From positions 1 through 64,000 of the IMG/VR virus record IMGVR_UViG_3300017605_000678: a stretch of DNA of 64,000 bases, one strand, 5' to 3'. This DNA is from a virus. How positions within the stretch are numbered: the first letter of the stretch is position 1; every line of letters begins with the position of its first letter. Shown here piece by piece: positions 1-64,000 of this stretch. Below the pieces are notes generated by a model. That model was given only the letters and a program-made list of their open reading frames with translations, had not been told where the DNA came from and searched no databases. Made by a program: the position numbers and the translations under genes.

Positions 1-1136
1 CCGCCAATGTTCAGCTCCTGAGTTAGTAGCGTCTGCGCCGCCGTCGGCGCCGTGGTTTGATCGACATAGACGACGCCCATCACAAGATCGCCAACGGCCG
101 AGGTCACGCTGACCGAACTGCTGCTTGCGTTGCCGCTCGAGAACGTGCTCGAACGGATCGGCGTGCGCGGATCCGCGTTGTAAAAACTGTAAGCCGTCAT
201 CCCGATCTCGTCGGTCGTGGCCGAGAACGTGACAACGATGTTGAACGTGCCCGAGGGCGGATCGACCAGGTACCAAATCCCTGTCTGCATGTCTCCGCCC
301 GCGTTGGCCTGGGTCGCGTGCAACGTGAGGGCAACAGAATTGTAAGTGATCCCCGTGATCGTCTTGGCCGGCGCCGCGTTCGAATTGCTCACGATGACCA
401 CGAGCAGCCGCTGGGTTTGTGTGCCCGTCAAGTGCGAGACTGTGAGCGAGGAGGAGGCCGAGCCCTGGGCCGATTCAATCGTCTCCAGTTGAATCCCGGA
501 AATGCTCCATTCAAGCGTTGCGCTGAACTCGACCCAGCCGGAGCCGTCCGTTGTCTGGGTCTCGTCCTCTGGCAGATCGGCCGAGCCACCGCCCCATTTG
601 GCCGCGGCCTCTGGCGTCGTCGCCGATGTGCTGTTGGAATAGCCGATCTCGATCAGCAGCCGGTCGCCGTCCGTGCAAGTGTAACTCGAAAGGGAATCGC
701 CGTCGGCGATCTTTTTGTTCTGGTGCGTCGCGTTGTTGATGAACTCCGCGGTCGTCGTCGCGTTGGCATGCGAGAACAGTGTCGCGCGAACGGTCCCGCC
801 GTCGTTCGAAATCACTTTCACAGCGACCCACAGCTGATCGACGTTGTCGGTCGTGGCGAACTCCCGGGTCATGATTTGCCCCTTGAAAGTGCCGCTGATC
901 GTCTGGCCCCTCAGCGGAGCGGAAATGTATTGGCGATCGAGCGCCTTCTGTCCGGCCGTGGCCGTCCACGGCCCGATCTGGGTGCCAGTCGCGATCGCGA
1001 CATCGTCCTTGACCAGGGACAACTTTCCTCTTGAGGCCTCCGTGGTGTAATTCCAGCCGGCATCAAAGCCGGGCGTCAGAGTCGCCGGCCCAGGGCTGGT
1101 CGGCTGTCGGAGCGGAAAGTATAAGCGGGTGGCCAT
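1..1136 (-). CDS. Putative tail/virion structural protein, truncated by the window edge
   Basis: Not in the ORF track because it runs off the left edge. Manual translation from ATG 1136: MATRLYFPLRQPTSPGPATLTPGFDAGW...; Thr/Ser/Gly-rich, beta-strand-like, downstream of tape measure. Confidence 0.7.
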   Translation of the reverse strand, partial: MATRLYFPLRQPTSPGPATLTPGFDAGWNYTTEASRGKLSLVKDDVAIATGTQIGPWTATAGQKALDRQYISAPLRGQTISGTFKGQIMTREFATTDNVDQLWVAVKVISNDGGTVRATLFSHANATTTAEFINNATHQNKKIADGDSLSSYTCTDGDRLLIEIGYSNSTSATTPEAAAKWGGGSADLPEDETQTTDGSGWVEFSATLEWSISGIQLETIESAQGSASSSLTVSHLTGTQTQRLLVVIVSNSNAAPAKTITGITYNSVALTLHATQANAGGDMQTGIWYLVDPPSGTFNIVVTFSATTDEIGMTAYSFYNADPRTPIRSSTFSSGNASSSSVSVTSAVGDLVMGVVYVDQTTAPTAAQTLLTQELNIG

Positions 1137-1163
1137 GGGCGCGAAGGAGGCCCCATGGCCGAT

Positions 1164-1571
1164 CTACAACTTGAAAATCTTGTTGCTGCCGTTGTCCCAG
1201 GCGATCGTCACGTCGCCGCCGTTCGTCGTCACTGGCAGCCCGGTGCCCGTGTCGAAGAAAGCGATCAAGGGGCTTGTGCCGTCGGCACCGGTGTCCTTGT
1301 AAAGGATCACGTTGCACGTATTGCCAGAGGCAGGCGTGGTGAAAGTGACGTCCGCGGCGTCGAACACGCCGGCCGTGACCGTCTTGGAACCCAGGGCTCC
1401 GGACCGGGCAATGATGTTCGCTCCAGTCAAATCCCCAATGTATTGGTTGGAGTTTGAGAAAGCCTGGGCGGTCTTGAGCAGCGCGATCTTGATCGTGTCC
1501 GTGTCCATGTCGATGGACGGGTTTTGGGAAAGAAACGATTCCCGCGCCTTGTCGTACAGTGAATTGGCCAT
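1164..1571 (-). CDS. Conserved phage minor tail-associated protein
   Basis: MANSLYDKARESFL...DTDTIKIALL...SKTVTAGVFDAADVTF...NGGDVTIAW...IFKL, a pattern common in phage tail regions. Confidence 0.75.
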   Translation of the reverse strand: MANSLYDKARESFLSQNPSIDMDTDTIKIALLKTAQAFSNSNQYIGDLTGANIIARSGALGSKTVTAGVFDAADVTFTTPASGNTCNVILYKDTGADGTSPLIAFFDTGTGLPVTTNGGDVTIAWDNGSNKIFKL

Positions 1572-1680
1572 GGCTTAGTTAGGTTTGATCAATTGTTCAT
1601 GCAACGGGCGTTTCTCTCCAGGAACGCGGACCGATTTCGTTCCGAATAGATTGCAAAGGGCCGCGGAGCACAAGCCAAAA

Positions 1681-2013
1681 CTAAAGCCCAGGCGCCGAGC
1701 GAGGCATGACCGACAGATCTATGTAAGCGCCCGCGCCGAGGCTGATCGTCCAGCCTCGGCGACCGTGGGGCTTGGGATTGTTGGCGTGCGGCCCTTGAAG
1801 TCCGCCGGAGGCCAGGACCAGAGCGGCCACCAGCTCCTCGGGCGGAGCCGCCTCGGCCGCCCACGGAATCGCGACCAAGTCCAGGTCCCGGGCGAGGCTC
1901 CCGTGGACCGTGAGCGCGTAGCCGAGCGGGCGAGCGGCCTCGCGAAGGATGCCGACCAACGTGACGTACACGCCGGGCGCAACGAAATGGATCCGAGCCG
2001 CTCCTTCACTCAT
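1681..2013 (-). CDS. Hypothetical phage protein, possible minimal nucleotidyltransferase fold
   Basis: VHGSLARDLDLVAIPW (GS..DxD) plus YIDLSV; ATGA-coupled to tape measure. Confidence 0.55.
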   Translation of the reverse strand: MSEGAARIHFVAPGVYVTLVGILREAARPLGYALTVHGSLARDLDLVAIPWAAEAAPPEELVAALVLASGGLQGPHANNPKPHGRRGWTISLGAGAYIDLSVMPRSAPGL

Positions 2014-4622
2014 TGCACGCCCAGGATCCGACGGACCGCCGTGCGCCGCTGGCCGATCGCGTTGACGATCGCATTAGGGTTGCGAAGCATGCGCTCGTAA
2101 ATTTCCTCATCCGAAAGGCCGTTGAGGATCTCGATCTTCTGCTGCGCCGGCCGGCCCTTGCCCAGCGCCTTGCCCAGGGAATCCAGCTGCTCCGGGGTAA
2201 AGATCACTTCGCCGCGCCGCGCGTTGACCAGGACGTCCTCGCCCACGAGCCCGCCCGCGTGGAACCGCGGCAGGCTGCCCACCACGCCGCCGGCGTGACC
2301 GCGGCCGATCCCGATCGCCACGCCGCTCGTCGTGGCAGTCGTGCCCCCGCCGCCGAACAGGCCACCCAGGCTGCTGAGGATCGAGCGCACGATCAATTGT
2401 TGAACAGCGATCCGCACGAGGTCGGCCACAATGGACCGCGCCATGTCCGCGAAGGCTTGGCTGGCGCTCTTCGTGCCAGTGATCATCGCCGTGAAAGCGT
2501 CCGTGAAACCGCGGTCGAGCGCGTCCATCACTTGCGCGCCCCCGGCCGCGACCCGCTCCTGGAAAGAGCCGTAAGACTTTGCTTGCCGGCTCAAGCCCTC
2601 CTCGAACGCCTCGGCGATCGTGGCGGAGTTTGCGGCCAGCCTCCGGGTCATCTCGCCGTTCAGGTCGATTATCTTTTGGGACAGCTCCTGATACTTGCGC
2701 GCGTCGCTCTCCGTGAGCAGCGCCTTTTCGGAGGCCTCGCGTTGCTCGCGCAGATCGGCAATCGACAGGCCGGCAAAGCCGCCGCGATTGCGCGGGTCGC
2801 GCGCCTCACTCAGTAGCTTGTCTCGGCGCGAAATCAATTGATCGTAGGTCACGGCCAGATCGTTGCCAGCCTCGGACAGCTCGATCAGCACGTTCGTCTG
2901 CTCTTTGAAGTCGTCGTTAATCTTCTCGATCTGTCCGGTGGCCGTGTCGCCGTAAGCGTATTGAATCAATTCCTGTTTCGACTTCGTCAGCCTCTCTTGC
3001 TCCTTCACCAGTCTGGAAGTGATGTCGATCTGCTCTTTCATTGCCAGATGTTCAAGCGCCCGATCCCGAGCCGCTCTGGCCGCGTCGAGCGGGCCGCCCT
3101 GGGCGTTGATCTGCGATAGTTTTGCGGCGTCTTTGGTCGGATCGAAGAGCCGAAGCATCTTGTTTATACCGTCAACCTCCTTTTGAAAGTTTGACTCGAT
3201 CAACGCCTTTTCCCGCTCGAGGCCCTCTTGCGATTCCGCGTTGTACTTCTGGCGCAGCTCGATCAGCCGGGTCAGCGCGTTTTCTTGCGCCTCGGTCGCC
3301 GCCCGCTCCGTCTGCGGCGTCATGCTTTTAGTCATCGCGTCCTGAAAGGTCAGCAACCGGTTGTTCTGGGCCACACTCTCCGCCTGCATGCGCTGGTAGG
3401 TCCGCACGACGTCGATCTGTCCGCCGGCGCCCATGTCCTCGGCAAAGAATCCGGCCGAGCGCCGAGCATTTGGAAACCGCTGATTCAGGAAAGCGCCCGG
3501 GCTCGCATTGGCCTCCGGGTGCTGCTGGAAAAAGTTGGATTCCTCCGTGAGAATCCGCGCCGTCTCGCCGATCTCTTTCAGCTTGTCCACGCCCGCCTTG
3601 ATCTCCGGCGCCTTGCCGATCTCGGCCATGAATCCGGACCATGCCGTTTTCATCCGGTTGACATGACTTTCCAGGTTGTCGGCCGCCTCGGCCATGGCGC
3701 CCCCAAACGTGTTGGCCAGCTCGGCGCTAAACTTCAGGATGAACTCGTCGGCCGGCATGAGCCCTTCATGCACGAGCCGGTGGAACTCCTGGGTCGTCAA
3801 GCCCATGGCCCGCGAAGCGATCTCGAGACCTCCGGGAACCTGCATGAGCACTTGGCGCAGCTGGCGCATCTGAACGACCCCAAGGCTGGCCATTTCCTGG
3901 AAGTCGTAAAGGATCCGGCCCGTGGCCGCGCTCGACAGCCCGAGCGCCTTCGTTGCGATCGAGATCTCCGTGAACACGTCGCGCGCTTCTTTGAACGTGA
4001 ACCCGCTTTGCGTGAAGGCCGCCTCGATCTTTATGAACTCGCCGATCGTCTCCCGGAAGTTGAGCCCGAGCCGATCGACCTCTTTGGCGAAAAAGTCCGC
4101 CTCGACGCGGGCCGCCTCCCACGAGCCGGTGATCGCACGAAGGCCAAAGTCGAGCCGATCGAACTCAATTCGCAGTCGGACAACCTCTTCCGTGAGTCGG
4201 AGAGCCTGCCGGAACGTGATGATCGCGATCGCCGCCTTTAGCACGCGGTCGGCGAGATTGGTCATTTGGCCGGCCGCCCCGGCCGCCGCCCCGCCCAGGC
4301 CGCCGCCAGCCCCACCGCCTCCACTTCCCCCGCCGCCCCCGCCGGACGCGCCTCCGCCCCCGCCAAGCGCAGCGCTGGCCGTTCTGGTCGCCGTCGCCAG
4401 GGCGGTCATCTGGGGCGTGACCTTGGCAAGGGCGCCGCTCAACTGTCCGAGGGCCGCGGGCGCGTTGCCCACGCTGGCCGTGATCGTGCCCAATGCCCGG
4501 TTGGCGTCGTTGGAGGCCGTCTGCGCCGCCGGCGGGATCTTCTTCAGCTCTTCGGCCACGCTCCGGATCTCTTTGCGTGCCGCTTCTCCTTCGATCTCCA
4601 GCTGAAGTCTAGCGTTTGGCAT
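2010..4622 (-). CDS. Tail tape measure protein
   Basis: 870 aa, helical, Ala/Gly-rich, tape-measure domain region, C-terminal FHAGG motif; follows tail chaperone and neck gene. Confidence 0.92.
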   Translation of the reverse strand: MPNARLQLEIEGEAARKEIRSVAEELKKIPPAAQTASNDANRALGTITASVGNAPAALGQLSGALAKVTPQMTALATATRTASAALGGGGGASGGGGGGSGGGGAGGGLGGAAAGAAGQMTNLADRVLKAAIAIITFRQALRLTEEVVRLRIEFDRLDFGLRAITGSWEAARVEADFFAKEVDRLGLNFRETIGEFIKIEAAFTQSGFTFKEARDVFTEISIATKALGLSSAATGRILYDFQEMASLGVVQMRQLRQVLMQVPGGLEIASRAMGLTTQEFHRLVHEGLMPADEFILKFSAELANTFGGAMAEAADNLESHVNRMKTAWSGFMAEIGKAPEIKAGVDKLKEIGETARILTEESNFFQQHPEANASPGAFLNQRFPNARRSAGFFAEDMGAGGQIDVVRTYQRMQAESVAQNNRLLTFQDAMTKSMTPQTERAATEAQENALTRLIELRQKYNAESQEGLEREKALIESNFQKEVDGINKMLRLFDPTKDAAKLSQINAQGGPLDAARAARDRALEHLAMKEQIDITSRLVKEQERLTKSKQELIQYAYGDTATGQIEKINDDFKEQTNVLIELSEAGNDLAVTYDQLISRRDKLLSEARDPRNRGGFAGLSIADLREQREASEKALLTESDARKYQELSQKIIDLNGEMTRRLAANSATIAEAFEEGLSRQAKSYGSFQERVAAGGAQVMDALDRGFTDAFTAMITGTKSASQAFADMARSIVADLVRIAVQQLIVRSILSSLGGLFGGGGTTATTSGVAIGIGRGHAGGVVGSLPRFHAGGLVGEDVLVNARRGEVIFTPEQLDSLGKALGKGRPAQQKIEILNGLSDEEIYERMLRNPNAIVNAIGQRRTAVRRILGVQ

Positions 4623-4634
4623 AGGCGGATCTTT

Positions 4635-5096
4635 TTAAAAGCCCCCGTTGGCTTTGGCAATGGCGCGAGCAGCGATTGACTCGACCGCCGCGACCGTCGC
4701 TTCGAAGAAGGCCGGCGGCGCCTGCCGGCTGGACCCGGCGTTCAGCTGTTCGATGTAGTCCAGATCGTTGGAAACAAAAACGCTGCCCCGGCCGGGCTCG
4801 GCCTCGAACGCCAGGGCGCGCGCTTCGTACTGCTGGTAGTAGGCTCGGGCGCCTTCCAGCTCGGCCTCGGTGGCAAGCCAATAGCGCTCTCCCAGGATCT
4901 GCGGCGGAACGGACAGGTCCGGGGCGCCCTGGGCAATGTTCCATGAGGCAGCGGCCCGACCGCTCCGTAGCGGCGTGACCTCCTGCAGCCGGACCGTAAT
5001 GTCGAGGGCGATCTTCGTTAGCACGACGTCGAGATGCTCCTCGAGCGCGCGCGCGAATAGGTCCACGTCCGAGTTGAATTTAAGATTGCTCGTCAT
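4635..5096 (-). CDS. HK97 gp10-like neck/tail completion protein
   Basis: TPLRSGRAAASWN and SNDLDYIEQLNAGSSRQAP motifs. Confidence 0.8.
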   Translation of the reverse strand: MTSNLKFNSDVDLFARALEEHLDVVLTKIALDITVRLQEVTPLRSGRAAASWNIAQGAPDLSVPPQILGERYWLATEAELEGARAYYQQYEARALAFEAEPGRGSVFVSNDLDYIEQLNAGSSRQAPPAFFEATVAAVESIAARAIAKANGGF

Positions 5097-5425
5097 CCTG
5101 CTCCGCCGTTCGCCGCGTTCGCTTTCTTGCTGGCGTGCTCAAGGTAATGGCTGTCCAGGTCTTTTACCACGCTGATCAGCTCCTCCGGATCGGGGTATCC
5201 GAACATGAGCAAGTAAACTCTGATCTCCGACAGCGGGATCGGCGAGGGCCCAAAGCCCGAGGGCCGGCACTTGTTCAGCAGCACGTAAGCGCGCCAGCAA
5301 AACTCCCAGCGGTCCGGGACGATCGGTTCCTCGCGCAGCGCCGGAACGATCGTGCCCTCGGCGGCCAGCTGCCGGAACCAATTGAGCGCTTCGCCGTAGC
5401 GAAGGTGGAAGTCTAACTTTTTTTT
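5093..5425 (-). CDS. Tail assembly chaperone C-terminal extension (gpGT-like), reached by -1 frameshift
   Basis: -1 frame from the A8 run is open: KKKLDFHLRYGEALNWFRQ...WRAYVLLNKCRPSGFGPSPIPLSEI...; joins track ORF 5093..5284. Confidence 0.8.
   Translation of the reverse strand, partial: KKKLDFHLRYGEALNWFRQLAAEGTIVPALREEPIVPDRWEFCWRAYVLLNKCRPSGFGPSPIPLSEIRVYLLMFGYPDPEELISVVKDLDSHYLEHASKKANAANGGAG
5389..5425 (-). promoter_or_regulatory. Programmed -1 ribosomal frameshift site
   Basis: CTA AAA AAA AGT TAG at the end of the chaperone gene, followed by stem-loop CTTCGC-TACG-GCGAAG (5404-5389). Confidence 0.8.
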
Positions 5426-5829
5426 AGCACGTCGGCCCCGTCGCGGATCACGCGCGCCCGGTAAACGCTTTCCTTCTGCGCGAAGTCGATGATCCGTTTG
5501 CGCAGGAAATCCGCTTGCAGCAGCTCGAGCGCTTTCTCGGCCGAGTACGGGACCGGCTTGCCGGCCTCTTCCAGGCCGTCCCAGCCCACGAGGATGGTCT
5601 TGGCCATCACTTCGTCGAGCATGGCGCGGTCCTCCTCGGGCTTCATTTCGCCAAGCGCGATCCTGCGCTGGACGTCCGGCTGCGAGGTAACCCTCTGGAG
5701 TTCCGAGAAGTATTTCGGATTGCCCCAGAGGGCGACCTTCAGCTTGACCTCGCCCAGATCGAGCACTGCCCCTTGTGTTACGAGCACGGGATCGGCAGTG
5801 TGCTCGGCCTTGAATTTCGCGAAGTCCAT
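5413..5829 (-). CDS. Tail assembly chaperone (gpG-like)
   Basis: TILVGWDGLEEAGKPVPYSAEKALELL; between tube and tape measure. Confidence 0.85.
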   Translation of the reverse strand: MDFAKFKAEHTADPVLVTQGAVLDLGEVKLKVALWGNPKYFSELQRVTSQPDVQRRIALGEMKPEEDRAMLDEVMAKTILVGWDGLEEAGKPVPYSAEKALELLQADFLRKRIIDFAQKESVYRARVIRDGADVLKKS

Positions 5830-5869
5830 AGTTTCTCCAGCTTGCTAGCGTTTTTGACTGCTTCGCTCC

Positions 5870-6400
5870 TTACGTGGTCGGAGCGGGCTCGGCCGCGCCC
5901 GGCTCGGCCGGAGTCGGAGTCGCCACCGGTGTGATCGGCTCTTCGTCGCTCACGTCGATCCCCAGGCTGTCAGCCTCCGGATCTTTGACGTGCACGAGAA
6001 CGGGCACCACGATCTCCACGACGTCCGGTCCCTTTCGCTTGTCGGCGAAGATCTCGAAATTCGTATCGCCCACGTCGCCGGTACCGAACACCCAGACGGA
6101 GAGCGGGTCGCCTTCGACGGCCGCGCCCGTGGCGCCTGAGTTGATGGTGCCGGCTTGGCGGATGTCAACGATACTGTCCAGCTCGACCGGAGCGCCCTTG
6201 GCTGTCGGGTGCGCACTGATCTTGCGTTTGAATCCCTTGGTTACTTCGATCTGTAGTCCTGGCATAGGAGGGTCTTTCTGCATTGCCACTTCCGACCCCA
6301 CCAACAGATGGAGCAGAACCGGCGGGTTTTTGTCTTCGTTGTCGGAACAGCCGAGCAGGCGACAGAGCCAGCTCGGTTTCTTTGGCTCGGAACGAGGCAT
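5870..6400 (-). CDS. Hypothetical protein, possible Ig-like tail accessory protein (start uncertain)
   Basis: Beta-rich core with Pro/Thr tail; position between tube and chaperone. Confidence 0.5.
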   Translation of the reverse strand: MPRSEPKKPSWLCRLLGCSDNEDKNPPVLLHLLVGSEVAMQKDPPMPGLQIEVTKGFKRKISAHPTAKGAPVELDSIVDIRQAGTINSGATGAAVEGDPLSVWVFGTGDVGDTNFEIFADKRKGPDVVEIVVPVLVHVKDPEADSLGIDVSDEEPITPVATPTPAEPGAAEPAPTT

Positions 6401-6411
6401 GACCGGGCTTG

Positions 6412-7956
6412 TTAGGCCATCATGTCGATTTGAGCCTGGAACGTCGATCCGTCCGGGCCCGTTCCGCGCTTGGCTTGGTACTCGAGCGGCAGCATAACGT
6501 CCGTGTTGATCCCCTGGACGCTCGGACTACCGCTCGAAAATTGCACGCTCGGATAAAACACGTTGATGTAGCGGCCGCCCGTGTCAATCATGGTCAGCTC
6601 GACGCTCTGCGCGACGTGCTGCAGGAAGGCGTCGAGTGTGCTCTTCTCCGTGAAATAGGTCTCCATGGCGCCCGTGATCTCGGCGAGCCCGCTGCCGTGC
6701 TGGATCGTGCCCTCGCGCGCAATGGCCGGCCGCTCGCGCAGATTGTTCTTGAGCGCCATTGTCCAGCGCCGGAACAGGCTCGGAGGTTTGGCCCCATTGA
6801 TCAGCAAGTTGCCCACGTTCGCGGTCGTGTTGTAGATCGGGTTCGAACTGGGCGCATTGATGGCGTTGGCAACCGTGTCCGTGCGCGTCGGCGTGATCGC
6901 CCCGTAGGCCAGCCAACCGAATTGGATCATTGCCTTGGCGCGCGATTCAAGAGTCAAAGTCATCGTGTCAACGGCGCAGCCCAGGAGCGCGATCACGGTC
7001 GCCGCCTCCACGTCCTCCTGTTCAATGATGAACGAGGAATACGTTGCCCCCTGCCGAACGTAGTTGACCGACACAATGGCCGAGACGCCGCTTTCCGCCA
7101 CGAAGGCCGAGCCGTCGAGGTTGACCACCGTAAACGTGTTTCCACTCTGTGCGATCACGCGCTTGATCCCATTGTTGACCGCGTTTACGAATCCGGAAAC
7201 TTTGATCAGCTTGCCCCCGCTCATGCCGGCCAGGAGCCCGGTCGTTTTCGTGTAAACGCCGCCCGTGGTCACGCCCCAGGTACCGGAATCGCTCAGGGAA
7301 ACGACTGGCCCTTGCATGGCCGCGGCAATGAAAGGCTGCAGGTCGCCGTAGTGCAGCTCGTGCGTCGTGTCGCCGCTCCCGCTGATCCCGACCTTGACCA
7401 GATCCTGGACAACGCGATCGGCTCGGATCTCTTCGCTCTGAACCGTGACCTTGTTGTGGCGCAGACCGGAGGAGTTGAAGCGTAGCTCCGTAGCAGCCGT
7501 GTAAAAGCCGGCCGCGCCCCCGGTCAGGTTGCCAGTGGATCCGCTGCTCAGGCCGCTCAGCGTGACCGCCGTCGAGGCCTTGGCCAGCGGCAGCGAATTG
7601 CCGACCGTGCCATGCAGCCGCGCCGTGAGCGTCACGGCGGCGCCGTTGACCGACGCAATCACGTCCACGTTGCGGGTCGTCGCGCCAAAGAAGGCCGTGC
7701 CGAGCGTGCTCTGACTGGCGTTGATCGCGTCGGCAAAGTTTTGAGCGGTCGCAGCAGCCGTGGCGCCGATCTTCACGTCGCGAGCCGCGGCAAGTGTGTT
7801 TTGGAGCGTGTAAACGACACTGTTGACCGTGATCGTGTCGGCGGCCGTGCCCGTGCCCGTGAAAGTGGCGACGCCGGTCGCGTAGGCTCCGCCTGGGTCG
7901 AGGGAAAAGGTCGCCTCTTGAATGTATCGCAGCTTGGTCTTGTTTGCGTCGCCCAT
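6412..7956 (-). CDS. Major tail tube protein with inserted N-terminal domain
   Basis: KLRYIQEATF...ELRFNSSGL...VQSEEIRADR and EITGAMETYF signatures of siphovirus tail tube proteins. Confidence 0.85.
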   Translation of the reverse strand: MGDANKTKLRYIQEATFSLDPGGAYATGVATFTGTGTAADTITVNSVVYTLQNTLAAARDVKIGATAAATAQNFADAINASQSTLGTAFFGATTRNVDVIASVNGAAVTLTARLHGTVGNSLPLAKASTAVTLSGLSSGSTGNLTGGAAGFYTAATELRFNSSGLRHNKVTVQSEEIRADRVVQDLVKVGISGSGDTTHELHYGDLQPFIAAAMQGPVVSLSDSGTWGVTTGGVYTKTTGLLAGMSGGKLIKVSGFVNAVNNGIKRVIAQSGNTFTVVNLDGSAFVAESGVSAIVSVNYVRQGATYSSFIIEQEDVEAATVIALLGCAVDTMTLTLESRAKAMIQFGWLAYGAITPTRTDTVANAINAPSSNPIYNTTANVGNLLINGAKPPSLFRRWTMALKNNLRERPAIAREGTIQHGSGLAEITGAMETYFTEKSTLDAFLQHVAQSVELTMIDTGGRYINVFYPSVQFSSGSPSVQGINTDVMLPLEYQAKRGTGPDGSTFQAQIDMMA

Positions 7957-7996
7957 AGTGTTTTGAGAGTAAGCGCACTCGTCTGCGCGTTGTCAA

Positions 7997-8416
7997 CTAC
8001 TGCAAAGCGTCGACCTGAAACGGAACGGACACGTTCTGCATCAAGGTCGACGACGTGAGGATGGCTGGCCCGTTGGATGAACTCCGGAAAACGAAGTCCA
8101 GCCCCTCGGGGCTCCGAAACGAAACCATCCGAAAGATCGCCGCGGCAAAGTCCAAGTGCCCGGCCAGGACCGCGGTCCCGGAAGTCACCGGCACAAAGGC
8201 TTGCACGACGACCAAGCCGTCGTGCCGCTCCAGCCGGAAGCCAGGAGGCCCCAGGCCGATTTGCCCGCCAATGGAACCGGCCAGCCCCAGGCGAACCCAG
8301 GCGCCCGAAGCGGGCTGCGCAAAAGGGACATTCAGATAATCGACCGGGGTCCGGTTCGCCCAGGCGCTTTGAAAGCGGCTCTCCACTGCTTTCCTTACTG
8401 CCGAGTAAATGTCCAT
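7997..8416 (-). CDS. Tail terminator-like protein (DUF4128-like)
   Basis: VDYLNVPF...WVRL...GLVVVQAFVP..SG; position before tube. Confidence 0.75.
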   Translation of the reverse strand: MDIYSAVRKAVESRFQSAWANRTPVDYLNVPFAQPASGAWVRLGLAGSIGGQIGLGPPGFRLERHDGLVVVQAFVPVTSGTAVLAGHLDFAAAIFRMVSFRSPEGLDFVFRSSSNGPAILTSSTLMQNVSVPFQVDALQ

Positions 8417-8452
8417 TTGGTTAGTAAGGCAGCGCCCCCGCGCCCGCGGGCA

Positions 8453-8833
8453 TCACGTACGCGCCCGGCCGCGCAAAATCCAGACGTTGTCCGTTGGCTC
8501 CTGCTGGATCAGCTCCAGGTCCCAGCGCACGCCGGCGGCGTCCGTGTAGTAATCGTCTCGGCCGGGCCGCGTCGGAACGTCGGTCGTGCGCAGGATGATC
8601 TTTTTGTCCCCGGACTTCACGAGGTCGCCGCGGCCCTGCATTTCCTCTTCCGTGAACAGGCAGAAGAGCGCGGTCGCCGGCCCCGCCGTGTCCGTCGCTC
8701 CGGTCGAGCCCGTGCTGGCGTTGTAAGATCCGGCGCCGACGCGGTGATACTGGCCGGCGTCTGAGATCTGCCCGAACAGATTGTAGATCGTTCCGACGGC
8801 GTTTTTGACGATCCCTTTTAGGTCGAGTGCCAT
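8453..8833 (-). CDS. Head closure / head-tail joining protein
   Basis: AGSYNASTGS...LVKSGDKKII; synteny. Confidence 0.72.
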   Translation of the reverse strand: MALDLKGIVKNAVGTIYNLFGQISDAGQYHRVGAGSYNASTGSTGATDTAGPATALFCLFTEEEMQGRGDLVKSGDKKIILRTTDVPTRPGRDDYYTDAAGVRWDLELIQQEPTDNVWILRGRART

Positions 8834-9442
8834 TCACTTCTTTTCGGCGGCGTAGAGGCCGGTGATGAATGCGCCGATTCCCTGGGCCACAATGGCCAGG
8901 ACGGCCACGATCTCCAGGATCGGCTGCTCCGCCAAAGGCTTTGCTGCAAAGATCGCCGCGGCCAGCATGAGGCCGCCCATGAGCGACAAGGATCCCCCCA
9001 TGGTGGTCCGCCAAGCCCGTTGGCGCAGGCCGTCGGAGAAGCCGCGCCCATACGTCGCTTTGTGGGCGCGAATCATGTTGAAGACCGCGTCATTGTCTGA
9101 ACTCGTGAAAGGTTTTTCAACGAATCCATGCGCGCCGGCCGCTACTGCTTTATCGCTCATGCATTGACCTTCCCGGCCCCTGTCGGAGCCGCTAACCGCT
9201 ATGACCACCATGCCTGGGCGCCGCTCCGTCAAATAACGGATCAAGTCGAGACCGCCCATGTCGGGCAAGTCCAGGTCTATGATCGCCGCGTCGAAATTCG
9301 CCTCGCGAACGGCCTCGAGCGCTTTCTTGCCGCTCTTCCGAACATCGACGAAGCAGGCCTTGTCCTTTCCGCCGTTCGTCAATTTTCGTTCCAGCACGTA
9401 TGAGTCGTTCACGTCGCCTTCGACGACCAGGATCGAAGTCAT
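8834..9442 (-). CDS. Response-regulator receiver (REC) domain fused to C-terminal two-TM holin-like segment
   Basis: ILVVEGD, AIIDLDLPDMGGLDL, IAVSG, GFVEKPF; then WRTTMGG plus two hydrophobic helices ending GLYAAEKK. Confidence 0.85.
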   Translation of the reverse strand: MTSILVVEGDVNDSYVLERKLTNGGKDKACFVDVRKSGKKALEAVREANFDAAIIDLDLPDMGGLDLIRYLTERRPGMVVIAVSGSDRGREGQCMSDKAVAAGAHGFVEKPFTSSDNDAVFNMIRAHKATYGRGFSDGLRQRAWRTTMGGSLSLMGGLMLAAAIFAAKPLAEQPILEIVAVLAIVAQGIGAFITGLYAAEKK

Positions 9443-10012
9443 TCACGCCCTTCTGAGTTTGACGACCCCGCCCTTTGCTGAGGTCGGCTGCGAGTACTTC
9501 CACAGCGCATTCTGAACTGTGCGCGGAACCACTGGCAGCGGATCGCCCCCGCTTGCGAACTCAACCTTGACCGCCCCGGTCAACTCGACGGACTTCAGCC
9601 CGCCCTCGGCGCCGCTGGCGTCGACCGTGCGGTCCCCCTCGAGCAGGCGCATGGCCAGCTCGCACGCCGCGTCGACCACGGCCTTCGGAACCTTGTTCTC
9701 CGGCAAGTATGCTCCCTGCAGCCCGGTGCCGGCGGAGTAAATGCTCCGCTCGTCTGAATCCGGATCAGGACACTGATAGCGCGGCCACTGCAGCCCTTGG
9801 CTTTGGCTTTGCTTGTAACCGTAGAATTGAAACTCCGAATCGATCAGGCGCGACGCCTGGACGAGCGCGGCCGTCTTTTGCGTGCTGTTGGCCGCTGTCC
9901 ACTTCGTGGAATACAGATTGGCATCCGCGAAGGCGTCGCCGTCGGCCACGCTCGCGTAACTGTTCGCGTTCGGGTTGGCCGATCCGTCTTCTTTGATCAG
10001 TGTCAGCGCCAT
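9443..10012 (-). CDS. Head-tail adaptor (DnaT-like family)
   Basis: LIKEDGS..NANSYASVA, QGLQWPR, AACELA motifs. Confidence 0.85.
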   Translation of the reverse strand: MALTLIKEDGSANPNANSYASVADGDAFADANLYSTKWTAANSTQKTAALVQASRLIDSEFQFYGYKQSQSQGLQWPRYQCPDPDSDERSIYSAGTGLQGAYLPENKVPKAVVDAACELAMRLLEGDRTVDASGAEGGLKSVELTGAVKVEFASGGDPLPVVPRTVQNALWKYSQPTSAKGGVVKLRRA

Positions 10013-10015
10013 TTG

Positions 10016-10615
10016 TCAGGGCACGAAGTAAGTTATCTGTTTCGGCGTAATGCAAAAAGTCTCGCCGTAGTCGTTGACGGCCGAGATGACGACCCGGTAG
10101 TTGCCGGGCAGCACGCCGGTCAGATTCAAACCCGTCGTGAGCGTGCCGTCGAGGTCGATCGTCGGATCAAACGGATTCAGCTGGACCAGCTCCAGCGGAA
10201 CGCCGGGCGCGCTCGAGCCCGCGTAAACGTAAATGAACGTCGGCTTTTGAAACGGGTTGCCGTAGTCCTTGATCGTGTAGCCAATCGAGAGCACGCCGCC
10301 CGCAATGAACTTCGCAAACATGCCCTCGGGCGGGTGCGGCGCCAGCTTCAGGTGTTGCGGCGCCTGGGGCGGGCCCTTGCGGTGAACGTCGGCAATGACC
10401 TCCCGGATCCCCTGCTCAATCCATCCTTGCATGGCCAGAAAGATCAGTAAACAGAGCGCGAACCGGAACGGGCCCGGCGGGCGGTAGCCTTGGGGCGTTT
10501 GGTTCCCACAGTCCGGACCGATTTCTTGGTCTTCTTTTTTTTCTTGTTCATGGCGTTTTGGTTTTGTCTCCGGCCCCAGGAGCGGGATCGGCAGAATCGC
10601 GAAGGAGCGGAACAT
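10016..10615 (-). CDS. Hypothetical protein with FN3-like C-terminus (start uncertain, maybe 10432)
   Basis: YRVVISAVNDYGE resembles the FN3 terminal strand; possible TM segment. Confidence 0.5.
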   Translation of the reverse strand: MFRSFAILPIPLLGPETKPKRHEQEKKEDQEIGPDCGNQTPQGYRPPGPFRFALCLLIFLAMQGWIEQGIREVIADVHRKGPPQAPQHLKLAPHPPEGMFAKFIAGGVLSIGYTIKDYGNPFQKPTFIYVYAGSSAPGVPLELVQLNPFDPTIDLDGTLTTGLNLTGVLPGNYRVVISAVNDYGETFCITPKQITYFVP

Positions 10616-10919
10616 ACTTTTCTAGCCTCCACAAGACGGTGTTGTGAGCAGTCCAGGCGACGAAGGCAATACACAGCCCCCACATCGCGAGGATCACTTG
10701 CGGGTTGCGTTGCGTGGGATCGACCTTGCCGACGTCCCCGATCAGAAGGTTCAGTCCAGAGCCGGCGCCCAGGACGGCCAGCGGGATAAAGCGGTTTGGG
10801 AAGGCTGAGATCTTGAGCGCCCAGCCCAAGACGATCAGCACGAAAAAAAGCAGCACGGCCGATGGCCAACACTGCATTTGCTCAACGAAGGCGTGGACGA
10901 AGTCGGTGATGTCTTTCAT
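10548..10919 (-). CDS. Putative holin
   Basis: 123 aa, three hydrophobic segments, LK...PNRFIPL motif, charged C-terminus. Confidence 0.7.
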   Translation of the reverse strand: MKDITDFVHAFVEQMQCWPSAVLLFFVLIVLGWALKISAFPNRFIPLAVLGAGSGLNLLIGDVGKVDPTQRNPQVILAMWGLCIAFVAWTAHNTVLWRLEKYVPLLRDSADPAPGAGDKTKTP

Positions 10920-12970
10920 GGATGAGCAATGATCCCTTGGCTGCGCCCGCTCTTTCCGCGAAAGCGAACCTCAGCCGGCGGAGGAGGATTGGGCGGAGCG
11001 GTCACGCCGGCGGCGTCGTCTCGGCCCGGGAACGGATACGGAGGAACCGAAAGCACGCCCGGCGGGTTCACGAAATAAGTAATCCCTAGCTTTATGTAAT
11101 CCGAGTCGACCAGTCCACCCACGCCCTCGGAACCGCCGCCGGTCCCTCCGATCAGCGGGTCGATCGTGATCCCGTTGACCGTGTTTCGGAAATGATAACT
11201 GTTCGTATGGATCTCGGCTCCGCCGTTCTGGAAATACTGGCCTTCGTCCTGATTGGCGATCCGCAGCTGGGTGCTCCGCGTCGCGTCGCCCCCAATGAGT
11301 CCAGTCACCACGTTGCTATAACAGAGAGCCGTCCCGCCGCGCTGATCGAGCAGCCAGCTCCAGGAGGCCCCGGAAGAAAAGTTCCATTGATTGCTCGCCA
11401 GGATCGTCCCGATCACGCCGCGCGTTCCAGTCGTTGGCCCGTGCTCGTCGGCGATCGGTCCCACGTCCAGCCCGGAGCCAGTGAAGTCCCCGCGGCAATG
11501 GCGGATCATCCAGATTCCGCCCTGCTCTGAACTCACGATCACGGCGATTGGATTGACCGCGACGTTCGCCGAGACAATGCAGTCCTCCAACACCACGAAG
11601 TTGGTCGAACTCGACACAAAAGGGTAGTAGCTCGTGTAATGCTGGCCATCCGTTGCCGCGTCTCCCTGGGCTCGGAAAGCGTAATCCCCGTTGGCAAAAG
11701 AGGATTTATAGATCACGCCGAACGGCCCCTTGCAATAGACCATCCCGTTAATGAATTGGCAGTTGTGGATCCTGAACCAGTCGCCTCCGGGCGCCATGTT
11801 CAAGTGAACATTATGAATGCTCCCGTCCGCGTGATTGTCAGAAGTTCCAACGAAGCGCACGCCGTCGAACTCGATCGCAGGCGCGCTGATCGTGCTTTGG
11901 CTCACCACGCCGTCTCCAGTAGTCGTGATCGTCGTGAAGTTTGTCCCGCGCGGCGCCGAGATGTGAAGGAGCGACTTATTGAACGTCACCCCGCTGCTCC
12001 AGGTCGCGCTGCCGGCCGGCAGCCAGATCGTTTCTCCGCCCGCGGTCGCCGCCGTCACTGCTGCTTGCACGTCTGCGGTTGCCAGCGAGGCGGCGCGCCA
12101 GATCGAGCCAGGGAACATCGGGAAGTTTGCGCCCGTGTCGTCAATCACGACGTTGTCGATCCAGTGGAAAGAGTTTGGCGGCGCCAGCTGGTGCGCGTCA
12201 TAGCGGCCGATTGTCAGATCCGCACAAGTCACGTTCGCGATCTGGAGAGTCACGCGCGACCCAATAATGGTCCAGGTCGAGGGCTCCCAAACTTCCATAC
12301 TGGCCGTGAGCGCGGCCTTGTCCCAAAGGCAAGTTACCCAGTAAAGGTGGTCCCGAGCCAGCACTCCGACCGTTGAAGTGAGACTTGGGCCGTTGCCGCC
12401 CACTTCAAGGTTGACCTCGATTCCTCCTGAGATGTTGTAAAACTGGAAGCCGGCATACTGGCCGCCCCCGGTCACTTCCTCAGCGAACACCAGATCGTAA
12501 GACTGTCCGTCCGGGCTCCAGTTCCCGACCTTCACGTAAAAGCCCCAGCTGACCTTGGCCTTTGCTCCGCCATTGAAAGAGTATTGCATGGTCTCTTCCG
12601 TCTGCCCCGTGTTCGCGCAGCATGTAGAATCGTCCATCTTGAGCGACCGCTTTGATCCGTCGTCGAGCACGAGCGTTCCGTTGGGCAGCCGCGTGCGCCA
12701 CATCCGCGCCGCGATCGGGTTGTCTAGCGTCATGTGACCGCCGTGCGTCGCCCGCTTGAGCGTCCAGGTACCGGCCGCGCTGCTCTGGGTGAATCCGTCC
12801 CAGATCTGGGCGGCCGTCGGCGTGCCGGAAGTCGGATCGACCACGTCGCCGACGTTTCCATTTTCGAAGCGGATCACGGTCTGAATTCGCGCGCTCGAAT
12901 TAAGCGGAGCGGCCGCACGGACGGAGCCGGCGGCCAGGAGGAGAGCCAGGAGGGCAAAAAGGATCTTCAT
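10916..12970 (-). CDS. Signal-peptide protein with LamG-like and beta-helix (pectin-lyase-like) regions
   Basis: MKILFALLALLLAAGSVRA/AAP; WIDNVVI ends a ConA/LamG-like region; DVQAAVTAATAGGETIWLPAGSATW starts a beta-helix. Confidence 0.7.
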   Translation of the reverse strand: MKILFALLALLLAAGSVRAAAPLNSSARIQTVIRFENGNVGDVVDPTSGTPTAAQIWDGFTQSSAAGTWTLKRATHGGHMTLDNPIAARMWRTRLPNGTLVLDDGSKRSLKMDDSTCCANTGQTEETMQYSFNGGAKAKVSWGFYVKVGNWSPDGQSYDLVFAEEVTGGGQYAGFQFYNISGGIEVNLEVGGNGPSLTSTVGVLARDHLYWVTCLWDKAALTASMEVWEPSTWTIIGSRVTLQIANVTCADLTIGRYDAHQLAPPNSFHWIDNVVIDDTGANFPMFPGSIWRAASLATADVQAAVTAATAGGETIWLPAGSATWSSGVTFNKSLLHISAPRGTNFTTITTTGDGVVSQSTISAPAIEFDGVRFVGTSDNHADGSIHNVHLNMAPGGDWFRIHNCQFINGMVYCKGPFGVIYKSSFANGDYAFRAQGDAATDGQHYTSYYPFVSSSTNFVVLEDCIVSANVAVNPIAVIVSSEQGGIWMIRHCRGDFTGSGLDVGPIADEHGPTTGTRGVIGTILASNQWNFSSGASWSWLLDQRGGTALCYSNVVTGLIGGDATRSTQLRIANQDEGQYFQNGGAEIHTNSYHFRNTVNGITIDPLIGGTGGGSEGVGGLVDSDYIKLGITYFVNPPGVLSVPPYPFPGRDDAAGVTAPPNPPPPAEVRFRGKSGRSQGIIAHP

Positions 12971-13563
12971 TTCCGGAAAAGTAGAAAAGGCGAGAGCGGT
13001 CTTGGCTCCTGGGGCTTCATGTAGCGCATTGGCTCAACGGGGTGCGGCGCCCAGGCGAGTGTTACGGTCCCGGTCGGGCCGGCGCCCACGAGGATCAGGT
13101 CGGCCTTCGTCCAGTCCGTCACGCTGCGCGAGACGAGCGCCACGCCCGGCACTGGCACGGTGATCGCGCCCAGCTGGACGGCCCGAGGCGCCACGGGCTC
13201 GGGCGCCACTTGGAAGAGGACCCAATTGGTCAACGGCGATTCCTGGACCGCGTTCGTGCTCGTCACGGTGATCCAGTGACTCGATGCCAAGTCCCAATTG
13301 GTCAGCGTCACGCCAAGCGATTGGAAGACAAAACCGCCATTCGTGAACGTCTGGATGTTCGTCGAGGCAATGGCCCGCAGGAACACGCCCGAAACGGCGT
13401 TGCTCTCGTAAACCGTGTAGCCCGTCGGCACCATGATCCCGGGCCCGCGCGGGGGCGCGTTCCAATACAGGATCAGCTGGCCAGGGACGGGCGCGGCCGC
13501 CGTCGTGAGGAGGAGGGTTTGCGCGAGTCCAACGACGGCCACGCCGAAGAGTTTCTTGATCAT
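12967..13563 (-). CDS. Signal-peptide protein with FN3-like domain
   Basis: Start MIKKLFGVAVVGLAQTLLLTTAAA (ATGA overlap); LYWNAPP...TGYTVY...VTSTN..QES. Confidence 0.65.
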   Translation of the reverse strand: MIKKLFGVAVVGLAQTLLLTTAAAPVPGQLILYWNAPPRGPGIMVPTGYTVYESNAVSGVFLRAIASTNIQTFTNGGFVFQSLGVTLTNWDLASSHWITVTSTNAVQESPLTNWVLFQVAPEPVAPRAVQLGAITVPVPGVALVSRSVTDWTKADLILVGAGPTGTVTLAWAPHPVEPMRYMKPQEPRPLSPFLLFRK

Positions 13564-14339
13564 GATGGGTTGCTCCCGAGGTCGCCCGTGTTGCCCAGGC
13601 GGATCTTGTCGTAAACGATCTTCCCGCTGCCAGAGTTTCCGAACGCGTCGAGGATCTCGATCTTGTCGATCGTTCGCTGCCCCGTGCCCGTCGCCGCCTT
13701 GGCGTGGTTGTTCGAGCCGTCCGCCGGCTTGGTCGCGCTCGTGTTGAACCAAATCTCGGAAATGTCCTCGCCCGCATTGGCGCCTTGCTTGTAGTGGAAC
13801 CAAAGATGGTAGGTCGTGTCCGGCGAGACCGTCGCTACTGTCGAAACGAGCGGGCTCCCGCCGTCTCCGTACACGCGAAAAAGGTTCCCGTTCAGATCCA
13901 CCGTGAAAGCCGGGTTTCCGCTGGAGTCGAGCAGCTCGAGCAAGGTCGTTCCGCCGTCCGCAATGGTCACGAAGCGGATCATCATGTAACCCCAGACTTC
14001 CGGATTGTTGCCGAGGCTGCTCTTCGTGACGATCGAGTTATTCGCAGCCGGCATGCTCAAACTTTGGCTGCCAGCCAGCGGCGCCGGCGCCGCCGTGTCG
14101 TCCCAATTGGCCGCTCCGGCATCCAGCGTCCAGCCGCTGGGCGTGCCCGTGCCCTCGGCGTCCTCGCTCACGAGGTTTGCCGTCCCGTTGCCGCCGCCTC
14201 CGCCCGTGGGCGCGGCGCCTGGGCTCGGCAAGAGACGATTGATAAAGAGGCCGCCCGATCCCGCGGCAGCTCCGCGCACGCGCTGGAGAGGAACGAGCGC
14301 AAAAGCCAAGAGAAGGGCGGCGAAAAGTAGGCGATTCAT
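13560..14339 (-). CDS. Signal-peptide LamG/ConA-like protein
   Basis: MNRLLFAALLLAFALVPLQRVRG; TTYHLWFHY, IVYDKIRLG. Confidence 0.65.
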   Translation of the reverse strand: MNRLLFAALLLAFALVPLQRVRGAAAGSGGLFINRLLPSPGAAPTGGGGGNGTANLVSEDAEGTGTPSGWTLDAGAANWDDTAAPAPLAGSQSLSMPAANNSIVTKSSLGNNPEVWGYMMIRFVTIADGGTTLLELLDSSGNPAFTVDLNGNLFRVYGDGGSPLVSTVATVSPDTTYHLWFHYKQGANAGEDISEIWFNTSATKPADGSNNHAKAATGTGQRTIDKIEILDAFGNSGSGKIVYDKIRLGNTGDLGSNPS

Positions 14340-14343
14340 ACGA

Positions 14344-17300
14344 TCAGAATTTTCGGACTTCGACCTTGAAGGTTCCACTGGCCGGATTCTGTGACGCGGC
14401 CACCGGGATGAAGCGTACCCAGACAAAATCGTTGCTCGCCCAGGCCATATACGACCCAAGGATCGGCATCACGGCCACGGGCGGAACGCCGAGCACGACC
14501 GGATCCCCGGGCAGAGCGCCAGTGACGGCGATCGATAGATCGGCCACAGCTCCGGAGCTTGTGATCGGGAAGTCGAGCGCCGCGGAGGCCGTCAAGTTGG
14601 TTGTGGTCAGCAGCAGGGTTGCCGAGGCCGTCGCCGTGTTTGTCACGATCGCCAGCCCAGGATTCACTTGCAGCGCCAAGTCCGGGATCGCCTCCTCCCA
14701 GGCGTTGGTCCACGTTCCGCGCTTGACGAAATGGTAGCGGCTGACCGCGTTCGTGGGAACGAGCGCTTGCGTGAGCGGATGATTGATCCAGGAGGCCGCC
14801 GCGATCGGCTGCCAGACAACGGCGTTCTGCCCGCTGTTCGTGATTTCAAGGGTTACGTCCACGTTGGGCGAAAAGTTGGTCAGGACGATCGTCGTATTGG
14901 CCGAAATGGCGATTGAGTAAAAGTTGTTCGTGCCGTTCAGCTGAACGACGTTCGCATCGTTCTGCGGCGTGACGACCTTGTTACTGATCGCGCCGTCGGC
15001 GAAGAACCAGCCCTCGTTGAAAATGTTAGTGACCAGCGCATTGGCCTTGATGTTCGTTTGGCTGCCGCTGGCGTCGAACTGGTTCAAGTTGAACGGACCG
15101 CCGCCACCGCCGCCTCCGCCGCTGCTGGCAATTGTCGCCGTGCCCGCGGCCGTGTTAGTCGTGATCGTGATGTTCGGTCCGGCCACGAGCGCCAGACTCG
15201 GAGTCGCCTCTTCCCAGGCATTGGTCCACGTCCCACGCTTCACGAAGTGATAAAAGCTGGTCGCGTTCGTAGGAACGCTTGCCTGCGCGTTCGGATGAGT
15301 CACCCAGGAGGAGGCGCCGATCGGCTGCCACGTCACGACAAATTGCCCTGAATTTGTGATCTCCAGGTAGAGATCTACGTTTGGCGACAGATTGGTCAGG
15401 ACGATCGTCGCGTCGGCTCCCAGCACGATCCGCCAGTTCTGATTCGTCCCATTGACCTGATACACGCTCCCGTTGAGCGTCGGCAGAAAGAGAGAATTGC
15501 TCAGCGCGCCGTCGAGCGTGATGAATCCGGCATTGTGAATGTTCGTGAGCAGCGGGCCGTTGCGGATGTTGGTCAAGCTGCCGGATCCGTCGAAGACGTC
15601 GGTATTGAACGAGCCCCCGCCGCCTCCGCCTCCGCCCGTGGCCCACTTAATGCCGGCCGGTTGCGTTGAGTCCGCTTGCAACGTCGTTCCATTGGCGCCC
15701 ACGGCCACGCGGACCAAATGCGCGCCGTCATAGGCGAAGAGGTCGCCCTTGGAAAGTCCGCTGAGGGCCGCCATGTCCTGCAGGATCATCGCGTCGGCGC
15801 TCATGTTCCAACCGTAAATCGTGCCGGACAGCTGCGCGAAGCGGAACCACGTAACATAGTTAGGCGTCTGATTCGCTTGGCCAGGATCGACTTGGTTCGT
15901 TGCCGTCACCCACTTGATCCCGCTCGGCCACGTCACGCTTCGGCCGCCCGTGCCGTCCTGGACGAGGAGAACATCGATCTGCTTGCCATTGCCGGCGTTG
16001 TTGAAAGTAAAGGTCGTGTTCACCCCAAGCGTTTTCGACCGCATGCTCGAGAGCGCCCAATCGATCGCAGTGCCCGAGATCGCCGCCTCTTGCCGATTGA
16101 TCGGCCCGGAGAAAGTCTGCTCGAGCGAGAAGTTGTTTGCAGCATCCTGATAGGCCGTCGCCGCCGCCACGTTCCCGCGGGCAAGGATCCCGCTCACGGC
16201 GTTTGCGCTCGAAAGATCGATCGCGCCCCATGCCAGGGCGGAGGCCGCTCGGCGCAGCACTTGACCGTCCGCGCTCGAGGACATGTCTCCAGGCACTCCG
16301 GTCGAATTGGCCGCCCGACCGATCACGGAGAGCGCCGCGGAGTTTCGCAGCTTCGTGTCCGTCACGACGCCGGTATCAATCGTAAAGATCGTTCCGGAAC
16401 TTGAAACCGTGATGTCTGTCTTGTCGCCGTCCGTGAGCGTGCCGGCGTTCACCCAGCTCACGTCCGCCCCCGTGCCGCCAGAGCGCAGCAGTTGGCCGAG
16501 CGTGCCCGGCCCCAGGGCGGTCCAGCCGGAGGCGCCGCGGAAGAGGACCGTGCCCTGGGCGCTCCCGGCCCAGTCGAGCAGCTGCGAGAGCGTGACCTCC
16601 TCAGTCACGCCGGCGGCCGCCGTGTTGCGGCCCAAGACGCGCTGGCTAGCCGAAATGTTCTGCAGCTTGGAATAGCTCACGACGCCCGGATCGATCACCC
16701 AGGTCGCCCCGCCGCCGCTGACCGTGATGTCGGTCTTGTCGCCGTCCGTCACTCCGGCGCCCGAGGCCCAGCTCGGGTCCGCGCCGGCGCCGCCCGTGCG
16801 CAGGAAGTTTCCAGCCGTGCCCGGCGCCAATGCCACCCAGCCACCCAGGCCGCGGTAGAGCACGCTTCCGCGCACGCTGGAAAGCCATTCCAGCAGCTGG
16901 CCAGGGTTGAGCGCCTCTGGCGGCCCGCTGCCGGCCGTCTGGCGCCCGAGGAACGTCTGGTTGGCAATGTTCGCGATCTTGCCCAGGCTCACGGCGCCGG
17001 CGTCAATCGTCCACGTCGCGCCGCCTCCTGAAACCGTTATGTCGGTCTTGTCGCCGTCCGTCACGGGCGAGACGGTCAAGGGCACAATGTTTGCCGAGGC
17101 GTCGAATCCAAGCACCTTGCCGGCGGCCCATGACGTCGCCGGCCAGTTGAAGAGCGTGGTCGGCGCAATCACAAACTGCTCGAAAATCTGCGCGTTCGTG
17201 AGGTTCACCCCGTTCTTGAGCGAGATCAGGCCCATAGTCGGTCCGAATCCAAGCGGAGAATAGAATTGGTCGGAGTTCAGCATTGTCCACTGGATCCCGA

Positions 17301-17907
17301 CCTCTGTGCCCTGCAAGAACCAACCGTTGTGGTTGGCCGGCGGGTCCAGAGTCTCCCAGACGACGCCGTCGGAGAACAGGACGGAGCCCGCGGGCGCCTT
17401 GGCCCCAGTGAGCGAGTAAATCATGTTTAGGATATCGGAGGCAGCGATTGCCTCAGGGGCGCCAGTGCCGACCGAATAGCGGCCGAGGATCGTATTGCGC
17501 GCTTGGCTTTGCATTTTGGCCAGCGTCACGGCCGAGTTATTGATCGTCCAGGTCGAGCCGCCTCCGCTGACCGTGATGTCGGTCTTGTTTCCGTCCGAGA
17601 CGCCGCCGCCGGTGCCCACCCCGCCGTGCGTTTCCCATCCGGTCGTCGTGGCCGTGCCGTTTGTCTTCACGAAGAGCGTTCCAGCGCCCACGCTATTGGT
17701 CCGGATCCAGATGTCGCCAACGGAGCCGCTGATCGCGCCCTCGGGCGCCACGTTGCCGGCTTGAATCGTCCCGGGCTTGCCCAGCTTGACCGAAAGGTTG
17801 GCGTCGGAGTTTGTCGTGTTCCGGTTCTTGAGGATGGGCGGCCCGAACTGGGCCGCGGCCGGAAAGCAGATCGAAAGGAGGAGCGCGAGGCGCAAGATCG
17901 TCTTCAT
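14344..17907 (-). CDS. Large repetitive fibre/adhesin-like protein with N-terminal signal peptide (~1187 aa)
   Basis: Start MKTILRLALLLSICFPAAA/Q after a GAACGAAATAAC leader; four DG(D/N)KTDITVS repeats; QDGTGGRSVTWP fibre motif; duplicated module ending HFVKRGTWTNAWEE. Confidence 0.75.
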   Translation of the reverse strand: MKTILRLALLLSICFPAAAQFGPPILKNRNTTNSDANLSVKLGKPGTIQAGNVAPEGAISGSVGDIWIRTNSVGAGTLFVKTNGTATTTGWETHGGVGTGGGVSDGNKTDITVSGGGSTWTINNSAVTLAKMQSQARNTILGRYSVGTGAPEAIAASDILNMIYSLTGAKAPAGSVLFSDGVVWETLDPPANHNGWFLQGTEVGIQWTMLNSDQFYSPLGFGPTMGLISLKNGVNLTNAQIFEQFVIAPTTLFNWPATSWAAGKVLGFDASANIVPLTVSPVTDGDKTDITVSGGGATWTIDAGAVSLGKIANIANQTFLGRQTAGSGPPEALNPGQLLEWLSSVRGSVLYRGLGGWVALAPGTAGNFLRTGGAGADPSWASGAGVTDGDKTDITVSGGGATWVIDPGVVSYSKLQNISASQRVLGRNTAAAGVTEEVTLSQLLDWAGSAQGTVLFRGASGWTALGPGTLGQLLRSGGTGADVSWVNAGTLTDGDKTDITVSSSGTIFTIDTGVVTDTKLRNSAALSVIGRAANSTGVPGDMSSSADGQVLRRAASALAWGAIDLSSANAVSGILARGNVAAATAYQDAANNFSLEQTFSGPINRQEAAISGTAIDWALSSMRSKTLGVNTTFTFNNAGNGKQIDVLLVQDGTGGRSVTWPSGIKWVTATNQVDPGQANQTPNYVTWFRFAQLSGTIYGWNMSADAMILQDMAALSGLSKGDLFAYDGAHLVRVAVGANGTTLQADSTQPAGIKWATGGGGGGGGSFNTDVFDGSGSLTNIRNGPLLTNIHNAGFITLDGALSNSLFLPTLNGSVYQVNGTNQNWRIVLGADATIVLTNLSPNVDLYLEITNSGQFVVTWQPIGASSWVTHPNAQASVPTNATSFYHFVKRGTWTNAWEEATPSLALVAGPNITITTNTAAGTATIASSGGGGGGGGPFNLNQFDASGSQTNIKANALVTNIFNEGWFFADGAISNKVVTPQNDANVVQLNGTNNFYSIAISANTTIVLTNFSPNVDVTLEITNSGQNAVVWQPIAAASWINHPLTQALVPTNAVSRYHFVKRGTWTNAWEEAIPDLALQVNPGLAIVTNTATASATLLLTTTNLTASAALDFPITSSGAVADLSIAVTGALPGDPVVLGVPPVAVMPILGSYMAWASNDFVWVRFIPVAASQNPASGTFKVEVRKF

Positions 17908-17968
17908 GTTATTTCGTTCGGCCGGTCCAGAGCGGAGCGCGCTCCCGGCCCAGCGCGCGCAAAAAGAA

Positions 17969-18172
17969 TTAAGCCTGCAAGACGAGGTTCCACCCCGTGT
18001 TCCCGGAACCGCCCGAAAACTTGAAGTAAAGGAACCCGGTCGCCGTGTCGCCGTACCACGATCCTTGCGCAGCAGCGACCACGCCCTCGGGCGCGCCCGA
18101 GCCAGTGAGATTGCTCCCGCTGCCCGTGATCGTCGTCCCGCCGGCGCCGGTCGTGCCATGCCGGATCATCAT
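17969..18172 (-). CDS. Small protein consisting of a fibre-associated GxPEG...GW module
   Basis: GSGAPEGVVAAAQGSWYGDTATGFLYFKFSGGSGNTGW. Confidence 0.6.
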   Translation of the reverse strand: MMIRHGTTGAGGTTITGSGSNLTGSGAPEGVVAAAQGSWYGDTATGFLYFKFSGGSGNTGWNLVLQA

Positions 18173-18191
18173 GGGGATCGACCGGCCGACT

Positions 18192-18407
18192 CTAACTCTC
18201 GACGGACGATGGATGTAGGCCACGGGCTCCTTTCCGGCGCCCAGGGCGCCAGGGCTTGGATTGCTCGGGCTCAGGCGCGGCCGCCGGCGCAGAGGGCGCC
18301 GTTGCCACGGCCGGGACCACGACAATCGGGATCGGGAAATGACGTTCCCGCCGGCCGACGTGCTCGGCGAGCGGGATGCGTACGCGGCGAATGAATTGCA
18401 GAGGCAT
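18192..18407 (-). CDS. Hypothetical protein
   Basis: ATG directly abuts the upstream stop codon. Confidence 0.4.
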   Translation of the reverse strand: MPLQFIRRVRIPLAEHVGRRERHFPIPIVVVPAVATAPSAPAAAPEPEQSKPWRPGRRKGARGLHPSSVES

Positions 18408-18623
18408 TTAGATGGCGTTCGCGCCGATCGCGATCTGCTTCCAGTTGGTCCCGTCGCTCACTGCCAAGCAGGCAACGGAGCCAGTGCCGCCCGCAGTCAG
18501 CTTGATGATCCGGTTTTTGTTCGTCTTGGCCGGAGGCGCATTGGCAACCACACTGAACTCTGCCACCGGAGCGTTGAGGGTCCCTTTGTAAAGGCCCGCG
18601 TCGCGTGCTGTTTTGTTGGCCAT
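18408..18623 (-). CDS. Putative head decoration/fibre protein
   Basis: LAVSDGTNW motif; directly after capsid gene. Confidence 0.6.
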   Translation of the reverse strand: MANKTARDAGLYKGTLNAPVAEFSVVANAPPAKTNKNRIIKLTAGGTGSVACLAVSDGTNWKQIAIGANAI

Positions 18624-18702
18624 AAGAGATCGTTTTTGATTCTGCGCCCCAGGCCGGCCCCACCGGCCCAGGGCTTTGTTTTAGAAACTCGCGAGCCCGG
18701 TC

Positions 18703-19776
18703 CTAGTTGTTATGCGTGATGCCGACAAACCGGATGTTCTTGTAAACGTAAACCGGAGGCGTGGCCGCGCCGTCGTAGCCCGTCACCCAGATCGGGGTCC
18801 AACGGGCCGCCGTGGCCAGCTGCGCGTCGGTCGCGCCGCCGTCGGCAGTCGCGCCGCCCGTCGTGTCGTTCCACTGGAAGCCGCGCGGATGCTTGATCCA
18901 GCGGCGCCGATTGATAAGCACGTCGTCGTGAGCCAGCGAAACGCGGCTCAACTCGACGCCCTTCGTACCGAACCCGCCGGACAGCGGCTCATTCAAGCGC
19001 TGATTTCCGAACCCGAACACGCCCGGCCCGTAGAGGACCGAAGTGTAAACCACGCCGTCGGTCGAGCCGGCACGCGTCGGCATCTGGTCGGTGATGATCA
19101 CGCGCCGGCCCTGGAAGACCGCGATCGTCGGCTTGCCTTCAGAGTCGGGCAAGTAGTCGATCAAATCCTGCTTCTTAAGCGCCGCCTCCGTCGCCGAGTG
19201 CATGGAGATCGCCACGAGGTCGCGGTTGGCGTCGCCCAGCTTCTGGACGGCGTCCACGAAGGTCGAGCCGTTCAGCTTCGTCGCCGACGTCTGCGCGGCA
19301 ATCGATTCCGAATGAATGGCCAGCAAGTTGGGGTCGCCAGTCACGGCGTCGAGCGCGCCAATGATCCCTTTGACGGAAGCGATCACGATCGATTGGTCGA
19401 TCTCCGTCCAGTAAGTGGCGACGAAGTCGGCGATCGCCATCATCGGATCGTCGCCGGCCAGCAGCGCGGCCAGGAGGGTCACGCTCCAGGCGTTGCCGTC
19501 ATTGTGAATCCGCGCCACGTCGGTCGACGTGTTGATCGAATTCACAGAGAACGAGCCGGAGTCCGAGATCAACTGCCGGGCCGCGAGCGAGACCGTGCCC
19601 TGCTTCCACGCGGGCATTGAAACGATCTTGCCGCCGTCGGAGATGAGCGCGTCGTACTGCGGGCCGACCTCGATAATGTCGGATTGCCCGAAAGAAGTAT
19701 TGATGACCGATCGCTCGATCACGTAGTCCTCAAAAATGCTCGGGACGAGGACGTCGGAAACCAGTGTTTTCGCCAT
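18703..19776 (-). CDS. Major capsid protein
   Basis: MAKTLVSDVLVPSIFEDY, AVQKLGD, MHSAT, FQGRRVIITD, HPRG; follows scaffold. Confidence 0.92.
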   Translation of the reverse strand: MAKTLVSDVLVPSIFEDYVIERSVINTSFGQSDIIEVGPQYDALISDGGKIVSMPAWKQGTVSLAARQLISDSGSFSVNSINTSTDVARIHNDGNAWSVTLLAALLAGDDPMMAIADFVATYWTEIDQSIVIASVKGIIGALDAVTGDPNLLAIHSESIAAQTSATKLNGSTFVDAVQKLGDANRDLVAISMHSATEAALKKQDLIDYLPDSEGKPTIAVFQGRRVIITDQMPTRAGSTDGVVYTSVLYGPGVFGFGNQRLNEPLSGGFGTKGVELSRVSLAHDDVLINRRRWIKHPRGFQWNDTTGGATADGGATDAQLATAARWTPIWVTGYDGAATPPVYVYKNIRFVGITHNN

Positions 19777-19837
19777 AAAATCCGCAATTTGCTGTTATGG
19801 CGAAGGTCCGCTTTTTGGGTGCGTGGCCCGCGCCGGT

Positions 19838-20662
19838 TTACGCGATCCGGGCTTCCCGCTGCGCCTGTTCTTTCATGCGTCGGGCCAGTTCCGGATTCTC
19901 TTTCGTGATCTTCCCTTGCAGCGTCAAGTTGAAGGTCTTCTTAGACCATGGATTGACGTTGGGGGTTCCGGATCCGCTGGACCCGCTTCCGCTCGCTCCG
20001 GCGCCGGAAGACTCTTTGGCAAGATACGTGTGCTGCTTCAGCAGCTCATCCTGCAACCACTCGGTGATTCCAAGATTGCTCGTGCCGTCACGATTGGAGC
20101 GAGGGTTGCCGTTCCTGTCAAGCGCCACGAGGTTTCCATCCTTCAGGCTCCACACGCCGTCCGCGAAACGTAGGATCGCCATTTCCGCCCCAGGCTGGAG
20201 CGACAGCTGCCGGCACGCGTTCAGGATCGAGTTTTCGATCGTCGTCTTTTCCAGCTTCGCCTGGGCCGCGTCGGCCCTGGAATTGGCCTGTTTGAGCTTG
20301 TTCTCCATGTCCTCTTTGATCGCCTTCGTGCGCTCGACGATCATCGCGTCCACGCCGCCCTTGCGGAGGTACTGCTCGGCGTCATCCAGCTCGACGCCCT
20401 TAGAAACATTCAGCAGCGCGCGCGCTCGGTCCGGGTCTTCGATCCCCTTGAATTTTTCCTTGAGCGAATCGTTTTCGGATTTCAGAGCGCGGTTGTTCTC
20501 GCGGAACTCGACGAAGCGCCCCTTGGGGACCACGTCTTCGACGTCAAGCACCCACATCTTCACTTTCGTTCCGTTGGCCAGCTCGACCTCGCGTTCGTGG
20601 TAAAGGCTCTTGTGTTCGGCTGGAACCTCGGTCTCCTTCTCAACGTGATATTTCAGGGGCAT
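19838..20662 (-). CDS. Capsid scaffolding protein
   Basis: Coiled coil, SGAGASG linker, NPWSKKTFNLTLQGKITKENPELA C-terminus. Confidence 0.85.
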   Translation of the reverse strand: MPLKYHVEKETEVPAEHKSLYHEREVELANGTKVKMWVLDVEDVVPKGRFVEFRENNRALKSENDSLKEKFKGIEDPDRARALLNVSKGVELDDAEQYLRKGGVDAMIVERTKAIKEDMENKLKQANSRADAAQAKLEKTTIENSILNACRQLSLQPGAEMAILRFADGVWSLKDGNLVALDRNGNPRSNRDGTSNLGITEWLQDELLKQHTYLAKESSGAGASGSGSSGSGTPNVNPWSKKTFNLTLQGKITKENPELARRMKEQAQREARIA

Positions 20663-20728
20663 AAACAAGCGGTTCTCGCCAGCTCGACGGAGCCAGCGGC
20701 CCGGCGCTTCGGCGCCCAGGTCTTTCTT

Positions 20729-21286
20729 TCAGTGACGTTGCCGATCGTATTTCGGGCGCAGCAGCGCCAGAACGTCGGCCCCGGGGGCAACCTCCCGAGG
20801 CAGTAAATTGTCCATGCGAGCCAGGATGGCCTCTTGGATCGCCGTGGCATGCTCGACGGGCAGGCCCATTTCGGAGGAGTCCAGCAAGCGGATCTTGCCG
20901 TGGTCGCGGCGCGCTTTCTCCTGGGCCACCATGAGGAGCGCGAACACGAGCGAGGCCGTGTCATCCCGCAGGCGCACGACCTCGGGCCGCTGCGCCAAAT
21001 AAATAACTTCCCACCACGCTCGGTACTTCGCCGCCTCGCGGCCGTTGATCTGCTTCGCTATGGCCCACCATTTCTCAGTCTGGGTCCATAAATCCCAGGT
21101 TGGGATCAAGTGGGCCACGCGAAAAGTCCGCTGATCCCGACAAATGATCGGCAGCAAATGGCTTTCGTTTCCGATGATCGTGTGCCAGTCCTGCCGGAGG
21201 CCTTTGTTGATCGCGGCCGCCGTGTGAAGGCTCGTCGAGAGATCGGAGGCGACGTTGACGCGCTTTTTCTGATAGTTCTCGCTCAT
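20729..21286 (-). CDS. Hypothetical protein
   Basis: Start MSENYQKK by ATGA overlap. Confidence 0.55.
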   Translation of the reverse strand: MSENYQKKRVNVASDLSTSLHTAAAINKGLRQDWHTIIGNESHLLPIICRDQRTFRVAHLIPTWDLWTQTEKWWAIAKQINGREAAKYRAWWEVIYLAQRPEVVRLRDDTASLVFALLMVAQEKARRDHGKIRLLDSSEMGLPVEHATAIQEAILARMDNLLPREVAPGADVLALLRPKYDRQRH

Positions 21287-21555
21287 CGCTTGCGCGCTTC
21301 GTGCTGGATCTTTTCGGCCTCTTTGTTCAAAGCGACCATGCTCTCGTGCTCGGCGCCCAGGCAACTGGTGCAGACGCGAACCCCGGGCTGGCCGGGCCGG
21401 CCGTGCACGATGTGGCCCTCGAACTCGCTCCGGGATTTCTTGCAGCGCGGGCAAATGAACTGGTCCTTGCCGACTGCGCGCATGATCGAGACGACGACCG
21501 CCACCATGCCGGCCAGGAGCGCCCCCAGGATCACGAGTGAAACCTTCAGCGTCAT
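21283..21555 (-). CDS. Membrane-anchored Zn-finger protein
   Basis: N-terminal TM, CPRC...CTSC. Confidence 0.55.
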   Translation of the reverse strand: MTLKVSLVILGALLAGMVAVVVSIMRAVGKDQFICPRCKKSRSEFEGHIVHGRPGQPGVRVCTSCLGAEHESMVALNKEAEKIQHEARKR

Positions 21556-21917
21556 TTGCCGTAGGCTTTCGAGAGCGCTTGCTCCTCGCGCTCAAAGGCC
21601 GCCTTGGCTTTGTCGATCTTCCGCTGCGATCCAAGTGTGCCGTAGGAATGCGAGCCCATGAGCGCGACCGGGGGCTGAGTGCTTCCGGAGAAAATGTCAA
21701 CCCAGACGCGGCCAAAGAACAGGATCGAGAGCCGCTCGCGCCAGCTCGGGCGCCAACAGGAAATACAGCGCTTGCCGTCGGCCGTCCGGTGCACGACCAG
21801 CGCGCCGCAGTTGTTCATTCCGGGCGGAGCGTGCAACGTCATATTGCTACCAGCCCATTTCGGGACCGTAGTCATAGGCTCAGGAGTGACCGTCCAAAAC
21901 TTGTCGTGAGCGAACAC
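21552..21917 (-). CDS. Conserved phage hypothetical protein
   Basis: CISCWRPSWRERLSILFFGRVWV...QPPV. Confidence 0.6.
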   Translation of the reverse strand: MFAHDKFWTVTPEPMTTVPKWAGSNMTLHAPPGMNNCGALVVHRTADGKRCISCWRPSWRERLSILFFGRVWVDIFSGSTQPPVALMGSHSYGTLGSQRKIDKAKAAFEREEQALSKAYGK

Positions 21918-21920
21918 GGT

Positions 21921-22634
21921 TCAGAGTTTGATCGTGAGGCGCGGGCCCGCGAAGAAACGGCCGAACGCGGCGCCGGCCTTCCCGTTGCCGGACACGTCGA
22001 AGGCGTACGCAACGAAGATATCCCCAGAAACGTATTTGCTCTTCAGGAGGTTCACGGAGGCGCCCAGGGGCACGCGGCAGAACACGGAAAGATCGGTGCC
22101 GTGATTGGCGCTCGAGGCGCCTTCTATGTCGTAACCCAGGCCGATTCCGGCGTTGAGGCGCACGCGCGGTCCGACCGGCGCTTCCAGGCGCAGGCCGCCG
22201 CCGGCACGATCGATCACAGCGTGGGCCGTGTTGTCGCTCTCGCCAAATCCCCAGAGCGACAGATACCCGGTCAAGTGCGCGACCACGTTCGCGCCGGCGC
22301 CCGTGACGGCCCGGCCGTCGAGCCCGCTCCAGCTTACGGTCCCGTATGGCTCCAGCGAGACGTCGGCCAGGAACGGGTTTGCCTTCTCGTCGCGCGTCGG
22401 CGCCTTGGCCTTTGGCGCGGCCGTCAACTCCTCCGGCTTGCCCTGGGGCGGAGCGCCCGCGGGCGCCTGGGCAATGTCAAATTCGGAGCCGCCGCGCAGT
22501 GTCACATCGCCTTTGTCGCCGTCGCTCAAGACGTCGTGAAACGTGGGAAGCAGGTTCGGAGTTTGGGTTTGCGCGGGCGCGAGCCGAACGAAGGAAAGCG
22601 CCGCGATGGTAGCCAGCAGGAGGATTTTGCGCAT
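21921..22634 (-). CDS. Putative outer-membrane beta-barrel protein (moron)
   Basis: Signal peptide MRKILLLATIAALSFVRLAPA/Q; amphipathic strands; C-terminal FAGPRLTIKL. Confidence 0.65.
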   Translation of the reverse strand: MRKILLLATIAALSFVRLAPAQTQTPNLLPTFHDVLSDGDKGDVTLRGGSEFDIAQAPAGAPPQGKPEELTAAPKAKAPTRDEKANPFLADVSLEPYGTVSWSGLDGRAVTGAGANVVAHLTGYLSLWGFGESDNTAHAVIDRAGGGLRLEAPVGPRVRLNAGIGLGYDIEGASSANHGTDLSVFCRVPLGASVNLLKSKYVSGDIFVAYAFDVSGNGKAGAAFGRFFAGPRLTIKL

Positions 22635-22677
22635 ATTGGAGCCAGTCTCTACACCCAGGGCCGTTTGGCCTTCAAGA

Positions 22678-22735
22678 CAAAAAGCGGACGGGCGACAGCG
22701 CGAAGCGAAACGCGAATACCGCCACCCGCCGCGCC
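22678..22735 (-). terminator. Intrinsic terminator-like hairpin
   Basis: GCGGCGGGTGGCGG...CTGTCGCCCGTCCGC followed by TTTTTG. Confidence 0.5.
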
Positions 22736-22774
22736 CTTCCGCGTCCGGACAGCCCACACGGGCGCCGGCACAGC

Positions 22775-22830
22775 GAAAAAATAAACGAGGCCGCCCCTTC
22801 CCCCTGGACGAAAGGTCGAGACGGCCTCTC
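22775..22830 (-). terminator. Intrinsic terminator-like hairpin with large loop
   Basis: GAGGCCG...CGGCCTC followed by GTTTATTTTTT. Confidence 0.5.
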
Positions 22831-22892
22831 GCGGCGCCGGGCAAGTCGGAAAAGTCTGCATTCCCCCGAAAAGCCGTTGAGCATCCGCAAAT

Positions 22893-23675
22893 TCAGTATT
22901 GGCCGGCATCTGGATCGCGCGGAACGCTGACCTTCAGCGGCTCGGCCTCCGCCGCCTGGGGCTTGCGCACGATCCGCTTGTAAAACGCGCAGGCACCGGT
23001 GCCACGGCGATCGATCTTTCCGTTGCGCGCCAAGTCGATCAGACGCACGCGCAGATCCTGTTCCTGAGTCTGGCGCGCCACGAGCGCGGGATGCCTCTCC
23101 TTCAGCCATACGATCAGCTCGGTCACTTGGAACCAATCGGCTTCGGATTCCAGGAACTCGAACACGGCGCCCACTTGAGGAGAGATTGGCCCGGCATGGT
23201 GGCCGTTCAGCCGGATCGGAGCAGCCGGCGCCGGCGGCGCCTTGGGCTCCTGGGCCGGCTCCTTCGTCGGCTCCTTCGTCGGCTCGGGATCCGGAGCAGC
23301 CGCCGAAGGCACCCCATACGTCCCTGTGCCGAGGCGCACGGCCTCGCCGCGCGAGACCATCGCGTTCAGCGCCGAGTAAGCGGTCCCCAGCTTCAGCCCG
23401 GTCAGCTTGGCGACCTCGTTCAGGCGCCGCGGTACCGAAAGGATCTTGAGCAGGTCCTCACGCGAAACGCGCGGAGGCCTCCCGGAGGAACCGCCGGCAG
23501 GCTTGGACTTACCGGGCTTGCTAGTCGCCGCCTTGCTCTTCGGCCCGCTGGCGAGCGTGCCACGATCGACCAGGGTATCGATCATGCCGTCCAGGCTAGT
23601 GAGCACTCCTTGCAACTCTTCAAGTCGAGCCGCCACTTCGGCCCGCGCGTGTCGCAGTGCTTCAATCATGGTCAC
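22893..23675 (-). CDS. Putative (winged) HTH DNA-binding protein
   Basis: RLNEVAKLTGLKLGTAYSALNAMVSRGEAVR and a second wHTH-like C-terminal segment. Confidence 0.6.
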   Translation of the reverse strand: MTMIEALRHARAEVAARLEELQGVLTSLDGMIDTLVDRGTLASGPKSKAATSKPGKSKPAGGSSGRPPRVSREDLLKILSVPRRLNEVAKLTGLKLGTAYSALNAMVSRGEAVRLGTGTYGVPSAAAPDPEPTKEPTKEPAQEPKAPPAPAAPIRLNGHHAGPISPQVGAVFEFLESEADWFQVTELIVWLKERHPALVARQTQEQDLRVRLIDLARNGKIDRRGTGACAFYKRIVRKPQAAEAEPLKVSVPRDPDAGQY

Positions 23676-23866
23676 TTTCGCTTGCGGTTCGCCTTGCGCG
23701 CATTCAAAGCAGCCTGGGCTTCATGCTGGAGCCGTCGATTGTGGGAGTGTGCTGCTTTCCGGAGTTTGCCGGCCGCGATCGGCTGGCCTTTCTTGGCCCC
23801 CAGTTTGCGCCGAAGTTGGCCGTGAGCGTTCGCGAAGGCTTTGCCCATCCAGTTTTTCTTGGCCAT
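23672..23866 (-). CDS. Small basic phage protein
   Basis: MAKKNWMGKAF..HGQLRRKLG.KKGQPI..GKLRKAA. Confidence 0.6.
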   Translation of the reverse strand: MAKKNWMGKAFANAHGQLRRKLGAKKGQPIAAGKLRKAAHSHNRRLQHEAQAALNARKANRKRK

Positions 23867-23902
23867 GACGATCGCCGTTGTCGCATGCTCGATACCCACG
23901 CG

Positions 23903-24919
23903 TCAAGCGGGAAGCGGCAACGGCGCCTTGGCCAGCTTCGCGAAGTCGTCCAGAGAGAGCGGCCGGCCCGCTTGCCGAATCAAATCCGTGTCCCCGAGTT
24001 TCTTTGCGCGCCACAGCCGCACGCGCTCGGCTCCGAACAGTTCATCGCGGACCGCGGGCGCCAGTCGGTCGAGCAGCTGGCCCAGGTTGATCTGCTCGGG
24101 CGCCGGCTCGTCGAGGTCGAGCATCACGACACGGCTCCTGCAGTTGTAATGAAGCGGGGGCTGTTCAAACTTCAGCTTGTGCCCGATCGGCTTGTACTCG
24201 GCGTCCCAGCGCTTCCAGGCGCGCGCGCGACAGATCTCCGTCGTCCGGTTGTCCAGGACGGAAACGTGTTGCCATCCGTAGTTGAAGCCGTCGGAGGAGC
24301 CGAGCAGGACCGCGCTGTTTGCCGCGTCGTCAACGGAGGTACGGATCACGGTCTCCAGCTGACCGGCGGAGCGCTCCACCGCCCCCGGGCGCTTGACTTT
24401 GCCCGGCTCCTCGCCGCGGAGGATCGCTCCTATTTCCGAGGCCGTCTGGCCGCTGCGGGTCCCGCTCGACACTGTCGAGGTCGTTCGGTAGACCAAATCT
24501 TCGTACACTTTATCGAGCGCGTCGCGCACGCGCGTTCCGAGCACTGTCGGCTTGCCCACCACGCCGGCGGGAACGTCCGCCAAGTCGATCACGCGGTCCG
24601 CCACGGCCAGCCATGCAGCTTTCTCCATGTCGCCGGAGGCAGAGCGAAGCAGCGCAAGCCAGCCCTCCAGGTCGCCGGACATGTCGCGGAACACGCCCCG
24701 CAAGAGGGAAGCCAGGGCGGCCGAGAAGTCGTTAATCCGAGCGGCCCGGGTCGAGGGCCGGACCGGAGCGGTTGGGTCGAAGCGAAAGAGCAGGCCGACG
24801 ATCTCGGCGTCGAGGCCTTCCAGCTGGGCCAGCAGCTGCGCCGTCATCCAGGTCGCAACACGCTGCAGCTGGGCTTGACGCACGAGGGCCAGCAGGACGA
24901 TCTGGTCCGCGTCGCTCAC
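23903..24919 (-). CDS. Minor head / head morphogenesis protein (SPP1 gp7 / Mu gpF family)
   Basis: SVLDNRTTEICR and PPLHYNCRS; GTG start by GTGA overlap. Confidence 0.88.
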   Translation of the reverse strand: MSDADQIVLLALVRQAQLQRVATWMTAQLLAQLEGLDAEIVGLLFRFDPTAPVRPSTRAARINDFSAALASLLRGVFRDMSGDLEGWLALLRSASGDMEKAAWLAVADRVIDLADVPAGVVGKPTVLGTRVRDALDKVYEDLVYRTTSTVSSGTRSGQTASEIGAILRGEEPGKVKRPGAVERSAGQLETVIRTSVDDAANSAVLLGSSDGFNYGWQHVSVLDNRTTEICRARAWKRWDAEYKPIGHKLKFEQPPLHYNCRSRVVMLDLDEPAPEQINLGQLLDRLAPAVRDELFGAERVRLWRAKKLGDTDLIRQAGRPLSLDDFAKLAKAPLPLPA

Positions 24920-25332
24920 TTCGACTTGTCGAAGCGCCGGGCAAAGTCCGCCGGCTTGACCAGCTCGCAAGAGCCGTCGCCGAACGTGACGATCCAGTCC
25001 CCTGGGCACACGCGCAGCGTCCCGGCCTTCGTGTCGACCCAGCCGTGCGCATGGAGCCGAAAGCCCTTGTGCGTGTTCGCCTCGTTCGGCTGGCTACGTG
25101 CGTGATTGCGAGCCGCCTTCTCGCGCTGGGCGGGATCCGCGATCCCCGAGAAGTCCGGCGCCGGCTCCGGAGCATAGTCCGGGTCGAGGCACAAATTGCA
25201 GCGCACTTGCGGATCCTGATCGGGCTTGTCCTTGCGCATGAGCCGCACGGCCGGGACGAACCCGTGCGCCGTGAATAACTCGGCTTTGACTTTTTCCGGC
25301 TTGGTTTGGAAATAGGAGGGTCCGGTCGGCAT
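24916..25332 (-). CDS. Conserved hypothetical protein (PGDW motif)
   Basis: HGWVDT...VCPGDWIVT...KPADF. Confidence 0.6.
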   Translation of the reverse strand: MPTGPSYFQTKPEKVKAELFTAHGFVPAVRLMRKDKPDQDPQVRCNLCLDPDYAPEPAPDFSGIADPAQREKAARNHARSQPNEANTHKGFRLHAHGWVDTKAGTLRVCPGDWIVTFGDGSCELVKPADFARRFDKSK

Positions 25333-25338
25333 AGGATT

Positions 25339-26835
25339 TTATTGGTTCGCAGGATTGCCGTTGCCTGGGCCAGGAGGAGGAGGCTCGCCCGGCAAAGGCG
25401 AGCGTTGCGCCCGGATCATGTCGGTCAGCATCGGCATTTCGTCTTCGATCAATTGCCTTTCCTCGTCGTCCGTCAAGTCCGGAGGATACAGCTCGCCGCG
25501 GCGCAAGTTGAAATTCAGGGTCGTCCGGCTGATCGCCCCCTGCAGCCACGAGGCCACGAGCGCGGTCAAGACGTCGCTTCCCATTTGGCTCTCGATGAAA
25601 TCCTTGTTGATCCGCACGCTGGCCGCGTCGTCTGAAACGTCGGTCGGCTCTCCCATTGTGCCAGCCCACCAACCGGCCATTTTCCACGCGCGCGTCAAAG
25701 TCTTCGACAAGTTGTCCGAAATGTTCACGAGGATGCTTGTCTCTCCGGTCTGGCGCAACCGCACGGTCTCCGTTGCCTCCGTGTCGCGCTTCTGCTCCTC
25801 GAGGAGCCGCGCGCCGAGGATCGCCATCTCCGATTTGTCGTCGTTGAGCGCTTGGCGGATCGGCTCGATCCCTTGGCCCGAGTATTCGAGATAACCCGCT
25901 TTCGCGGCCACGTTCTCAGAGACCCACGCCACGGACGAGCCGACGGCCAGCTTCGACTCTTTCGGGAAGCCGGCCACCCAGGCAGTCGGGCAGGCCGAGA
26001 AGTGCAACGCGTGGTTGTAGTCAGCGCTCACGCGGTAATGGTGGAGGTTGACCGTGATGATGTCGTCGAGCGGCGGAGGCGCGCAACACTCGTCGGTCGT
26101 GGTCGCGTTGTGAAACACGAAGGGAATAAACGTGAGCGCCTTCCCGCGGCGCTTGGGCACGCGAACTTCGGCCAGCATCCAATCGGCCAGCTCCTCGCCC
26201 GTCGCGCCGGTCTTCGTCCAGATCTGAACCTCGTAAAAGCCCTGGGCGTTCATTTGGCAAACGAGGATCCGCTCGTACGGCTCCCGGTCCGGCGGGTCGT
26301 TCGGATTGAACACGGCCACGGGCGGAGGCACGCACTCGCGCAGGACCACCCGAGTGAGCGTCATTGCCCCGCCGATCCGGCGCATTTCCCAGTCCACGAT
26401 GTCTTCGGCGCAGTAGAAAATCAGGAACGGCCTCAGCTCGTCGTCGCTCCAGTCGACCAGCGTGCCGGCCCGGCCGACGTCCAGGATTTCCTTGGCCGTG
26501 TCTTTGGCGTACTCGCCCAGGCTCTTGCCGCCCAGGTCGCAATCGGGCTCGAACTTTGCCAGCTCGGCCAGGGATTTGATCTCGGGCGCCTTGCGGAAGA
26601 GCAGCCCGTTCAGGCCGGCGCTCGTGCGCGCGGTCGCGCCGAAAAACTTCGCGCGCGTTTTATAGGCTTGGTAGTCCTCCTCCGACTGCTCCGGCAGCTT
26701 TGGCAAGTATTCGATCCCGGCCGCTTTGATCCTGTCCTCGCCGGCGATCACGTCCCGGGCCCGGCGCCATTTGGCGCAAGTGTCGTTGTACTCATCGTGT
26801 CGGGCGTAGGAAGTAGTTGAGGCTTCAGTCGGCAC
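25339..26835 (-). CDS. Portal protein (DUF4055-type)
   Basis: YLPK...Y..YK.RA.F, FIPFVF, PPLDDI..NL.HYR.SADY, MAILGARLL; probable GTG start at 26835. Confidence 0.9.
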   Translation of the reverse strand: MPTEASTTSYARHDEYNDTCAKWRRARDVIAGEDRIKAAGIEYLPKLPEQSEEDYQAYKTRAKFFGATARTSAGLNGLLFRKAPEIKSLAELAKFEPDCDLGGKSLGEYAKDTAKEILDVGRAGTLVDWSDDELRPFLIFYCAEDIVDWEMRRIGGAMTLTRVVLRECVPPPVAVFNPNDPPDREPYERILVCQMNAQGFYEVQIWTKTGATGEELADWMLAEVRVPKRRGKALTFIPFVFHNATTTDECCAPPPLDDIITVNLHHYRVSADYNHALHFSACPTAWVAGFPKESKLAVGSSVAWVSENVAAKAGYLEYSGQGIEPIRQALNDDKSEMAILGARLLEEQKRDTEATETVRLRQTGETSILVNISDNLSKTLTRAWKMAGWWAGTMGEPTDVSDDAASVRINKDFIESQMGSDVLTALVASWLQGAISRTTLNFNLRRGELYPPDLTDDEERQLIEDEMPMLTDMIRAQRSPLPGEPPPPGPGNGNPANQ

Positions 26836-26872
26836 GCTTGGCTTTCTAACCAGAGCGGGTCGCGCGCACAAC

Positions 26873-26910
26873 AAAAAACGGCCCCCAGGCTCGCGAAAGC
26901 CTGAGGGCCG
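26873..26910 (-). terminator. Intrinsic terminator between the accessory island and the portal gene
   Basis: CGGCCCTCAGGCT-TTCGCG-AGCCTGGGGGCCG followed by TTTTTT. Confidence 0.85.
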
Positions 26911-26927
26911 AGAGGACCGCTCTGCTG

Positions 26928-27188
26928 TTAAGTTGAAGCCTCGGTCAAGATCCCGAGCACTTTCGAATCGATCAGCCTCCAGGACACGGGCGCAGAGATC
27001 TGCGCGCCGCTGTTGTTGAGTTTCCGCCTCACTTCACCAATCGCATCCTCGGCGCCTTGCTTGTGCAATTGGCCGATCGTGCAATTGTCGCCCCAGGTCG
27101 TAGCCAGCTCGACCTCGATCGTGAGTTGAACCCTCGCTTTGCCTGTGATCTTTGCGCTCATGGCTTGGTCATGTCGGGGCGGAAACAA
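26928..27188 (-). CDS. Hypothetical protein
   Basis: ORF in operon frame. Confidence 0.55.
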   Translation of the reverse strand: MFPPRHDQAMSAKITGKARVQLTIEVELATTWGDNCTIGQLHKQGAEDAIGEVRRKLNNSGAQISAPVSWRLIDSKVLGILTEAST

Positions 27189-27532
27189 TGCGCAGAATCA
27201 CGCGGCAGATCTCCGCACGCCCTCAGATGCGCATGATAGTTGTCGCGCCAGCGCGCCGCGGCCTCGCGCCACTCCGGGCTCTCTTTCTCCCAGTTGCCGC
27301 CGCCGGCATTGGCCAGGATCGCCCAGGCGTCGGCCAGCTGGTCGCCGCGCTCGTGCTTCAGCAGCTCGAGCCGTTGAATGTAGGCCTCCACGTATCGCGC
27401 TTCAGGATGATCGTCCGCCTCGATCCCGCGAAGGACCGCGCGCGCCGCCTCCTGGACTTGCGCCAGCGTCCTGGGCTCTCCGTGAATTACGGTCGGCGTG
27501 CCGACCGACAGTTGCGACGGGATGCCACTCAT
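27158..27532 (-). CDS. Hypothetical protein
   Basis: Start MSGIPSQ by ATGA overlap; AWAILANAGGGNWEKESPEWREAA. Confidence 0.55.
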   Translation of the reverse strand: MSGIPSQLSVGTPTVIHGEPRTLAQVQEAARAVLRGIEADDHPEARYVEAYIQRLELLKHERGDQLADAWAILANAGGGNWEKESPEWREAAARWRDNYHAHLRACGDLPRDSAHCFRPDMTKP

Positions 27533-28341
27533 ACGGGGATCTGCTGAAGTGAGATCTCCAGGACGTCTCGCAGCCCCTGATACACGACGCGCGGGCAGGC
27601 TGCAGGATGACTCTCCCAGTTGCGCTTGCGCTCCTCCCAAGCGGCGTCGAACGCGTCCAGGATCGGATGGCTCTCGCCGGCGCCGTTCTCCGTGCGCGGC
27701 ATTGGCGCGCTCGGGCGCTCCGCCTCTTTGGCGATCTCGGCCAGCCCGCCTCTAGGCTTGTGCCCCATCTGCGCGGCCTTGCGCTGGAGCGCGCGGCCTC
27801 CTTGCTTGGCCAGCTTGTCCTGCTGCGCCTTGGGCAGCTTCACGATCCGCTCTGCGGCCTTCAGCTTCAGCTTGCCGGCCTTCACGGCCGCGACCACTTT
27901 CTTGGATCCCTTGGCCTTGACCTTGCGGGCGCGTTGGATCGACCTCTTCGACACTTCCATCTTGTTTGCAACACTTTCGGTCGAAAAGGTGCCCGCGGGC
28001 ACCTTTTTCTTGTCGCTCGGCCGGCCGGCCAGCAGAGCGTCGAACTCGGCCGCGCACATCGCCGCCTGGGCCGGCGTCAAATGACGTCGCTTCGTGTTGC
28101 GCGAGATCACGAACCCGAGCGGGTCCGGCCCTTCGTACGTTTCGAAGTCGCCCTCGGCCAGGACCGCTCCGGCGACCGCGGCGCCCAGGTAGCGATTGCG
28201 TCCGTCGAGGATCTTCCCCTCGAACATGGTGATCGGCTCCAGCAGCCCTTTGTCCTTTATGTCGGCGCCCAGGGCGTCGATCTCTTCTTGCGTTGCCTGA
28301 GGCAGGACAAGGCAAAACTTGTGGAACTCCAGCTTTTTCAT
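27529..28341 (-). CDS. ParB/Spo0J-like protein with HTH
   Basis: DIKDKGLLEPI...ILDGRNRY, SRNTKRRHLT, HTH-like VANKMEVSKRSIQRARKV. Confidence 0.82.
   Translation of the reverse strand: MKKLEFHKFCLVLPQATQEEIDALGADIKDKGLLEPITMFEGKILDGRNRYLGAAVAGAVLAEGDFETYEGPDPLGFVISRNTKRRHLTPAQAAMCAAEFDALLAGRPSDKKKVPAGTFSTESVANKMEVSKRSIQRARKVKAKGSKKVVAAVKAGKLKLKAAERIVKLPKAQQDKLAKQGGRALQRKAAQMGHKPRGGLAEIAKEAERPSAPMPRTENGAGESHPILDAFDAAWEERKRNWESHPAACPRVVYQGLRDVLEISLQQIPV
27984..28007. repeat. Perfect 24-bp palindrome inside the parB-like gene (parS-like candidate)
   Basis: AAAAGGTGCCCGCGGGCACCTTTT. Confidence 0.75.
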
Positions 28342-28525
28342 CGTGACCTTTCGTTCTAGTTGCCCGCCCCGCTCGACACGGGTGCAGCAAGCGGGCGCGA
28401 ACACGCCGCAACTCGAAAACCCAACGGGGCAGGCAAGGATCGTTTCATCGTTCGTTGTGCTTCGGCCGGTCGAGGCCTTCGCCCAGGACCTTGCCCGCGG
28501 GCGCCGGGCTTGTAAAGCGGTCAAA

Positions 28526-28705
28526 TCACCGTTTCGGGCTCAACTTGTCCAGCCCCATGCCGGCGCCCTCGATCTTGTCGGCGCTCGATTCAATGGTCCG
28601 GACCGTGCCGTCCGTGCTCGTGATCGTTTCTTTGACATAGGGGCGCTCGATCCGCGCGACGCAACCGGCCAGGAGGAGGAACGGGAGAAGCAAAAAGATT
28701 CGCAT
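28526..28705 (-). CDS. Small lipoprotein
   Basis: MRIFLLLPFLLLAG/C lipobox. Confidence 0.65.
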   Translation of the reverse strand: MRIFLLLPFLLLAGCVARIERPYVKETITSTDGTVRTIESSADKIEGAGMGLDKLSPKR

Positions 28706-28737
28706 GGGGCAAGTTGTGACCACGGGCGCGCTGTCGG

Positions 28738-28941
28738 TCAATGATGGAAAAAGCCGTACAGCGTAAACGTGAGAAAGATCCAGAGGCCGAGCCAGAAGAG
28801 CCCCCAGCTGATTTGCTCGCCCGCATGCGCGATCGCGTCCTCCAGCGTGCGCGGCGCACGGCCGGACCGCCGGCTGCGCCGCTCCTCCTCCGCCTGCGCC
28901 TCGATCCTCTTTCGGAACTCGCTCTTGTCGTCGTCGCTCAT
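28738..28941 (-). CDS. Small membrane protein
   Basis: MSDDDKSEF... with C-terminal TM helix. Confidence 0.5.
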   Translation of the reverse strand: MSDDDKSEFRKRIEAQAEEERRSRRSGRAPRTLEDAIAHAGEQISWGLFWLGLWIFLTFTLYGFFHH

Positions 28942-29176
28942 ACCTGTTTCACACAATGACTGTTGCCTTCCGCTCGGAAATCGATCCCGCAGATCGGGCA
29001 GAGGATCGGCTGGCTCGGGCCGCTCGGGTACGGCTGGACCACAAGCTGGATCTGGCAGCGGCAGCTGTTGCACGTTATTTTCCAGACTGAGACCATGGTC
29101 AAATAACCGCTTCGCACGGTCTCTTTGCCAGTGGACAAGTCTGAACTTCGTGTTTTCTGGTCCATGGGTTTCCTTT

Positions 29177-29965
29177 CTACATTGTCCAGCTTTGCACGTT
29201 TTTCGGTTCGTAGCCCGAAGCGATCGCCTCCTGGACTTCGGCGATCTTGAATCCGTTCCGGAACGTGTGCCCGATCTTTTGCTCGACCGCCACGTACTGC
29301 GCCAGCAGCTCGGGATTGGCCCGCCCGGCGATCACGAGCGCATCCTTGGGAGCGAACACGCAAAAGCAACAGGAGAGCCGCGGCATGCCCAGGTCATAGG
29401 CCGCGTGGTGACGGACGCCCGAGGCGCGGATCGCGGCCCAGACTTGGTCCACGCTCCAGGAGAGGATCGGATGCCACTGAGTGACCGCCCGCTTGCCGTT
29501 CGAGGCGCGGGTGTTCGGGGCAATCTCGGGCAGCTTGGCGCGCGCGGTCGATTCCTGGGCGCGCATGCCCAGGCAATTGAGGATCCGCACGGGCCGGCCC
29601 AGGCCGGCGAACTCGCGGCCGAACTTCGTGAACAGCTTTGCGATCTGGTCGCGCTTCTGATCGCTCGTGCAATAGCGGTTGCCCTGATCGGGCCACATCC
29701 CGCGCTCCTCGACTTGCTGGAGCAAGTCGCCCTTCTCGCGGCGCACGACGGTCAGCGCAACGCCGTAGTGGGCGCATTGCTCCTCGGCCAGCTCGCGGGT
29801 CCCGCGCCACTCGACGCGGCCGAGGTCGGCATGCACTGCGCGCACGCGGTCGAGCACCCCGGCCTCGCGCGCCAGCCGGCAGACGTAGTCCAGCATTGCC
29901 TGCGAGTCCTTGCCGGCGCTCGTGTTCACGACGATCACGTCAAATTCAGCAAGGTTCGGGATCAC
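29177..29965 (-). CDS. PAPS-reductase-family (PP-loop) protein with Cys motifs
   Basis: TSAGKDS, YCTSDQKR, RAQESTAR, HPILSWS, RLSCCFC. Confidence 0.88.
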   Translation of the reverse strand: MIPNLAEFDVIVVNTSAGKDSQAMLDYVCRLAREAGVLDRVRAVHADLGRVEWRGTRELAEEQCAHYGVALTVVRREKGDLLQQVEERGMWPDQGNRYCTSDQKRDQIAKLFTKFGREFAGLGRPVRILNCLGMRAQESTARAKLPEIAPNTRASNGKRAVTQWHPILSWSVDQVWAAIRASGVRHHAAYDLGMPRLSCCFCVFAPKDALVIAGRANPELLAQYVAVEQKIGHTFRNGFKIAEVQEAIASGYEPKNVQSWTM

Positions 29966-30207
29966 AGCGCGCCTCCTCGGTAATCGCCCAGCGCTTGGTC
30001 CGGCTGCTCTGAATTAATAAAAAAAGCGCCCTCCTCCATGCCTGCTCCGAATCCGAGAGCCTCAATCGCCGCGCGCTCCGCGTCGCTCAAGTTGCGCGAC
30101 CATGCGGCCCAGTACTCGTCCGCCTCGATCAGGGGCACATCCGCGCCCGTTGCGAAACCGCGGAGGAACTCCAGGAGGCTGCCGTTTTTGGGAAAGTTGT
30201 TGTTCAT
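29962..30207 (-). CDS. Hypothetical protein
   Basis: Start MNNNFPK; coupled to the downstream gene. Confidence 0.5.
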   Translation of the reverse strand: MNNNFPKNGSLLEFLRGFATGADVPLIEADEYWAAWSRNLSDAERAAIEALGFGAGMEEGAFFINSEQPDQALGDYRGGAL

Positions 30208-30215
30208 GGCTCGCC

Positions 30216-30434
30216 TCAAAACATCACACTGGTTGCGGTTTCCAGCCCATAGTTCCGGATCACTTCGACGCCGTGCCCGGGGAAGCGCACGACCATCACG
30301 CTGGCGATCACCGTAGCTTTGTGGCACGTCACGATCCGCGCGTCCGGAAACTCAGGCGAGAAGTTAAAGGAGCCAGTCCAAAAACCGAAGGTTCCATCCG
30401 GAGAGGTTTTTACCACCACAGAATTTTCTTTCAT
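30216..30434 (-). CDS. Hypothetical protein (first gene after promoter cassette)
   Basis: ATG directly follows the cassette leader. Confidence 0.65.
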   Translation of the reverse strand: MKENSVVVKTSPDGTFGFWTGSFNFSPEFPDARIVTCHKATVIASVMVVRFPGHGVEVIRNYGLETATSVMF

Positions 30435-30531
30435 TTTTCGTTCGCCGGGCGGACTTACGGGGTCCGCCGCTCTTTCTGACCAGACTGTCGGCGATCCCCC
30501 GTAAGAAGTAAAGAGCTTTTTTGCTCTTTTT
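30435..30531 (-). promoter_or_regulatory. Promoter-hairpin-leader cassette, copy 1
   Basis: AAAGAGCAAAAAAGCTC-TTTACT-N17-GACAGT...GGCGGAC CCCGTAA GTCCGCC...GAACGAAAAATG. Confidence 0.85.
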
Positions 30532-31536
30532 TCACTTTTCTTTTGAGGCCTCGATCAGGCCATGAATCCAGGCTTGCCAGTCGCTCGCGCCCAGGGTTTC
30601 GGCCGTCAACGTCTCCGTGGGCGTCGCCTCGATCAGCCGGGCAATGTCAGCCGCCGGCAGCAGCTGCTTTTCCCGGATAAACTCCGTCATGGACCCGGGC
30701 TTGGGCGTGGCCCCGCGGAAGCCCTTTACGCGCTTGCGCCAGAGGCCCTCCGTAATCGGCTTGCCGACACCAGCCGGCCAGCCCTTTGACTCCGCGTAGG
30801 CCAGATTGCGGCGCGCCACGCGTGCTTCCAGGATGACAATGCGGCGCAGCTTGTCGTCCTCCAGGTCGAGCACTTCGGCCGGCTTCATCGCCGTGCAAAA
30901 GTAGCAGCTGGACTTGGGCGGTACCGGGAGGCCGGCCGCGTCGATCTCCGCTTCGCAGCGCTCGCGGTTCCAGCCCCAATCTTGCAGCGGGAACCAGAGG
31001 TCGGCCTTGGACGCCTCGTCGGCTGCCATGGCGAACGTGTCGCAGTTCCGCTTTGCCCGGCCGCGCTCGTGCGCGGAGTCCTCGAACCCGATCGCCTTGC
31101 GGATCTTCACGCCGCGGCGGAGGGCGGCCACGGCCGGCGCCCAGGTGTCGAGGTAGCGGCTGATCGGCGCGATCTTCCACTTGGCCGAGCACGTATGCGA
31201 GCCGTAGGCGATCGAGGGCAAGGTGACGTTCGTTAGGAGGTTCTCCTCCAGGGTCCGGTACGGCGGGAAATGCTTGAAGTTTTTAGGCTCATACCGAACG
31301 ACCGTGACGAGCGGCCAGCCGCGCTCGGCAAGCCATGCGTTGATCGTCGCCAAGTAGGCCATCGTCGCCGTGCGCTCGGCGCCCACGTCGGCGAAAATGA
31401 TCAGGTCCGGCCGGATCCCGCGGGCGTAGAGGCCCACGAGCACAGCGGTCGAATCGACGCCCAGCCCGTAGCAGACCACGAGCGGGGAAGGAGGCGGAGG
31501 CAAAACCTCCGCCCGGTATTCAAGAGACAATTCCAT
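30532..31536 (-). CDS. Second PAPS-reductase-like / PP-loop protein with Cys motif
   Basis: YGLGVDS, FADVGAE, CSAKWK, FPL.DWGW.R..C, PPKSSCYFC. Confidence 0.82.
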   Translation of the reverse strand: MELSLEYRAEVLPPPPSPLVVCYGLGVDSTAVLVGLYARGIRPDLIIFADVGAERTATMAYLATINAWLAERGWPLVTVVRYEPKNFKHFPPYRTLEENLLTNVTLPSIAYGSHTCSAKWKIAPISRYLDTWAPAVAALRRGVKIRKAIGFEDSAHERGRAKRNCDTFAMAADEASKADLWFPLQDWGWNRERCEAEIDAAGLPVPPKSSCYFCTAMKPAEVLDLEDDKLRRIVILEARVARRNLAYAESKGWPAGVGKPITEGLWRKRVKGFRGATPKPGSMTEFIREKQLLPAADIARLIEATPTETLTAETLGASDWQAWIHGLIEASKEK

Positions 31537-31538
31537 AA

Positions 31539-32207
31539 TCAGGCTTGGTAGAAGTAGCCCAGCTCGCGAAGCGAGGAGCGCTTGCCCTCGCCGACCACGA
31601 CGTGATCCAGCACTTCGATCTTGAGCAGTTGCCCGCCGCGGATCAAGTCCCGCGTCACTTTGATGTCAGCCTCGCTCGGCGTCGGATCGCCGCTGGGGTG
31701 ATTGTGCATGAGGATCACGGCCGCGGCATTGTCCACGATCGCCGCGCGGAAGACTTCGCGAGGATGAACTAGGATCGTGTCGAGCGTGCCCGTCGAGACG
31801 AGCCGGTGGGAGATCGCCCGGCGGCGCGTGTTCAAGTGGATCACGGCGAAGGATTCCACGTCCGCGTTGAACCACGGAGCGGTCGCGATCTGCTCGCGCC
31901 AGTAGGCCGCGGCCTTGTCGGGCGTGTCGATCGTGAGCGCGTCCGGCGTGCTCGGCGTTTCGCGCAGCGTGACCAGCTTGACCTCGACGGCGTAAGCCGG
32001 GCGCGCGGCCTTCGCCGGCTTGGCAACGGGCGCCTCGAGGGAAACAGGCGCCGGGCTCTCGCTCACCGTCGCCGCGCTCGAGCGACGGACCAGCGTGCGG
32101 ACCGCGTTGTGAGTGACGCCCGGGAAAAGCGCCAGCGTGCGCTCGATCAAACCCAGGGCATGGCCGGCGGCGATTTCCGCTCGGATGTAGGAAACGTGAG
32201 GCTTCAT
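31539..32207 (-). CDS. radC: RadC-like JAB/MPN-domain protein
   Basis: VHPREVFR.AI...A..VILMHNHPSGDPTPSEAD...LDHVVVG; start MKPHV set by the cassette leader. Confidence 0.93.
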   Translation of the reverse strand: MKPHVSYIRAEIAAGHALGLIERTLALFPGVTHNAVRTLVRRSSAATVSESPAPVSLEAPVAKPAKAARPAYAVEVKLVTLRETPSTPDALTIDTPDKAAAYWREQIATAPWFNADVESFAVIHLNTRRRAISHRLVSTGTLDTILVHPREVFRAAIVDNAAAVILMHNHPSGDPTPSEADIKVTRDLIRGGQLLKIEVLDHVVVGEGKRSSLRELGYFYQA

Positions 32208-32307
32208 TTTCGTTCGTTCGTTGGAGCGCCTTACGGGGGCGGCCCCTCTGTCTGGTCCGACCATCGGCGATCGCCGGCCGGAAGTAAAGAGTTTTTTTGC
32301 TCTTTTT
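32208..32307 (-). promoter_or_regulatory. Promoter-hairpin-leader cassette, copy 2
   Basis: TTTACT-N17-GATGGT; GGGGCCGCC CCCGTAA GGCGCTCC; AACGAACGAACGAAAATG. Confidence 0.88.
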
Positions 32308-32388
32308 GAAGATTTCTTTTTGGGCGCTAAGCAGGCACTAAAAAGGCGGCCACCAGCCCGAGGCCAGCGGCCGCCCTGGGCCAGCCCC

Positions 32389-32943
32389 CTATGGGGCGAA
32401 CTCGGCGCCGGGGGCGAATTTGCCGCCCGGGCGGAGCGCCTTAAGCAGCCATTCTCGGCCCGAGGCGCCGGAGTTATTGAACAGCCATTCCACTTGATCC
32501 AGGAGAGTGAGCGCCGCGCCCGTCTTGCGATCCACGAAACCCCGGGGGTGCGGGCTCGACTGGAGCCATGCACGGGCGTTCGAGTCGGCCAGCAGGGTCT
32601 TCAGCGCTTCCGTCACGGCCGCGGCCTTGGCGGCCCGTTTCTGCGCCTGGGCGGCCCGGTATTCAGGGCTGGTCCGGTAGGCCTTCAGGATCCCCTCGTC
32701 CCCGACCTTCTCGATACAGTTGCAGCCCACTTTGGAGCAACGGCCGTCCGCGCTCTTGATGTGGAATTCCCACTGGATCCCGTTGCCGCAGTAGTCGCAA
32801 GTCCCGCCGGGCTTGCGTACGCTGCCGTCTCCGGAGACCCAGACGTTCTCGCGGATCCCTACGTAGCGGAAGGGCGCCTTGCCCAGGCCCGCGGCCTCGA
32901 ACTTGTGCACGCCCACCAGTGTCGCGTCGTCGGTTTTGCTCAT
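32389..32943 (-). CDS. Zn-finger-containing phage protein
   Basis: HKFEAAGLGKAPF, CDYCG...VGCNCI. Confidence 0.7.
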   Translation of the reverse strand: MSKTDDATLVGVHKFEAAGLGKAPFRYVGIRENVWVSGDGSVRKPGGTCDYCGNGIQWEFHIKSADGRCSKVGCNCIEKVGDEGILKAYRTSPEYRAAQAQKRAAKAAAVTEALKTLLADSNARAWLQSSPHPRGFVDRKTGAALTLLDQVEWLFNNSGASGREWLLKALRPGGKFAPGAEFAP

Positions 32944-32950
32944 AAATGCC

Positions 32951-33166
32951 TTAGTTGTTCTCGATGAACAGGACGTTGCTCACGCTCTTGGACCGGTAGC
33001 TTGCGCCGGCCTTCGTGGCCCAACGGCGATCGAAAGTGACTCCGGACAGCTCGATCTGAGTCGGCCATTGCTCCGGGCTCTTGGGGAACTCCAGATTCGA
33101 AGCATGGGCCAGGAGGCTAAAATCTTCGCGCACGCTGACCTCTTCTTTGGGAATCGTGACTTTCAT
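32951..33166 (-). CDS. Hypothetical protein (first gene after cassette)
   Basis: ATG follows the cassette leader. Confidence 0.65.
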   Translation of the reverse strand: MKVTIPKEEVSVREDFSLLAHASNLEFPKSPEQWPTQIELSGVTFDRRWATKAGASYRSKSVSNVLFIENN

Positions 33167-33268
33167 TTTTTCTTTCGTTCGTGGGGCGCCTTACGGGGGC
33201 GGCCCTTTGTCTGAGAAGACCATCGCCTATTTGCGACCAGGAGTAAAGAGCTTTTTTGCTCTTTTTTC
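33167..33268 (-). promoter_or_regulatory. Promoter-hairpin-leader cassette, copy 3
   Basis: TTTACT-N17-GATGGT; GGGCCGCC CCCGTAA GGCGCCC; ACGAACGAAAGAAAAAATG. Confidence 0.88.
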
Positions 33269-33499
33269 AAATTTCTTTCTGGCCGACAAAACAGCCTCTA
33301 ACCCAGTAGTTTTGAAGCGACCCGGAGGCCTTCCACGGCCACCCGGGCGCCATGACTTAAAGCCATTCTTTAGCCTCTTACGCTCCATAAACTTCCCGTG
33401 ACAACTCAGGCAATGATTCGCCGTGACGCGCGGTTGTCCGCATTGCGCGCAGAGTCCGTTTTTAACTTTCTTCAACTGCCACCTTCGTTGTCTCGTCAT
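33227..33499 (-). CDS. Small basic Zn-finger / AT-hook-like protein
   Basis: CAQC...CLSC, GRGRPP; lower GC than flanks. Confidence 0.55.
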   Translation of the reverse strand: MTRQRRWQLKKVKNGLCAQCGQPRVTANHCLSCHGKFMERKRLKNGFKSWRPGGRGRPPGRFKTTGLEAVLSARKKFEKRAKKLFTPGRK

Positions 33500-33503
33500 A
33501 AGT

Positions 33504-34970
33504 TTAACCCCGCAGTTTGCGCATTTCTACTCGGCCAGGAGCCGAGGCAACGAAGTAGCGGAGCGCGTCCGCGGCGTCATCGCCGCCTTCGCCCTCCTCA
33601 TCCACGTCGACCTTTAGCACGTCCTCCGGATGCTTGGGGTCGTGCTGCATGAGCGGAAGCTGTTCGAGGAGCAGCTTGCAGCGCTCGTGAATAAAGAGCC
33701 GAGGCCGGATCCCGCGGTCCTGATCGCCCAGGCGTTCTAGGATCGCGCTCCAGCCGTTCACCCGCTCCGTGTTCGCCGGCGTGAGCGGAATCCCGGCCGC
33801 GTCGAACTGCTTCGCGACGCTCGTCCCGCTGGTCGGGTCGTCGGCGAAAACGTCCGTGCCGGCCACGAAGGACCCGAGGTTCGCGCGAGTGAGCAGCGCG
33901 CCCGCGGGCGTCTTGTGCCGGGCAATGGCAACGTGGATGTGGGCCGCTTGCTGGCTCGGCAGCAGCTCGGCCGCCGCGTGCTCGTCCAGGATCCATTCGT
34001 TGCCGTCGGAGTCTTCGCCGCCCAGGAGCGCGACCGTGAAATGCTTCCGGCCCCAATCGAGCGAGCCGCGCCAGCCCAGGACCCGCTTGTCTTGGTCGCC
34101 CGTCACGACGTGCACGTCTTGGCGGAACGTGGTGAAGTATTGGCCGGCCGCAATGTCCCAATCGCCAAGGCGCCACGCGCGGTGCTTCCAGCCGACCAGC
34201 CCGTCGAGGACCCGAACGTAGTCGCGCCGGATGAACCGATTGTCGTCGACCGTCGAGGGAATGAAGCGGGTCGTTGTCTCGCGGCCGGCCCGGAAGGGCA
34301 GAATGAACTTTGCGCGAAAGTGGGCGTGCCCAACTCCGCCGGGGTTGGTCGAGTAGTAGATCCGCGCGCGCCAGCCGTCCTTGCTCGTGCGGCAAGTCGT
34401 CGTGATGTCGCGGATCTTTCCGCTCGTGAGCGTGGTCGCCTCCTCGATCAGGATCAGGTCGTATTCCAGCCCGAGGTAAGTATCAATGTCCCGCTCGTGC
34501 TGGAAGTGGCCGGCAAAGATTTTCGAGCCGTTGGCGAAAGTCAGCTGGCCCCCGCCGCGGTTCGTGAAAGTATGCTCGAGCGAGGAGAACAGGCGCAGCC
34601 GAAGATCTTGGAAGTGCTCCAGGTTGGCCTTGCCGACTTTGCGCAGCAGCAAAACCTTCAACCCCGGGAAGCGCTGGCAGTCGTCGGCGCCGGCCTGGGC
34701 CAAGAGCACGTACGACTTGCCTCCGCCGCGCGCGCCGCCAAAGCCAATCTCGAAAGGGCCGTCTGGCCGATCGCACGCGCGAGCCGCCGCGGCAAACTTC
34801 AGCTGCTTCGGTTGGAGCGCCAGCCCGGCCCGAGTGAAGTTTTGGATTTGCTCGCGCGGACAGCCGGCCGCGTGGATCGCCCGGATGTATTCAGCCTCCA
34901 GCCGCGCTCGCAGGGCCGGATCAATTCCGGTCGGCCGCACCGGCGGCTGGAGCGTCGTCTCTTGGGGCAT
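33504..34970 (-). CDS. terL: Terminase large subunit
   Basis: Walker A GGARGGGKS, Walker B LIEEA, STNPGGVGH, nuclease SLDWG and DDAADALRY. Confidence 0.95.
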   Translation of the reverse strand: MPQETTLQPPVRPTGIDPALRARLEAEYIRAIHAAGCPREQIQNFTRAGLALQPKQLKFAAAARACDRPDGPFEIGFGGARGGGKSYVLLAQAGADDCQRFPGLKVLLLRKVGKANLEHFQDLRLRLFSSLEHTFTNRGGGQLTFANGSKIFAGHFQHERDIDTYLGLEYDLILIEEATTLTSGKIRDITTTCRTSKDGWRARIYYSTNPGGVGHAHFRAKFILPFRAGRETTTRFIPSTVDDNRFIRRDYVRVLDGLVGWKHRAWRLGDWDIAAGQYFTTFRQDVHVVTGDQDKRVLGWRGSLDWGRKHFTVALLGGEDSDGNEWILDEHAAAELLPSQQAAHIHVAIARHKTPAGALLTRANLGSFVAGTDVFADDPTSGTSVAKQFDAAGIPLTPANTERVNGWSAILERLGDQDRGIRPRLFIHERCKLLLEQLPLMQHDPKHPEDVLKVDVDEEGEGGDDAADALRYFVASAPGRVEMRKLRG

Positions 34971-35526
34971 AGGATTTTAAAAGCGCCTCTTCGAAGGAAT
35001 GCACGAGCACGGGCCCGCCCTGGGGACCGCTGATCTCCGTGCGGACCGGAGTGTCGAGGCCCAGCAGCTCGCAGCGCCGCTTGATACACTGAAGAATAAT
35101 CTGCAAGTAAATGGCCGCGCCGCCCGTGTCACGGACCACCATCGCCCGCTTCAGCTCGGCGGCCGCCGCGCGCTTGGCTTTGCGCGGAAGCGCGCCCGTG
35201 CGTTGCTCCGTCGTCGTGCGAACGCGCTCCTTCAGAAAGGCATCGTGCGCGAGGCGCTCGACGTTATTGATCGCCATGACCTCGCGGGCCCGTTGCGTGA
35301 CCAAGTGATCCTTCTGCTCCTCCTGCAGCCGGCCGATCAACTCCTGGACGTCGAGGTACACTTGCGAGCGTGAGATCGAATAGTCGCGCGTCGCGCTCAC
35401 TGCCTCGGCGATCTGCTGGAGCGTCTTGCGCTCGCAGTAGAGGCGCGCGATCAAGGTCAGGTCGACCTCGCGTTGCACGACGTTTCGCTTGTGCGCAAAT
35501 TTGGACGGACCACCCAGCTTGGCCAT
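34921..35526 (-). CDS. Terminase small subunit
   Basis: HTH-like N-terminus, RRCELLGLD.P.RTEISGPQGGPV; directly upstream of terL. Confidence 0.8.
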   Translation of the reverse strand: MAKLGGPSKFAHKRNVVQREVDLTLIARLYCERKTLQQIAEAVSATRDYSISRSQVYLDVQELIGRLQEEQKDHLVTQRAREVMAINNVERLAHDAFLKERVRTTTEQRTGALPRKAKRAAAAELKRAMVVRDTGGAAIYLQIILQCIKRRCELLGLDTPVRTEISGPQGGPVLVHSFEEALLKSYAPRDDAPAAGAADRN

Positions 35527-35530
35527 AATT

Positions 35531-36862
35531 TCAGGATTTGAGTTTAGGTACCAACAGCTCCGGCTCTTGTCCCGTGTGCTCGGCCCAGCGCTCGAGCACG
35601 ACCGCAACGTAGGCCGGGTCGATCTCGACGCCGTAGCAGACGCGGTCGAGGTTCTCGCAGGCGATCAGCGTCGAGCCCGAGCCCAGGAATCCGTCGAACA
35701 CGAGGGCGCCCGGCTTGCTGCTGTGCCGGATCGCGTGCGCCGGAACTTCGATCGGTTTCTCGGTCGGGTGCTCCGTCTCGCGAGTCTTGGCGATCGTCCA
35801 GACGGACAGCGCGTGGCCCTCGTCCGGGAAATTGAACGTGTGCTTTCCGCGCGTGGCGTAAGCGATCAACTCCGTGCTCCAGGTCCAATGACGTTTCGTG
35901 AGCGAGGGCATCGGCGCCGGCTTGCTGAAGACGCAATACGAGAAGTGATCGGACCAAGTGGCCATCCATGCCCAGATCTCGCCGGCCAGATGATGGCTCG
36001 TGCAAACGTAGACCGTCACGTCGTCGGCCATTGGCAGCGCGCGCATGAACTGGCCGGGCTTGAAATCCTTGTCCCACTTGGCCGCCTTCAGGCCGGCCAT
36101 GGCCGGACTCCAGGCCGCGGCGATCAGTCCGTTTTTCCCTGCGAGATTGTATGGCGGGTCCGTGAACACGATGTCGGCCTTGTTGCCGCGCATGAACGCG
36201 TTCAGCTCCTCGGGCTTGCTGGAATCGCCGCACCAGACCCGGTGCTGCTCGAGGGCCCAGACTTGGCCGGGCTTTGTGCGCCACTTCTTTTGCAGAGCCA
36301 GCGCCTCGGCCGTGCGCGGCTCCGTCTCTTTCTCGCAAGTGCGCGCGTCGTGGGCGTCGGCCAGGAGCCGGCGCAGCTCGTCGCCGGAGATCCCCGTGAT
36401 TGGGTCCATGTCGGCCACTTCGGCGAGCAGCTGGGCCAGCAGCGCGTCGTCGTCGGCGCCGTTCTGGTAGTTGCCGCTCACGAGGCGCGCCAAGTGGGTC
36501 GGCTCGTCATAATTCACCACCACGCAATCGGCCGAAGAAAAGCCCAGCTCCGCCAGCACTTTTGCGCGTAAATGCCCAGAAACTAGGAGCCCGTTGCGCC
36601 GGTTCCACACCAGGGGATCGAAGTAATCGTGCTGGAGTGAATCTCGCAGGGCGCTCCATTCCGGCGAGCCGGGCTCGGGGTGCTGGCGCGGATTGCGAGG
36701 GTGAGGCTTGAGCCGGGCCAGCTCGAGGCGCTCGATCGTGAGCGTTGCAGATTTGGATTCCGGCCGCGCGCGCCGGACGCGGCCGGGAGGAGTAGAAGGC
36801 CGCGCGGCGGTCCCGTTGGCGGAGCGGCCGGCCGAACGGAGCGAGGGTTTCGAGCGAGGCAT
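35531..36862 (-). CDS. ParB-N-domain DNA methyltransferase (N4/N6, beta class)
   Basis: LKPHPRNPR...SGHLR; FTDPPY; HPTEKP; FDGFLGSGS. Confidence 0.92.
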   Translation of the reverse strand: MPRSKPSLRSAGRSANGTAARPSTPPGRVRRARPESKSATLTIERLELARLKPHPRNPRQHPEPGSPEWSALRDSLQHDYFDPLVWNRRNGLLVSGHLRAKVLAELGFSSADCVVVNYDEPTHLARLVSGNYQNGADDDALLAQLLAEVADMDPITGISGDELRRLLADAHDARTCEKETEPRTAEALALQKKWRTKPGQVWALEQHRVWCGDSSKPEELNAFMRGNKADIVFTDPPYNLAGKNGLIAAAWSPAMAGLKAAKWDKDFKPGQFMRALPMADDVTVYVCTSHHLAGEIWAWMATWSDHFSYCVFSKPAPMPSLTKRHWTWSTELIAYATRGKHTFNFPDEGHALSVWTIAKTRETEHPTEKPIEVPAHAIRHSSKPGALVFDGFLGSGSTLIACENLDRVCYGVEIDPAYVAVVLERWAEHTGQEPELLVPKLKS

Positions 36863-36967
36863 TGCGCCGCCCGTTGTATCGGGCCAGGGCCAGCCGGTCA
36901 AGGTCGCTCGCGCAGGCGCCAGAAACGGCGCACGCCCCAGGCGTCGCCCTCCGTGTAGCGGAGCCCG

Positions 36968-37219
36968 TCACGGTAAGGGCCCGTCGTCGTCGAAATTATC
37001 CTCATCCCTTTCGCAGTCCTCGCAGCCTGGGCATTCAACTTCTCCGTGATTATGGCAGACGCAAAAGTCGCCACCGCAATAACAGGCAATTGAGCCAAGA
37101 CCGCCGCACGAGCCGCGAACGGGCTGGAATAATTGGGCAACTGTGCCACTCGCCCCGCACCAGCATTGCACCACGTCGTTGCAGGGATCCTTCTCTTCGA
37201 TTTTCTTGTTCTCGCTCAC
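36968..37219 (-). CDS. Cys-rich small protein
   Basis: CWC..CGG.G...CYCGGDFCVCHNHGEVECPGCEDC. Confidence 0.6.
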   Translation of the reverse strand: MSENKKIEEKDPCNDVVQCWCGASGTVAQLFQPVRGSCGGLGSIACYCGGDFCVCHNHGEVECPGCEDCERDEDNFDDDGPLP

Positions 37220-37973
37220 TTGAAAGCCTCGGCGCGCAGCCGCTGGAGCCCGTCGCGCAGCTCCTCGACCCGCTCCGTGATGATTGAGTGCGGACGCTCG
37301 ACGGCGGAGGCTCGGAATGCTTCCAGCGCGCCCAGCGCATAGATCAGCACGTCCAGGTCCTCGACGGTGGCCAGGATGGCCACCTTGCTTTTGTCTTCCA
37401 GAGAATTGAGCAGCTGCCGTTCAATCACTGGGCGCGTTGTCTTTTCGATTTTCATAGAGTTTTCGCGTGCCTGATCGCCGAGACCACTTGCTACCTTAGA
37501 AAGCCACCAGATCAGGAGTAAAACAAACGCTGCCGGATAAAGGAAATCGGCCGCGCTCATGGCGTTAGAGAAGTGAGCAGTCCCGCAAAAGCGACCCACT
37601 TCGTGGTTCGTGCACTTCCCTCCCAATAGCTGACCAGGAGGGCTTTCTTTCTCTCGTTCTTGGCGACGACGAACCAAAGCCGGCCGTCGAACTGGAAAGA
37701 GTCGCCGAGTTTGATCTCGTGGAAAGTCGGCAGGCTGTATTTTTCGCTCATGGCTTCAATTGCCAGGATTTGCCGGCGGAGAGTTTTTGAAATAGTCGAT
37801 CCGACGCGCGTGCCTCGCCTTGTAAGCCAGGAAAATTTCCCGCTGTCCATGCTCGCCTGAGGACCAGCGGCTCCAGCACTCGGCACAAAGCAAAAGACCG
37901 TCCTGGCCAGCGCAAGGAACTTTCAAAATGTACGTCCCAGGGCGGTCCGGATGTTGAAAGCAAAGTTTCGCGC

Positions 37974-38492
37974 TCATGGCTTGTGCCTCATTTGCCAGGG
38001 CTGAGAGTTTGAGCCGTTCGGATCTGGGCGCCATTCCCATTTCTCGACGTCGAAGAACCAGCCCGGAGGATACGGTACCTCGTGCGGCGTCCGCAGCTCG
38101 CCCGGGTCGCGCCCGAGGACCGTGCCCGCGGGCAACGGCGGAATAGGCGGATGTCGCTCGATCGGCAAATCGGGGATCCCATTGTCGAGCGCCTCGATTT
38201 TGAACTGGGAATGATTTAAACGATTCGAATACGTGACGGAGTTTGAGGAGCGCTCGACCCACACGCCGGGCCCGACCATGACGTGGTCCCCGGGCCGGCA
38301 GAGAAATAGCGCGTTGCTCATGCCCACGGCGTCCGAGGAGTTGACGTGGATCACGCGGAACGGCTCGGTCGACTCCTTGGCAGAATCGACTTGTGAGCGC
38401 CAGCCTAGGAACACGCCGGCGCCGAGGCCGAACAGGACAAGGCCAAGACCCAGGCAGATCCAGAAAACGTCTTTTGCATGATTGTGGTTCAT
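37974..38492 (-). CDS. Membrane-anchored hypothetical protein
   Basis: MNHNHAK then TM helix. Confidence 0.5.
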   Translation of the reverse strand: MNHNHAKDVFWICLGLGLVLFGLGAGVFLGWRSQVDSAKESTEPFRVIHVNSSDAVGMSNALFLCRPGDHVMVGPGVWVERSSNSVTYSNRLNHSQFKIEALDNGIPDLPIERHPPIPPLPAGTVLGRDPGELRTPHEVPYPPGWFFDVEKWEWRPDPNGSNSQPWQMRHKP

Positions 38493-38700
38493 TTTGTTTT
38501 CCCTTCGTTTCCGCACATCCAGCAGCGTTTTTGCCGCGGTCGGCCCGCGCTCTGTTTGGCGACCAGCTCGTGGCCGCATTCCAAAAAATAGCGCCTGCTT
38601 CCGCCCCAACTCCATGGACCGACCTTTCTGTCGTGATCCACTGTCTTGACGATTTTGCGGAGCGGGTGCGGCGTCGGCCGCCAGATAGTTTCTTGGTCAG

Positions 38701-40026
38701 TCATAAAAGGAGGCCGGGCGTCACGGCGCAACGGGCGCGCGCTTGCTCGGCATAGTCGGGGTTCAACTCCAGGAGGAGCGCAGAGCGGCCCAGCTCGAGC
38801 GCTACGGCGCCGGTCGTGCCGCTCCCGGCAAATGGGTCCAGGACGATCGCCCGGCCCGTGGGCGCCCCGCCGGAGCACTTGCAGGTCGGGCGCCAGCCCA
38901 CGGTCTTGCGCTCGCGCATGCCGGCCAGGATCCGCGCCTTCGTCGCGCTGGCATCCTGGGCGCCGGCGGCGCCGAAGTCTTTGGTCGCTTTGCCGGAGTA
39001 TTCGCCGTTGGCGTCGCCGCCGCACGCGCGCTGGTGCTCCAGGTCTGGCTTGCCCTTGCGCACGATCCGAACGTACGGCGCCGCGCAGACGGAGCAGCAG
39101 CCTCCGGCCGACGTGCCGGCCAGGATGCACGGTTTGACCAAGTCCGGCGGGAACGTCGCGAAATGGGCGCCGGGGTAAGCGTAAGTCGTGATCGTCCACA
39201 CGCTCCGCTTGTTTCGGTCAGGAACAAGATCGATCACGGCCGCGCTGAAACTTGAATTCTGTTTTGAGCCGTTGGCGCCGTTATTGGCCGCCGCCTTTGG
39301 ATTCAAGCCGGCGATCCGCGAGTAAGCCGATTGTTCCGGAGCATGGTACCCGCGCCCGCGGGCGGCGCGCGCGTGCGAATCCGGGCTGCTAGCCTCTTTA
39401 ATCGCCTCGCCATCGTAAAAGTAGCGCGCGGACTTCGTGAGCAGAAACACGTACTCGTGCGCCTTCGTCGGCCGGTCCGTGACACTCTCCGGCATCGGGT
39501 TTGGCTTGTGCCAAATGACGTCCGCGCGCAGCACCCAGCCGGCCGCCTGGAGCGCGAACGCCACGCGCCAAGGAATGCCGATCAAGTTTTTCGTCGCGAG
39601 CCGTCCGGCGCCCTTGTGCTGTTCGTCCTGCCGAGGAGCACGGTCGCGCCGGAACGAAGACCGGTGGCCGACGCGCGGGCCACTGCTGCGCAGCTTGCGA
39701 GCGGCGCGCTCCTGGGCGTGCTGGGTGCCGTCGAGCGCGCTCTTCGTGCCCACACTGCCGCCCCAGCCGCTCGCCGTGTAGCAGTCCCCGAGGTTCAGCC
39801 AGAGCGTTCCATCATCCCGGAGCACGCGCGCCACTTCGTCGAAGATCTCGACCAGCTTTTGCACGTAGGCCTCGACCGTCCGCTCGCGCCCGATCTGCCC
39901 TGGATGATTGTAGTCGCGGACCGCCCAGTAGGGTGGAGAAGTGACCACGCAATGCACGGAGGCCTCGGGCAGCGCGCGCAGCAGGGCCAGGGCGTCGCCC
40001 ACGCGCAGATCAAGGGTTGGGCTCAT
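38701..40026 (-). CDS. DNA methyltransferase (SPPY motif, likely N4-cytosine, beta class)
   Basis: VTSPPY, WHKPNPMPES, HFATFP, VLDPFAGSGTT. Confidence 0.93.
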   Translation of the reverse strand: MSPTLDLRVGDALALLRALPEASVHCVVTSPPYWAVRDYNHPGQIGRERTVEAYVQKLVEIFDEVARVLRDDGTLWLNLGDCYTASGWGGSVGTKSALDGTQHAQERAARKLRSSGPRVGHRSSFRRDRAPRQDEQHKGAGRLATKNLIGIPWRVAFALQAAGWVLRADVIWHKPNPMPESVTDRPTKAHEYVFLLTKSARYFYDGEAIKEASSPDSHARAARGRGYHAPEQSAYSRIAGLNPKAAANNGANGSKQNSSFSAAVIDLVPDRNKRSVWTITTYAYPGAHFATFPPDLVKPCILAGTSAGGCCSVCAAPYVRIVRKGKPDLEHQRACGGDANGEYSGKATKDFGAAGAQDASATKARILAGMRERKTVGWRPTCKCSGGAPTGRAIVLDPFAGSGTTGAVALELGRSALLLELNPDYAEQARARCAVTPGLLL

Positions 40027-40277
40027 TTCGATTTCGCGATGAACTCGATCCGCGGGAAATAGCTCCCGGAGATCGTGACCGTATTCGTCTTGCAGCTCGT
40101 GCAACGGTGGGGATACTGCGCCGGGCTGCTCGTGAGCACGACGCCGTCGTGCACCATTTCGCCGCCGCACTTCTCGCAGCGCAAGGTCAGGCGCACGGCC
40201 TGGACTTCGTTTGTGATGACGGTCTGGCCAGGAGCGGCCAGAGCGGTAAGAACAAGGATCGGAAGTAATGGTTTCAT
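40023..40277 (-). CDS. Zn-ribbon protein with hydrophobic N-terminus
   Basis: CEKCGGEM...YPHRCTSC. Confidence 0.55.
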   Translation of the reverse strand: MKPLLPILVLTALAAPGQTVITNEVQAVRLTLRCEKCGGEMVHDGVVLTSSPAQYPHRCTSCKTNTVTISGSYFPRIEFIAKSK

Positions 40278-41221
40278 GTAATTTTCGGAAACTCGCGCAC
40301 GCGCAGATCGGCCGGCCACTCCAACGGATCTCCGCCTTTCTTGTCCATCCAGGCGCCGCGCTCGCGCGCGAAATCACTGTGAATTGACTTTCCGTTGTCG
40401 TGGCGGTTGCTGCCCAATTGCTTTACGAAAGGAGCGACGCCCGCGGCCCGGCACTGGCGTACGCCGTCGCGGATCCACTCGACATTGCACGGGCGCGCCC
40501 CTGGGCCACTTTCGCCGCCGAAAATAACCCAATGAATGCCCGGCATGCTGCCGAACGAATCGGCTCCGTTGAAAGCAGCAGCCGCAAGATCGATCGGACC
40601 CAGCATTGGCTCGACGGAGAGGAACCGCACGCGCGCCGGGATCCGGACCAGCTCCGGGATCCGCTCGTCCGCATATTTTTGGTTTCCAGCGCTGGCGCCC
40701 ATCCAGACGTGCGGCGGAGGATTCCCCTCAAGCCATTGCGGAACCATGTCTTCGCGGCTGAAGATCTTCGGCACAGCGTCGGCCAGCAGTTTGTACCAAC
40801 TCTGCGGACGTTTCGAAAGCAAGAGCCAGTCGAGGTTTCGGGTCTTGTCGATCAGGTTCAGCAAGTCGGCGCGGATGTTCTTGTCGACCTCCTCGTCGAG
40901 CCAGTCAGCCATCGAAGCGCAGAAGACACGCGGACGGTTTGGAAGATTCGAGTGCTCGCAGCTCGGGCAGTCCTCATATAGGCACGGCCCGTGCACTGGA
41001 CAACGGAAAGGATACCGTGCCGCCGTACGGTTCCAATTGATCGGCCCTCGCCAGTTGTCCTCACTCGTCCGCCTCCGCGGCGCGCCCTTGCCCCAGTTGC
41101 CGCCGCCGAACCGTTCGTTGAACGTCTCGGCATAGCAATTAAGGCACTCGGTAGAAACTTTAGTACAACCGATCCAGCCGTTGAACGTGTGATCGGTCCA
41201 TTCGATGTTGCTGTTTTGCAT
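40274..41221 (-). CDS. DUF5131 (phage Gp37/Gp68) family protein
   Basis: IEWTDHTFNGWIGCTKVSTECLNCYAE, RFLSVEPMLG, WVIFGGESG, FVKQLG. Confidence 0.92.
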   Translation of the reverse strand: MQNSNIEWTDHTFNGWIGCTKVSTECLNCYAETFNERFGGGNWGKGAPRRRTSEDNWRGPINWNRTAARYPFRCPVHGPCLYEDCPSCEHSNLPNRPRVFCASMADWLDEEVDKNIRADLLNLIDKTRNLDWLLLSKRPQSWYKLLADAVPKIFSREDMVPQWLEGNPPPHVWMGASAGNQKYADERIPELVRIPARVRFLSVEPMLGPIDLAAAAFNGADSFGSMPGIHWVIFGGESGPGARPCNVEWIRDGVRQCRAAGVAPFVKQLGSNRHDNGKSIHSDFARERGAWMDKKGGDPLEWPADLRVREFPKIT

Positions 41222-41647
41222 TTATCCTTTCAGCACGTCGATCCCGGCGGCGCGCGCCAGTTCAAGGATGTTCTCCCATGACAAGGTGAACCATTGGCCT
41301 GTCTGGCAACTTTGAACTACCGGAGTGCCAATCATCAGCGTGCTCATCTTGTAACTGAGTTTCCCACGGGTCGCCTCGCCGACGTGGTTCCGCAGAAACA
41401 AGGTCCTGGGCTTGTGGATCTCGCCAATTGACTTGGACGCGGCCGGACTCGAACCGGCTTTCGGGTCTCCTCGATTCGAAGTCGAGGGCCGCAGACTGGA
41501 TTCCGTCCCGGGACGTTTACCCAGCGCTGACTGCTTCCGCGCAGCTGTCGCGCCCTTCAGAGGCGCGGCTGCCCCAGCCTGGGGCGCTTCCTCCGGTCCG
41601 TAATTCCGGAGGCGGCCAGAGCAACCGCGAGATTGTTTGCGTTTCAT
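41222..41647 (-). CDS. Hypothetical protein; its N-terminal part overlaps a tRNA-like structure
   Basis: C-terminal part (TGQWFTLSWENILELARAAGID) looks protein-like; N-terminal part is low complexity; start uncertain. Confidence 0.5.
   Translation of the reverse strand: MKRKQSRGCSGRLRNYGPEEAPQAGAAAPLKGATAARKQSALGKRPGTESSLRPSTSNRGDPKAGSSPAASKSIGEIHKPRTLFLRNHVGEATRGKLSYKMSTLMIGTPVVQSCQTGQWFTLSWENILELARAAGIDVLKG
41434..41555 (-). ncRNA. tRNA-like RNA (UCG anticodon loop, expanded D arm, G3-U70)
   Basis: Acceptor GGGCGCG/CGCGTCC+A; D stem GCTGC/GCGGC; anticodon arm CTCGA-CTTCGAA-TCGAG; T arm GCCGG-TTCGAGT-CCGGC. Confidence 0.6.
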
Positions 41648-42108
41648 GGGAGCAGCGCCGCGGGCACGTCGAGGCGAAAGATCCCTTGCAGGCCGCCGGC
41701 GAAGATCGGCGCGTCGAACTGCTGCGCCGCCTCCAGGAGCCAAGCAAAGCGAAGCGCCGAGTAGTCGCCAAGCGATCGCTCTTCGTAGGAAACTCCGCGC
41801 TTCAAAGCGTCCTCGGTCGTGCGAAAGCCGGTCAACCGGACCGTGCCGATCAGCGCTCCGAACTCCATTGCGTAAGCCTCGACGCGACGGAACGGCTCCA
41901 GCTCCATGAGTTTCTTTTGTTCAGGGCGCCAGACTTTGGCCGCGTGGATCCCGATCGTCTTGCCGATCAATTTCGACGGCGGGCGCCAGTTGCGGGTCTC
42001 GATCTTCTTAATCCCCAGGACGACCAGCAACGCCCAGGGCTGCCAGAGCGTGAGGCAGGGCAGAGCAACGGTCTCGCTCGGCGCAGGAGGCTGAGGCGCG
42101 GCGCTCAT
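41644..42108 (-). CDS. ASCH domain protein
   Basis: LTLWQPWALLVVLGIKKIETRNW...IHAAK...GLQGIF. Confidence 0.88.
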   Translation of the reverse strand: MSAAPQPPAPSETVALPCLTLWQPWALLVVLGIKKIETRNWRPPSKLIGKTIGIHAAKVWRPEQKKLMELEPFRRVEAYAMEFGALIGTVRLTGFRTTEDALKRGVSYEERSLGDYSALRFAWLLEAAQQFDAPIFAGGLQGIFRLDVPAALLP

Positions 42109-42524
42109 CCGTTCCCCCTCGGGCTCGTCTCATTGTGCAACGGAAGCACTCCGTGGGAGGCAATTTCCTCGGCCTTGTCCATGGCTTCCCGCTGAAACCA
42201 ATCGACAAACTCGCCGACCTCGAACTCCAGGCGGTCGGCCGCGGTCAGCACAGAGAGGCGCCACGGCGCCCCGACCAGCCCGTCCTCGGCATAACGGTCG
42301 CGCGCCCGTGAGGCCACGATCCGGCCGTAGTTCTGGAGCGCCAACACGTCGCCGGCATCCCACTCGCCGCAAGTGATCCGGTTGTAGGCGGTACGGAACG
42401 GGTCCTTTTCTTTGGCGTCGCGCAGCTCGGGCGCGAATGTCTCCAGCATGTTAAAGGCCTCGCCGAGCCGCTTTTCCCAGCAGGGATCGTCCGCTTCGTG
42501 TCTGTAGATCGTTCGTGATGTCAT
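42105..42524 (-). CDS. Hypothetical protein
   Basis: Start MTSRTIY by ATGA overlap. Confidence 0.5.
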   Translation of the reverse strand: MTSRTIYRHEADDPCWEKRLGEAFNMLETFAPELRDAKEKDPFRTAYNRITCGEWDAGDVLALQNYGRIVASRARDRYAEDGLVGAPWRLSVLTAADRLEFEVGEFVDWFQREAMDKAEEIASHGVLPLHNETSPRGNG

Positions 42525-43006
42525 AGGGTTTTCTCCACTTTCGGAAACACAAATTTGCCGTTGCTGCAGTCCGTTCCGGTATAGCACAGCCAGCCGGACT
42601 CCACAGCCCGGTCCAGGCTCTTCCACGGGCGCAGGCCGGCCTTGCCCAGGGCGGCCAGGATCTCGCCGCGGCTGAACTCGGTCCGGCCCGTGGCGCGCAG
42701 CTTGGCCAGGACGGCATCGATCGCAGGAGTGCTCACTCTTGACCTCCTGCTTCCAGATCAGCGCGCGCCGCATTGGCAGAGTACGGCTCATCAAAATACG
42801 GACCGTCGTCATGGTAGCTCGCGATCGCGACAAGAGCGCGGACCAATCGTCGCACTTGCTTTGCTGAATACCGGCCTCCGAACCTCAGCTTGCCGCCGGC
42901 GCATGTTCGCACGCTCCTGATCTCGACCGTCTGTTCTTTCTTAACTTTGGATTTCATGTTCGCTCGTTTGGAGCGGCCCACGAAAGGGCCGCCCCGGTTC
43001 AATGAT

Positions 43007-43372
43007 TCAAAACGGGATCCCGTGATCCGGGCCGGACAGCTCTGGCGCCGGAGCGAGCACGGGCTGGCTCGGCCAGATTTCGATCCGAACCTCAGGGTCG
43101 ATTTGTTCCGGCCGCAAAGAGTTGACGGCGGAGCGGACGATCTCGGGGCTGGATCCGGAGGAAATAATCCGGAGCCCCTCGCCGAGTAACCCATCAGTGA
43201 TCGGGCAGTATTCCGGGAACAGCGCGACCGCGACCGTGTAACCATCCTTCACGAGGGCCATCGCGCGGGCGCGTTGGCTGTTGTCGCGGCGCATGGAGGA
43301 AACCGCGTGCGCGCGCTGATAGTCGTTCCGGTACCCGTCGTCCTCCGCTTCCAGTTCAAATCGTTCGTTCAT
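43007..43372 (-). CDS. Hypothetical protein
   Basis: Preceded by GC hairpin and A-rich leader; ends ...IPF. Confidence 0.6.
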   Translation of the reverse strand: MNERFELEAEDDGYRNDYQRAHAVSSMRRDNSQRARAMALVKDGYTVAVALFPEYCPITDGLLGEGLRIISSGSSPEIVRSAVNSLRPEQIDPEVRIEIWPSQPVLAPAPELSGPDHGIPF

Positions 43373-43421
43373 TTGGTTTTTGAAGTTTGGGGCGGCGCAG
43401 GCCGCCCCGGTTGTCGTCGAG

Positions 43422-43718
43422 TTACAGTCCCGGGTCCGCGTCGCTCGTCACGCTGAATCCGTCGAACACGCCGCCGCAGTCGGCCTCGTTGAATGCCACC
43501 GGCGCCGGCCGCTGGTCCCAAGTGACCTCCGCGCTCAGCGGCAGGCCGTCCGCCGACTGCCGGCGGTTGGTGCCCGTGATGTAGGCCCAGCCGGGCGAGG
43601 AGTTGATCACGCGGCCGCCGATCTTGGCCACGACAGCGCGGAGGGTTTCGCCGACCACGGTCAGCTCTTCGCGGAAAAAGCCGGCCGACGCCTGGAAGGT
43701 TACGTTGAAGGTTTTCAT
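43422..43718 (-). CDS. Hypothetical protein (first gene after cassette)
   Basis: Start MKTFNVT; C-terminal EADCGGVFDGFSVTSDADPGL. Confidence 0.65.
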   Translation of the reverse strand: MKTFNVTFQASAGFFREELTVVGETLRAVVAKIGGRVINSSPGWAYITGTNRRQSADGLPLSAEVTWDQRPAPVAFNEADCGGVFDGFSVTSDADPGL

Positions 43719-43820
43719 TTTCGTTCGTTCGTGGGGCGCCTTACGGGGGCGGCCCCTCTTTCTGGTTGTGACCATCGTCGATTTCCGCCGCCAAGTAAAG
43801 AGTTTTTTTACTCTTTTTTT
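43719..43820 (-). promoter_or_regulatory. Promoter-hairpin-leader cassette, copy 4
   Basis: TTTACT-N17-GATGGT; GGGGCCGCC CCCGTAA GGCGCCCC; ACGAACGAACGAAAATG. Confidence 0.88.
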
Positions 43821-44313
43821 AGGCCCCAGAATCTGGCCGTTTATGGCCGTTTCTGAACTTCAGCAGCCTCTCGGCCGCCATTTTCAAAGGTCCCCCAGAC
43901 AGCGCCTTGGCCGCGGCCTTCTCCAGCCAGCCCTTGCGCTTTGGGTCCCGTGCGCCGGCGGCGCGGTCGATCGCCTCGACCCAGCGGATCGCCACGGCCG
44001 CCACTTGCAGCAGCTCGGCCCGGCGCTTCTGCGGGTCTGGCTCCGTGATGGCCTCGAAATGCTCCTCGCTCAAGATCATTGCCCAAGTCTGCTCGCCCGC
44101 CTGCATGAGCCGGTTCACTTCGGCCTTTAGTGCGGCCATCTCCTCGAGCAGGTCCAGGCGCACGCCGTCGGCGTTTTCGTTTCCATGGAGCGAACTCGCG
44201 CGAGCAGCCTCCGCCGCCACGTCATGGAACACGCGGGTCCGAATCGACAGGAAACGGTCCGCGTTCCCGAGCCGGCCAGGACGGCTCCGATCTGGTAGCT
44301 CGCCATCGCTCAT
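43819..44313 (-). CDS. MazG-like NTP pyrophosphohydrolase
   Basis: WAMILSEEHFEA...RAELLQVAAVAIRWVEAID. Confidence 0.7.
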   Translation of the reverse strand: MSDGELPDRSRPGRLGNADRFLSIRTRVFHDVAAEAARASSLHGNENADGVRLDLLEEMAALKAEVNRLMQAGEQTWAMILSEEHFEAITEPDPQKRRAELLQVAAVAIRWVEAIDRAAGARDPKRKGWLEKAAAKALSGGPLKMAAERLLKFRNGHKRPDSGA

Positions 44314-45449
44314 TTGCTTTTCCATTTGAATCCTTGCTGGCGCTCGGATCGCTCGCCGTCGAATCCGACCGAATAGCCGAGCCGGCGGTAAAACTCCATC
44401 CTGGCCAATGAATGCTTCGTCATAAGCGGGTGCGCCGTGTCGTGGAAATCGTAGATCAAACCGTGGTTCTTGCCTACGTTTCCGCGCAGCACGCGGCCCG
44501 TGCGTTGCTCCGTTTTTGCGCTCGAGCGACCACCGCATGCCAGGATCAGCACGTTCGCGTTTGGCAGGTCCAGGCCCTCGTCGGCGAGGCTGGTCGCCAC
44601 GAGGCACTGTATCGCCCCGGCCCGGAAGCCGTCCATTGCCGCGCGGCGCGCCTTGGCTCCCATCTTCGAAAAGCAGACAACGGCGCCCGGGATTCTCTCT
44701 CCGAGAAACTGGCCGTGCTCGACCTTATTGACGAGGATCAGCACTTGGTCGGTAGCATGCTGTAGCGCCTTCGTGATCACGTAGCCATTGCGGCCGACGT
44801 TCTGGACAATGCCGACATCGATACAGACGCGGAACGCAATTTGCCCCCACAGCTCTTGCTCCGGGATCTGGGAGAAACGGCGCCGCCGGCTCAGCTCACG
44901 GTTGATCAACTTGTCCATGCCAGCGGTCAAACTCTGGTCCGAAGTGGCGATCATGCGCACGAAAGCCGGCACCATCATTTCCTCGACCTCCTCGCGCTCG
45001 ACCCAGAGCGCCTCACTGAACAGCTCCAGCAGCCGAGCCAGCTCGTCCTTGTCCTCCGGAGGCGTCGCCGTAAAGCCCCAGCGGGCGCCCTGGGCCGCGG
45101 CGATCTGGCCAGCCCAGGAGGGCGCCAGGGCGTGGTGCGCCTCGTCCACGATCAAGACGTCGGCGGACGTCCAGTCCTGGCAGCCGGCCGCGCAAGCAAC
45201 CGTGCACTCGGCCTCAACTCCGACGCGCGCGATCGCTTCGCGCGCTTGCTCGACCTGCTCCTGGGTATTGGCGATCCAGCCCACGCGCACGGCTCGCGCC
45301 CGAAAGCGCGCTTCGATCACGCGGCGCAGGGCGGCCGCGGCAATGATCGTCTTGCCGCTCCCGGCCGGAGAGACCACGAGGCCACGCCGGCGCCCCGCCA
45401 GCCATTCCACGGCCTCTTGCTGGTGGGGCTTCAGCTCGAGAGCATTCAT
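44310..45449 (-). CDS. Superfamily 2 (DEAH) helicase
   Basis: PAGSGKT, DEAHH, TATP, EGLDLP, QRTGRVLR. Confidence 0.93.
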   Translation of the reverse strand: MNALELKPHQQEAVEWLAGRRRGLVVSPAGSGKTIIAAAALRRVIEARFRARAVRVGWIANTQEQVEQAREAIARVGVEAECTVACAAGCQDWTSADVLIVDEAHHALAPSWAGQIAAAQGARWGFTATPPEDKDELARLLELFSEALWVEREEVEEMMVPAFVRMIATSDQSLTAGMDKLINRELSRRRRFSQIPEQELWGQIAFRVCIDVGIVQNVGRNGYVITKALQHATDQVLILVNKVEHGQFLGERIPGAVVCFSKMGAKARRAAMDGFRAGAIQCLVATSLADEGLDLPNANVLILACGGRSSAKTEQRTGRVLRGNVGKNHGLIYDFHDTAHPLMTKHSLARMEFYRRLGYSVGFDGERSERQQGFKWKSK

Positions 45450-45627
45450 GCTTCGATCAATTTCGTAAGGTCGCGCCATGCGCCGTCGTCCAGGTCCGCG
45501 TCGTAATCGACATTCAAAAGCGCATTGCAGTTTGGACAGCGGACGTGCTTTGGCGATTGTTCATAGTCGACCGGAACGTCTGATCCGCAGCAGGGACACT
45601 CGTGTTCCACGGTGGTAGTTCTGGCGC

Positions 45628-46035
45628 TCATCGATAGCCCTTGCTCTTCATCCAGGCTTGTTTTTGCTGGGCGACATGTCGGCACGTCGCGCGCAAAGTT
45701 TCAAGAGAAACGGTGCCGGCCCTGAATCCGTCCAGAGCGGTGATCATCTGATCGTCCCACTTGCTCAAATAAGCCTTGCCGCGAGCCGCCTTCATTTTCT
45801 TTTCGAGCGCTCGCTCGCATTGCACGGCGCAGAAGTCCCGCGCGAAACTGTTCAGGCATCCCTTCATCATGCCCTTGGTCGTCCCGTCCGACATAAGCGC
45901 AGTGAAGACGTAGCGGCCCTCTGCGCCGCAATGCGGACAGCGCGCACTCGGCTCCGGATCGCAGGGCCCGAAGTCTTCGCAGCCGAGGACCGCAATTACC
46001 GACGGACGCGGGGTTGTGTTCAGCGTGGTCGTCAT
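45628..46035 (-). CDS. Zn-finger-containing phage protein
   Basis: CPHCG...YVF...DG...GC. Confidence 0.55.
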   Translation of the reverse strand: MTTTLNTTPRPSVIAVLGCEDFGPCDPEPSARCPHCGAEGRYVFTALMSDGTTKGMMKGCLNSFARDFCAVQCERALEKKMKAARGKAYLSKWDDQMITALDGFRAGTVSLETLRATCRHVAQQKQAWMKSKGYR

Positions 46036-46048
46036 GGCGCGCTCTGAG

Positions 46049-46321
46049 TTAGTTATTGTCCCACGCATCCTCACGCGCCAGCACGATCTCGCGCATGACC
46101 GCGGCCTCGATCTCCGCCTCGCCCTCGTCGGACTTCATCCAGGCCAGCGCGGCCTCTCGGGAGCAGCCCTCGACGGTGCGCAGCTCCGGGTCGATCTCCA
46201 GCTCGTCGGCCGTGCCCGGGCTCCAGCGCGTTTGCCGTTCGCCGGGGAAAAAGCGGACCTCGGTCTCCAGGTCAATGATCACGTCTTCGCCGCCGATCGT
46301 GGGTTCCAGTTGGATTTTCAT
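46049..46321 (-). CDS. Acidic hypothetical protein (first gene after cassette)
   Basis: ATG follows the cassette leader. Confidence 0.65.
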   Translation of the reverse strand: MKIQLEPTIGGEDVIIDLETEVRFFPGERQTRWSPGTADELEIDPELRTVEGCSREAALAWMKSDEGEAEIEAAVMREIVLAREDAWDNN

Positions 46322-46421
46322 TTTCGTTCGTTCCGGGCGCCCTTACGGGGGGCGGCCCTCTTTCTGAGAAGACAATCGGCGATCGGCCTCCGGAAGTAAA
46401 GAGCTTTTTTACTCTTTTTTT
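46322..46421 (-). promoter_or_regulatory. Promoter-hairpin-leader cassette, copy 5
   Basis: TTTACT-N17-GATTGT; GGGCCGCCC CCCGTAA GGGCGCCC; GAACGAACGAAAATG. Confidence 0.88.
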
Positions 46422-46723
46422 GAGGCGGTTTTCCTGGGCTTTTTGCTGCTTTTTGGCGACCTCAGCGCAACGTCTGCCTCTGGCACTCCGGACATTTTCC
46501 GGTAAATCTCCAGGAGCATGAGGCCGACGCCCAGGCGCGGCTCGGCCCGCTGGCAGTAGTCCGGGAAAAGCCATTGGCGGATGTTCCCAGGGTACTGGCG
46601 CCGGCCCGTCATCCTGGACAGTTCCGAGCATACGTAAGCCATGGATCCGCGGTTGGCCCGCACGTACTCAGCCAGCGGCGCAAGGGCCGCGTCGCTCCGT
46701 TCTTGTGTTGGGTCTTTAGTCAT
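46409..46723 (-). CDS. Putative HTH (Cro/XRE-like) regulator
   Basis: SMAYVCSELSRMTG....NIRQWL......EPRLGVGL. Confidence 0.5.
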   Translation of the reverse strand: MTKDPTQERSDAALAPLAEYVRANRGSMAYVCSELSRMTGRRQYPGNIRQWLFPDYCQRAEPRLGVGLMLLEIYRKMSGVPEADVALRSPKSSKKPRKTASKKE

Positions 46724-47789
46724 AAATCGTTTGTGGCGCTCTGGGTCTCGTGGTCCTCTGGCGCTCTATCTTTCTCAGCCGACAGCCGGCAGAGGCCACG
46801 CTCCAGGCTGCTGGAGAAAGGCCGCGATGTTGTTCTCTGCCTTGTCGATCGCGCGGACGTATTCGACCCGCGCTTCCGCTCTTGCCCAGGCGTCGCCGCC
46901 TCGCTCTTGGTCGAGGAGCGCGACCCTGGCCGTGTTCTCGGCGATCAGTCGGACATTTTCCGCGATCCCTTTTGCGAACTTTGATTGCATGTTTTCCTTT
47001 CATTCCCCCTCAGTCCAGCGGCCCCGCGGATGAGCCTGGGGCGGAGCGGACGCGTTCGCGTTCAGCGTCCGGTCCTCTGCTCGCATAAACAGCTTCTCCT
47101 TCAGAAAAATTGCCTCATATGCGGATCCGACGGTCCACGACTTATTGCCAGCCGGGTTCTTGACAGGGATCGAGTAAGAGCCGCTGCTGTTACGTAGAAT
47201 CGGCCGGCTCCTGTCCAGGAACAGCAGCCCGTCGTCGCTCGTCCAGGGCTTGCCAGCGCGCGCGCTCCAATCGCTCAGCGCGATCTCGTCGTCCATGTCG
47301 TTGGAGTAGTAGCGGTGGCCCTCCTCCTTGATCAGCTTCCACATCCGAACGGGAAGATCGCCATGCATGCGAGAGGAAGCAACCGACGCCAAGTGATCGT
47401 GCGCCTTCTCGATCCACAGCTGCCGATCCCGTTTGAAACAAGCCAGGATGAATTCCGCGGCGGCCGCCCGGCCGACTTCGGCCGAGCGCTCCGCGTTCGC
47501 CTGGGCGCAAATCGTGCGCGCCAGCTCTTCGATTCGCTCGCTCACTTGGCGCCTCCTTCGAAGCGCACACACGGCGCAAAGTGGATCTCGCTCAGGCCCT
47601 CCGCGGCAGTCATAGACCCGTCGGAAATAAAGTCGGAATTGAGATCGGCGGAAACCTCTAGCTCGCTTGCCGCGTCGATCTCAAAATTCTGCTCGCCCTT
47701 CAGCTTCTCGCAATCGGCGCAGTCGGCCGCATGCACCACAAACTGGCCCTTGCTCTGGTCCCGCAAGTTGGGTCCGAAGATTTTCAGCT

Positions 47790-48197
47790 TCATCGGGCAC
47801 CTCCGATCCAGCGATCGACGCTCGGCGCGCTCGGCAGCGCAACGGCCCAGTGAGTCTCGCGCCGGCACTTGCCGTCCACGATCCCGGCCTCGGCGCGCAG
47901 CGCGTATTCCAGCTGATCAAGGTCGTTTGAGTTGAAGTCACGGCACGCGGCGAAAGAGCGGACCAGCTCGCCGGCCTTCATGCCCACGGACATCGTGCCC
48001 GAACCGCTCTTGACGTAGAAGCAAACGAAGTCGGCCCCGTGCACGTCCGTTCCGCGGGCGAAGATCTCGGTCACTTCAGAGAGCCCGAAGCAGCTCGGGA
48101 CAACGTCGCCGACTTTCAGGTTCGCGACGTCGGAGGCCTCGGGCAGATACAGCGTGACGCTCTCGTACCGTTTGTTCTGGTAGGTTTTGGTTTTCAC
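47790..48197 (-). CDS. Hypothetical protein (first gene after cassette, GTG start)
   Basis: GTG follows GAACGAACGAAA. Confidence 0.65.
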   Translation of the reverse strand: MKTKTYQNKRYESVTLYLPEASDVANLKVGDVVPSCFGLSEVTEIFARGTDVHGADFVCFYVKSGSGTMSVGMKAGELVRSFAACRDFNSNDLDQLEYALRAEAGIVDGKCRRETHWAVALPSAPSVDRWIGGAR

Positions 48198-48297
48198 TTT
48201 CGTTCGTTCCGGGCGCCTTACGGGGGCGGCCCTCTTTCTGGTGAAGACCATCGGCGATCTGGCGCCGGAAGTAAAGAGTTTTTTTACTCTTTTTTTG
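48198..48297 (-). promoter_or_regulatory. Promoter-hairpin-leader cassette, copy 6
   Basis: TTTACT-N17-GATGGT; GGGCCGCC CCCGTAA GGCGCCC; GAACGAACGAAAGTG. Confidence 0.88.
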
Positions 48298-48685
48298 AGG
48301 CCGTTTTATTGGGGTTTTCAGCGATTTTTGGAACGTCTCCCAAATGAACGGCCACGAGCAAACCCGCGACCAGCTCGGCCCGCACGAATGTCCCGGCCAA
48401 TCGGCCGCAATAAACAAACTCTCCGGAGGCAGACAGCGACAGGGAAAAAAGACGGTGGTCGCCAAAGTACCACTCGAAAGAGATGTCGCCGTCCGGATCA
48501 GCTGCCAGCGACGGGCTCGGAAATAGTGGCGAGAGGCCTTGCAGGAATGCGCGCGCCGCGGCCACCGTCTCCGCCGAGATCGCGACCGCACTATGGGCAT
48601 CCCAGCCCGGGAGCGAGCACTCGTCCGCGAGCCGCTCCAGCTCGAGGAACGCCTCGGATCGATCTGCAAAGTTTGGTTCGATCAT
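48284..48685 (-). CDS. Hypothetical protein
   Basis: GWDAHSA.AIS...DGDISFEW motif. Confidence 0.55.
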   Translation of the reverse strand: MIEPNFADRSEAFLELERLADECSLPGWDAHSAVAISAETVAAARAFLQGLSPLFPSPSLAADPDGDISFEWYFGDHRLFSLSLSASGEFVYCGRLAGTFVRAELVAGLLVAVHLGDVPKIAENPNKTASKKE

Positions 48686-49203
48686 AACGATTCCAGCATT
48701 GTCTCGCGAAAGTCCCAGGGCACTTTGGCTTGGTTGTCGCCGCGAGGAACCGGCCAGCGCACATCGCGAAAATGAAGCGTTCGCGTTCCTTCGCCGTTTT
48801 GGGCCCGCCGGCGTAAGTCGGCAATGTCCCGGCCCGTGAGCAACGCGCAGCCATTGGGGCAGCGCCAGAGCACGAAGGCCACGGCGCCGGCGATCCGCCA
48901 GTGGATGATCGCGTCCGCTTGTTTCTCCGTGACGCCGCCGTCGCGGTCGACCGCAAGTTTCGGCTCCGTCGTGGACTTGGCCTCGATGAACACGGCCCGG
49001 CCGTGGCGCTCCGTCCAGACGCCGGCGAAGTCCAGCCAGGGGTTCTCCAGAAAGATCACGCGCCGGCCGGCGCCGCCGCCGATCACGCGCGAGGGCGGGT
49101 CCACTTTGCGGAGGCGCATCCAGCCGCGGTAAAGATACTCGTTTGCGGAACGCTGGATCTCAGCCTGGAAGTCGCGCCCGTCGTTGTTTTGGTTCGTTCT
49201 CAT
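48682..49203 (-). CDS. RecU-like Holliday junction resolvase
   Basis: GRDFQ.EI....Y...G...LRKVDPP...LDFAG...FIEAKST. Confidence 0.8.
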   Translation of the reverse strand: MRTNQNNDGRDFQAEIQRSANEYLYRGWMRLRKVDPPSRVIGGGAGRRVIFLENPWLDFAGVWTERHGRAVFIEAKSTTEPKLAVDRDGGVTEKQADAIIHWRIAGAVAFVLWRCPNGCALLTGRDIADLRRRAQNGEGTRTLHFRDVRWPVPRGDNQAKVPWDFRETMLESL

Positions 49204-49408
49204 TCGTACTTGCTCCCGGCCATGACGGCCAGTACCGCTTTCAGTAGCGGGATTCGGTAGATCCGGCGCCGCTTCAGGAGCCGAAAGTGTAGTGCGTTTT
49301 TGGTCATCCAGAGCGTGCCGCGGCAAGCCCCGTCCACGTAGTCTCCAATCTCGACGCGCACGCGGCCGAAAACTTTCCGGGCCCGAGTCTTGGGTTTTTT
49401 CTTCTCGC

Positions 49409-49966
49409 TCATGTGATCGAAAGCATGATCCGGCGCAGGCCCTCCGTGTGCTGATCGCGCGGCGGCCGGTTCCATTCGCCGGCAGCGCACAGCCAGCCGG
49501 CCCGGCGAGCCTGGAGCGGGTGATCGTCGATCCAGCGGTGGGCAGCGCGCGAGACGGGAAGCCAAAAGCGCTCGTCCAGGAGCAAGGTACCGGCGCGCCC
49601 GCGGGCGTGGTGAATGTCGGTCGCCGGCTTGCTGGGGAAGACGACGCAACGGGGATGGAGTGCCAGGAACACAAGGCGCCGGTGCAAGTAGATCCGCATT
49701 TGGCCGGACCGGAGTTTGGAGCGCGCGCGGAGCGGCCGCCTCGGCCACTGTCCTACCTTCTTGAAACCGGCCGAAGTTTTGACCCAGCTGTTTCCAAATT
49801 TGTTCGTGAAGATTGCCCCAATTGGAGCGGCGTCGAAAACTTGCTTTGTCCATTTTTCCTTGCTCGATCGTGCTGGCGAAAATGGACACGCCTCTGTCTT
49901 GAGCGCCTCGTCGCGGGCTCGCACCCAGGGCGCCTTGGGCCAGGGCGTCTTGCGGCGGCGGCTCAT
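49409..49966 (-). CDS. HNH-like protein (degenerate Cys ligands)
   Basis: ATDIHHARGR...WLPVSRAAHRWIDDHP. Confidence 0.6.
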   Translation of the reverse strand: MSRRRKTPWPKAPWVRARDEALKTEACPFSPARSSKEKWTKQVFDAAPIGAIFTNKFGNSWVKTSAGFKKVGQWPRRPLRARSKLRSGQMRIYLHRRLVFLALHPRCVVFPSKPATDIHHARGRAGTLLLDERFWLPVSRAAHRWIDDHPLQARRAGWLCAAGEWNRPPRDQHTEGLRRIMLSIT

Positions 49967-51069
49967 AAGCCAATGGCGGAGCGCAGGAGGCTGCGCACTT
50001 CGCGCTTCCCGTCGGCCAGCCCGGCGGCATAGATCCGGACCACAAGATCGCCGACCGTCTCGACCGGGTCGTTTGCGCTCGTGAAGTCCAGCAAGCAACG
50101 GTCGCCGAGATCCTCGTGCCACCACTTTCCGTCGACCTTAGACTCTCGAAAGCCCAGCTTGCGCGCCAGCGCCTCGGCCTTGGCTTGCGCCGCGGCCCGC
50201 CGGCGCCGCTCGCCCGCGTCCAGTTCCTTCAGCGTGATCGGAGTGTTCATGCTGGGTTGGTGCAAGAGCAGGGCTTGAAGCGCCGACTGAAGAGACCGCG
50301 CTTCAGGTACCCACGCCCCAGGCAGATCGGGCACGTCGCGGCCGGCAGGTTGCCGACAGGCACGAGCCGCGCGGCCGGCACCTTGAATTGCTTCTCTATC
50401 TCGACTGGCGTTCCCTCGTAAAACTTTCCGGTTCTTGTGTCCATGTTTCCTTTGGTTGAGACGGCGCAGATAGTGCCGCGCCGCCATCCTTTGAACTCCA
50501 CCCCGCCGTCCCAGGCCTTCAGGAACTCCGGGACATAAGCCGGGCATTCCCACGAAGGATCCCCGATCATGTCAAAGCACGGAGACCAGCCCTCGCACTC
50601 CAGCGCTAAAGTCATGCGCGAGAATCCAGCTCGCAGCACGATCACGGTCCCGAACATCTTCAGCAGCGCAGCGCCAGCCCTTGGCTCCTTTAGAAGGAAC
50701 TCGCCCACGACGAAACGACCGGGCCGCTTGGAAAGCTCGTTCCACTCGCTCACTTTTTCCTCCAAGGTTTTTCCCGAGCCCATTCCAAATAATCTCCGTA
50801 CAGCTTACGGTCGCGGGCTTTCGGATCCGTTTCAGGATAGGGCGCTAACACCCACGCTCGAACGATCTCGACCAGCTTCTCCAAACTCTGTCGCAACTCC
50901 GCGTTCGTGCAACGCGGCTCGCTTGCGATCTTGCCGAGCGGACACGGGGTGGAACAATCGCAGCTACATTCCGTCTCCTTCCACTTCTCGCGCCATTTGG
51001 CCAGCTCGGCCGCCTGCTTCTCCAGCTGCGCCCGCTGCAGGTCGATCACGTCCTCGAACGGCAGCTTGC

Positions 51070-51432
51070 TCACGTCCGGCCCTCCTGGGGCTGGCGCCCG
51101 TGCATGACCAGCACGCGCAGGCACAGCTCGCCGTGATACTCCAGGGCCCGCCGGATGTGCTCGCAGCGGTGTTTCCTGGGGTGGACCGCGCCGCGCGCCT
51201 CGGCCAGGAACGCGGGGTGGCAGCGATACTCGAACTGCTCGCAGCAGCATTGCCCGTTAAAGCCCAGCTCGGTCAGGTCCACGATATGGCGCACGTTCGG
51301 CCGGCTCTTGCTTTGCACGTAGTAGCGGCCGGGCTCGCCGGGGATCGGCGCCACGCCCCAGGGCAGCGCCACGTCCCGGTCGAAGGAATTCGTGCGCGGC
51401 GCCGCCGGCGCCGAGCGCATTACGTAGTCCAT
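51070..51432 (-). CDS. SWIM-type Zn-finger protein
   Basis: YYVQS...CCCEQF...RCEHI. Confidence 0.65.
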   Translation of the reverse strand: MDYVMRSAPAAPRTNSFDRDVALPWGVAPIPGEPGRYYVQSKSRPNVRHIVDLTELGFNGQCCCEQFEYRCHPAFLAEARGAVHPRKHRCEHIRRALEYHGELCLRVLVMHGRQPQEGRT

Positions 51433-51649
51433 AGGTCCTTCACAAGTTTGAGGATCTCTTCCGGGGTTTCTTTGACGTGGATCTTTCCGTCTTCAAACTC
51501 GCTTTGTGCGGAAAAAAGAACCGTGCACTCGCCGTGTATTGTCCCGAACCGGCCGCGGCTCATAAAGCGGATCCGATCCAGGTTTACAAAAATCGTCGCG
51601 CTTCCGTGCGTCGGCTCCAGCCGTGTGAGTTCAAGCCAGTGCATAAAGG

Positions 51650-52105
51650 TCAAAACGGCACATCGTCCTCATCGTCCGGAGGCGGCGCCTTGCTGCTCGC
51701 GGCCACGCCCGCGGGCGCCGGTTGTCCTCTGCGCGGCGCAGGCTCCGACCCGCCGCCGTCTTTGCCTTTGCCCTTGCCATCGCCGCAGAAGTGGAACTTT
51801 TCCACGATGATCTTGATCTTGTATCGGGGCTTGCCTGTTTGCTTGTCCTCCCAGCTTTCTTGCTTCAGCCGGCCCTCGACGCAAATCGCTCCGCCCTTGC
51901 CGAAGTATTGGCTGATCGTCTCGGCCGGCTTTCCGAAGGCCACGCAATCGAAGTAATTGACCTCTTCTTGCAGATCTCCGGCCTCGTCGTACCAGTTGCG
52001 ATTGTTGGCCACTCCGAAGTCAGTCACGGCCGTTCCCTTGGGCGTGTAGCGCAGCTCCGGGTCGCGCGTGAGATTCCCGCCGACTGAAACGTGGTTCATG
52101 TTCAT
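51650..52105 (-). CDS. ssb: Single-stranded DNA-binding protein
   Basis: GNLTRDPELRYTPKG, VEGRL...WEDK, DDVPF tail. Confidence 0.96.
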   Translation of the reverse strand: MNMNHVSVGGNLTRDPELRYTPKGTAVTDFGVANNRNWYDEAGDLQEEVNYFDCVAFGKPAETISQYFGKGGAICVEGRLKQESWEDKQTGKPRYKIKIIVEKFHFCGDGKGKGKDGGGSEPAPRRGQPAPAGVAASSKAPPPDDEDDVPF

Positions 52106-52698
52106 CGGTCAACCTCCCCAGTGTAGCGGCCGCGCGCGCTGTCGGGCTGAGGCCGGGCGGCCAGCAGCTTGGTAAAGGAAATCGAAATGCTCGTGCGGTT
52201 GTTCGTGCCGATCGCCGTGAACAACGTCTTGATCGAGGCCTCCGCCTGGGTCCGGACCGCGTCGTCGGCGATCCCCAGCTCGGCCATCAACCCGTCGTCG
52301 TCCACGACCTCGACCACCCAGGCCCCGGGCTCCAGCTCGCAGACAGCTTGCACGCAACGCACGAGCAGAGCGGAGATCTCCTCCGGCGACATCGGGTTGT
52401 TCTTGCGCCCGCGGAGCGGCGCCTCGGCCACGCCGCGCTCTGGCTCCAGGATTGGCGCCAGCGAGACCAGATCGCTTGCCCGGGCACTGGCCAGGGCCAC
52501 GAGCCCCTCGAGCGCGCGAAAGTTGCGGCCGCCCTTGCCGATCAATACGCGCGTGTCGGCCGCGTGGGCTCGCAGTGAAACGACGTGTGAGGCCGGCAGC
52601 TTGCGCAATTCGGTCTCTACCAAATCTGTCCGCTCGACCAGCGCCCGCGCAAGATCGCCGATCAGCAGTTCAATATCTTTGGGAGTTAATTTGTTCAT
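52102..52698 (-). CDS. KH-domain RNA-binding protein (KhpA-like)
   Basis: ADTRVLIGKGGRNFRAL GxxG loop; second degenerate KH-like half. Confidence 0.78.
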   Translation of the reverse strand: MNKLTPKDIELLIGDLARALVERTDLVETELRKLPASHVVSLRAHAADTRVLIGKGGRNFRALEGLVALASARASDLVSLAPILEPERGVAEAPLRGRKNNPMSPEEISALLVRCVQAVCELEPGAWVVEVVDDDGLMAELGIADDAVRTQAEASIKTLFTAIGTNNRTSISISFTKLLAARPQPDSARGRYTGEVDR

Positions 52699-52770
52699 TT
52701 GAGTTTTTGTAAAGTCGCGCCGGCCGGCTCCGTGCGCGCTGTCGAGCCGGCCGGCCTTGTTTTGTAAGAA

Positions 52771-53196
52771 TCACTCGTCGTTTCGCGCAGCCGCCGCCTT
52801 GCCGTCTTTCTTGGCACGGCCGCGACCCTTGACCTTGGGAAGCACGCGCTCGGTCACGGCGCCGACGTGCTCGGCCTCGCCGTTGGCGTCGCCTTCCAGG
52901 GGCAAGCGCGGCTCGCGCGGGTCGTCGAGTTTCACCCGCGCTTTGTCCGAGTAGTTTTTCGTCACGTCCATTCCGTCTTCAACCGTCACGTCTTTAAATC
53001 CGATCCGAGTCGTCACCACTGGCGCGTTGTCCGAAAGGTCCAGCGTCACTCGGAAATTGAGCATGAGGGTTTTCTTGTCGTTGGCCTCTAGGGCGTCCAT
53101 AAAGCGGCGCTCGTGCGCGGTGTATAGCTGTTCAACGTGCCGGGCGACGACTTCGAACACCTCGGCATTTTCGATCTCTTTTTCTTTTTTGCTCAT
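52771..53196 (-). CDS. Hypothetical protein
   Basis: Start MSKKEKE by ATGA overlap. Confidence 0.55.
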   Translation of the reverse strand: MSKKEKEIENAEVFEVVARHVEQLYTAHERRFMDALEANDKKTLMLNFRVTLDLSDNAPVVTTRIGFKDVTVEDGMDVTKNYSDKARVKLDDPREPRLPLEGDANGEAEHVGAVTERVLPKVKGRGRAKKDGKAAAARNDE

Positions 53197-53708
53197 GATG
53201 GGTTTGAGTTCTCGGACCCGGCCGGGAGCAAGGATGGCTGGCCCGCGGGCGCACACGCGACCGCGGGTAATAATAGGTCAGCACTTCCAGACTTTGCCCG
53301 ACCGGGTTCCGAAAATTTTCTTGCCAGGTACCGGAAGACGTAGTCCGGAACGGAGTCGGCCCAGGGCAGCTCCGGATTGATCGTGAAGCCGTACGGCTGA
53401 AATTTCTGGCCCTCGAATTTGGAAGCAAGGACCGACAAGGGAACGCCACTTTGAAAGGCCACGCTGGCCAGGATGGCGATCCCATCCATGAGACCGCTAA
53501 TCGTCGAACCGGCCTTGCTCATTTCGATAAAGATCTCGCCGGGCGTTCCGTCTTCGAACAAGCCGACGCGCAGATATCCCTCGTGATCGCCAATGCGGAA
53601 CTTGTGCACGAGCGCGGCCCGGGTTGTTGGCAGGCGTCGGCGGCGGGCTTGGTATTTCTCGATCATCGTTCGTTCGCTGGCAGGATTAAAAGCAGGAGCG
53701 GGCATCAT
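53193..53708 (-). CDS. Stand-alone class II ribonucleotide reductase C-terminal (TSCPD) domain
   Basis: RRRLP..R....HKF.IG..EGY..VGLFEDG.PGEIFI.MSK.GST...DSVPDYVFRYL; alternative start at 53666. Confidence 0.85.
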   Translation of the reverse strand: MMPAPAFNPASERTMIEKYQARRRRLPTTRAALVHKFRIGDHEGYLRVGLFEDGTPGEIFIEMSKAGSTISGLMDGIAILASVAFQSGVPLSVLASKFEGQKFQPYGFTINPELPWADSVPDYVFRYLARKFSEPGRAKSGSADLLLPAVACAPAGQPSLLPAGSENSNPS

Positions 53709-54562
53709 GGTAAAGCGTTTTTTTGCTTTTTTTCCAGTTCCTCCTGTAGGCCGCGCAGCCCTGGAATGTCCTTGGCTGCCGCCGCCGCTCTTGCCTTTCC
53801 TGCAAGCGTGCGCCGGATGCCCTCCTGTAATCCGATCTCGTAAGCGCACAGCAAGAGCCGCGCTTCGTTCGTTTCGCCACTCAGCCAGAGATTGACCAGC
53901 CGAGTTTGACTTTCCTCCACTGAATCCGGCGGCAGTCCGTCGGATCCAGTTAAGTCCCGGAACATGTCAAAGTTCAGGTCGCGCAATTTGGTACTCATCG
54001 TTCACAGTTCCCATCGCATTTGTGGATCCGCGCCCACTCCTCGGGCGAGTAGCCAAACTGAGGGTCTCGCGCTTGCAGAGTGCGGATTATTTCCGCAGCA
54101 ATGTACTCGCCCAGCTGCCGAGACCAGTGCATCCGATCGTTGGCCATGCGAGCGGCGCGATCCTGCGCCTCAACTGCAAAGGGCACCTCGCGCTCGCGCG
54201 GCAGCGGCGCAAAAGTTTTCGCCCATTGCTCCGGGCTGATCGTGACCTCGTGCACAGCGGTTCGAACTGACTCCGACCAATCGGCGCCGACGCCAGTGCG
54301 GCTCGGCGGCCGCAACTCAACCCGAAGTATTCCGAAGGCTCCTCGGCTCATAATTTTTCCCTTTCAGCGATCCAAAGGTCCATCTCGACCGTGCACGGCA
54401 CCCAGCCATTGGCCAGGGGCGCCTCGCGCGAAACGTGGTGAAGAGCCGAGCGCGGGATCCAGACGCGGCGCGCCGTGACGTCCTCCTGGGGCATTGTCGA
54501 AAACTGGATCGCCTTTTCAGTCTGCCGAATCTGCCAGAGGCGCTCGCGGGTCGTTTCGTTTC

Positions 54563-55006
54563 TCATGCTTCCCCCATCCTCGCCGACTGGCACGCCGGGC
54601 AGCAGCGCTCCGAACTGGGCCGCCCGCAGCTCTCGCAAAGTTTGCTCGCTTCGACCGGCTCCGAGTGCGTGCGGATCCATTCAAGGAAACGGCACGCTGG
54701 GCAGCCTCCGCCGAGCGCGATTCTCTCCGGCTCCATGAGCGGGCCGTGATTGTGCGGAACGCGAGCCAGGATGTTGCACAGCTCTGCCACTTTGGTGTCG
54801 TCGGAATTGCCATTGATAAAGATCTGCTCCGGGCCAGCCGGCGCCCGTTGCTTGTGCACTTCTTCCCGGTCGACCACCACGTCGCGCGGCGCTTCGACAT
54901 CCAGGACGGCGCAGCCGCTGCGCGGGTCGAACCGGACAAATTCAACAAACGACTTGCCGTCAATCACGAAGCGCTGCCCAGGCTTACGCTTAAAAACGAG
55001 TCCCAT
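54563..55006 (-). CDS. CsrA/RsmA-like RNA-binding protein with C-terminal Cys-rich extension
   Basis: LVFKRKPGQRFVIDG...LDVEAPRDVVVDREEV; then CPAC, CESC, CPAC. Confidence 0.8.
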   Translation of the reverse strand: MGLVFKRKPGQRFVIDGKSFVEFVRFDPRSGCAVLDVEAPRDVVVDREEVHKQRAPAGPEQIFINGNSDDTKVAELCNILARVPHNHGPLMEPERIALGGGCPACRFLEWIRTHSEPVEASKLCESCGRPSSERCCPACQSARMGEA

Positions 55007-55035
55007 ATTTGTGTTCCTTTCCTTGTTCCGTTATT

Positions 55036-55758
55036 TCACGCCGGCGGCGCCGACCAGCTTGGCGCCCCGCTCAAGTCGAGCAGCTCGGTCTGGCGCCAGA
55101 AACGATCCGACACGCGCGGATCGAAGCGCCGCGCCCAATCGTCTGGCCCGTAATTCATGCTGATAACCGTCCAGCGGCCCTCGCGCCGGGAGAGCAGCTG
55201 GCAAATCGCATCCACTGTTTCGCCCGTCTTGAACTTGTCGCTTTCCGCGCCCACGTCGTCCAGGAACAGCAGGTCCGCGGTCATGCTCTCCTCGAGCACG
55301 TCGGCCATTGGCGTACGGCCCTCGACAATGCGCCGCGCCATTTCCGGCCACTGCCCCCACCAGATCTGCGCCGGCCACCGCCAGTAGGCGCGCTCTGCCG
55401 CGGCCACGGCGGCCGCTACGGCGAAACGGTGGGCGCCGAGCATGCCACGAGTTTTCCCGCAGCCTGGGTCGCCGGCCAGGAGGAGCGTCCGGCGATCGCG
55501 ATTGCGGAACCAATCCATGCAGAAGCGCTGCAGGCCCTCGGCCAGCTCGTCAACGACCGGCCCGTTAGGCTCCAGTCGGAGCCACTTCTCCCGCCACCCC
55601 ACTGGCCCCGCTTGCCGCGCGCCTTGCTTCTCGTTTGGCTTTCCAGGCTGCAACGCCGGCTTGGTACCGGGCGTCGTCGTAGAGCATGCCTGCGCCCCGG
55701 TCAGGACCGCCGCCGCGAGCGTCGCGACCGAAGCCGTTTTGAGTGTTTGATTTTTCAT
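55036..55758 (-). CDS. DnaC/IstB-like AAA+ helicase loader
   Basis: GDPGCGKT, LFLDDVGAE, RVSDR; start uncertain (overlaps initiator). Confidence 0.85.
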   Translation of the reverse strand: MKNQTLKTASVATLAAAVLTGAQACSTTTPGTKPALQPGKPNEKQGARQAGPVGWREKWLRLEPNGPVVDELAEGLQRFCMDWFRNRDRRTLLLAGDPGCGKTRGMLGAHRFAVAAAVAAAERAYWRWPAQIWWGQWPEMARRIVEGRTPMADVLEESMTADLLFLDDVGAESDKFKTGETVDAICQLLSRREGRWTVISMNYGPDDWARRFDPRVSDRFWRQTELLDLSGAPSWSAPPA

Positions 55759-56494
55759 TGTGTAGTTCCGCTACGATGTCGTTGTAAGCACTGCAAAATC
55801 CCGCGATCGTCTTCGTCTTGTTCTCGCACGCCCAAAAGCCGCGCCCGCGGACATTCCAGGCCCGTTGAACGATTGCCATCAGCTCCTCGGCATTTTTTCC
55901 GGCCGAGCCCAGGAGGCGCTTCAAGCCGGCAGCGTCCGGACCGCTCACAGCGTATTTCGCGCCGAAGCGCGCGCCCCAGGCGTTGAAGAAAAGGTCGATA
56001 AACTTGTTGTGCTCCGGGTTTTTCGGCGCCTCGGATTTCTTCGCCTTGGGCTTGCTTGGCTTTCGGCTCTTTTCCCCAGTGCATTCCGCGCCAGCGGAAA
56101 GGGGTACTGTACTATCTGAAAGGTTAGTGACCTCCCCGTTTGGGCAGCTCTGAGGTTCCGGTTCGGGCTCCTCGACCTTCCCGTTTGGGAAGATCGAGTT
56201 TTGTTGAAGAAACTCATCGGTCAGAGCGTAGCTTTTTGTCCGATCCCAGCGGTTGCTGTTCTGTTCGGAAACGATCACAACGCCGGCCTCGACAAGCCCG
56301 GCCAGGATCCTGCGCACTTGTTTCTCGGTCCAATAGGGATACGTCGCCTGGACTTGCTCCGCGCTCATGCGGACCCACTTCGTGCCTGGGCCGACATGCC
56401 GTCCGCTCATCACGCCCAAGTAAGTCAGCAGGATCGCGCCGTCCACGCCGTAGCGGGCCGCATGCTCGACGGAAAAGGCGTGAGAAAAACTCAC
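55565..56494 (-). CDS. Replication initiator (winged HTH)
   Basis: HAFSVEHAARYGVDGAILL...YPYWTEKQVRRIL...WDRTKSY; upstream of DnaC-like gene; GTG start. Confidence 0.78.
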   Translation of the reverse strand: MSFSHAFSVEHAARYGVDGAILLTYLGVMSGRHVGPGTKWVRMSAEQVQATYPYWTEKQVRRILAGLVEAGVVIVSEQNSNRWDRTKSYALTDEFLQQNSIFPNGKVEEPEPEPQSCPNGEVTNLSDSTVPLSAGAECTGEKSRKPSKPKAKKSEAPKNPEHNKFIDLFFNAWGARFGAKYAVSGPDAAGLKRLLGSAGKNAEELMAIVQRAWNVRGRGFWACENKTKTIAGFCSAYNDIVAELHNEKSNTQNGFGRDARGGGPDRGAGMLYDDARYQAGVAAWKAKREARRAASGASGVAGEVAPTGA

Positions 56495-57283
56495 GCGATG
56501 CCCTCCAGAATTCCGCTCCGACTTGCGCAGACTAAAAGATCCTTCTCTTGCCAGGATCGGCAATGCTTAAGGTGCAGTGAATTACTTAGAACCGAATAAA
56601 TCGCCCTAGATTCGACCGGCTTTTGGCACACAAAAAGGAAGGCGGCTCGAACGTCTGAAGCGGTAAATCCTCGCCCATGCATGGAGATCAAGGCGTCTAG
56701 AAAATGGCGATCTTGAAGGATCTTTTTTGCCCGTGGGTTCATTTGTCAGGGACGGAGATCCGGCCGAGCCGCGGAGCGGTGAAAGTAGGGAATCAGCTCG
56801 CCCTTGCCGCCCGTCACCGGGAAGCGCCGCTCCGCGATCGACCGAAAGTTACTCATTGCCTGATTTTTTTCGTGTCGGCCCCTTTCAGAAGGCCGGCGCC
56901 CGGGGGCGCGTTGGAGACCGTAGCCAAAGACAGCGGCGCACGTCCAGGACTTTTCCAGAAACAATCTCCGCACTGCAAAACGCCGCCCTGGAGCGCGCCC
57001 AGCACGCCCAGGTGAGTGCTCCCGCACAGCGGGCACGCCAGATAGTTGCAAGCCGGGCACACGAGCGCTCCGATCGGCGGCTCAACGACGAAGAGGCAGC
57101 GGCAGCGCGGGCAATTGGCGGGCAGGCCGGCCGCGCGCTTTGCCTTGGCCTCCAGGCGCCGGGCCAACCGGGCGCGCAGCACGTCAAGCCGTTGCTCCAG
57201 GCGCTTGATCGCCGCGTCCAAGTGTTTGTTGGCCGGCAGCTGTCGGGCCGCGTCGATCACGGTTGAGGTTGCGTCCAGGAGTG

Positions 57284-57562
57284 TCATCGCTTCAGGGCTT
57301 TCTGTGCTTCTTTGAACGCCTGCAGGGGAAACGGCACACTTACCAGCGTTCCGCCGCCCACGCTGTCGAGCGGCCCTTCGAAGTGCGAAGCGAACGGTCT
57401 CAAAGCATGCTCCAGCTCCGCGATCCGGCTCGATCGCCACAGCTCGATCTCTTGCTCGAGCAGTTCCTCGATTGCGTTCTCGATCGCCGCGCGGCCCCAG
57501 TTTCCGCTGCCGATCCCGCTCTGGATGTCAGCGGCCAGCTCCGCGATCTTTTTGTTGCTCAC
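57284..57562 (-). CDS. Hypothetical protein, paralog A
   Basis: RIAELEHALRPFASHF...FKEAQKALK. Confidence 0.6.
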   Translation of the reverse strand: MSNKKIAELAADIQSGIGSGNWGRAAIENAIEELLEQEIELWRSSRIAELEHALRPFASHFEGPLDSVGGGTLVSVPFPLQAFKEAQKALKR

Positions 57563-57825
57563 TGGCACCCCTTCAGCGCTTTTTGAGCGTCCTTGAAAAA
57601 CTGCATCGGGAATGGCCGGCTGACCAGCGCTCCGCCTTCCAAATTTTGGAGATTTCCAGCAAAGTGTTTGGCGAACGGAATCAACGCGTCCTCCAGCTGT
57701 GCGATGCGCTTAGCCTGCATGCGCAACAGCTCCACCGCCTCCTCGAAAGCCTCGCAGCGCTCGGTCTCTGTGCGAACAGCGGATCGCATTTCGTCTGCCA
57801 TTGCAGCGATCTGTTCAATAGTCAC
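57559..57825 (-). CDS. Hypothetical protein, paralog B
   Basis: RIAQLEDALIPFAKHF...FKDAQKALK. Confidence 0.6.
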   Translation of the reverse strand: MTIEQIAAMADEMRSAVRTETERCEAFEEAVELLRMQAKRIAQLEDALIPFAKHFAGNLQNLEGGALVSRPFPMQFFKDAQKALKGCQ

Positions 57826-58136
57826 TGGTCGCCCCTCCATTCCGGCGGCCGCTCGCCGCGTTTCCACCACTCGTCGTCCGCCCTGGGCGGCTCCGCCAGA
57901 GGCGGCAGCTCCTCCGTCGGCACGGTCCCGCCCTTCGTCGCCTCCAGGCAGCGCAACTGCCATGCCGCGGCGGCCTCGTTCGCCTCCTGGGCCAAATGCT
58001 TTTGAACTTCCAGGTCGGCGCGCAGCATCCAAACTCGGACCCGCCAATAGCCAGTTGCCACGCCAGAGCCGATCGAGAATCCAAGCCAGAGCAGCGCGAC
58101 CGTCGCGACGCCCCCGTAAATGCCAAGCCAGATCAT
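57822..58136 (-). CDS. Membrane-anchored hypothetical protein
   Basis: N-terminal TM; ATGA overlap. Confidence 0.55.
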   Translation of the reverse strand: MIWLGIYGGVATVALLWLGFSIGSGVATGYWRVRVWMLRADLEVQKHLAQEANEAAAAWQLRCLEATKGGTVPTEELPPLAEPPRADDEWWKRGERPPEWRGDQ

Positions 58137-59827
58137 ACCTTGTTCCCTTTCATTTCCACGACGAACCGGCTCGGCCACAGTTCCGAGCCCATCTTGTCCC
58201 ACGCGCTAAGCTGGCGCCGTTTCACTGTCGAGACGATCAGGCTCCGCCGGGCGCGCGTGACCGCCACGAAGCACAGCCGGCGCTCCTCCTCCGGATCCGT
58301 CTCTTTCAGCGTCGAGGGCAGAAGGCCGTCCTCGGCGCCGGCCAGGATCACGACGTCCCACTCTCGGCCCTTGGCGCGATGAATTGTCCCGCACCAGACG
58401 GACCCGGGAGTCTCCTCCGGGGGCGCGCTGGCCTCCGGCCGCGCCATGGCCAGCGAAAGGTCCTCCATGCTCGCCCCAGGCCCCAGAGCGACGACCAGGG
58501 CCCGCACAGCCCGGGAAGCGTCGGTAGCGCCTCCCATTGCGCGCAGGACGGCCTCAGGAGCGGCCGACGGCGGCAGACCGCTCTCTACCTGCAGGAATGC
58601 CTTGTTGATGCTGGTAAAGGCCTCGCCGGCCTTCAGCGCCAGATCGTTCGCCACAGCCTGTCCGCGAGTCAGCTCGAGGAACCAGCGCGCCGAGGAGTCG
58701 CGCTCCGGGTCGGCCAGGAACGCCACGAGGGCGCGGGCAATTTGCCAGCCGTCCGGAACGTGCCAGCGATCCGTTTCCGTGAGGCGTCCGGCCGCGCGAA
58801 GCGCCTCGCCGAGTTTGTCGGCCACGAAGTTGGTCCGCGCCAGGACGGCCACGGAGAGCGAGCACAAGACCGCGTCGTTTACTGCTGCGATCACTTTCGT
58901 TGCCTCCTGGGCTTCATTGTCGCTCTGTAAGAACGTGACGGCGCCGATCGTTTTCAGGGCCGGCTCGACCGCCTTTGGAATCCGGCGCCGATTGTGAGTG
59001 ATCAGGTTCGAGGCCGCCGTGCACACGTTGATCGGACAGCGATAGCTTTTGGACAGGACAAAGCCAGCGCGGTTCGCGTTGCGCATGGGCCCAGGCCACA
59101 GCGAGAGCAGCGCCGACGGGTTTCCGCCGGCAAAAGCCATGATGCTCTGATCCAGGTCGCCGACGTAAAACTTCGATCGCGCCCGGGCAGTCGCGCACAG
59201 CCGGTGCGTGTCGCTTCCGCAATCTTGGTACTCGTCCACGAGGATCGCGCCGGCCACGGGCCGGCCCAGCTGCGCCAGCGTGTCGACCACGAGGATCGCC
59301 GCCTTAAGGATCATTGCATACGACAGGAACCCGTCCCGCAGCATGGACCGTTGAGCGTCGGCCACGACCGCGCGTTCCATGTCGTAGCCTCCTGGGGACG
59401 TGGGCAGCTCGGCCTCTGCCGCCTGCCGGGAGAGGTCGCGCACGGATCCGCGGTAGCCCATCGTCATGGCCGAACGGCGAAGTATCGTCTCCGCCTGTGC
59501 CTCGTCGATCACGACCCAGTGGCGCGCGTCGCCCATGCCGATCTCGGCGCCGAACCGGCGAACCAGCTTCAGCGCCCATGAATGGATCGTGCCGCAGTGG
59601 CCGAGCATCACGCCTGGGCGGAGCCGGCGAGAGATCTCGCCGGCGGCCGCGTTCGTGTAAGTGACGGCCACGATGTCCTCTGGAAGCATTCCGCCATCGA
59701 TCAGCCAGTGAATCCTCGCCACGAGCACGCGGGTCTTGCCCGAGCCGGGCCCGGCCAGGACCACGGTCGATTCCGCATGCGAGGCCACGGCGGCAGCCTG
59801 CTCTGGGTCTAGTGATTGATTTTCCAT
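58133..59827 (-). CDS. UvrD/Rep-family SF1 helicase
   Basis: AGPGSGKT, VDEYQD, VGDLDQSI, SYRC, TIHRAKGREW, EERRLCFVAVTRAR. Confidence 0.94.
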   Translation of the reverse strand: MENQSLDPEQAAAVASHAESTVVLAGPGSGKTRVLVARIHWLIDGGMLPEDIVAVTYTNAAAGEISRRLRPGVMLGHCGTIHSWALKLVRRFGAEIGMGDARHWVVIDEAQAETILRRSAMTMGYRGSVRDLSRQAAEAELPTSPGGYDMERAVVADAQRSMLRDGFLSYAMILKAAILVVDTLAQLGRPVAGAILVDEYQDCGSDTHRLCATARARSKFYVGDLDQSIMAFAGGNPSALLSLWPGPMRNANRAGFVLSKSYRCPINVCTAASNLITHNRRRIPKAVEPALKTIGAVTFLQSDNEAQEATKVIAAVNDAVLCSLSVAVLARTNFVADKLGEALRAAGRLTETDRWHVPDGWQIARALVAFLADPERDSSARWFLELTRGQAVANDLALKAGEAFTSINKAFLQVESGLPPSAAPEAVLRAMGGATDASRAVRALVVALGPGASMEDLSLAMARPEASAPPEETPGSVWCGTIHRAKGREWDVVILAGAEDGLLPSTLKETDPEEERRLCFVAVTRARRSLIVSTVKRRQLSAWDKMGSELWPSRFVVEMKGNKV

Positions 59828-59916
59828 ATTTCCTTTGACACAAGCCAGACGAGGATCGACGCCGTCGCCAAGGCGAAAGAGAGGAACCAAGTCTGAATTT
59901 TGATCCGGGTTTTCAT
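59809..59916 (-). CDS. 35-aa single-TM peptide (below track cutoff)
   Basis: MKTRIKIQTWFLSFALATASILVWLVSKEIWKINH*, preceded by a (GAAC)n leader. Confidence 0.55.
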   Translation of the reverse strand: MKTRIKIQTWFLSFALATASILVWLVSKEIWKINH

Positions 59917-59943
59917 CGTTCGTTCGTTCGTTTTTGTTCGTTC

Positions 59944-61893
59944 TTAGGCCACGTCGATCATGGCCGTGCTCGGCGTCTTTTTTCGCAATTCGCGGGAGGC
60001 TCCGAGCAGTTGCGACCACCATTTAGACGAGCGGACGTCACAGCCAATAAATTGATCGATGTGGCCCTTGTCGACCAGCTCAATCATGCGTTCCACAACA
60101 CGCACGCGGACTAGCTCGTCCATGATCCCCAGCTCGTCGATCAGCACGAGCCGGAACGGAGCGCCCAGCGTGAGCGCCACTGCAAGCCCCGCGTACGTGA
60201 TCGCTTTCTCCGTGCCCGAAAACGTCTCGTGACTCACCCAGGTCCCGGTCTCGTCTTCGTAGCCGAACTCGCCGTTGCGATACTCCAACGGCCGGTCCAG
60301 GATCCCGTCGGTAAACCGGTTCGCGGCCTCCATGACGGTACCCACGGCCCGGGCAATCGCCTCCTGCTGCGCAGCCTGGATCTCTTCGACGACCGCCCCG
60401 TAAACGGCCGCCAGCTCGCGAGTCTTCTCCAGCAGCTCCGCCGCGCGGTTGCGCGCGTTGACCTGGGCTTGCTCGGCGATCCAGCGCGTATGCGTGGCGT
60501 TCAGCTCCTCGACGCGCTCGCGCGCCTTGGCCATCGTGGCCAGGAGCAAATCGATCGGAGCAGGCTCGCCCAGCTCAGTCAGCCGGGCTTGCAGCTGCGC
60601 CCGGTCCTTCTGGACATCGACACGGGCCAGTAGGTCGGCCAAATCCTCGTGAGCCTGCGCGATCTGCGCGCCCATGTTTCCGACCTTTTGAACGCGTGCG
60701 AACTCGGCTTGCTCGGCCTTGCTCGCAGCCTCCAGTTCCTTGGCCAGCTCCTTCTCGCGTTTCACAAGCCCATGGCGCACGAGCAAGAGAGAATCCAGCT
60801 CCTCCGTCAAATGGCCCTCGATTTTCTTCCGCCAGCCTGGAGCCGAGGCCATGCAATGCGGGCAACACTTTTCGGCCTTCAGCCCTTCAATGTCTTCGCG
60901 GATCTTGGTCGCCTTGTCGAGGTTGTCGCGCGTGTCGGCCCGGGCGCCCTCCAGCGCAGAGGAGGCCTTGCGCGCCGCCGCCACGATCTTTGCGTCGATC
61001 TTGCTGGATCCCAGCTTCGTCTGCTGGGCTTCCAGGTCGGACAGCCGGCGCTTCGCTTCGTCGAGCGCGCCCGCCGGCGGGGGCAAGTTTGGCATCCGCT
61101 CCAGCTGCGCCAGTAATGACTTGCGCGCCTCGATCACGTTCTGGGCCCGGTCGTGTTCGAGGATCACGCTGGAGAGCCCCTCTCTGGCCATGGCCAGCTC
61201 TGCCGCGCAGTTGCGCGCCGGGAAGGCTCCGAACTGTCCGGTCAGAGCGGCCGTCGTGGCCGACCCTTCGCTGGCCCGAGCCGCCGCCAGCGCCTCCTTA
61301 CGCGCCGTGGCGAACGCTTTATGCAGCGCCTCGGCAAACTCCTGGGGCGTTGGCTCTTCGTCGTCCTCCAGATAACTCTTCAAAATGTTCTCGACGTCGG
61401 TCCGGATGTGTTCCGGCCGGCCCACCGCAATGCCACGCACGCGCGCCGCCAGCCCTTGCGGCGTGAGTTTGGTCAGCTCCGGGCTCACGCGCCCGAAAAT
61501 GTAGTTGAGCCGCTGGGCGGCCGTGAGGCTGAAAAACTCTCGGATGTCCAGCGAGAGCGCCGGCAGCATGGTAGGCAGGTCGGTCCCGACCCGAACGGAG
61601 CCGCCTTCGCGCGTCCAGGAACGATCGATGCGTTGCCCGCTCGGCTCTCCGATCATGGACAGGGTCGCGCGCTCCAGCGTCACGCCCAGGACGGAGCCCG
61701 AGCACAGCCGGAACGTGTCGCCAGCTCGCTTGCCCAGGGCCGGGTGGTAGCCCAGCAGGCCCAAGCGGATCGCGTCGAGCACTCCGGTCTTGCCGGAGAA
61801 GGAGGGCCCACAAACGATCGTGACGGGCGCAAGGTCGTAGTCGAAGCAGCGGCCTTTCAAGTTGCGCGCTGCGATTTTGGTGATGTGGTTCAT
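59944..61893 (-). CDS. Rad50/SbcC-like SMC ATPase
   Basis: Walker A GPSFSGKT, coiled coil with CPHC zinc hook, signature FSGTE, Walker B LVLIDE. Confidence 0.88.
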   Translation of the reverse strand: MNHITKIAARNLKGRCFDYDLAPVTIVCGPSFSGKTGVLDAIRLGLLGYHPALGKRAGDTFRLCSGSVLGVTLERATLSMIGEPSGQRIDRSWTREGGSVRVGTDLPTMLPALSLDIREFFSLTAAQRLNYIFGRVSPELTKLTPQGLAARVRGIAVGRPEHIRTDVENILKSYLEDDEEPTPQEFAEALHKAFATARKEALAAARASEGSATTAALTGQFGAFPARNCAAELAMAREGLSSVILEHDRAQNVIEARKSLLAQLERMPNLPPPAGALDEAKRRLSDLEAQQTKLGSSKIDAKIVAAARKASSALEGARADTRDNLDKATKIREDIEGLKAEKCCPHCMASAPGWRKKIEGHLTEELDSLLLVRHGLVKREKELAKELEAASKAEQAEFARVQKVGNMGAQIAQAHEDLADLLARVDVQKDRAQLQARLTELGEPAPIDLLLATMAKARERVEELNATHTRWIAEQAQVNARNRAAELLEKTRELAAVYGAVVEEIQAAQQEAIARAVGTVMEAANRFTDGILDRPLEYRNGEFGYEDETGTWVSHETFSGTEKAITYAGLAVALTLGAPFRLVLIDELGIMDELVRVRVVERMIELVDKGHIDQFIGCDVRSSKWWSQLLGASRELRKKTPSTAMIDVA

Positions 61894-61916
61894 TCGTTCG
61901 TTCAGAGTTGAGGGTT

Positions 61917-62720
61917 TTACTTTTTCGCAGTCTCGGGCGCCGGTGCTGGATCGACGTTCGCGCCGTCGTTGTCGCTCGGCTCGGGCTTTGGATCCGCCGG
62001 TGCCGAAGTGCGCAAGCGTAATTGCAGCACAGAGGTCGGCATGAACCGGTGCATACCGTCCTTTTCAAGCTGGATCAAGATCGTTGTCGCCAGCGCCTGA
62101 AATTGTGCATCCGGCAGCTCGTAACCGAACTGGAGCCGCACAGCGTCTTTGGCCTGGAGCGCAGCCGCAAAGGCCACAAGGAAAGCGTTGCCGACTTTCA
62201 TCGCGTGCTTTTTGGCGCGCAGGATCTCGTCCGGGTTGGGTTCCTCGCCGGCAGCCAGGGCGCCTTGCCGCGCCGCGTCTTGGCCGGGCCGGGCCGGAGG
62301 ATTCTGTTGCTGGCGCTGGGGCTGTTGCTGCTGAGGAGGCGCCGCGTTGCGGGCCGGAGGAGGAGCGGTGTTGCGCGCCGGAGGCTTGGCGGCCGCCGGC
62401 TTGCGCCCACGGGCCGGAGGATTGGCCGTGTTACGCTTGGCCGGCTCGGGCTCCGGTTCCGCCGCGCTCTCGCCACAATAGCCAAGCGTTGCATCCTCCT
62501 TCGTGCCCTCGGCAGACAGCGTGAAAGTTTGCCCCTCTTGGCCGCGGAAAAAGTCGGCGCACCGATCGTTCTCTGCTGAATAAGTCCGCTCTTGCCCGTC
62601 GATCTCCAGGATAATGTACGGCGGACGGTTTGGGTATTTGGATTCCCTTACGTCGGACTTGACCGTCACTTCAACTGGGCCCATGTGACGAAGTTCCGAG
62701 TGATACAGTGTTTTTCCCAT
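61917..62720 (-). CDS. Putative ssDNA-binding/annealing protein
   Basis: Beta-rich N-terminal domain, Pro/Gln linker, helical C-terminus; position in recombination module. Confidence 0.5.
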   Translation of the reverse strand: MGKTLYHSELRHMGPVEVTVKSDVRESKYPNRPPYIILEIDGQERTYSAENDRCADFFRGQEGQTFTLSAEGTKEDATLGYCGESAAEPEPEPAKRNTANPPARGRKPAAAKPPARNTAPPPARNAAPPQQQQPQRQQQNPPARPGQDAARQGALAAGEEPNPDEILRAKKHAMKVGNAFLVAFAAALQAKDAVRLQFGYELPDAQFQALATTILIQLEKDGMHRFMPTSVLQLRLRTSAPADPKPEPSDNDGANVDPAPAPETAKK

Positions 62721-62824
62721 AACGGTTCTCTTTCGTTCGCTCGGGTCCGTCGCCCCGCTTCTACGTTCGTCGGAAGCTGCCGGGCCGACCCGTTTTGTGT
62801 GCCCGCTTCACGGGCCACAGCCAG

Positions 62825-62866
62825 ACCATCGGCAATCGTCCTCCAGAAGTAAAGAGTTTTTTTGCT
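62825..62866 (-). promoter_or_regulatory. Seventh promoter copy (core only, different leader)
   Basis: GCAAAAAAACTC-TTTACT-N17-GATGGT. Confidence 0.82.
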
Positions 62867-62874
62867 TCTAAACT

Positions 62875-62951
62875 CAATTGGGAATAAACCTGGGGAAAAG
62901 TTGGGCCGCGGGCCAATTGGGAATAAACCTGGGGAAAAGGTGCCCGCGGGC
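62875..62951. repeat. Intergenic tandem repeat (26-bp identical core, 39-bp period)
   Basis: CAATTGGGAATAAACCTGGGGAAAAG at 62875 and 62914, each followed by a GC palindrome-like segment. Confidence 0.85.
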
Positions 62952-62952
62952 G

Positions 62953-63321
62953 CTATTTCGGCGGAAGGTCCTCGTGCGGAGCCGTGTGCAATTTTTCGAA
63001 CGCTTCGGCGGCGTCCTCGCGCACGCGCGGATTGTAGTCTTTCCAGTTGCCTTTATGGCCGAGCCGAAAATGGTCGTTGCCCTCGGCCTTCTGCTCGCAA
63101 AGGGAAATCAGATTCGCGTCGACCAGCTCCAGCTCGGGCCACAAATGAAAGGGCCGAACGTGGTGCACTTGGACGTGATCGGCCTGTCCGCAGGCCGCGC
63201 AGTTTGGATTTTTCTGGAGATGTTCGCGCCGCTTCGCGGGCCAATGCGGCGAGCGCAGCGGATGAAAGATCGTCTTGTTTCTCCAGGCGTCCTTAGTCCA
63301 TTCCGCGAGTCGCGCGATCAT
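62953..63321 (-). CDS. HNH endonuclease
   Basis: CAACG...VHHVRPF...NLISLCE...H. Confidence 0.85.
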   Translation of the reverse strand: MIARLAEWTKDAWRNKTIFHPLRSPHWPAKRREHLQKNPNCAACGQADHVQVHHVRPFHLWPELELVDANLISLCEQKAEGNDHFRLGHKGNWKDYNPRVREDAAEAFEKLHTAPHEDLPPK

Positions 63322-63575
63322 TCCGGTCCCTTCAGCGCTTCGTGTCGGGCGATCTCTTTCTGCTCTTGCAGCCAATGGCTCACTTGCCCGAACTGGGCGA
63401 ACCAATTGCCAATGCCCTGCGAGATGTGCCAAGTGCCGCGGCCGCCGTCCGTGCGTTTTTTCGTCACGAAGATCAGAACAGAATCGACGTGCTCGCCGAT
63501 CTCTTGGACCGCGCGCTCGACCGCGCGTTTGGCTTCTTCGCAGTCCTCCGGAAGTTCAGGCGTGACCTCGCTCAT
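63318..63575 (-). CDS. Hypothetical protein
   Basis: IGEHVDSVLIFVT...GNWFAQFG. Confidence 0.6.
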   Translation of the reverse strand: MSEVTPELPEDCEEAKRAVERAVQEIGEHVDSVLIFVTKKRTDGGRGTWHISQGIGNWFAQFGQVSHWLQEQKEIARHEALKGPE

Positions 63576-63823
63576 TAGTTTTTCGAGATCGAGGCCTCCA
63601 CGCGCACGAGGATACCGCCCTGCATTGGCAGACGAGCCGCAACCGTGATCTCAGGAAAGCGTTCCGTGAGTTTGGCGCAGTAGCGATCGGCCTTGGCGTC
63701 GTCGTCGACCAGGAATCCGACGGACTTTCCAAGCTGCAGCACGGTCCGGGCAATGGTCGCGATCCGATCATCTTCGGCAAGGGCTTTCAAATCGCAGTAG
63801 GGAATCACTTTTGGCGTGTTCAT
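63575..63823 (-). CDS. Hypothetical protein
   Basis: ORF in operon frame. Confidence 0.5.
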   Translation of the reverse strand: MNTPKVIPYCDLKALAEDDRIATIARTVLQLGKSVGFLVDDDAKADRYCAKLTERFPEITVAARLPMQGGILVRVEASISKN

Positions 63824-64000
63824 ATATTCATGGTGATCGTTGGCCAGTCTGCTCCGACTTCGCCCGCTTGGGCTTCACTGCCGATCCGGTAGGCAATGCC
63901 AGCCCGCTGCAGGGCCGGGGGCGTGCCGTTGCGCATGAGCGCGCGCGGGAAGGAGAGCCGGAGCAGCTGGCCGGCGGCCGGAGTGACGTCGAACTGTTGG

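Follow-up and report, generated by a model that had tools for sequence, protein, structure and literature searches.

What is a two-component receiver (REC) domain doing on a membrane hairpin, among the head-tail joining genes of a phage that has no recognisable histidine kinase? The question is raised by an open reading frame of 202 aa with an ATG start (8834-9442, minus strand) in the genome of an uncultured soil phage. The record is complete, comprises 75,536 bp with direct terminal repeats and has a GC content of 63%; the minus strand carries nearly all genes. The window, by which we mean the whole stretch of DNA that was analysed, consists of the first 64 kb (64,000 nucleotides) of this record. 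Small shares of the sequence are present in six soil metagenomes, and there were no RNA runs among those listed. A preliminary description, made from the letters alone, had proposed that the gene encodes a holin or antiholin gated by host kinases or acetyl-phosphate, or else a membrane-tethered phosphate sink. The motifs on which it relied are all present, namely AIIDLDLPD (residues 53-61), VSG (with S84), EKPF (with K110), VEGD (with E8-G9-D10), WRTTMGG (residues 144-150) and GLYAAEKK (residues 195-202). The gene and its parts are laid out as follows.

8834..9442, minus strand: whole receiver-hairpin gene, predicted pseudo-receiver plus two-TM hairpin, 202 aa; TGAATG at both junctions
9104..9442, minus strand: REC core, residues 1-113 (Pfam, NtrC1 alignment, AF2, Foldseek, active-site table)
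9014..9103, minus strand: helix alpha5 and linker, residues 114-143 (family alignment, AF2)
9002..9013, minus strand: juxtamembrane W144-R-T-T147 (family alignment)
8945..9001, minus strand: predicted TM1, residues 148-166, Gly/Ala-rich (hydropathy, alignment, AF2)
8924..8944, minus strand: loop KPLAEQP, residues 167-173, probably periplasmic (AF2, alignment)
8849..8923, minus strand: predicted TM2, residues 174-198 (hydropathy, AF2, alignment)
8834..8848, minus strand: predicted cytoplasmic C-terminus A-E-K-K and stop codon (alignment; the family consensus is D-K-K)

The N-terminal part of the protein is a genuine REC domain. At E 1e-15 and 58.3 bits, residues 11-115 passed the Pfam cut-off of 30.2 bits for PF00072, and the same family was found on the six-frame translation of the genome with 59.2 bits (2.5e-17). 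The AF2 model, with a mean pLDDT of 85.6 and values of ~90 across the REC fold, shows the canonical (beta-alpha)5 order (E2-7, H11-23, E30-35, H38-47, E52-56, H64-74, E79-84, H95-101, E106-109 and a last helix beginning at H114). Foldseek returned the NtrC1 receiver 1zy2 as the closest solved fold (7e-10, TM 0.81 on the target), and the best phmmer match was likewise the Aquifex NtrC1 receiver (PDB 1zy2, 1ny5; 2.6e-09). Matches in NCBIfam were to generic REC models only and fell far under the equivalog cut-offs. The Pfam and six-frame searches, the AF2 model and Foldseek thus agree with the earlier assignment of residues ~1-125 to a REC domain. A six-frame HMM search showed that this REC domain is the single one in the whole genome. 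No HATPase_c domain was found by HMM search of the complete 75,536-bp genome, which leaves the phage without a recognisable kinase and extends beyond the window an absence that had first been noted within it.

Comparison with NtrC1 places the five catalytic residues of the domain. The DD1 residue is E8, aligned to the E of the NtrC1 motif IEDD; the DD2 position is occupied by Gly9, which is not acidic, and is adjoined by D10. The acceptor Asp is D56, four residues ahead of P60, the Thr/Ser position is S84 and the conserved Lys is K110. DD2 is a direct metal ligand; every true receiver has an acidic residue there, whereas about 80% of pseudo-receivers do not, a pseudo-receiver being defined as a receiver in which any one of the five catalytic residues is missing (PMC12632262, a 2025 review). 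Because its DD2 is Gly9, the phage protein is, as judged from its residues, a pseudo-receiver by this definition. The acidic pocket (VEGD), which the preliminary description had called slightly altered, is indeed so, and the alteration can be narrowed to the loss of DD2. Conceivably, D10 beside Gly9 might partly compensate for the residue that was lost.

The protein therefore resembles the PsR/ALR domains, which have a REC fold without one of the five catalytic residues (PMC12632262; PMC4395418). Loss of DD2 is the most common loss among PsRs (PMC12632262) and is the same loss as in the phage protein, for which a phosphorylation-independent regulation may be presumed likewise. The PsR/ALR examples discussed in these two papers are cellular response regulators, whereas the phage protein is encoded in an operon of virion genes, and the two-TM hairpin would be its sole output part. 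NtrC1 itself resembles the phage protein in that its alpha5 is prolonged as a long linker helix; it differs in having an intact active site and in that its linker leads to an AAA+ ATPase and not to the membrane.

The C-terminal tail was examined in the same way. Hydropathy and AF2 agree on two TM helices at ~148-166 and ~174-198 with a seven-residue loop between them, in keeping with the earlier description of a REC domain fused to two hydrophobic helices. In the AF2 model, alpha5 of the REC domain and TM1 form one unbroken helix (H114-166), with a pLDDT of 72-87 there. Three arginines (Arg140, Arg142 and Arg145) stand before TM1. The C-terminus carries a Lys-Lys pair, and the loop between the helices is neutral. 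Since positive residues flank both ends of the hairpin, the positive-inside rule suggests an N-in/C-in topology, in which both termini and the receiver would be located in the cytoplasm.

The preliminary description had also held that two-TM phage proteins with the motif W(K/R)TT..G are commonly treated as holin-like, and it had itself counted a lack of holin-family similarity against its proposal. Such similarity was not found. Neither the tail alone nor seven full-length relatives matched any holin model in Pfam at E<=10, the tail had no PHROGs match of any kind at E<=10, and tblastn of the tail against 50,697 phage records gave no match at E<=10. A word-index search, which has low sensitivity, detected no short stand-alone relatives of the tail. 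The structural neighbours of the tail in a protein atlas were generic helical hairpins that belong to the N-terminal regions of membrane GGDEF proteins and kinases, and the same atlas gave no usable feature match for the receiver-hairpin protein. Similarities of the tail to DUF3040, DUF3784 and DUF2613 were under the cut-offs and inconsistent across family members, and we dismissed them as generic two-TM similarity. An internal start at M148, which would yield a 55-aa hairpin peptide as in a dual-start holin/antiholin, was also rejected, as position 148 is not conserved.

Relatives of the whole protein are few. Among 1.84 billion representatives searched exhaustively with HMMER, about nine clusters matched along the entire protein, including the tail. 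The full-length relatives listed all derive from public sequencing runs assembled in Logan, where their contigs measure 1 to 27 kb. Only three family members were recovered by a word-index profile search. Alignment, single-protein and motif searches of IMG/VR found no family member, locus searches of IMG/VR with the neighbouring adaptor and tube proteins found no related loci, and there was no family member among GenBank phages. Scans of JGI metagenomes and GTDB genomes returned REC-only matches, and when the tail HMM was run over 113 loci, 112 of them from those two scans, it matched the window's own gene alone. The IMG/VR motif scan (pattern G..[KR]...WRT[TS]..G[SAG]....G) gave 25 loci with six weak tail-HMM matches, all of them in non-coding frames of GC-rich DNA. 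We regard the receiver-hairpin proteins as an apparently rare and distinct family, known from metagenome assemblies only. As far as these data go, its members do not appear to be the ordinary chromosomal regulators that the preliminary description had allowed for.

To follow the active site and the hairpin through the family, counts were made on an alignment of 10 sequences. In six of these the acceptor position is Asn, and those six keep DD, T and K; all five catalytic residues are intact in 3 of the 10 only (P0151, P0003 and P0068). The DD2 position is Asp in 8 of the 9 sequences that cover it. In and around the hairpin, G138, T146, G150 and G156 are invariant (T146 in 10/10), W144 and G190 are each kept in 9 of the 10, and a family motif W-[RK]-T-[TS]-x-x-G precedes the Gly/Ala-rich TM1. 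Mean pairwise identity is 36% over the WRTT motif and TM1 and equally 36% over the REC core, compared with 13% over the loop. Because it is as conserved as the REC core, the hairpin appears to be under sequence-specific constraint and to be more than a passive anchor.

These counts bear directly on the mechanism first proposed, in which a holin or antiholin would be switched once host kinases or acetyl-phosphate phosphorylate D56. D56, S84 and K110 are retained in the phage protein, D10 might stand in for part of DD2, the three relatives named above have complete active sites, and the modelled alpha5-TM1 helix offers a plausible path of transmission. Set against this, the DD2 position, acidic in all true receivers (PMC12632262), is Gly9, and a function conserved in a family with Asn at the acceptor position in 6 of 10 members cannot need phosphorylation. 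Since the acceptor is Asn in these six, phospho-gating is apparently not the common mechanism of the family, and aspartyl phosphorylation would not be generally needed. The gating by phosphorylation suggested in the preliminary description is thus not borne out as a family trait, and for the protein studied here we consider it quite improbable. Its other proposal, the membrane-tethered phosphate sink, would require rapid phosphotransfer; given the lost DD2 and the Asn acceptors in relatives, it is unlikely and was set aside. The phospho-site is degenerate both here (Gly9) and in most relatives (Asn acceptor), and contact with other proteins, rather than phospho-switching, is the most likely mode of action.

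Gene order was then considered with regard to the time at which the protein is made. The genes that matter most are these.

9443..10012, minus strand: upstream neighbour, head-tail adaptor Ad1 (phrog_477 4.6e-39, PF20557 4.9e-31)
8453..8833, minus strand: downstream neighbour, head closure Hc1 (phrog_161 3.3e-07)
10548..10919, minus strand: holin-like membrane protein, 123 aa (phrog_1129 5.4e-4, PF16079 0.007, both below the family cut-offs)

As had been noted from the outset, the gene abuts head-tail joining genes, with Ad1 and Hc1 on either side. The late string of genes on the minus strand starts with the major head protein (18703-19776), followed by four proteins at 10916-18159 that have hydrophobic, signal-peptide-like N-termini. 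Next come the holin-like gene at 10548-10919, a protein of ~100 aa, Ad1, the receiver-hairpin gene and Hc1, and then the tail terminator, tube, chaperones and tape measure; the distal tail genes cross the record ends. Both junctions of the receiver-hairpin gene read TGAATG with zero intergenic bases, and an AGAAGG Shine-Dalgarno sequence lies ahead of its start codon. A consensus scan, which covered sigma-70 type sites only, found no promoter-like or terminator-like site at either gene junction. The sole promoter-like match in the scanned region is internal to the gene and does not exceed what chance would give. Because of the zero-base junctions and the lack of promoter-like or terminator-like sites of its own there, the gene should be made late, together with the connector proteins.

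In the syntenic module of the annotated relative Halfdan, no gene separates Ad1 from Hc1, and the terminator, tube and chaperone genes come next. RcXuper looks similar, with an unannotated 127-aa gene directly after the adaptor. Since Ad1 and Hc1 are adjacent in Halfdan and RcXuper looks similar, the receiver-hairpin gene is, on comparison of gene order, a seamless insertion between the two. Positions 7610-11054 are also represented, at ~94% identity, on a 6.5-kb contig that stems from another soil study and has no indel in the gene; as this contig keeps the gene order, the arrangement is stable in the lineage. The GC3 of the gene is 0.75, slightly under that of the core structural genes (0.76-0.86). 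Similar GC3 values are seen in the holin-like gene and in a 684-aa gene.

An accessory insertion in a structural operon is also what many exclusion morons look like, and this brings in the possibility that the protein has some other membrane function, for example superinfection exclusion at the inner membrane, for which the REC fold would serve as a scaffold. The predicted inner-membrane location and a pseudo-receiver that has lost catalytic residues would suit such a function. Of the marks of a moron, insertion relative to syntenic relatives was found, and a promoter and terminator of its own were not. The ORFs scanned included no integrase or repressor, which gives no hint that the gene is expressed from a prophage, and the protein has no similarity in PHROGs to known exclusion proteins. 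We consider another membrane function of this kind unlikely.

ORF 10548-10919, cited here as context, is the one holin candidate that the genome yielded, and it is a weak one: by eye it has ~3 hydrophobic helices, two of which lie above the hydropathy threshold, and its C-terminus is charged. It ends 1106 bp upstream of the receiver-hairpin gene, with a small ORF and Ad1 between them, which agrees with the separate holin candidate ~1.1 kb away that had been described, though its holin matches are weak. A complex prediction for the receiver-hairpin protein and this ORF scored 0.00, which is evidence neither way. The endolysin families PF00959, PF01464, PF01510 and PF00182 were absent from the six-frame genome, no endolysin was recognised among ~70 ORFs scanned against PHROGs or Pfam, and no membrane genes follow the last tail gene. 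Because no endolysin is recognisable in the genome, arguments from gene position are limited. The receiver-hairpin gene lies outside any lysis cassette, in the connector module and flanked by Ad1 and Hc1.

Several observations run against a part in lysis. The gene adjoins neither a holin nor an endolysin and belongs to the connector module instead, the holin candidate is weak, and the tail is unlike any holin or antiholin family.

The protein could also be the hole-forming holin or pinholin itself, in which case the hairpin would oligomerise and the REC domain would be a bulky cytoplasmic appendage. Class II holins share the N-in/C-in hairpin, the Gly/Ala-rich TM1 and the short charged C-terminus, and the genome has no other strong holin. 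Judged as a holin, the protein has two TM helices and an EKK end, but it is 202 aa long and carries a 145-aa folded cytoplasmic domain; to our knowledge, an N-terminal folded domain of 145 residues is unlike anything in known holins. The tail also lacks holin-family similarity, the gene is not beside an endolysin, and a separate holin-like gene with ~3 helices is present at 10548-10919. We regard it as highly improbable that the protein makes the hole.

Receivers do occur beside lysis genes in other phages. In the Alteromonas myovirus V22 (MN877442), a papain-like amidase (ORF28) is directly followed by a group made up of a TM/coiled-coil protein (ORF29), a REC protein of 149 aa (ORF30) and a second TM/coiled-coil protein (ORF31). 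In the Alteromonas siphovirus R9Y2 (OM732336), genes for a TM/coiled-coil protein (gp13), a REC protein (gp12) and a lysozyme (gp11) overlap. The association of receiver genes with lysis genes is therefore real in at least two cultured phages. V22 ORF30 and R9Y2 gp12 resemble the protein described here in that a single REC domain and a small membrane element are co-translated late, and no phage kinase is annotated in the stretches of V22 and R9Y2 that were examined, just as the soil phage has none. The differences are as clear: in V22 and R9Y2 the REC domain and the membrane element are separate proteins, whereas here they are fused; their membrane protein has one N-terminal TM helix and a coiled coil instead of a two-TM hairpin; and their receivers have intact active sites and lie beside an endolysin gene, neither of which holds for the soil phage. 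V22 ORF30 is ~24% identical to the phage protein over the REC domain, and we take the Alteromonas receivers to be an analogy, not a homology, for the receiver-hairpin gene. Literature searches found no paper on a fusion of a receiver with a membrane hairpin, on receivers in phage lysis cassettes, or on a late-operon gene that couples a receiver-type domain to the membrane.

A further known system is the gp62 protein of phage N4, a regulator that tunes holin-dependent lysis; it has two TM helices, and both of its termini are cytoplasmic (PMC12642591). It shares the architecture and role proposed here, a likeness known by description; it differs in having no REC domain and in being paired with the pinholin gp63 inside a lysis cassette (PMC12642591). 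The term 'receiver domain' as used in that paper does not refer to a two-component REC domain (PMC12642591).

The protein might instead be aimed at host signalling. As a membrane-tethered decoy, the receiver might dock on membrane histidine kinases at their DHp domain, or on some other host protein that binds REC domains, and so block or redirect a host two-component pathway (envelope stress, pili, flagella), with exclusion of further infection as one possible outcome. REC domains naturally pair with histidine kinases, and the phage itself encodes none that is recognisable; the tether would set the REC domain beside membrane kinases, and kinase binding is still possible for a receiver that cannot be phosphorylated. 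Host-takeover proteins are usually early, whereas this gene appears to be expressed late and has no promoter of its own. Moreover, the conserved WRTT motif, G150, G156, G190 and DKK would be unneeded in a mere tether, and family-specific conservation is seen in the tail and not in the kinase-specificity helix alpha1. A precedent is provided by PIT4 of phage LSL4, a protein that binds several host histidine-kinase domains, acts on host two-component systems and has been proposed to function in infection exclusion (PMC10714779). PIT4 is the model for a decoy of this kind, but it is itself the product of an early gene and is not described as a REC protein (PMC10714779). Late timing and a conserved hairpin fit a decoy less well than a regulator of lysis, and we treat the decoy as possible but doubtful. 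Were it correct, bacterial histidine kinases would have a natural inhibitor in this protein.

Taken together, these results lead us to favor a regulator of lysis, or of another late membrane event, that acts without phosphorylation or nearly so, and we give this reading a probability of roughly 0.35. The receiver-hairpin protein would be a pseudo-receiver that is anchored in the inner membrane and produced late, together with the head-tail joining proteins. Its C-terminal hairpin, N-in/C-in, would keep it in the membrane, and the rigid alpha5-TM1 helix would put the REC domain directly beneath it. Given the continuity of that helix, a change at the alpha4-beta5-alpha5 face would be mechanically coupled to the hairpin. 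The protein may thus take part in a late membrane event, namely the timing of lysis, as an antiholin-like or holin-modulating factor, with regulation exerted through the conserved hairpin, the cytoplasmic REC face or both. Late co-expression, a conserved and coupled hairpin, the nearby holin-like gene and, by analogy, the lysis-cassette receivers of Alteromonas phages would all fit a role in lysis timing, and the link to lysis that they suggest is circumstantial.

A more specific form of this proposal makes the fused protein a lysis timer in one piece and under the control of a signal, in which the state of the REC domain, passed on through the alpha5-TM1 helix, would decide whether the hairpin holds or frees a holin. 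The signal could be residual phosphorylation, a metal or metabolite in the largely conserved pocket, or the binding of a partner. We offer this form as a speculative one, and think it rather unlikely as it stands. If true, the protein would be the fused counterpart of the pairs of REC and membrane proteins encoded in the lysis cassettes of unrelated phages, and would suggest that receiver-based regulators of lysis form a widespread class, as yet undescribed.

The protein is a phage-encoded pseudo-receiver, or single-domain response regulator, fused to a conserved two-TM hairpin. The fused form is a compact test object, with one gene, a clear predicted topology and obvious point mutants. It also bears on how pseudo-receivers are regulated, as a phage lineage here seems to retain the receiver fold while the chemistry of phosphorylation decays. 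The timing of lysis sets the fitness of a phage, and its inputs are known for a few model phages only; a receiver that is coupled to the membrane and encoded in a late operon would give that timing an input of a new type.

No endolysin was found in the complete 75.5-kb genome by a four-family search of its six-frame translation combined with ORF scans. PF00959, PF01464, PF01510 and PF00182 had no match anywhere in the translated genome, and none of the approximately 70 ORFs scanned against PHROGs or Pfam gave a lysin match. Where the tail module ends (63.3-63.8 kb), the ORFs are all small and soluble.

Between the major head protein gene and the holin-like gene lie four genes in a row (10916-18159, minus strand), each encoding a protein with a hydrophobic, signal-peptide-like N-terminus. 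Family matches are nearly absent among them; a 1271-aa protein in this stretch weakly matches the DUF5907 repeat. If these proteins are exported, as their predicted N-termini suggest, a head-gene cluster would be an unexpected place to find them. We also observed that, inside the gene for the 684-aa exported protein, 624 bp (11054-11679) are exchanged for 606 unrelated bases in relatives, namely soil-metagenome contigs from two runs that are about 94% identical to the phage. Since the surrounding region is otherwise conserved, this replacement looks like a swapped cassette. The base composition of the accessory genes compared here (within 8834-12970: the receiver-hairpin gene, which joins a pseudo-receiver domain to a two-TM hairpin, the holin-like gene and the gene for the 684-aa exported protein) is slightly lower in GC3, at 0.72-0.75, versus 0.76-0.86 in the neighbouring core structural genes.

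Two further small ORFs were noted:

28526-28741, minus strand: 71-aa ORF with a lipoprotein-type signal and lipobox (LLLAGC)
21283-21555, minus strand: 90-aa ORF with a strong TM helix at its N-terminus; two CxxC pairs (zinc-ribbon-like) come after it, along with a charged helix

The former is sited in the island flanked by the terminase and portal genes, and the latter falls between the genes for head morphogenesis and scaffold, where it adjoins a putative outer-membrane barrel gene.

When receiver-domain matches were collected from the phage collection, many of the "phage" records, among them Listeria phage LM 4-11-1, Staphylococcus phage SA 1306 Kay and Acinetobacter phage MD-2021a, resembled bacterial contigs rather than phage genomes. 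Some are whole-genome-shotgun entries bearing bacterial strain names, some carry OmpR, PhoB, NtrC or CheA annotations, and a large number have no annotation. Any tally of phage receivers drawn from this collection would be inflated.

An intact single-domain receiver gene is present in each of two cultured Alteromonas phages, the myovirus V22 and the siphovirus R9Y2; the GenBank labels of these genes read "hybrid sensor histidine kinase - response regulator" or "hypothetical protein". In each, the neighbours of the receiver gene encode a TM/coiled-coil protein and the phage's own endolysin:

MN877442 24959-26577 (V22): receiver, TM/coiled-coil protein and endolysin
OM732336 5827-7147, record coordinates (R9Y2): receiver, TM/coiled-coil protein and endolysin

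Follow-up and report, generated by a model that had tools for sequence, protein, structure and literature searches.

A dispersed promoter-like repeat with a hairpin leader in the non-structural half of an uncultured siphovirus genome

Background

Promoter/stem-loop cassettes have been documented mainly in T4-type coliphages, and motifs associated with translation starts mainly in mycobacteriophages. The PeSL elements of T4-type phages are about 100 bp long, are associated with ORFans and comprise, in order, an upstream stop codon, an AT-rich tract, a sigma-70-like promoter, a stem-loop, a ribosome binding site (RBS) and ATG; the stem-loop, built of a G-run and a C-run, can lie downstream of the -10, and recombination-driven shuffling of cassettes has been shown for these elements (PMC2839356). 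The SAS motifs of Cluster K mycobacteriophages are phage-specific and conserved and sit, in one orientation, 3-7 nt ahead of the start codons of some non-structural genes; about half of them have an inverted repeat just upstream, and their function is thought to be translational (PMC3203893).

In this work we describe a repeat from an uncultured, GC-rich siphovirus whose host is probably low in Shine-Dalgarno (SD) use. Among known systems it comes closest to the PeSL cassettes and the mycobacteriophage SAS/ESAS. Like the PeSL elements of T4-type myoviruses (PMC2839356, PMC4122927), the units are dispersed between genes, combine within about 100 bp an AT-rich tract, a putative early promoter, a stem-loop, an RBS and ATG, and are associated with ORFans and plastic regions, three of them lying in an insert between the TerL and portal genes. 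They differ from PeSL in lacking any sequence homology to it, in the stem-loop (invariant 7-nt loop, no U-tract), in the non-canonical -10 and in a ribosome site that is not of SD type, and the carrier, a siphovirus, has a host that is GC-rich and probably poor in SD. With SAS/ESAS (PMC3203893) they share a conserved motif that lies, always in one orientation, just ahead of the start codons of a subset of non-structural genes; however, SAS has an AGGAG core whereas the GAACGAA found here has no anti-SD complementarity, the ESAS repeats measure 17 bp, and SAS has not been described within a promoter unit. The repeat is real but of a familiar kind of phage regulatory element, and no new principle is involved. 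If validated, it would provide a bacterial group that is hard to work with with candidate parts (promoter, 5'-UTR and ribosome-loading region), and would give a second independent system for asking whether regulatory cassettes drive the shuffling of ORFans.

Results and discussion

Copies of the repeat and their distribution

The window, a stretch of 64,000 nt, belongs to the complete genome of a phage of siphovirus type (about 75 kb, GC-rich), in which a tape measure gene but no gene for a myovirus sheath was seen. The initial annotation of this DNA had proposed a repeated promoter-like element, and the proposal was borne out: the minus strand of the window contains seven matches to TTTACT-N17-GAYDGT against none in 100 dinucleotide shuffles, the whole genome of 75,536 bp contains the same seven, in a single orientation, and no others, and six of the copies can be aligned in full (Table 1). 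The coordinates first assigned to the copies are the plus-strand low ends, just beyond the start codons. The full unit of about 105 nt consists of an A-tract, the -35, a 17-nt spacer, the -10, a bulged GC hairpin, GAACGAA and the start codon. Over approximately 106 alignment columns the six full copies (c1-c6) have a mean identity of 83%; 56 columns are invariant, and the invariant stretches include AAAAAGAG, AAAAAA, CTCTTTACT, CCCCGTAAG and GAACGAA. A covariance model (R1), an analysis that the annotation had asked for, separates eight copies from the rest of the genome, assigning 108-120 bits to the full copies, 36 bits to the core-only copy c7, 20 bits to a degenerate copy, c8, and nothing to any other site. 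Since all copies come from one genome, their conservation may partly reflect recent copying and not constraint. The TTTTAAT of c8 agrees with TATAAT in five of six positions but lacks the A at position 2, and the status of c8 as a promoter is uncertain. The tandem direct repeats adjoining c7 are a candidate operator or iteron specific to the promoter of the replication module.

Table 1 Features of the phage genome discussed in the text (R1, covariance model score; -35 positions on the minus strand)
Feature	Position	Strand	R1	Start codon	Promoter and leader	Genes downstream or context
c1, full copy	30432..30535	-	108.5 bits	ATG 30434	-35 30512-30507; -10 GACAGT 30489-30484; A-tract; GAACGAA; stem fully different; upstream ORF ends 30532	72-aa ORFan, 81-aa ORF, PAPS-reductase-like gene, ParB-like gene
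c2, full copy	32205..32311	-	118.9 bits	ATG 32207	-35 starts 32288; one G-U stem pair	RadC-like JAB (222 aa), 334-aa PAPS-reductase-like gene (Pfam, PHROG)
c3, full copy	33164..33270	-	114.4 bits	ATG 33166	-35 starts 33247	71-aa ORFan, 184-aa ORF; copy lies directly downstream of TerL
c4, full copy	43716..43822	-	120 bits	ATG 43718	-35 starts 43799; chimeric, with c6-like A-tract and leader 97% identical to c3; upstream ORF ends 43819	98-aa ORFan, small ORFs, DUF5131, two DNA methyltransferases, 201-aa ORF in TerS position (no family match), then TerL
c5, full copy	46319..46423	-	118.5 bits	ATG 46321	-35 46400-46395; -10 GATTGT 46377-46372; predicted +1 near 46365; hairpin 46358-46335 (one extra C-G pair); TIR 46334-46322; upstream ORF ends 46409	90-aa ORFan, 135-aa ORF, SF2 helicase
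c6, full copy	48195..48298	-	112.5 bits	GTG 48197	-35 starts 48275; upstream ORF ends 48284	five small ORFs without family match
c7, core-only copy	62721..62872	-	36 bits, E 4e-5	ATG 62720	homology only from about -46 to +4: A-tract, -35 62853-62848, -10 GATGGT 62830-62825; different leader of about 98 nt, its first 24 nt an unrelated hairpin at the predicted +1	replication/recombination block: 267 aa, SbcC-like 649 aa, UvrD-like
c8, degenerate copy	53664..53737	-	20.3 bits, E 0.04	ATG 53666	A-tract; TTTACC 53714-53709; TTTTAAT 17-18 nt on; no hairpin; GCGAACGAACG; ATG	TSCPD-domain gene
Two tandem direct repeats of about 39 bp	62873..62950	-				directly upstream of c7 and of no other copy
Sole strong intrinsic terminator, coding strand	26879..26910	-			14-bp stem, 10 G-C pairs, T6 tail	44 nt before portal GTG (26835)
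GAACGAA without cassette	61897..61903	-		ATG 61893		3 nt before the ATG
Further GAACGAA sites without cassette						before 59916, 28341 and 17907

All eight copies fall between 30.4 and 62.9 kb, that is within the 36 kb of non-structural genes, where they are co-oriented with the genes and situated at most 100 nt upstream of start codons; plus-strand genes are essentially absent. No copy is present in the approximately 39 kb of structural genes that follow the single strong terminator, which divides them from the half bearing the putative promoters. Owing to this co-orientation, proximity to start codons and confinement to the non-structural half, the eight copies fit a single transcription class under common regulation, probably early or middle. 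The co-regulated early regulon suggested previously can be upheld as such a class but not as a purely early one, because three copies, with their accessory genes (RadC, two PAPS-reductase-like and ParB-like), sit between TerL and portal, and TerS/TerL are placed downstream of c4.

The copies do head different blocks of unrelated genes, as had been annotated, no paralogs being found among the genes behind different copies, so that spread of the element through gene duplication was rejected. A MITE or transposon was likewise rejected, there being no terminal repeats and no target duplications. The first genes behind all six full copies gave no Pfam or PHROG match and were classified as ORFans. 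Table 1 opens the block of c2 with a RadC-like JAB gene, for which Pfam is given as the basis. Rfam returned no family, and no tRNA or tmRNA was found.

The core promoter motif and its putative reader

In the seven copies the TTTACT at -35 represents a 4/6 match and the GAYDGT at -10 a 3/6 match to TATAAT, with A2 and T6 of the latter retained in every copy. The -10 has no TG extension, and the sites are not called by a generic sigma-70 scan with a threshold of 4/6 per hexamer. TTTACT, the -10 and a spacer of exactly 17 nt had been annotated for all seven copies and are present in all of them, but the spacer, described as variable in sequence, is partly conserved (GATCGCC); such conservation is needless for a plain sigma-70 promoter and suggests shared ancestry, gene conversion or a further binding site. 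The conserved stretch around the -10 reads GCCGAYDGTC, and a conserved CA is found at +1/-1 in the predicted start region, about 7 nt past the -10. Gene callers start three genes at the ATG within the -10 (GATGGT), thereby adding 18-19 spurious codons, an annotation that the repeat, if validated, would correct.

The sequence itself shows the anatomy of the units, their number and distribution, the retained pairing of the hairpin and the genome-wide start motif, and from it we infer promoter activity, the identity of the polymerase, the start site and the role of the hairpin. The eight units probably constitute one class of transcription-start units driving the non-structural half of the genome. 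Sigma70_r2 and Sigma70_r4_2 domains were not found in the phage in searches whose controls worked; as no phage sigma factor was detected, it is probably the host RNA polymerase, most likely with the primary sigma, that reads the sites. The enzyme would bind the UP-like A-tract (about -55 to -36), the -35 TTTACT and, 17 nt on, a weak -10 keeping just the two critical bases A2 and T6, and would start at the conserved CA. In UP-element promoters (the E. coli rrnB P1 type and strong early promoters of lytic coliphages) an A-tract adjoins the -35. The tract described here, at about -55 to -38, likewise adjoins the -35 and is combined with a 17-nt spacer; the difference lies in the GAYDGT -10, and contact with alpha-CTD is putative.

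Recognition by an alternative (ECF-like) host sigma, or by a phage polymerase or sigma that has escaped recognition, is distinctly unlikely. The non-canonical -10 and the conservation spanning GCCGAYDGTC would suit it, and, read as TTTAC-N17-CGAT, the motif would resemble the AAC-N16/17-CGT pattern of ECF promoters; however, the phage has no sigma domains, an A-tract UP element with a 17-nt spacer is a hallmark of primary sigma, and the use of a stress sigma for the main non-structural genes would be unusual.

The initial annotation regarded AAAGAG-N8-CTCTTT as an operator-like inverted repeat. It is indeed found in all six full copies but is lost in c7 and c8, where the A-tract stays, and reading the upstream region as an UP element seems at least as good as reading it as an operator. 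On the operator view the promoters would be regulator-dependent: the dyad near -42.5 and a third AAAGAG at about +3 would bind a class II activator, as at Mu Mor/C or CRP-type sites, or a repressor, of phage or host origin, and this factor would make up for the weak -10 or gate it. The dyad does not vary among six copies, its centre is typical of class II activator sites (a position deduced from the -10 and spacer), four copies have the third AAAGAG at +37/38, counted from the -35 start (5/6 matched in c2), and the weak -10 and the partly conserved spacer would fit as well. We nevertheless consider this reading rather doubtful. c7 has lost the left arm and c8 the dyad register, yet both retain the A-tract; complementarity of AAA to TTT follows automatically from an A-tract beside a TTT-initial -35, leaving only GAG/CTC as extra; the six copies amount to one evolutionary observation; a 14-bp spacing of half-sites is unusual for HTH dimers; and no candidate regulator was found among the small ORFs, which have no Pfam or PHROG match.

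The leader hairpin

Under the preferred reading, host-read promoter units, six of the units would share a 5' leader of about 45 nt, composed of some 7 purine-rich nucleotides, a bulged GC hairpin of 7-8 bp with the invariant loop CCCGUAA, and an unstructured A-rich GAACGAACGAAA tract that ends at the start codon and would serve SD-independent ribosome loading. The GC stem with its CCCGTAA loop, already noticed in the annotation, was confirmed in all six full copies, and on the coding strand CCCGTAA is confined to these leaders. Folding energies of -11.7 to -15.1 kcal/mol (z from -0.02 to -2.3 against shuffles) are ordinary for GC-rich sequence. The claim that stems vary while pairing is kept stands as far as pairing goes, with 88% of cells paired vs 74% in shuffles and 3/7 pairs differing on both sides, but the compensatory changes all derive from two copies, c1 and c5; c2, c3, c4 and c6 have a nearly identical stem with a bulged C. 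Given the predicted +1, the hairpin of the full copies would come after some 7 unpaired nucleotides, which is long for classical 5'-end protection. The unrelated hairpin of c7 occupies the same 5'-proximal place as the hairpin of the full copies.

Behind the stem, on the coding strand, there is no U-tract but GGAACGAACG or a similar sequence, whereas the genome's clear terminator has a T6 tail; for this reason canonical termination at the leader hairpin is unlikely, the stem lacking the directly adjoining U-run of an intrinsic terminator. Translational occlusion was rejected, the start region being unpaired in all folds. With the start codon unmasked and the U-tract missing, the hairpin would be neither a translational clamp nor a terminator, and it most likely acts in RNA by stabilizing the 5' end and/or as a factor binding site. 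That the loop binds a protein, as the annotation suggested, is a guess: the phage encodes CsrA-domain and KH-like proteins, but GGA, the motif bound by CsrA, occurs in only 2/6 leaders.

Several other roles were rejected. A split-SD model, in which the hairpin brings AAGAGG near AUG, fails because 13 nt remain past the stem and neither c1 nor c3 preserves GAGG. The leader is not coding sequence, as the reading frame changes from copy to copy through indels and the loop of c3 contains an in-frame TAA. N4-like hairpin promoters are contradicted by the lack of a giant virion RNA polymerase gene, the siphovirus-type genome and a loop of 7 nt instead of 3.

It is unlikely that the hairpin is an RNA site of the nut/put kind which loads a factor or modifies polymerase so that it reads through the terminator into the late genes. 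A promoter-proximal hairpin whose loop is conserved and whose stem tolerates variation recalls boxB of lambda nut and HK022 put, and the restriction of the loop sequence to six leaders would agree with this. The only strong terminator leaves no room for an obvious promoter in the 44 nt before the portal gene, and no copy of the cassette promoter lies downstream of it. On the other hand, the loop has 7 nt and is not a GNRA-like pentaloop, no boxA-like partner was recognised, boxA having no definition for this host, c7 and c8 have no CCCGUAA hairpin, and no Q-type antiterminator family was found in the phage, N-like proteins being unrecognisable by sequence. A late promoter could overlap the terminator, and nothing ties the hairpin to it, so that any such link is conjecture.

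It is very improbable that the hairpin functions as DNA or from the other strand, where, with the T-rich plus-strand run CTCTTTCT behind it, it could terminate antisense transcription or insulate against it. A generic scan lists 3/6 sites as terminator-like on the plus strand, but such matches are overall no commoner than in shuffles, the T-run is interrupted, there are practically no plus-strand genes, and only the minus (sense) strand has the G-U pair of c2.

Cassette exchange and the search for relatives

Besides driving transcription, the units might recombine as portable homology patches, inserting, deleting and shuffling ORFan cassettes as PeSL elements do, a reading to which we give tentative credence, well below an even chance. 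The architecture fits the description of PeSL (PMC2839356). Upstream stop codons are situated inside or at the edge of the A-tract at four copies (Table 1). The genes behind the copies are not paralogous and begin with ORFans throughout, three accessory-gene units are wedged between TerL and portal, and copies appear mosaic, c4 combining a c6-type A-tract with a c3-type leader and alignment columns 13 and 20 showing all four combinations. The mosaic signal, however, consists of a handful of sites and could be due to recurrent mutation. The arrangement also resembles morons of lambdoid phages and other siphoviruses, accessory genes with their own promoter between conserved genes; classical morons, though, carry unrelated promoters and a terminator, whereas here one promoter and leader are shared and no terminators separate the units.

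No relative carrying the element was found, hence no indel bounded by its copies was observed. Megablast of 30-50 kb against phage records gave no match. A scan of IMG/VR for the -35/-10 pattern returned 87 single matches, about the chance number, none of which scored with the covariance model; IMG/VR scans for the invariant A-tract/-35 module and for loop plus TIR yielded chance matches only, and the A-tract/-35 module met only AT-rich chance matches in metagenome contigs and GTDB genomes. No close IMG/VR relatives were found for TerL or for the 649-aa early protein, and the latter has a single homologue (39% identity). The element was in none of 80 portal relatives (35-51% identity) compared with 10-kb flanks; the nearest portal homologues known have 58% and 54% identity. 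The closest relative among the 80 (51%) also has genes between TerL and portal but with a different repeat, which counts against the patches. The phage is one with almost no sequenced relatives.

The most far-reaching version would be a long shot: the leader as a dedicated regulatory RNA module for phages of SD-poor hosts, possibly Verrucomicrobiota, CCCGUAA recruiting a phage RNA-binding protein or modifying polymerase and so coupling the early units to translation control or terminator read-through, with the unit also capturing ORFans in the manner of PeSL, but outside the T4 group.

Translation starts and the host

GAACGAA followed by a start codon had been listed as part of the cassette. 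The order holds in all six full copies, although c6 starts with GTG, but the motif is not specific to the cassette. It occurs 25 times on the minus strand vs 5 on the plus strand, with about 3.8 expected, and lies 1-8 nt before about 12 starts, including sites that have no cassette (Table 1). ACGAA precedes 15/108 genes vs 2% background and never together with an SD core, and none of GGAG, GAGG and AGGA is present in any upstream region of the ACGAA type; an SD core precedes 22% of genes vs 14% background. Judged by these counts, GAACGAA is a genome-wide, SD-free translation-start motif. Translation starts in bacteria without SD are favoured by A at -3 and -6 and by a lack of structure around the start (PMC6847099), and the Verrucomicrobiales are devoid of SD sequences (PMC10798248). 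The host of the phage probably makes little use of SD sequences. The portal and RadC genes have named homologues only in Verrucomicrobia MAGs.

Structure and copy number of the repeated element

The minus-strand repeat of this phage is a real, clearly delimited regulatory repeat, which we predict to be, quite probably, a class of promoters recognized by the host polymerase and sharing a common 5′ leader. The element core TTTACT-N17-GAYDGT (-35, spacer and -10) was found seven times on the minus strand, compared with no match in 100 shuffles, and the whole genome holds no further one, which bears out the seven-copy repeat of the initial annotation; all seven share one orientation. The six full copies of ~105 nt (c1-c6) align over ~106 columns with a mean identity of 83% and 56 invariant columns. 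Each comprises, from the 5′ end, an A-tract with the inverted repeat AAAGAG-N8-CTCTTT, which reaches into the -35, the -35 itself, a partly conserved 17-nt spacer (GATCGCC) and the -10, the conserved CAGAAAGAG 3′ of the -10, a GC hairpin with the loop CCCGUAA, and GAACGAA(CGAAA) followed by ATG (GTG in c6) and AAA or AAG as the next codon; the A-containing stretch of the leader is GAACGAACGAAA. Stop codons of the upstream genes sit at or within the A-tract, and the TAA that c5 and c6 use arises from a C-to-T difference setting c4-c6 apart.

The seventh, core-only copy (c7) is homologous to the others from about -46 to +4. A covariance model made from c1-c6 gave these copies 108-120 bits and c7 36 bits, and detected an eighth, degenerate copy (c8; 20 bits, E 0.04) consisting of an A-tract, TTTACC, the T/A-rich TTTTAAT 17-18 nt later and then GCGAACGAACG-ATG, with no hairpin. 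The -10 of c8 lacks A at position 2, so its activity is doubtful. Neither the model nor the pattern scan gave a match beyond c1-c8 in the whole genome, and among the non-coding dispersed repeats of the window this family predominates by far.

The -10 of c2, c4 and c6 (GATGGT) contains an ATG that shares the reading frame of the true start. The public protein of the RadC gene (P0121, 241 aa) begins at such an ATG, as against 222 aa from the downstream start, and is therefore probably mis-annotated by 19 codons. GATC occupies the identical spacer position in c1, c2, c5 and c6 (GATT in c7), and the phage encodes two DNA methyltransferases; sensitivity of promoter activity to methylation is conceivable.

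Coordinates of the element copies and other features
Feature	Position	Strand	Description
c7	62.85 kb	minus	heads replication/recombination block: 267-aa ORF, SbcC-like protein, UvrD-like helicase
c8	53664-53737	minus	heads TSCPD and KH-like genes
c6		minus	heads five small ORFs
c5		minus	heads small ORFs, SF2 helicase
c4		minus	heads small ORFs, DUF5131, two methyltransferases, 201-aa ORF in TerS position, TerL
c3, c2, c1		minus	head three accessory units inserted between TerL and portal
ATG inside -10	32264, 43775, 48251	minus	c2, c4, c6
RadC downstream start	32207		222-aa product
Spacer GATC (example)	46381-46384
DNA methyltransferases	35531-36901, 38701-40377
c1 spacer CTTACGGGG	30496-30504	minus	exact complement of CCCCGTAAG
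c1 leader CCCCGTAAG	30454-30462	minus	~40 nt downstream of CTTACGGGG
CsrA-domain ORF	54563-55006	minus
KH (KhpA/B-like) match	52102-52698
GAACGAA before genes without promoter element	61893, 59916, 28341, 17907
Intrinsic terminator	26910-26879	minus	44 nt before portal start (GTG)
Tandem repeats	62873-62950	minus	two direct repeats of ~39 bp, each ending ...CCCCAGGTTTATTCCCAATTG
ORF upstream of tandem repeats	62953-63318		CxxC...HH (HNH-like) motifs
Palindrome GCGGGATCAATTGATCCCG in L096	74-92, 3165-3183, 3368-3386		19 bp, perfect

The inverted repeat upstream of the -35

If the -10 is taken as -12 to -7, the inverted repeat extends from -52 to -33, its centre being close to -42.5; this position coincides with those of UP elements and also of class II activator sites. 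It had been described as operator-like, and its presence and invariance in c1-c6 would suit a regulator binding site; however, the left arm is absent in c7 and the register is lost in c8, while both retain the A-tract. Moreover, an A-tract next to a -35 that begins with TTT yields AAA/TTT complementarity by itself, so that only GAG/CTC is extra. On these grounds a UP-like role of the region is favoured, and the regulator site is kept as a rival. A third AAAGAG lies at about +3.

The hairpin leader

The leaders of c1-c6 fold into a stem of 7-8 bp with a 7-nt loop (-11.7 to -15.1 kcal/mol), leaving the start-codon region unpaired in all folds; these energies are ordinary in comparison with GC-rich shuffles (z -0.02 to -2.3). 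On the coding strand CCCGTAA occurs in the six leaders and nowhere else. The proposal that the stem varies while pairing is kept was upheld: 88% of cells are paired, versus 74% for column shuffles and no more than 55% with the partner slid, and three of the seven stem pairs are changed on both sides. A common stem with a bulged C is present in c2 (with a single G-U pair), c3, c4 and c6, whereas the stem of c1 differs throughout and that of c5 has one extra C-G pair; since variation is confined to these two copies, the covariation is genuine but thin. The leader of c7 differs (~98 nt), and its first 24 nt from the predicted +1 form an unrelated, also bulged hairpin, so a 5′-proximal hairpin recurs regardless of sequence homology. 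A terminator role is unlikely, as the hairpin has no U-tract. A coding leader was rejected, given that indels change the frame between copies and the c3 loop contains an in-frame TAA.

Candidate partners of the leader are RNA-binding proteins encoded by the phage, to judge from their domain matches: a CsrA-domain match (26.7 bits, or 27.6 with frame neighbours; cut-off 27) and a KH match (29.2 bits, under the cut-off of 32.1). GGA, the motif bound by CsrA, is however found in just two of the six leaders. In c1 only, a stretch of the spacer is the exact complement of a stretch of the leader, and the two could form an alternative long-range pairing in read-through transcripts.

GAACGAA as a translation start signal

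GAACGAA is a general start signal. The minus strand carries it 25 times and the plus strand five times (expected ~3.8), the majority of copies lying 1-8 nt 5′ of start codons. It had been listed as part of the cassette, to which it is not specific, being found also before four genes devoid of the promoter element. ACGAA precedes 15 of 108 minus-strand genes (background 2%) and never accompanies a Shine-Dalgarno (SD) core, which itself is upstream of merely 22% of genes (background 14%). Genome-wide, the -15 to -1 regions are enriched in A (30%, compared with 20% for the genome).

In SD-poor bacteria initiation is promoted where the start region is A-rich and unstructured and positions -3 and -6 are A (PMC6847099), and the phage motif agrees with this pattern; Verrucomicrobiales are one of three groups without SD sequences (PMC10798248; see also PMC10783764). 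SD scarcity and A-enrichment would fit an SD-poor host, for instance Verrucomicrobiales. The sole named homologues of the portal (~43% identity) and RadC (61-63%) come from Verrucomicrobia MAGs, which may hint at the host and is no host assignment.

Gene context of the element

The window covers the first 64 kb of an IMG/VR virus record. The record (75,536 bp, 63% GC, terminal overlap of 141 bp) is rated complete and encodes tape measure, minor tail and major head proteins, portal and large terminase; codon-based calling placed nearly all genes on the minus strand. Searches of the phage for a Sigma70 domain and a tyrosine integrase, whose controls worked, found neither; a T7-type RNA polymerase search had no match, but nor did its controls.

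The copies head different blocks of unrelated genes, as had been claimed: no two cassette genes are paralogs, and no first gene after a full copy matched Pfam or PHROG. The accessory units of c1-c3 contain ORFans, RadC, two PAPS-reductase-like genes and a ParB-like gene; the ORF in the TerS position gave no family match. A single strong coding-strand terminator precedes the portal gene, and the ~39 kb of structural genes beyond it contain no element. Such an arrangement speaks for one promoter class of the non-structural (early/middle) genes; of the early regulon put forward in the initial annotation the common class is supported, whereas strictly early timing is not, because c4 has terminase genes downstream of it. 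The terminator is the strongest intrinsic one in the genome, and no obvious promoter is seen between it and the portal GTG; expression of the late genes may depend on read-through, or on a promoter that overlaps the terminator. Directly upstream of c7 only, two tandem direct repeats are candidate operators or iterons of the replication module, and the ORF upstream of them carries HNH-like motifs.

Relation to known systems and mosaicism of the copies

This kind of element is already known among phages. PeSL (promoter-early stem-loop) cassettes of T4-type phages include a subclass with a stem-loop downstream of the -10 and are associated with ORFans (PMC2839356), essentially the same architecture as here; GAACGAA with the upstream inverted repeat parallels the start-associated sequences (SAS/ESAS) of Cluster K mycobacteriophages (PMC3203893). 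The present form has sequence homology to neither, and differs from both in belonging to a siphovirus of a GC-rich host and in its non-canonical -10, invariant 7-nt loop, lack of a U-tract and SD-free start motif.

Scans for the pattern in IMG/VR, in metagenome contigs and in GTDB genomes returned chance matches only, the covariance model found nothing in 80 portal relatives (≤51% identity), and no close relatives of TerL or the early protein were found in IMG/VR. The copies of this genome are themselves mosaic: upstream, c1-c3 and c5-c6 form local subfamilies, c4 combines a c6-type A-tract with a c3-type leader, and informative sites conflict with one another. This pattern, with few sites behind it, would be compatible with exchange between copies. 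The contig of the closest portal relative (L096, 51% identity) has a palindrome in three copies, two of them inside the TerL-portal interval; this is another repeat, specific to that lineage, in the corresponding region.
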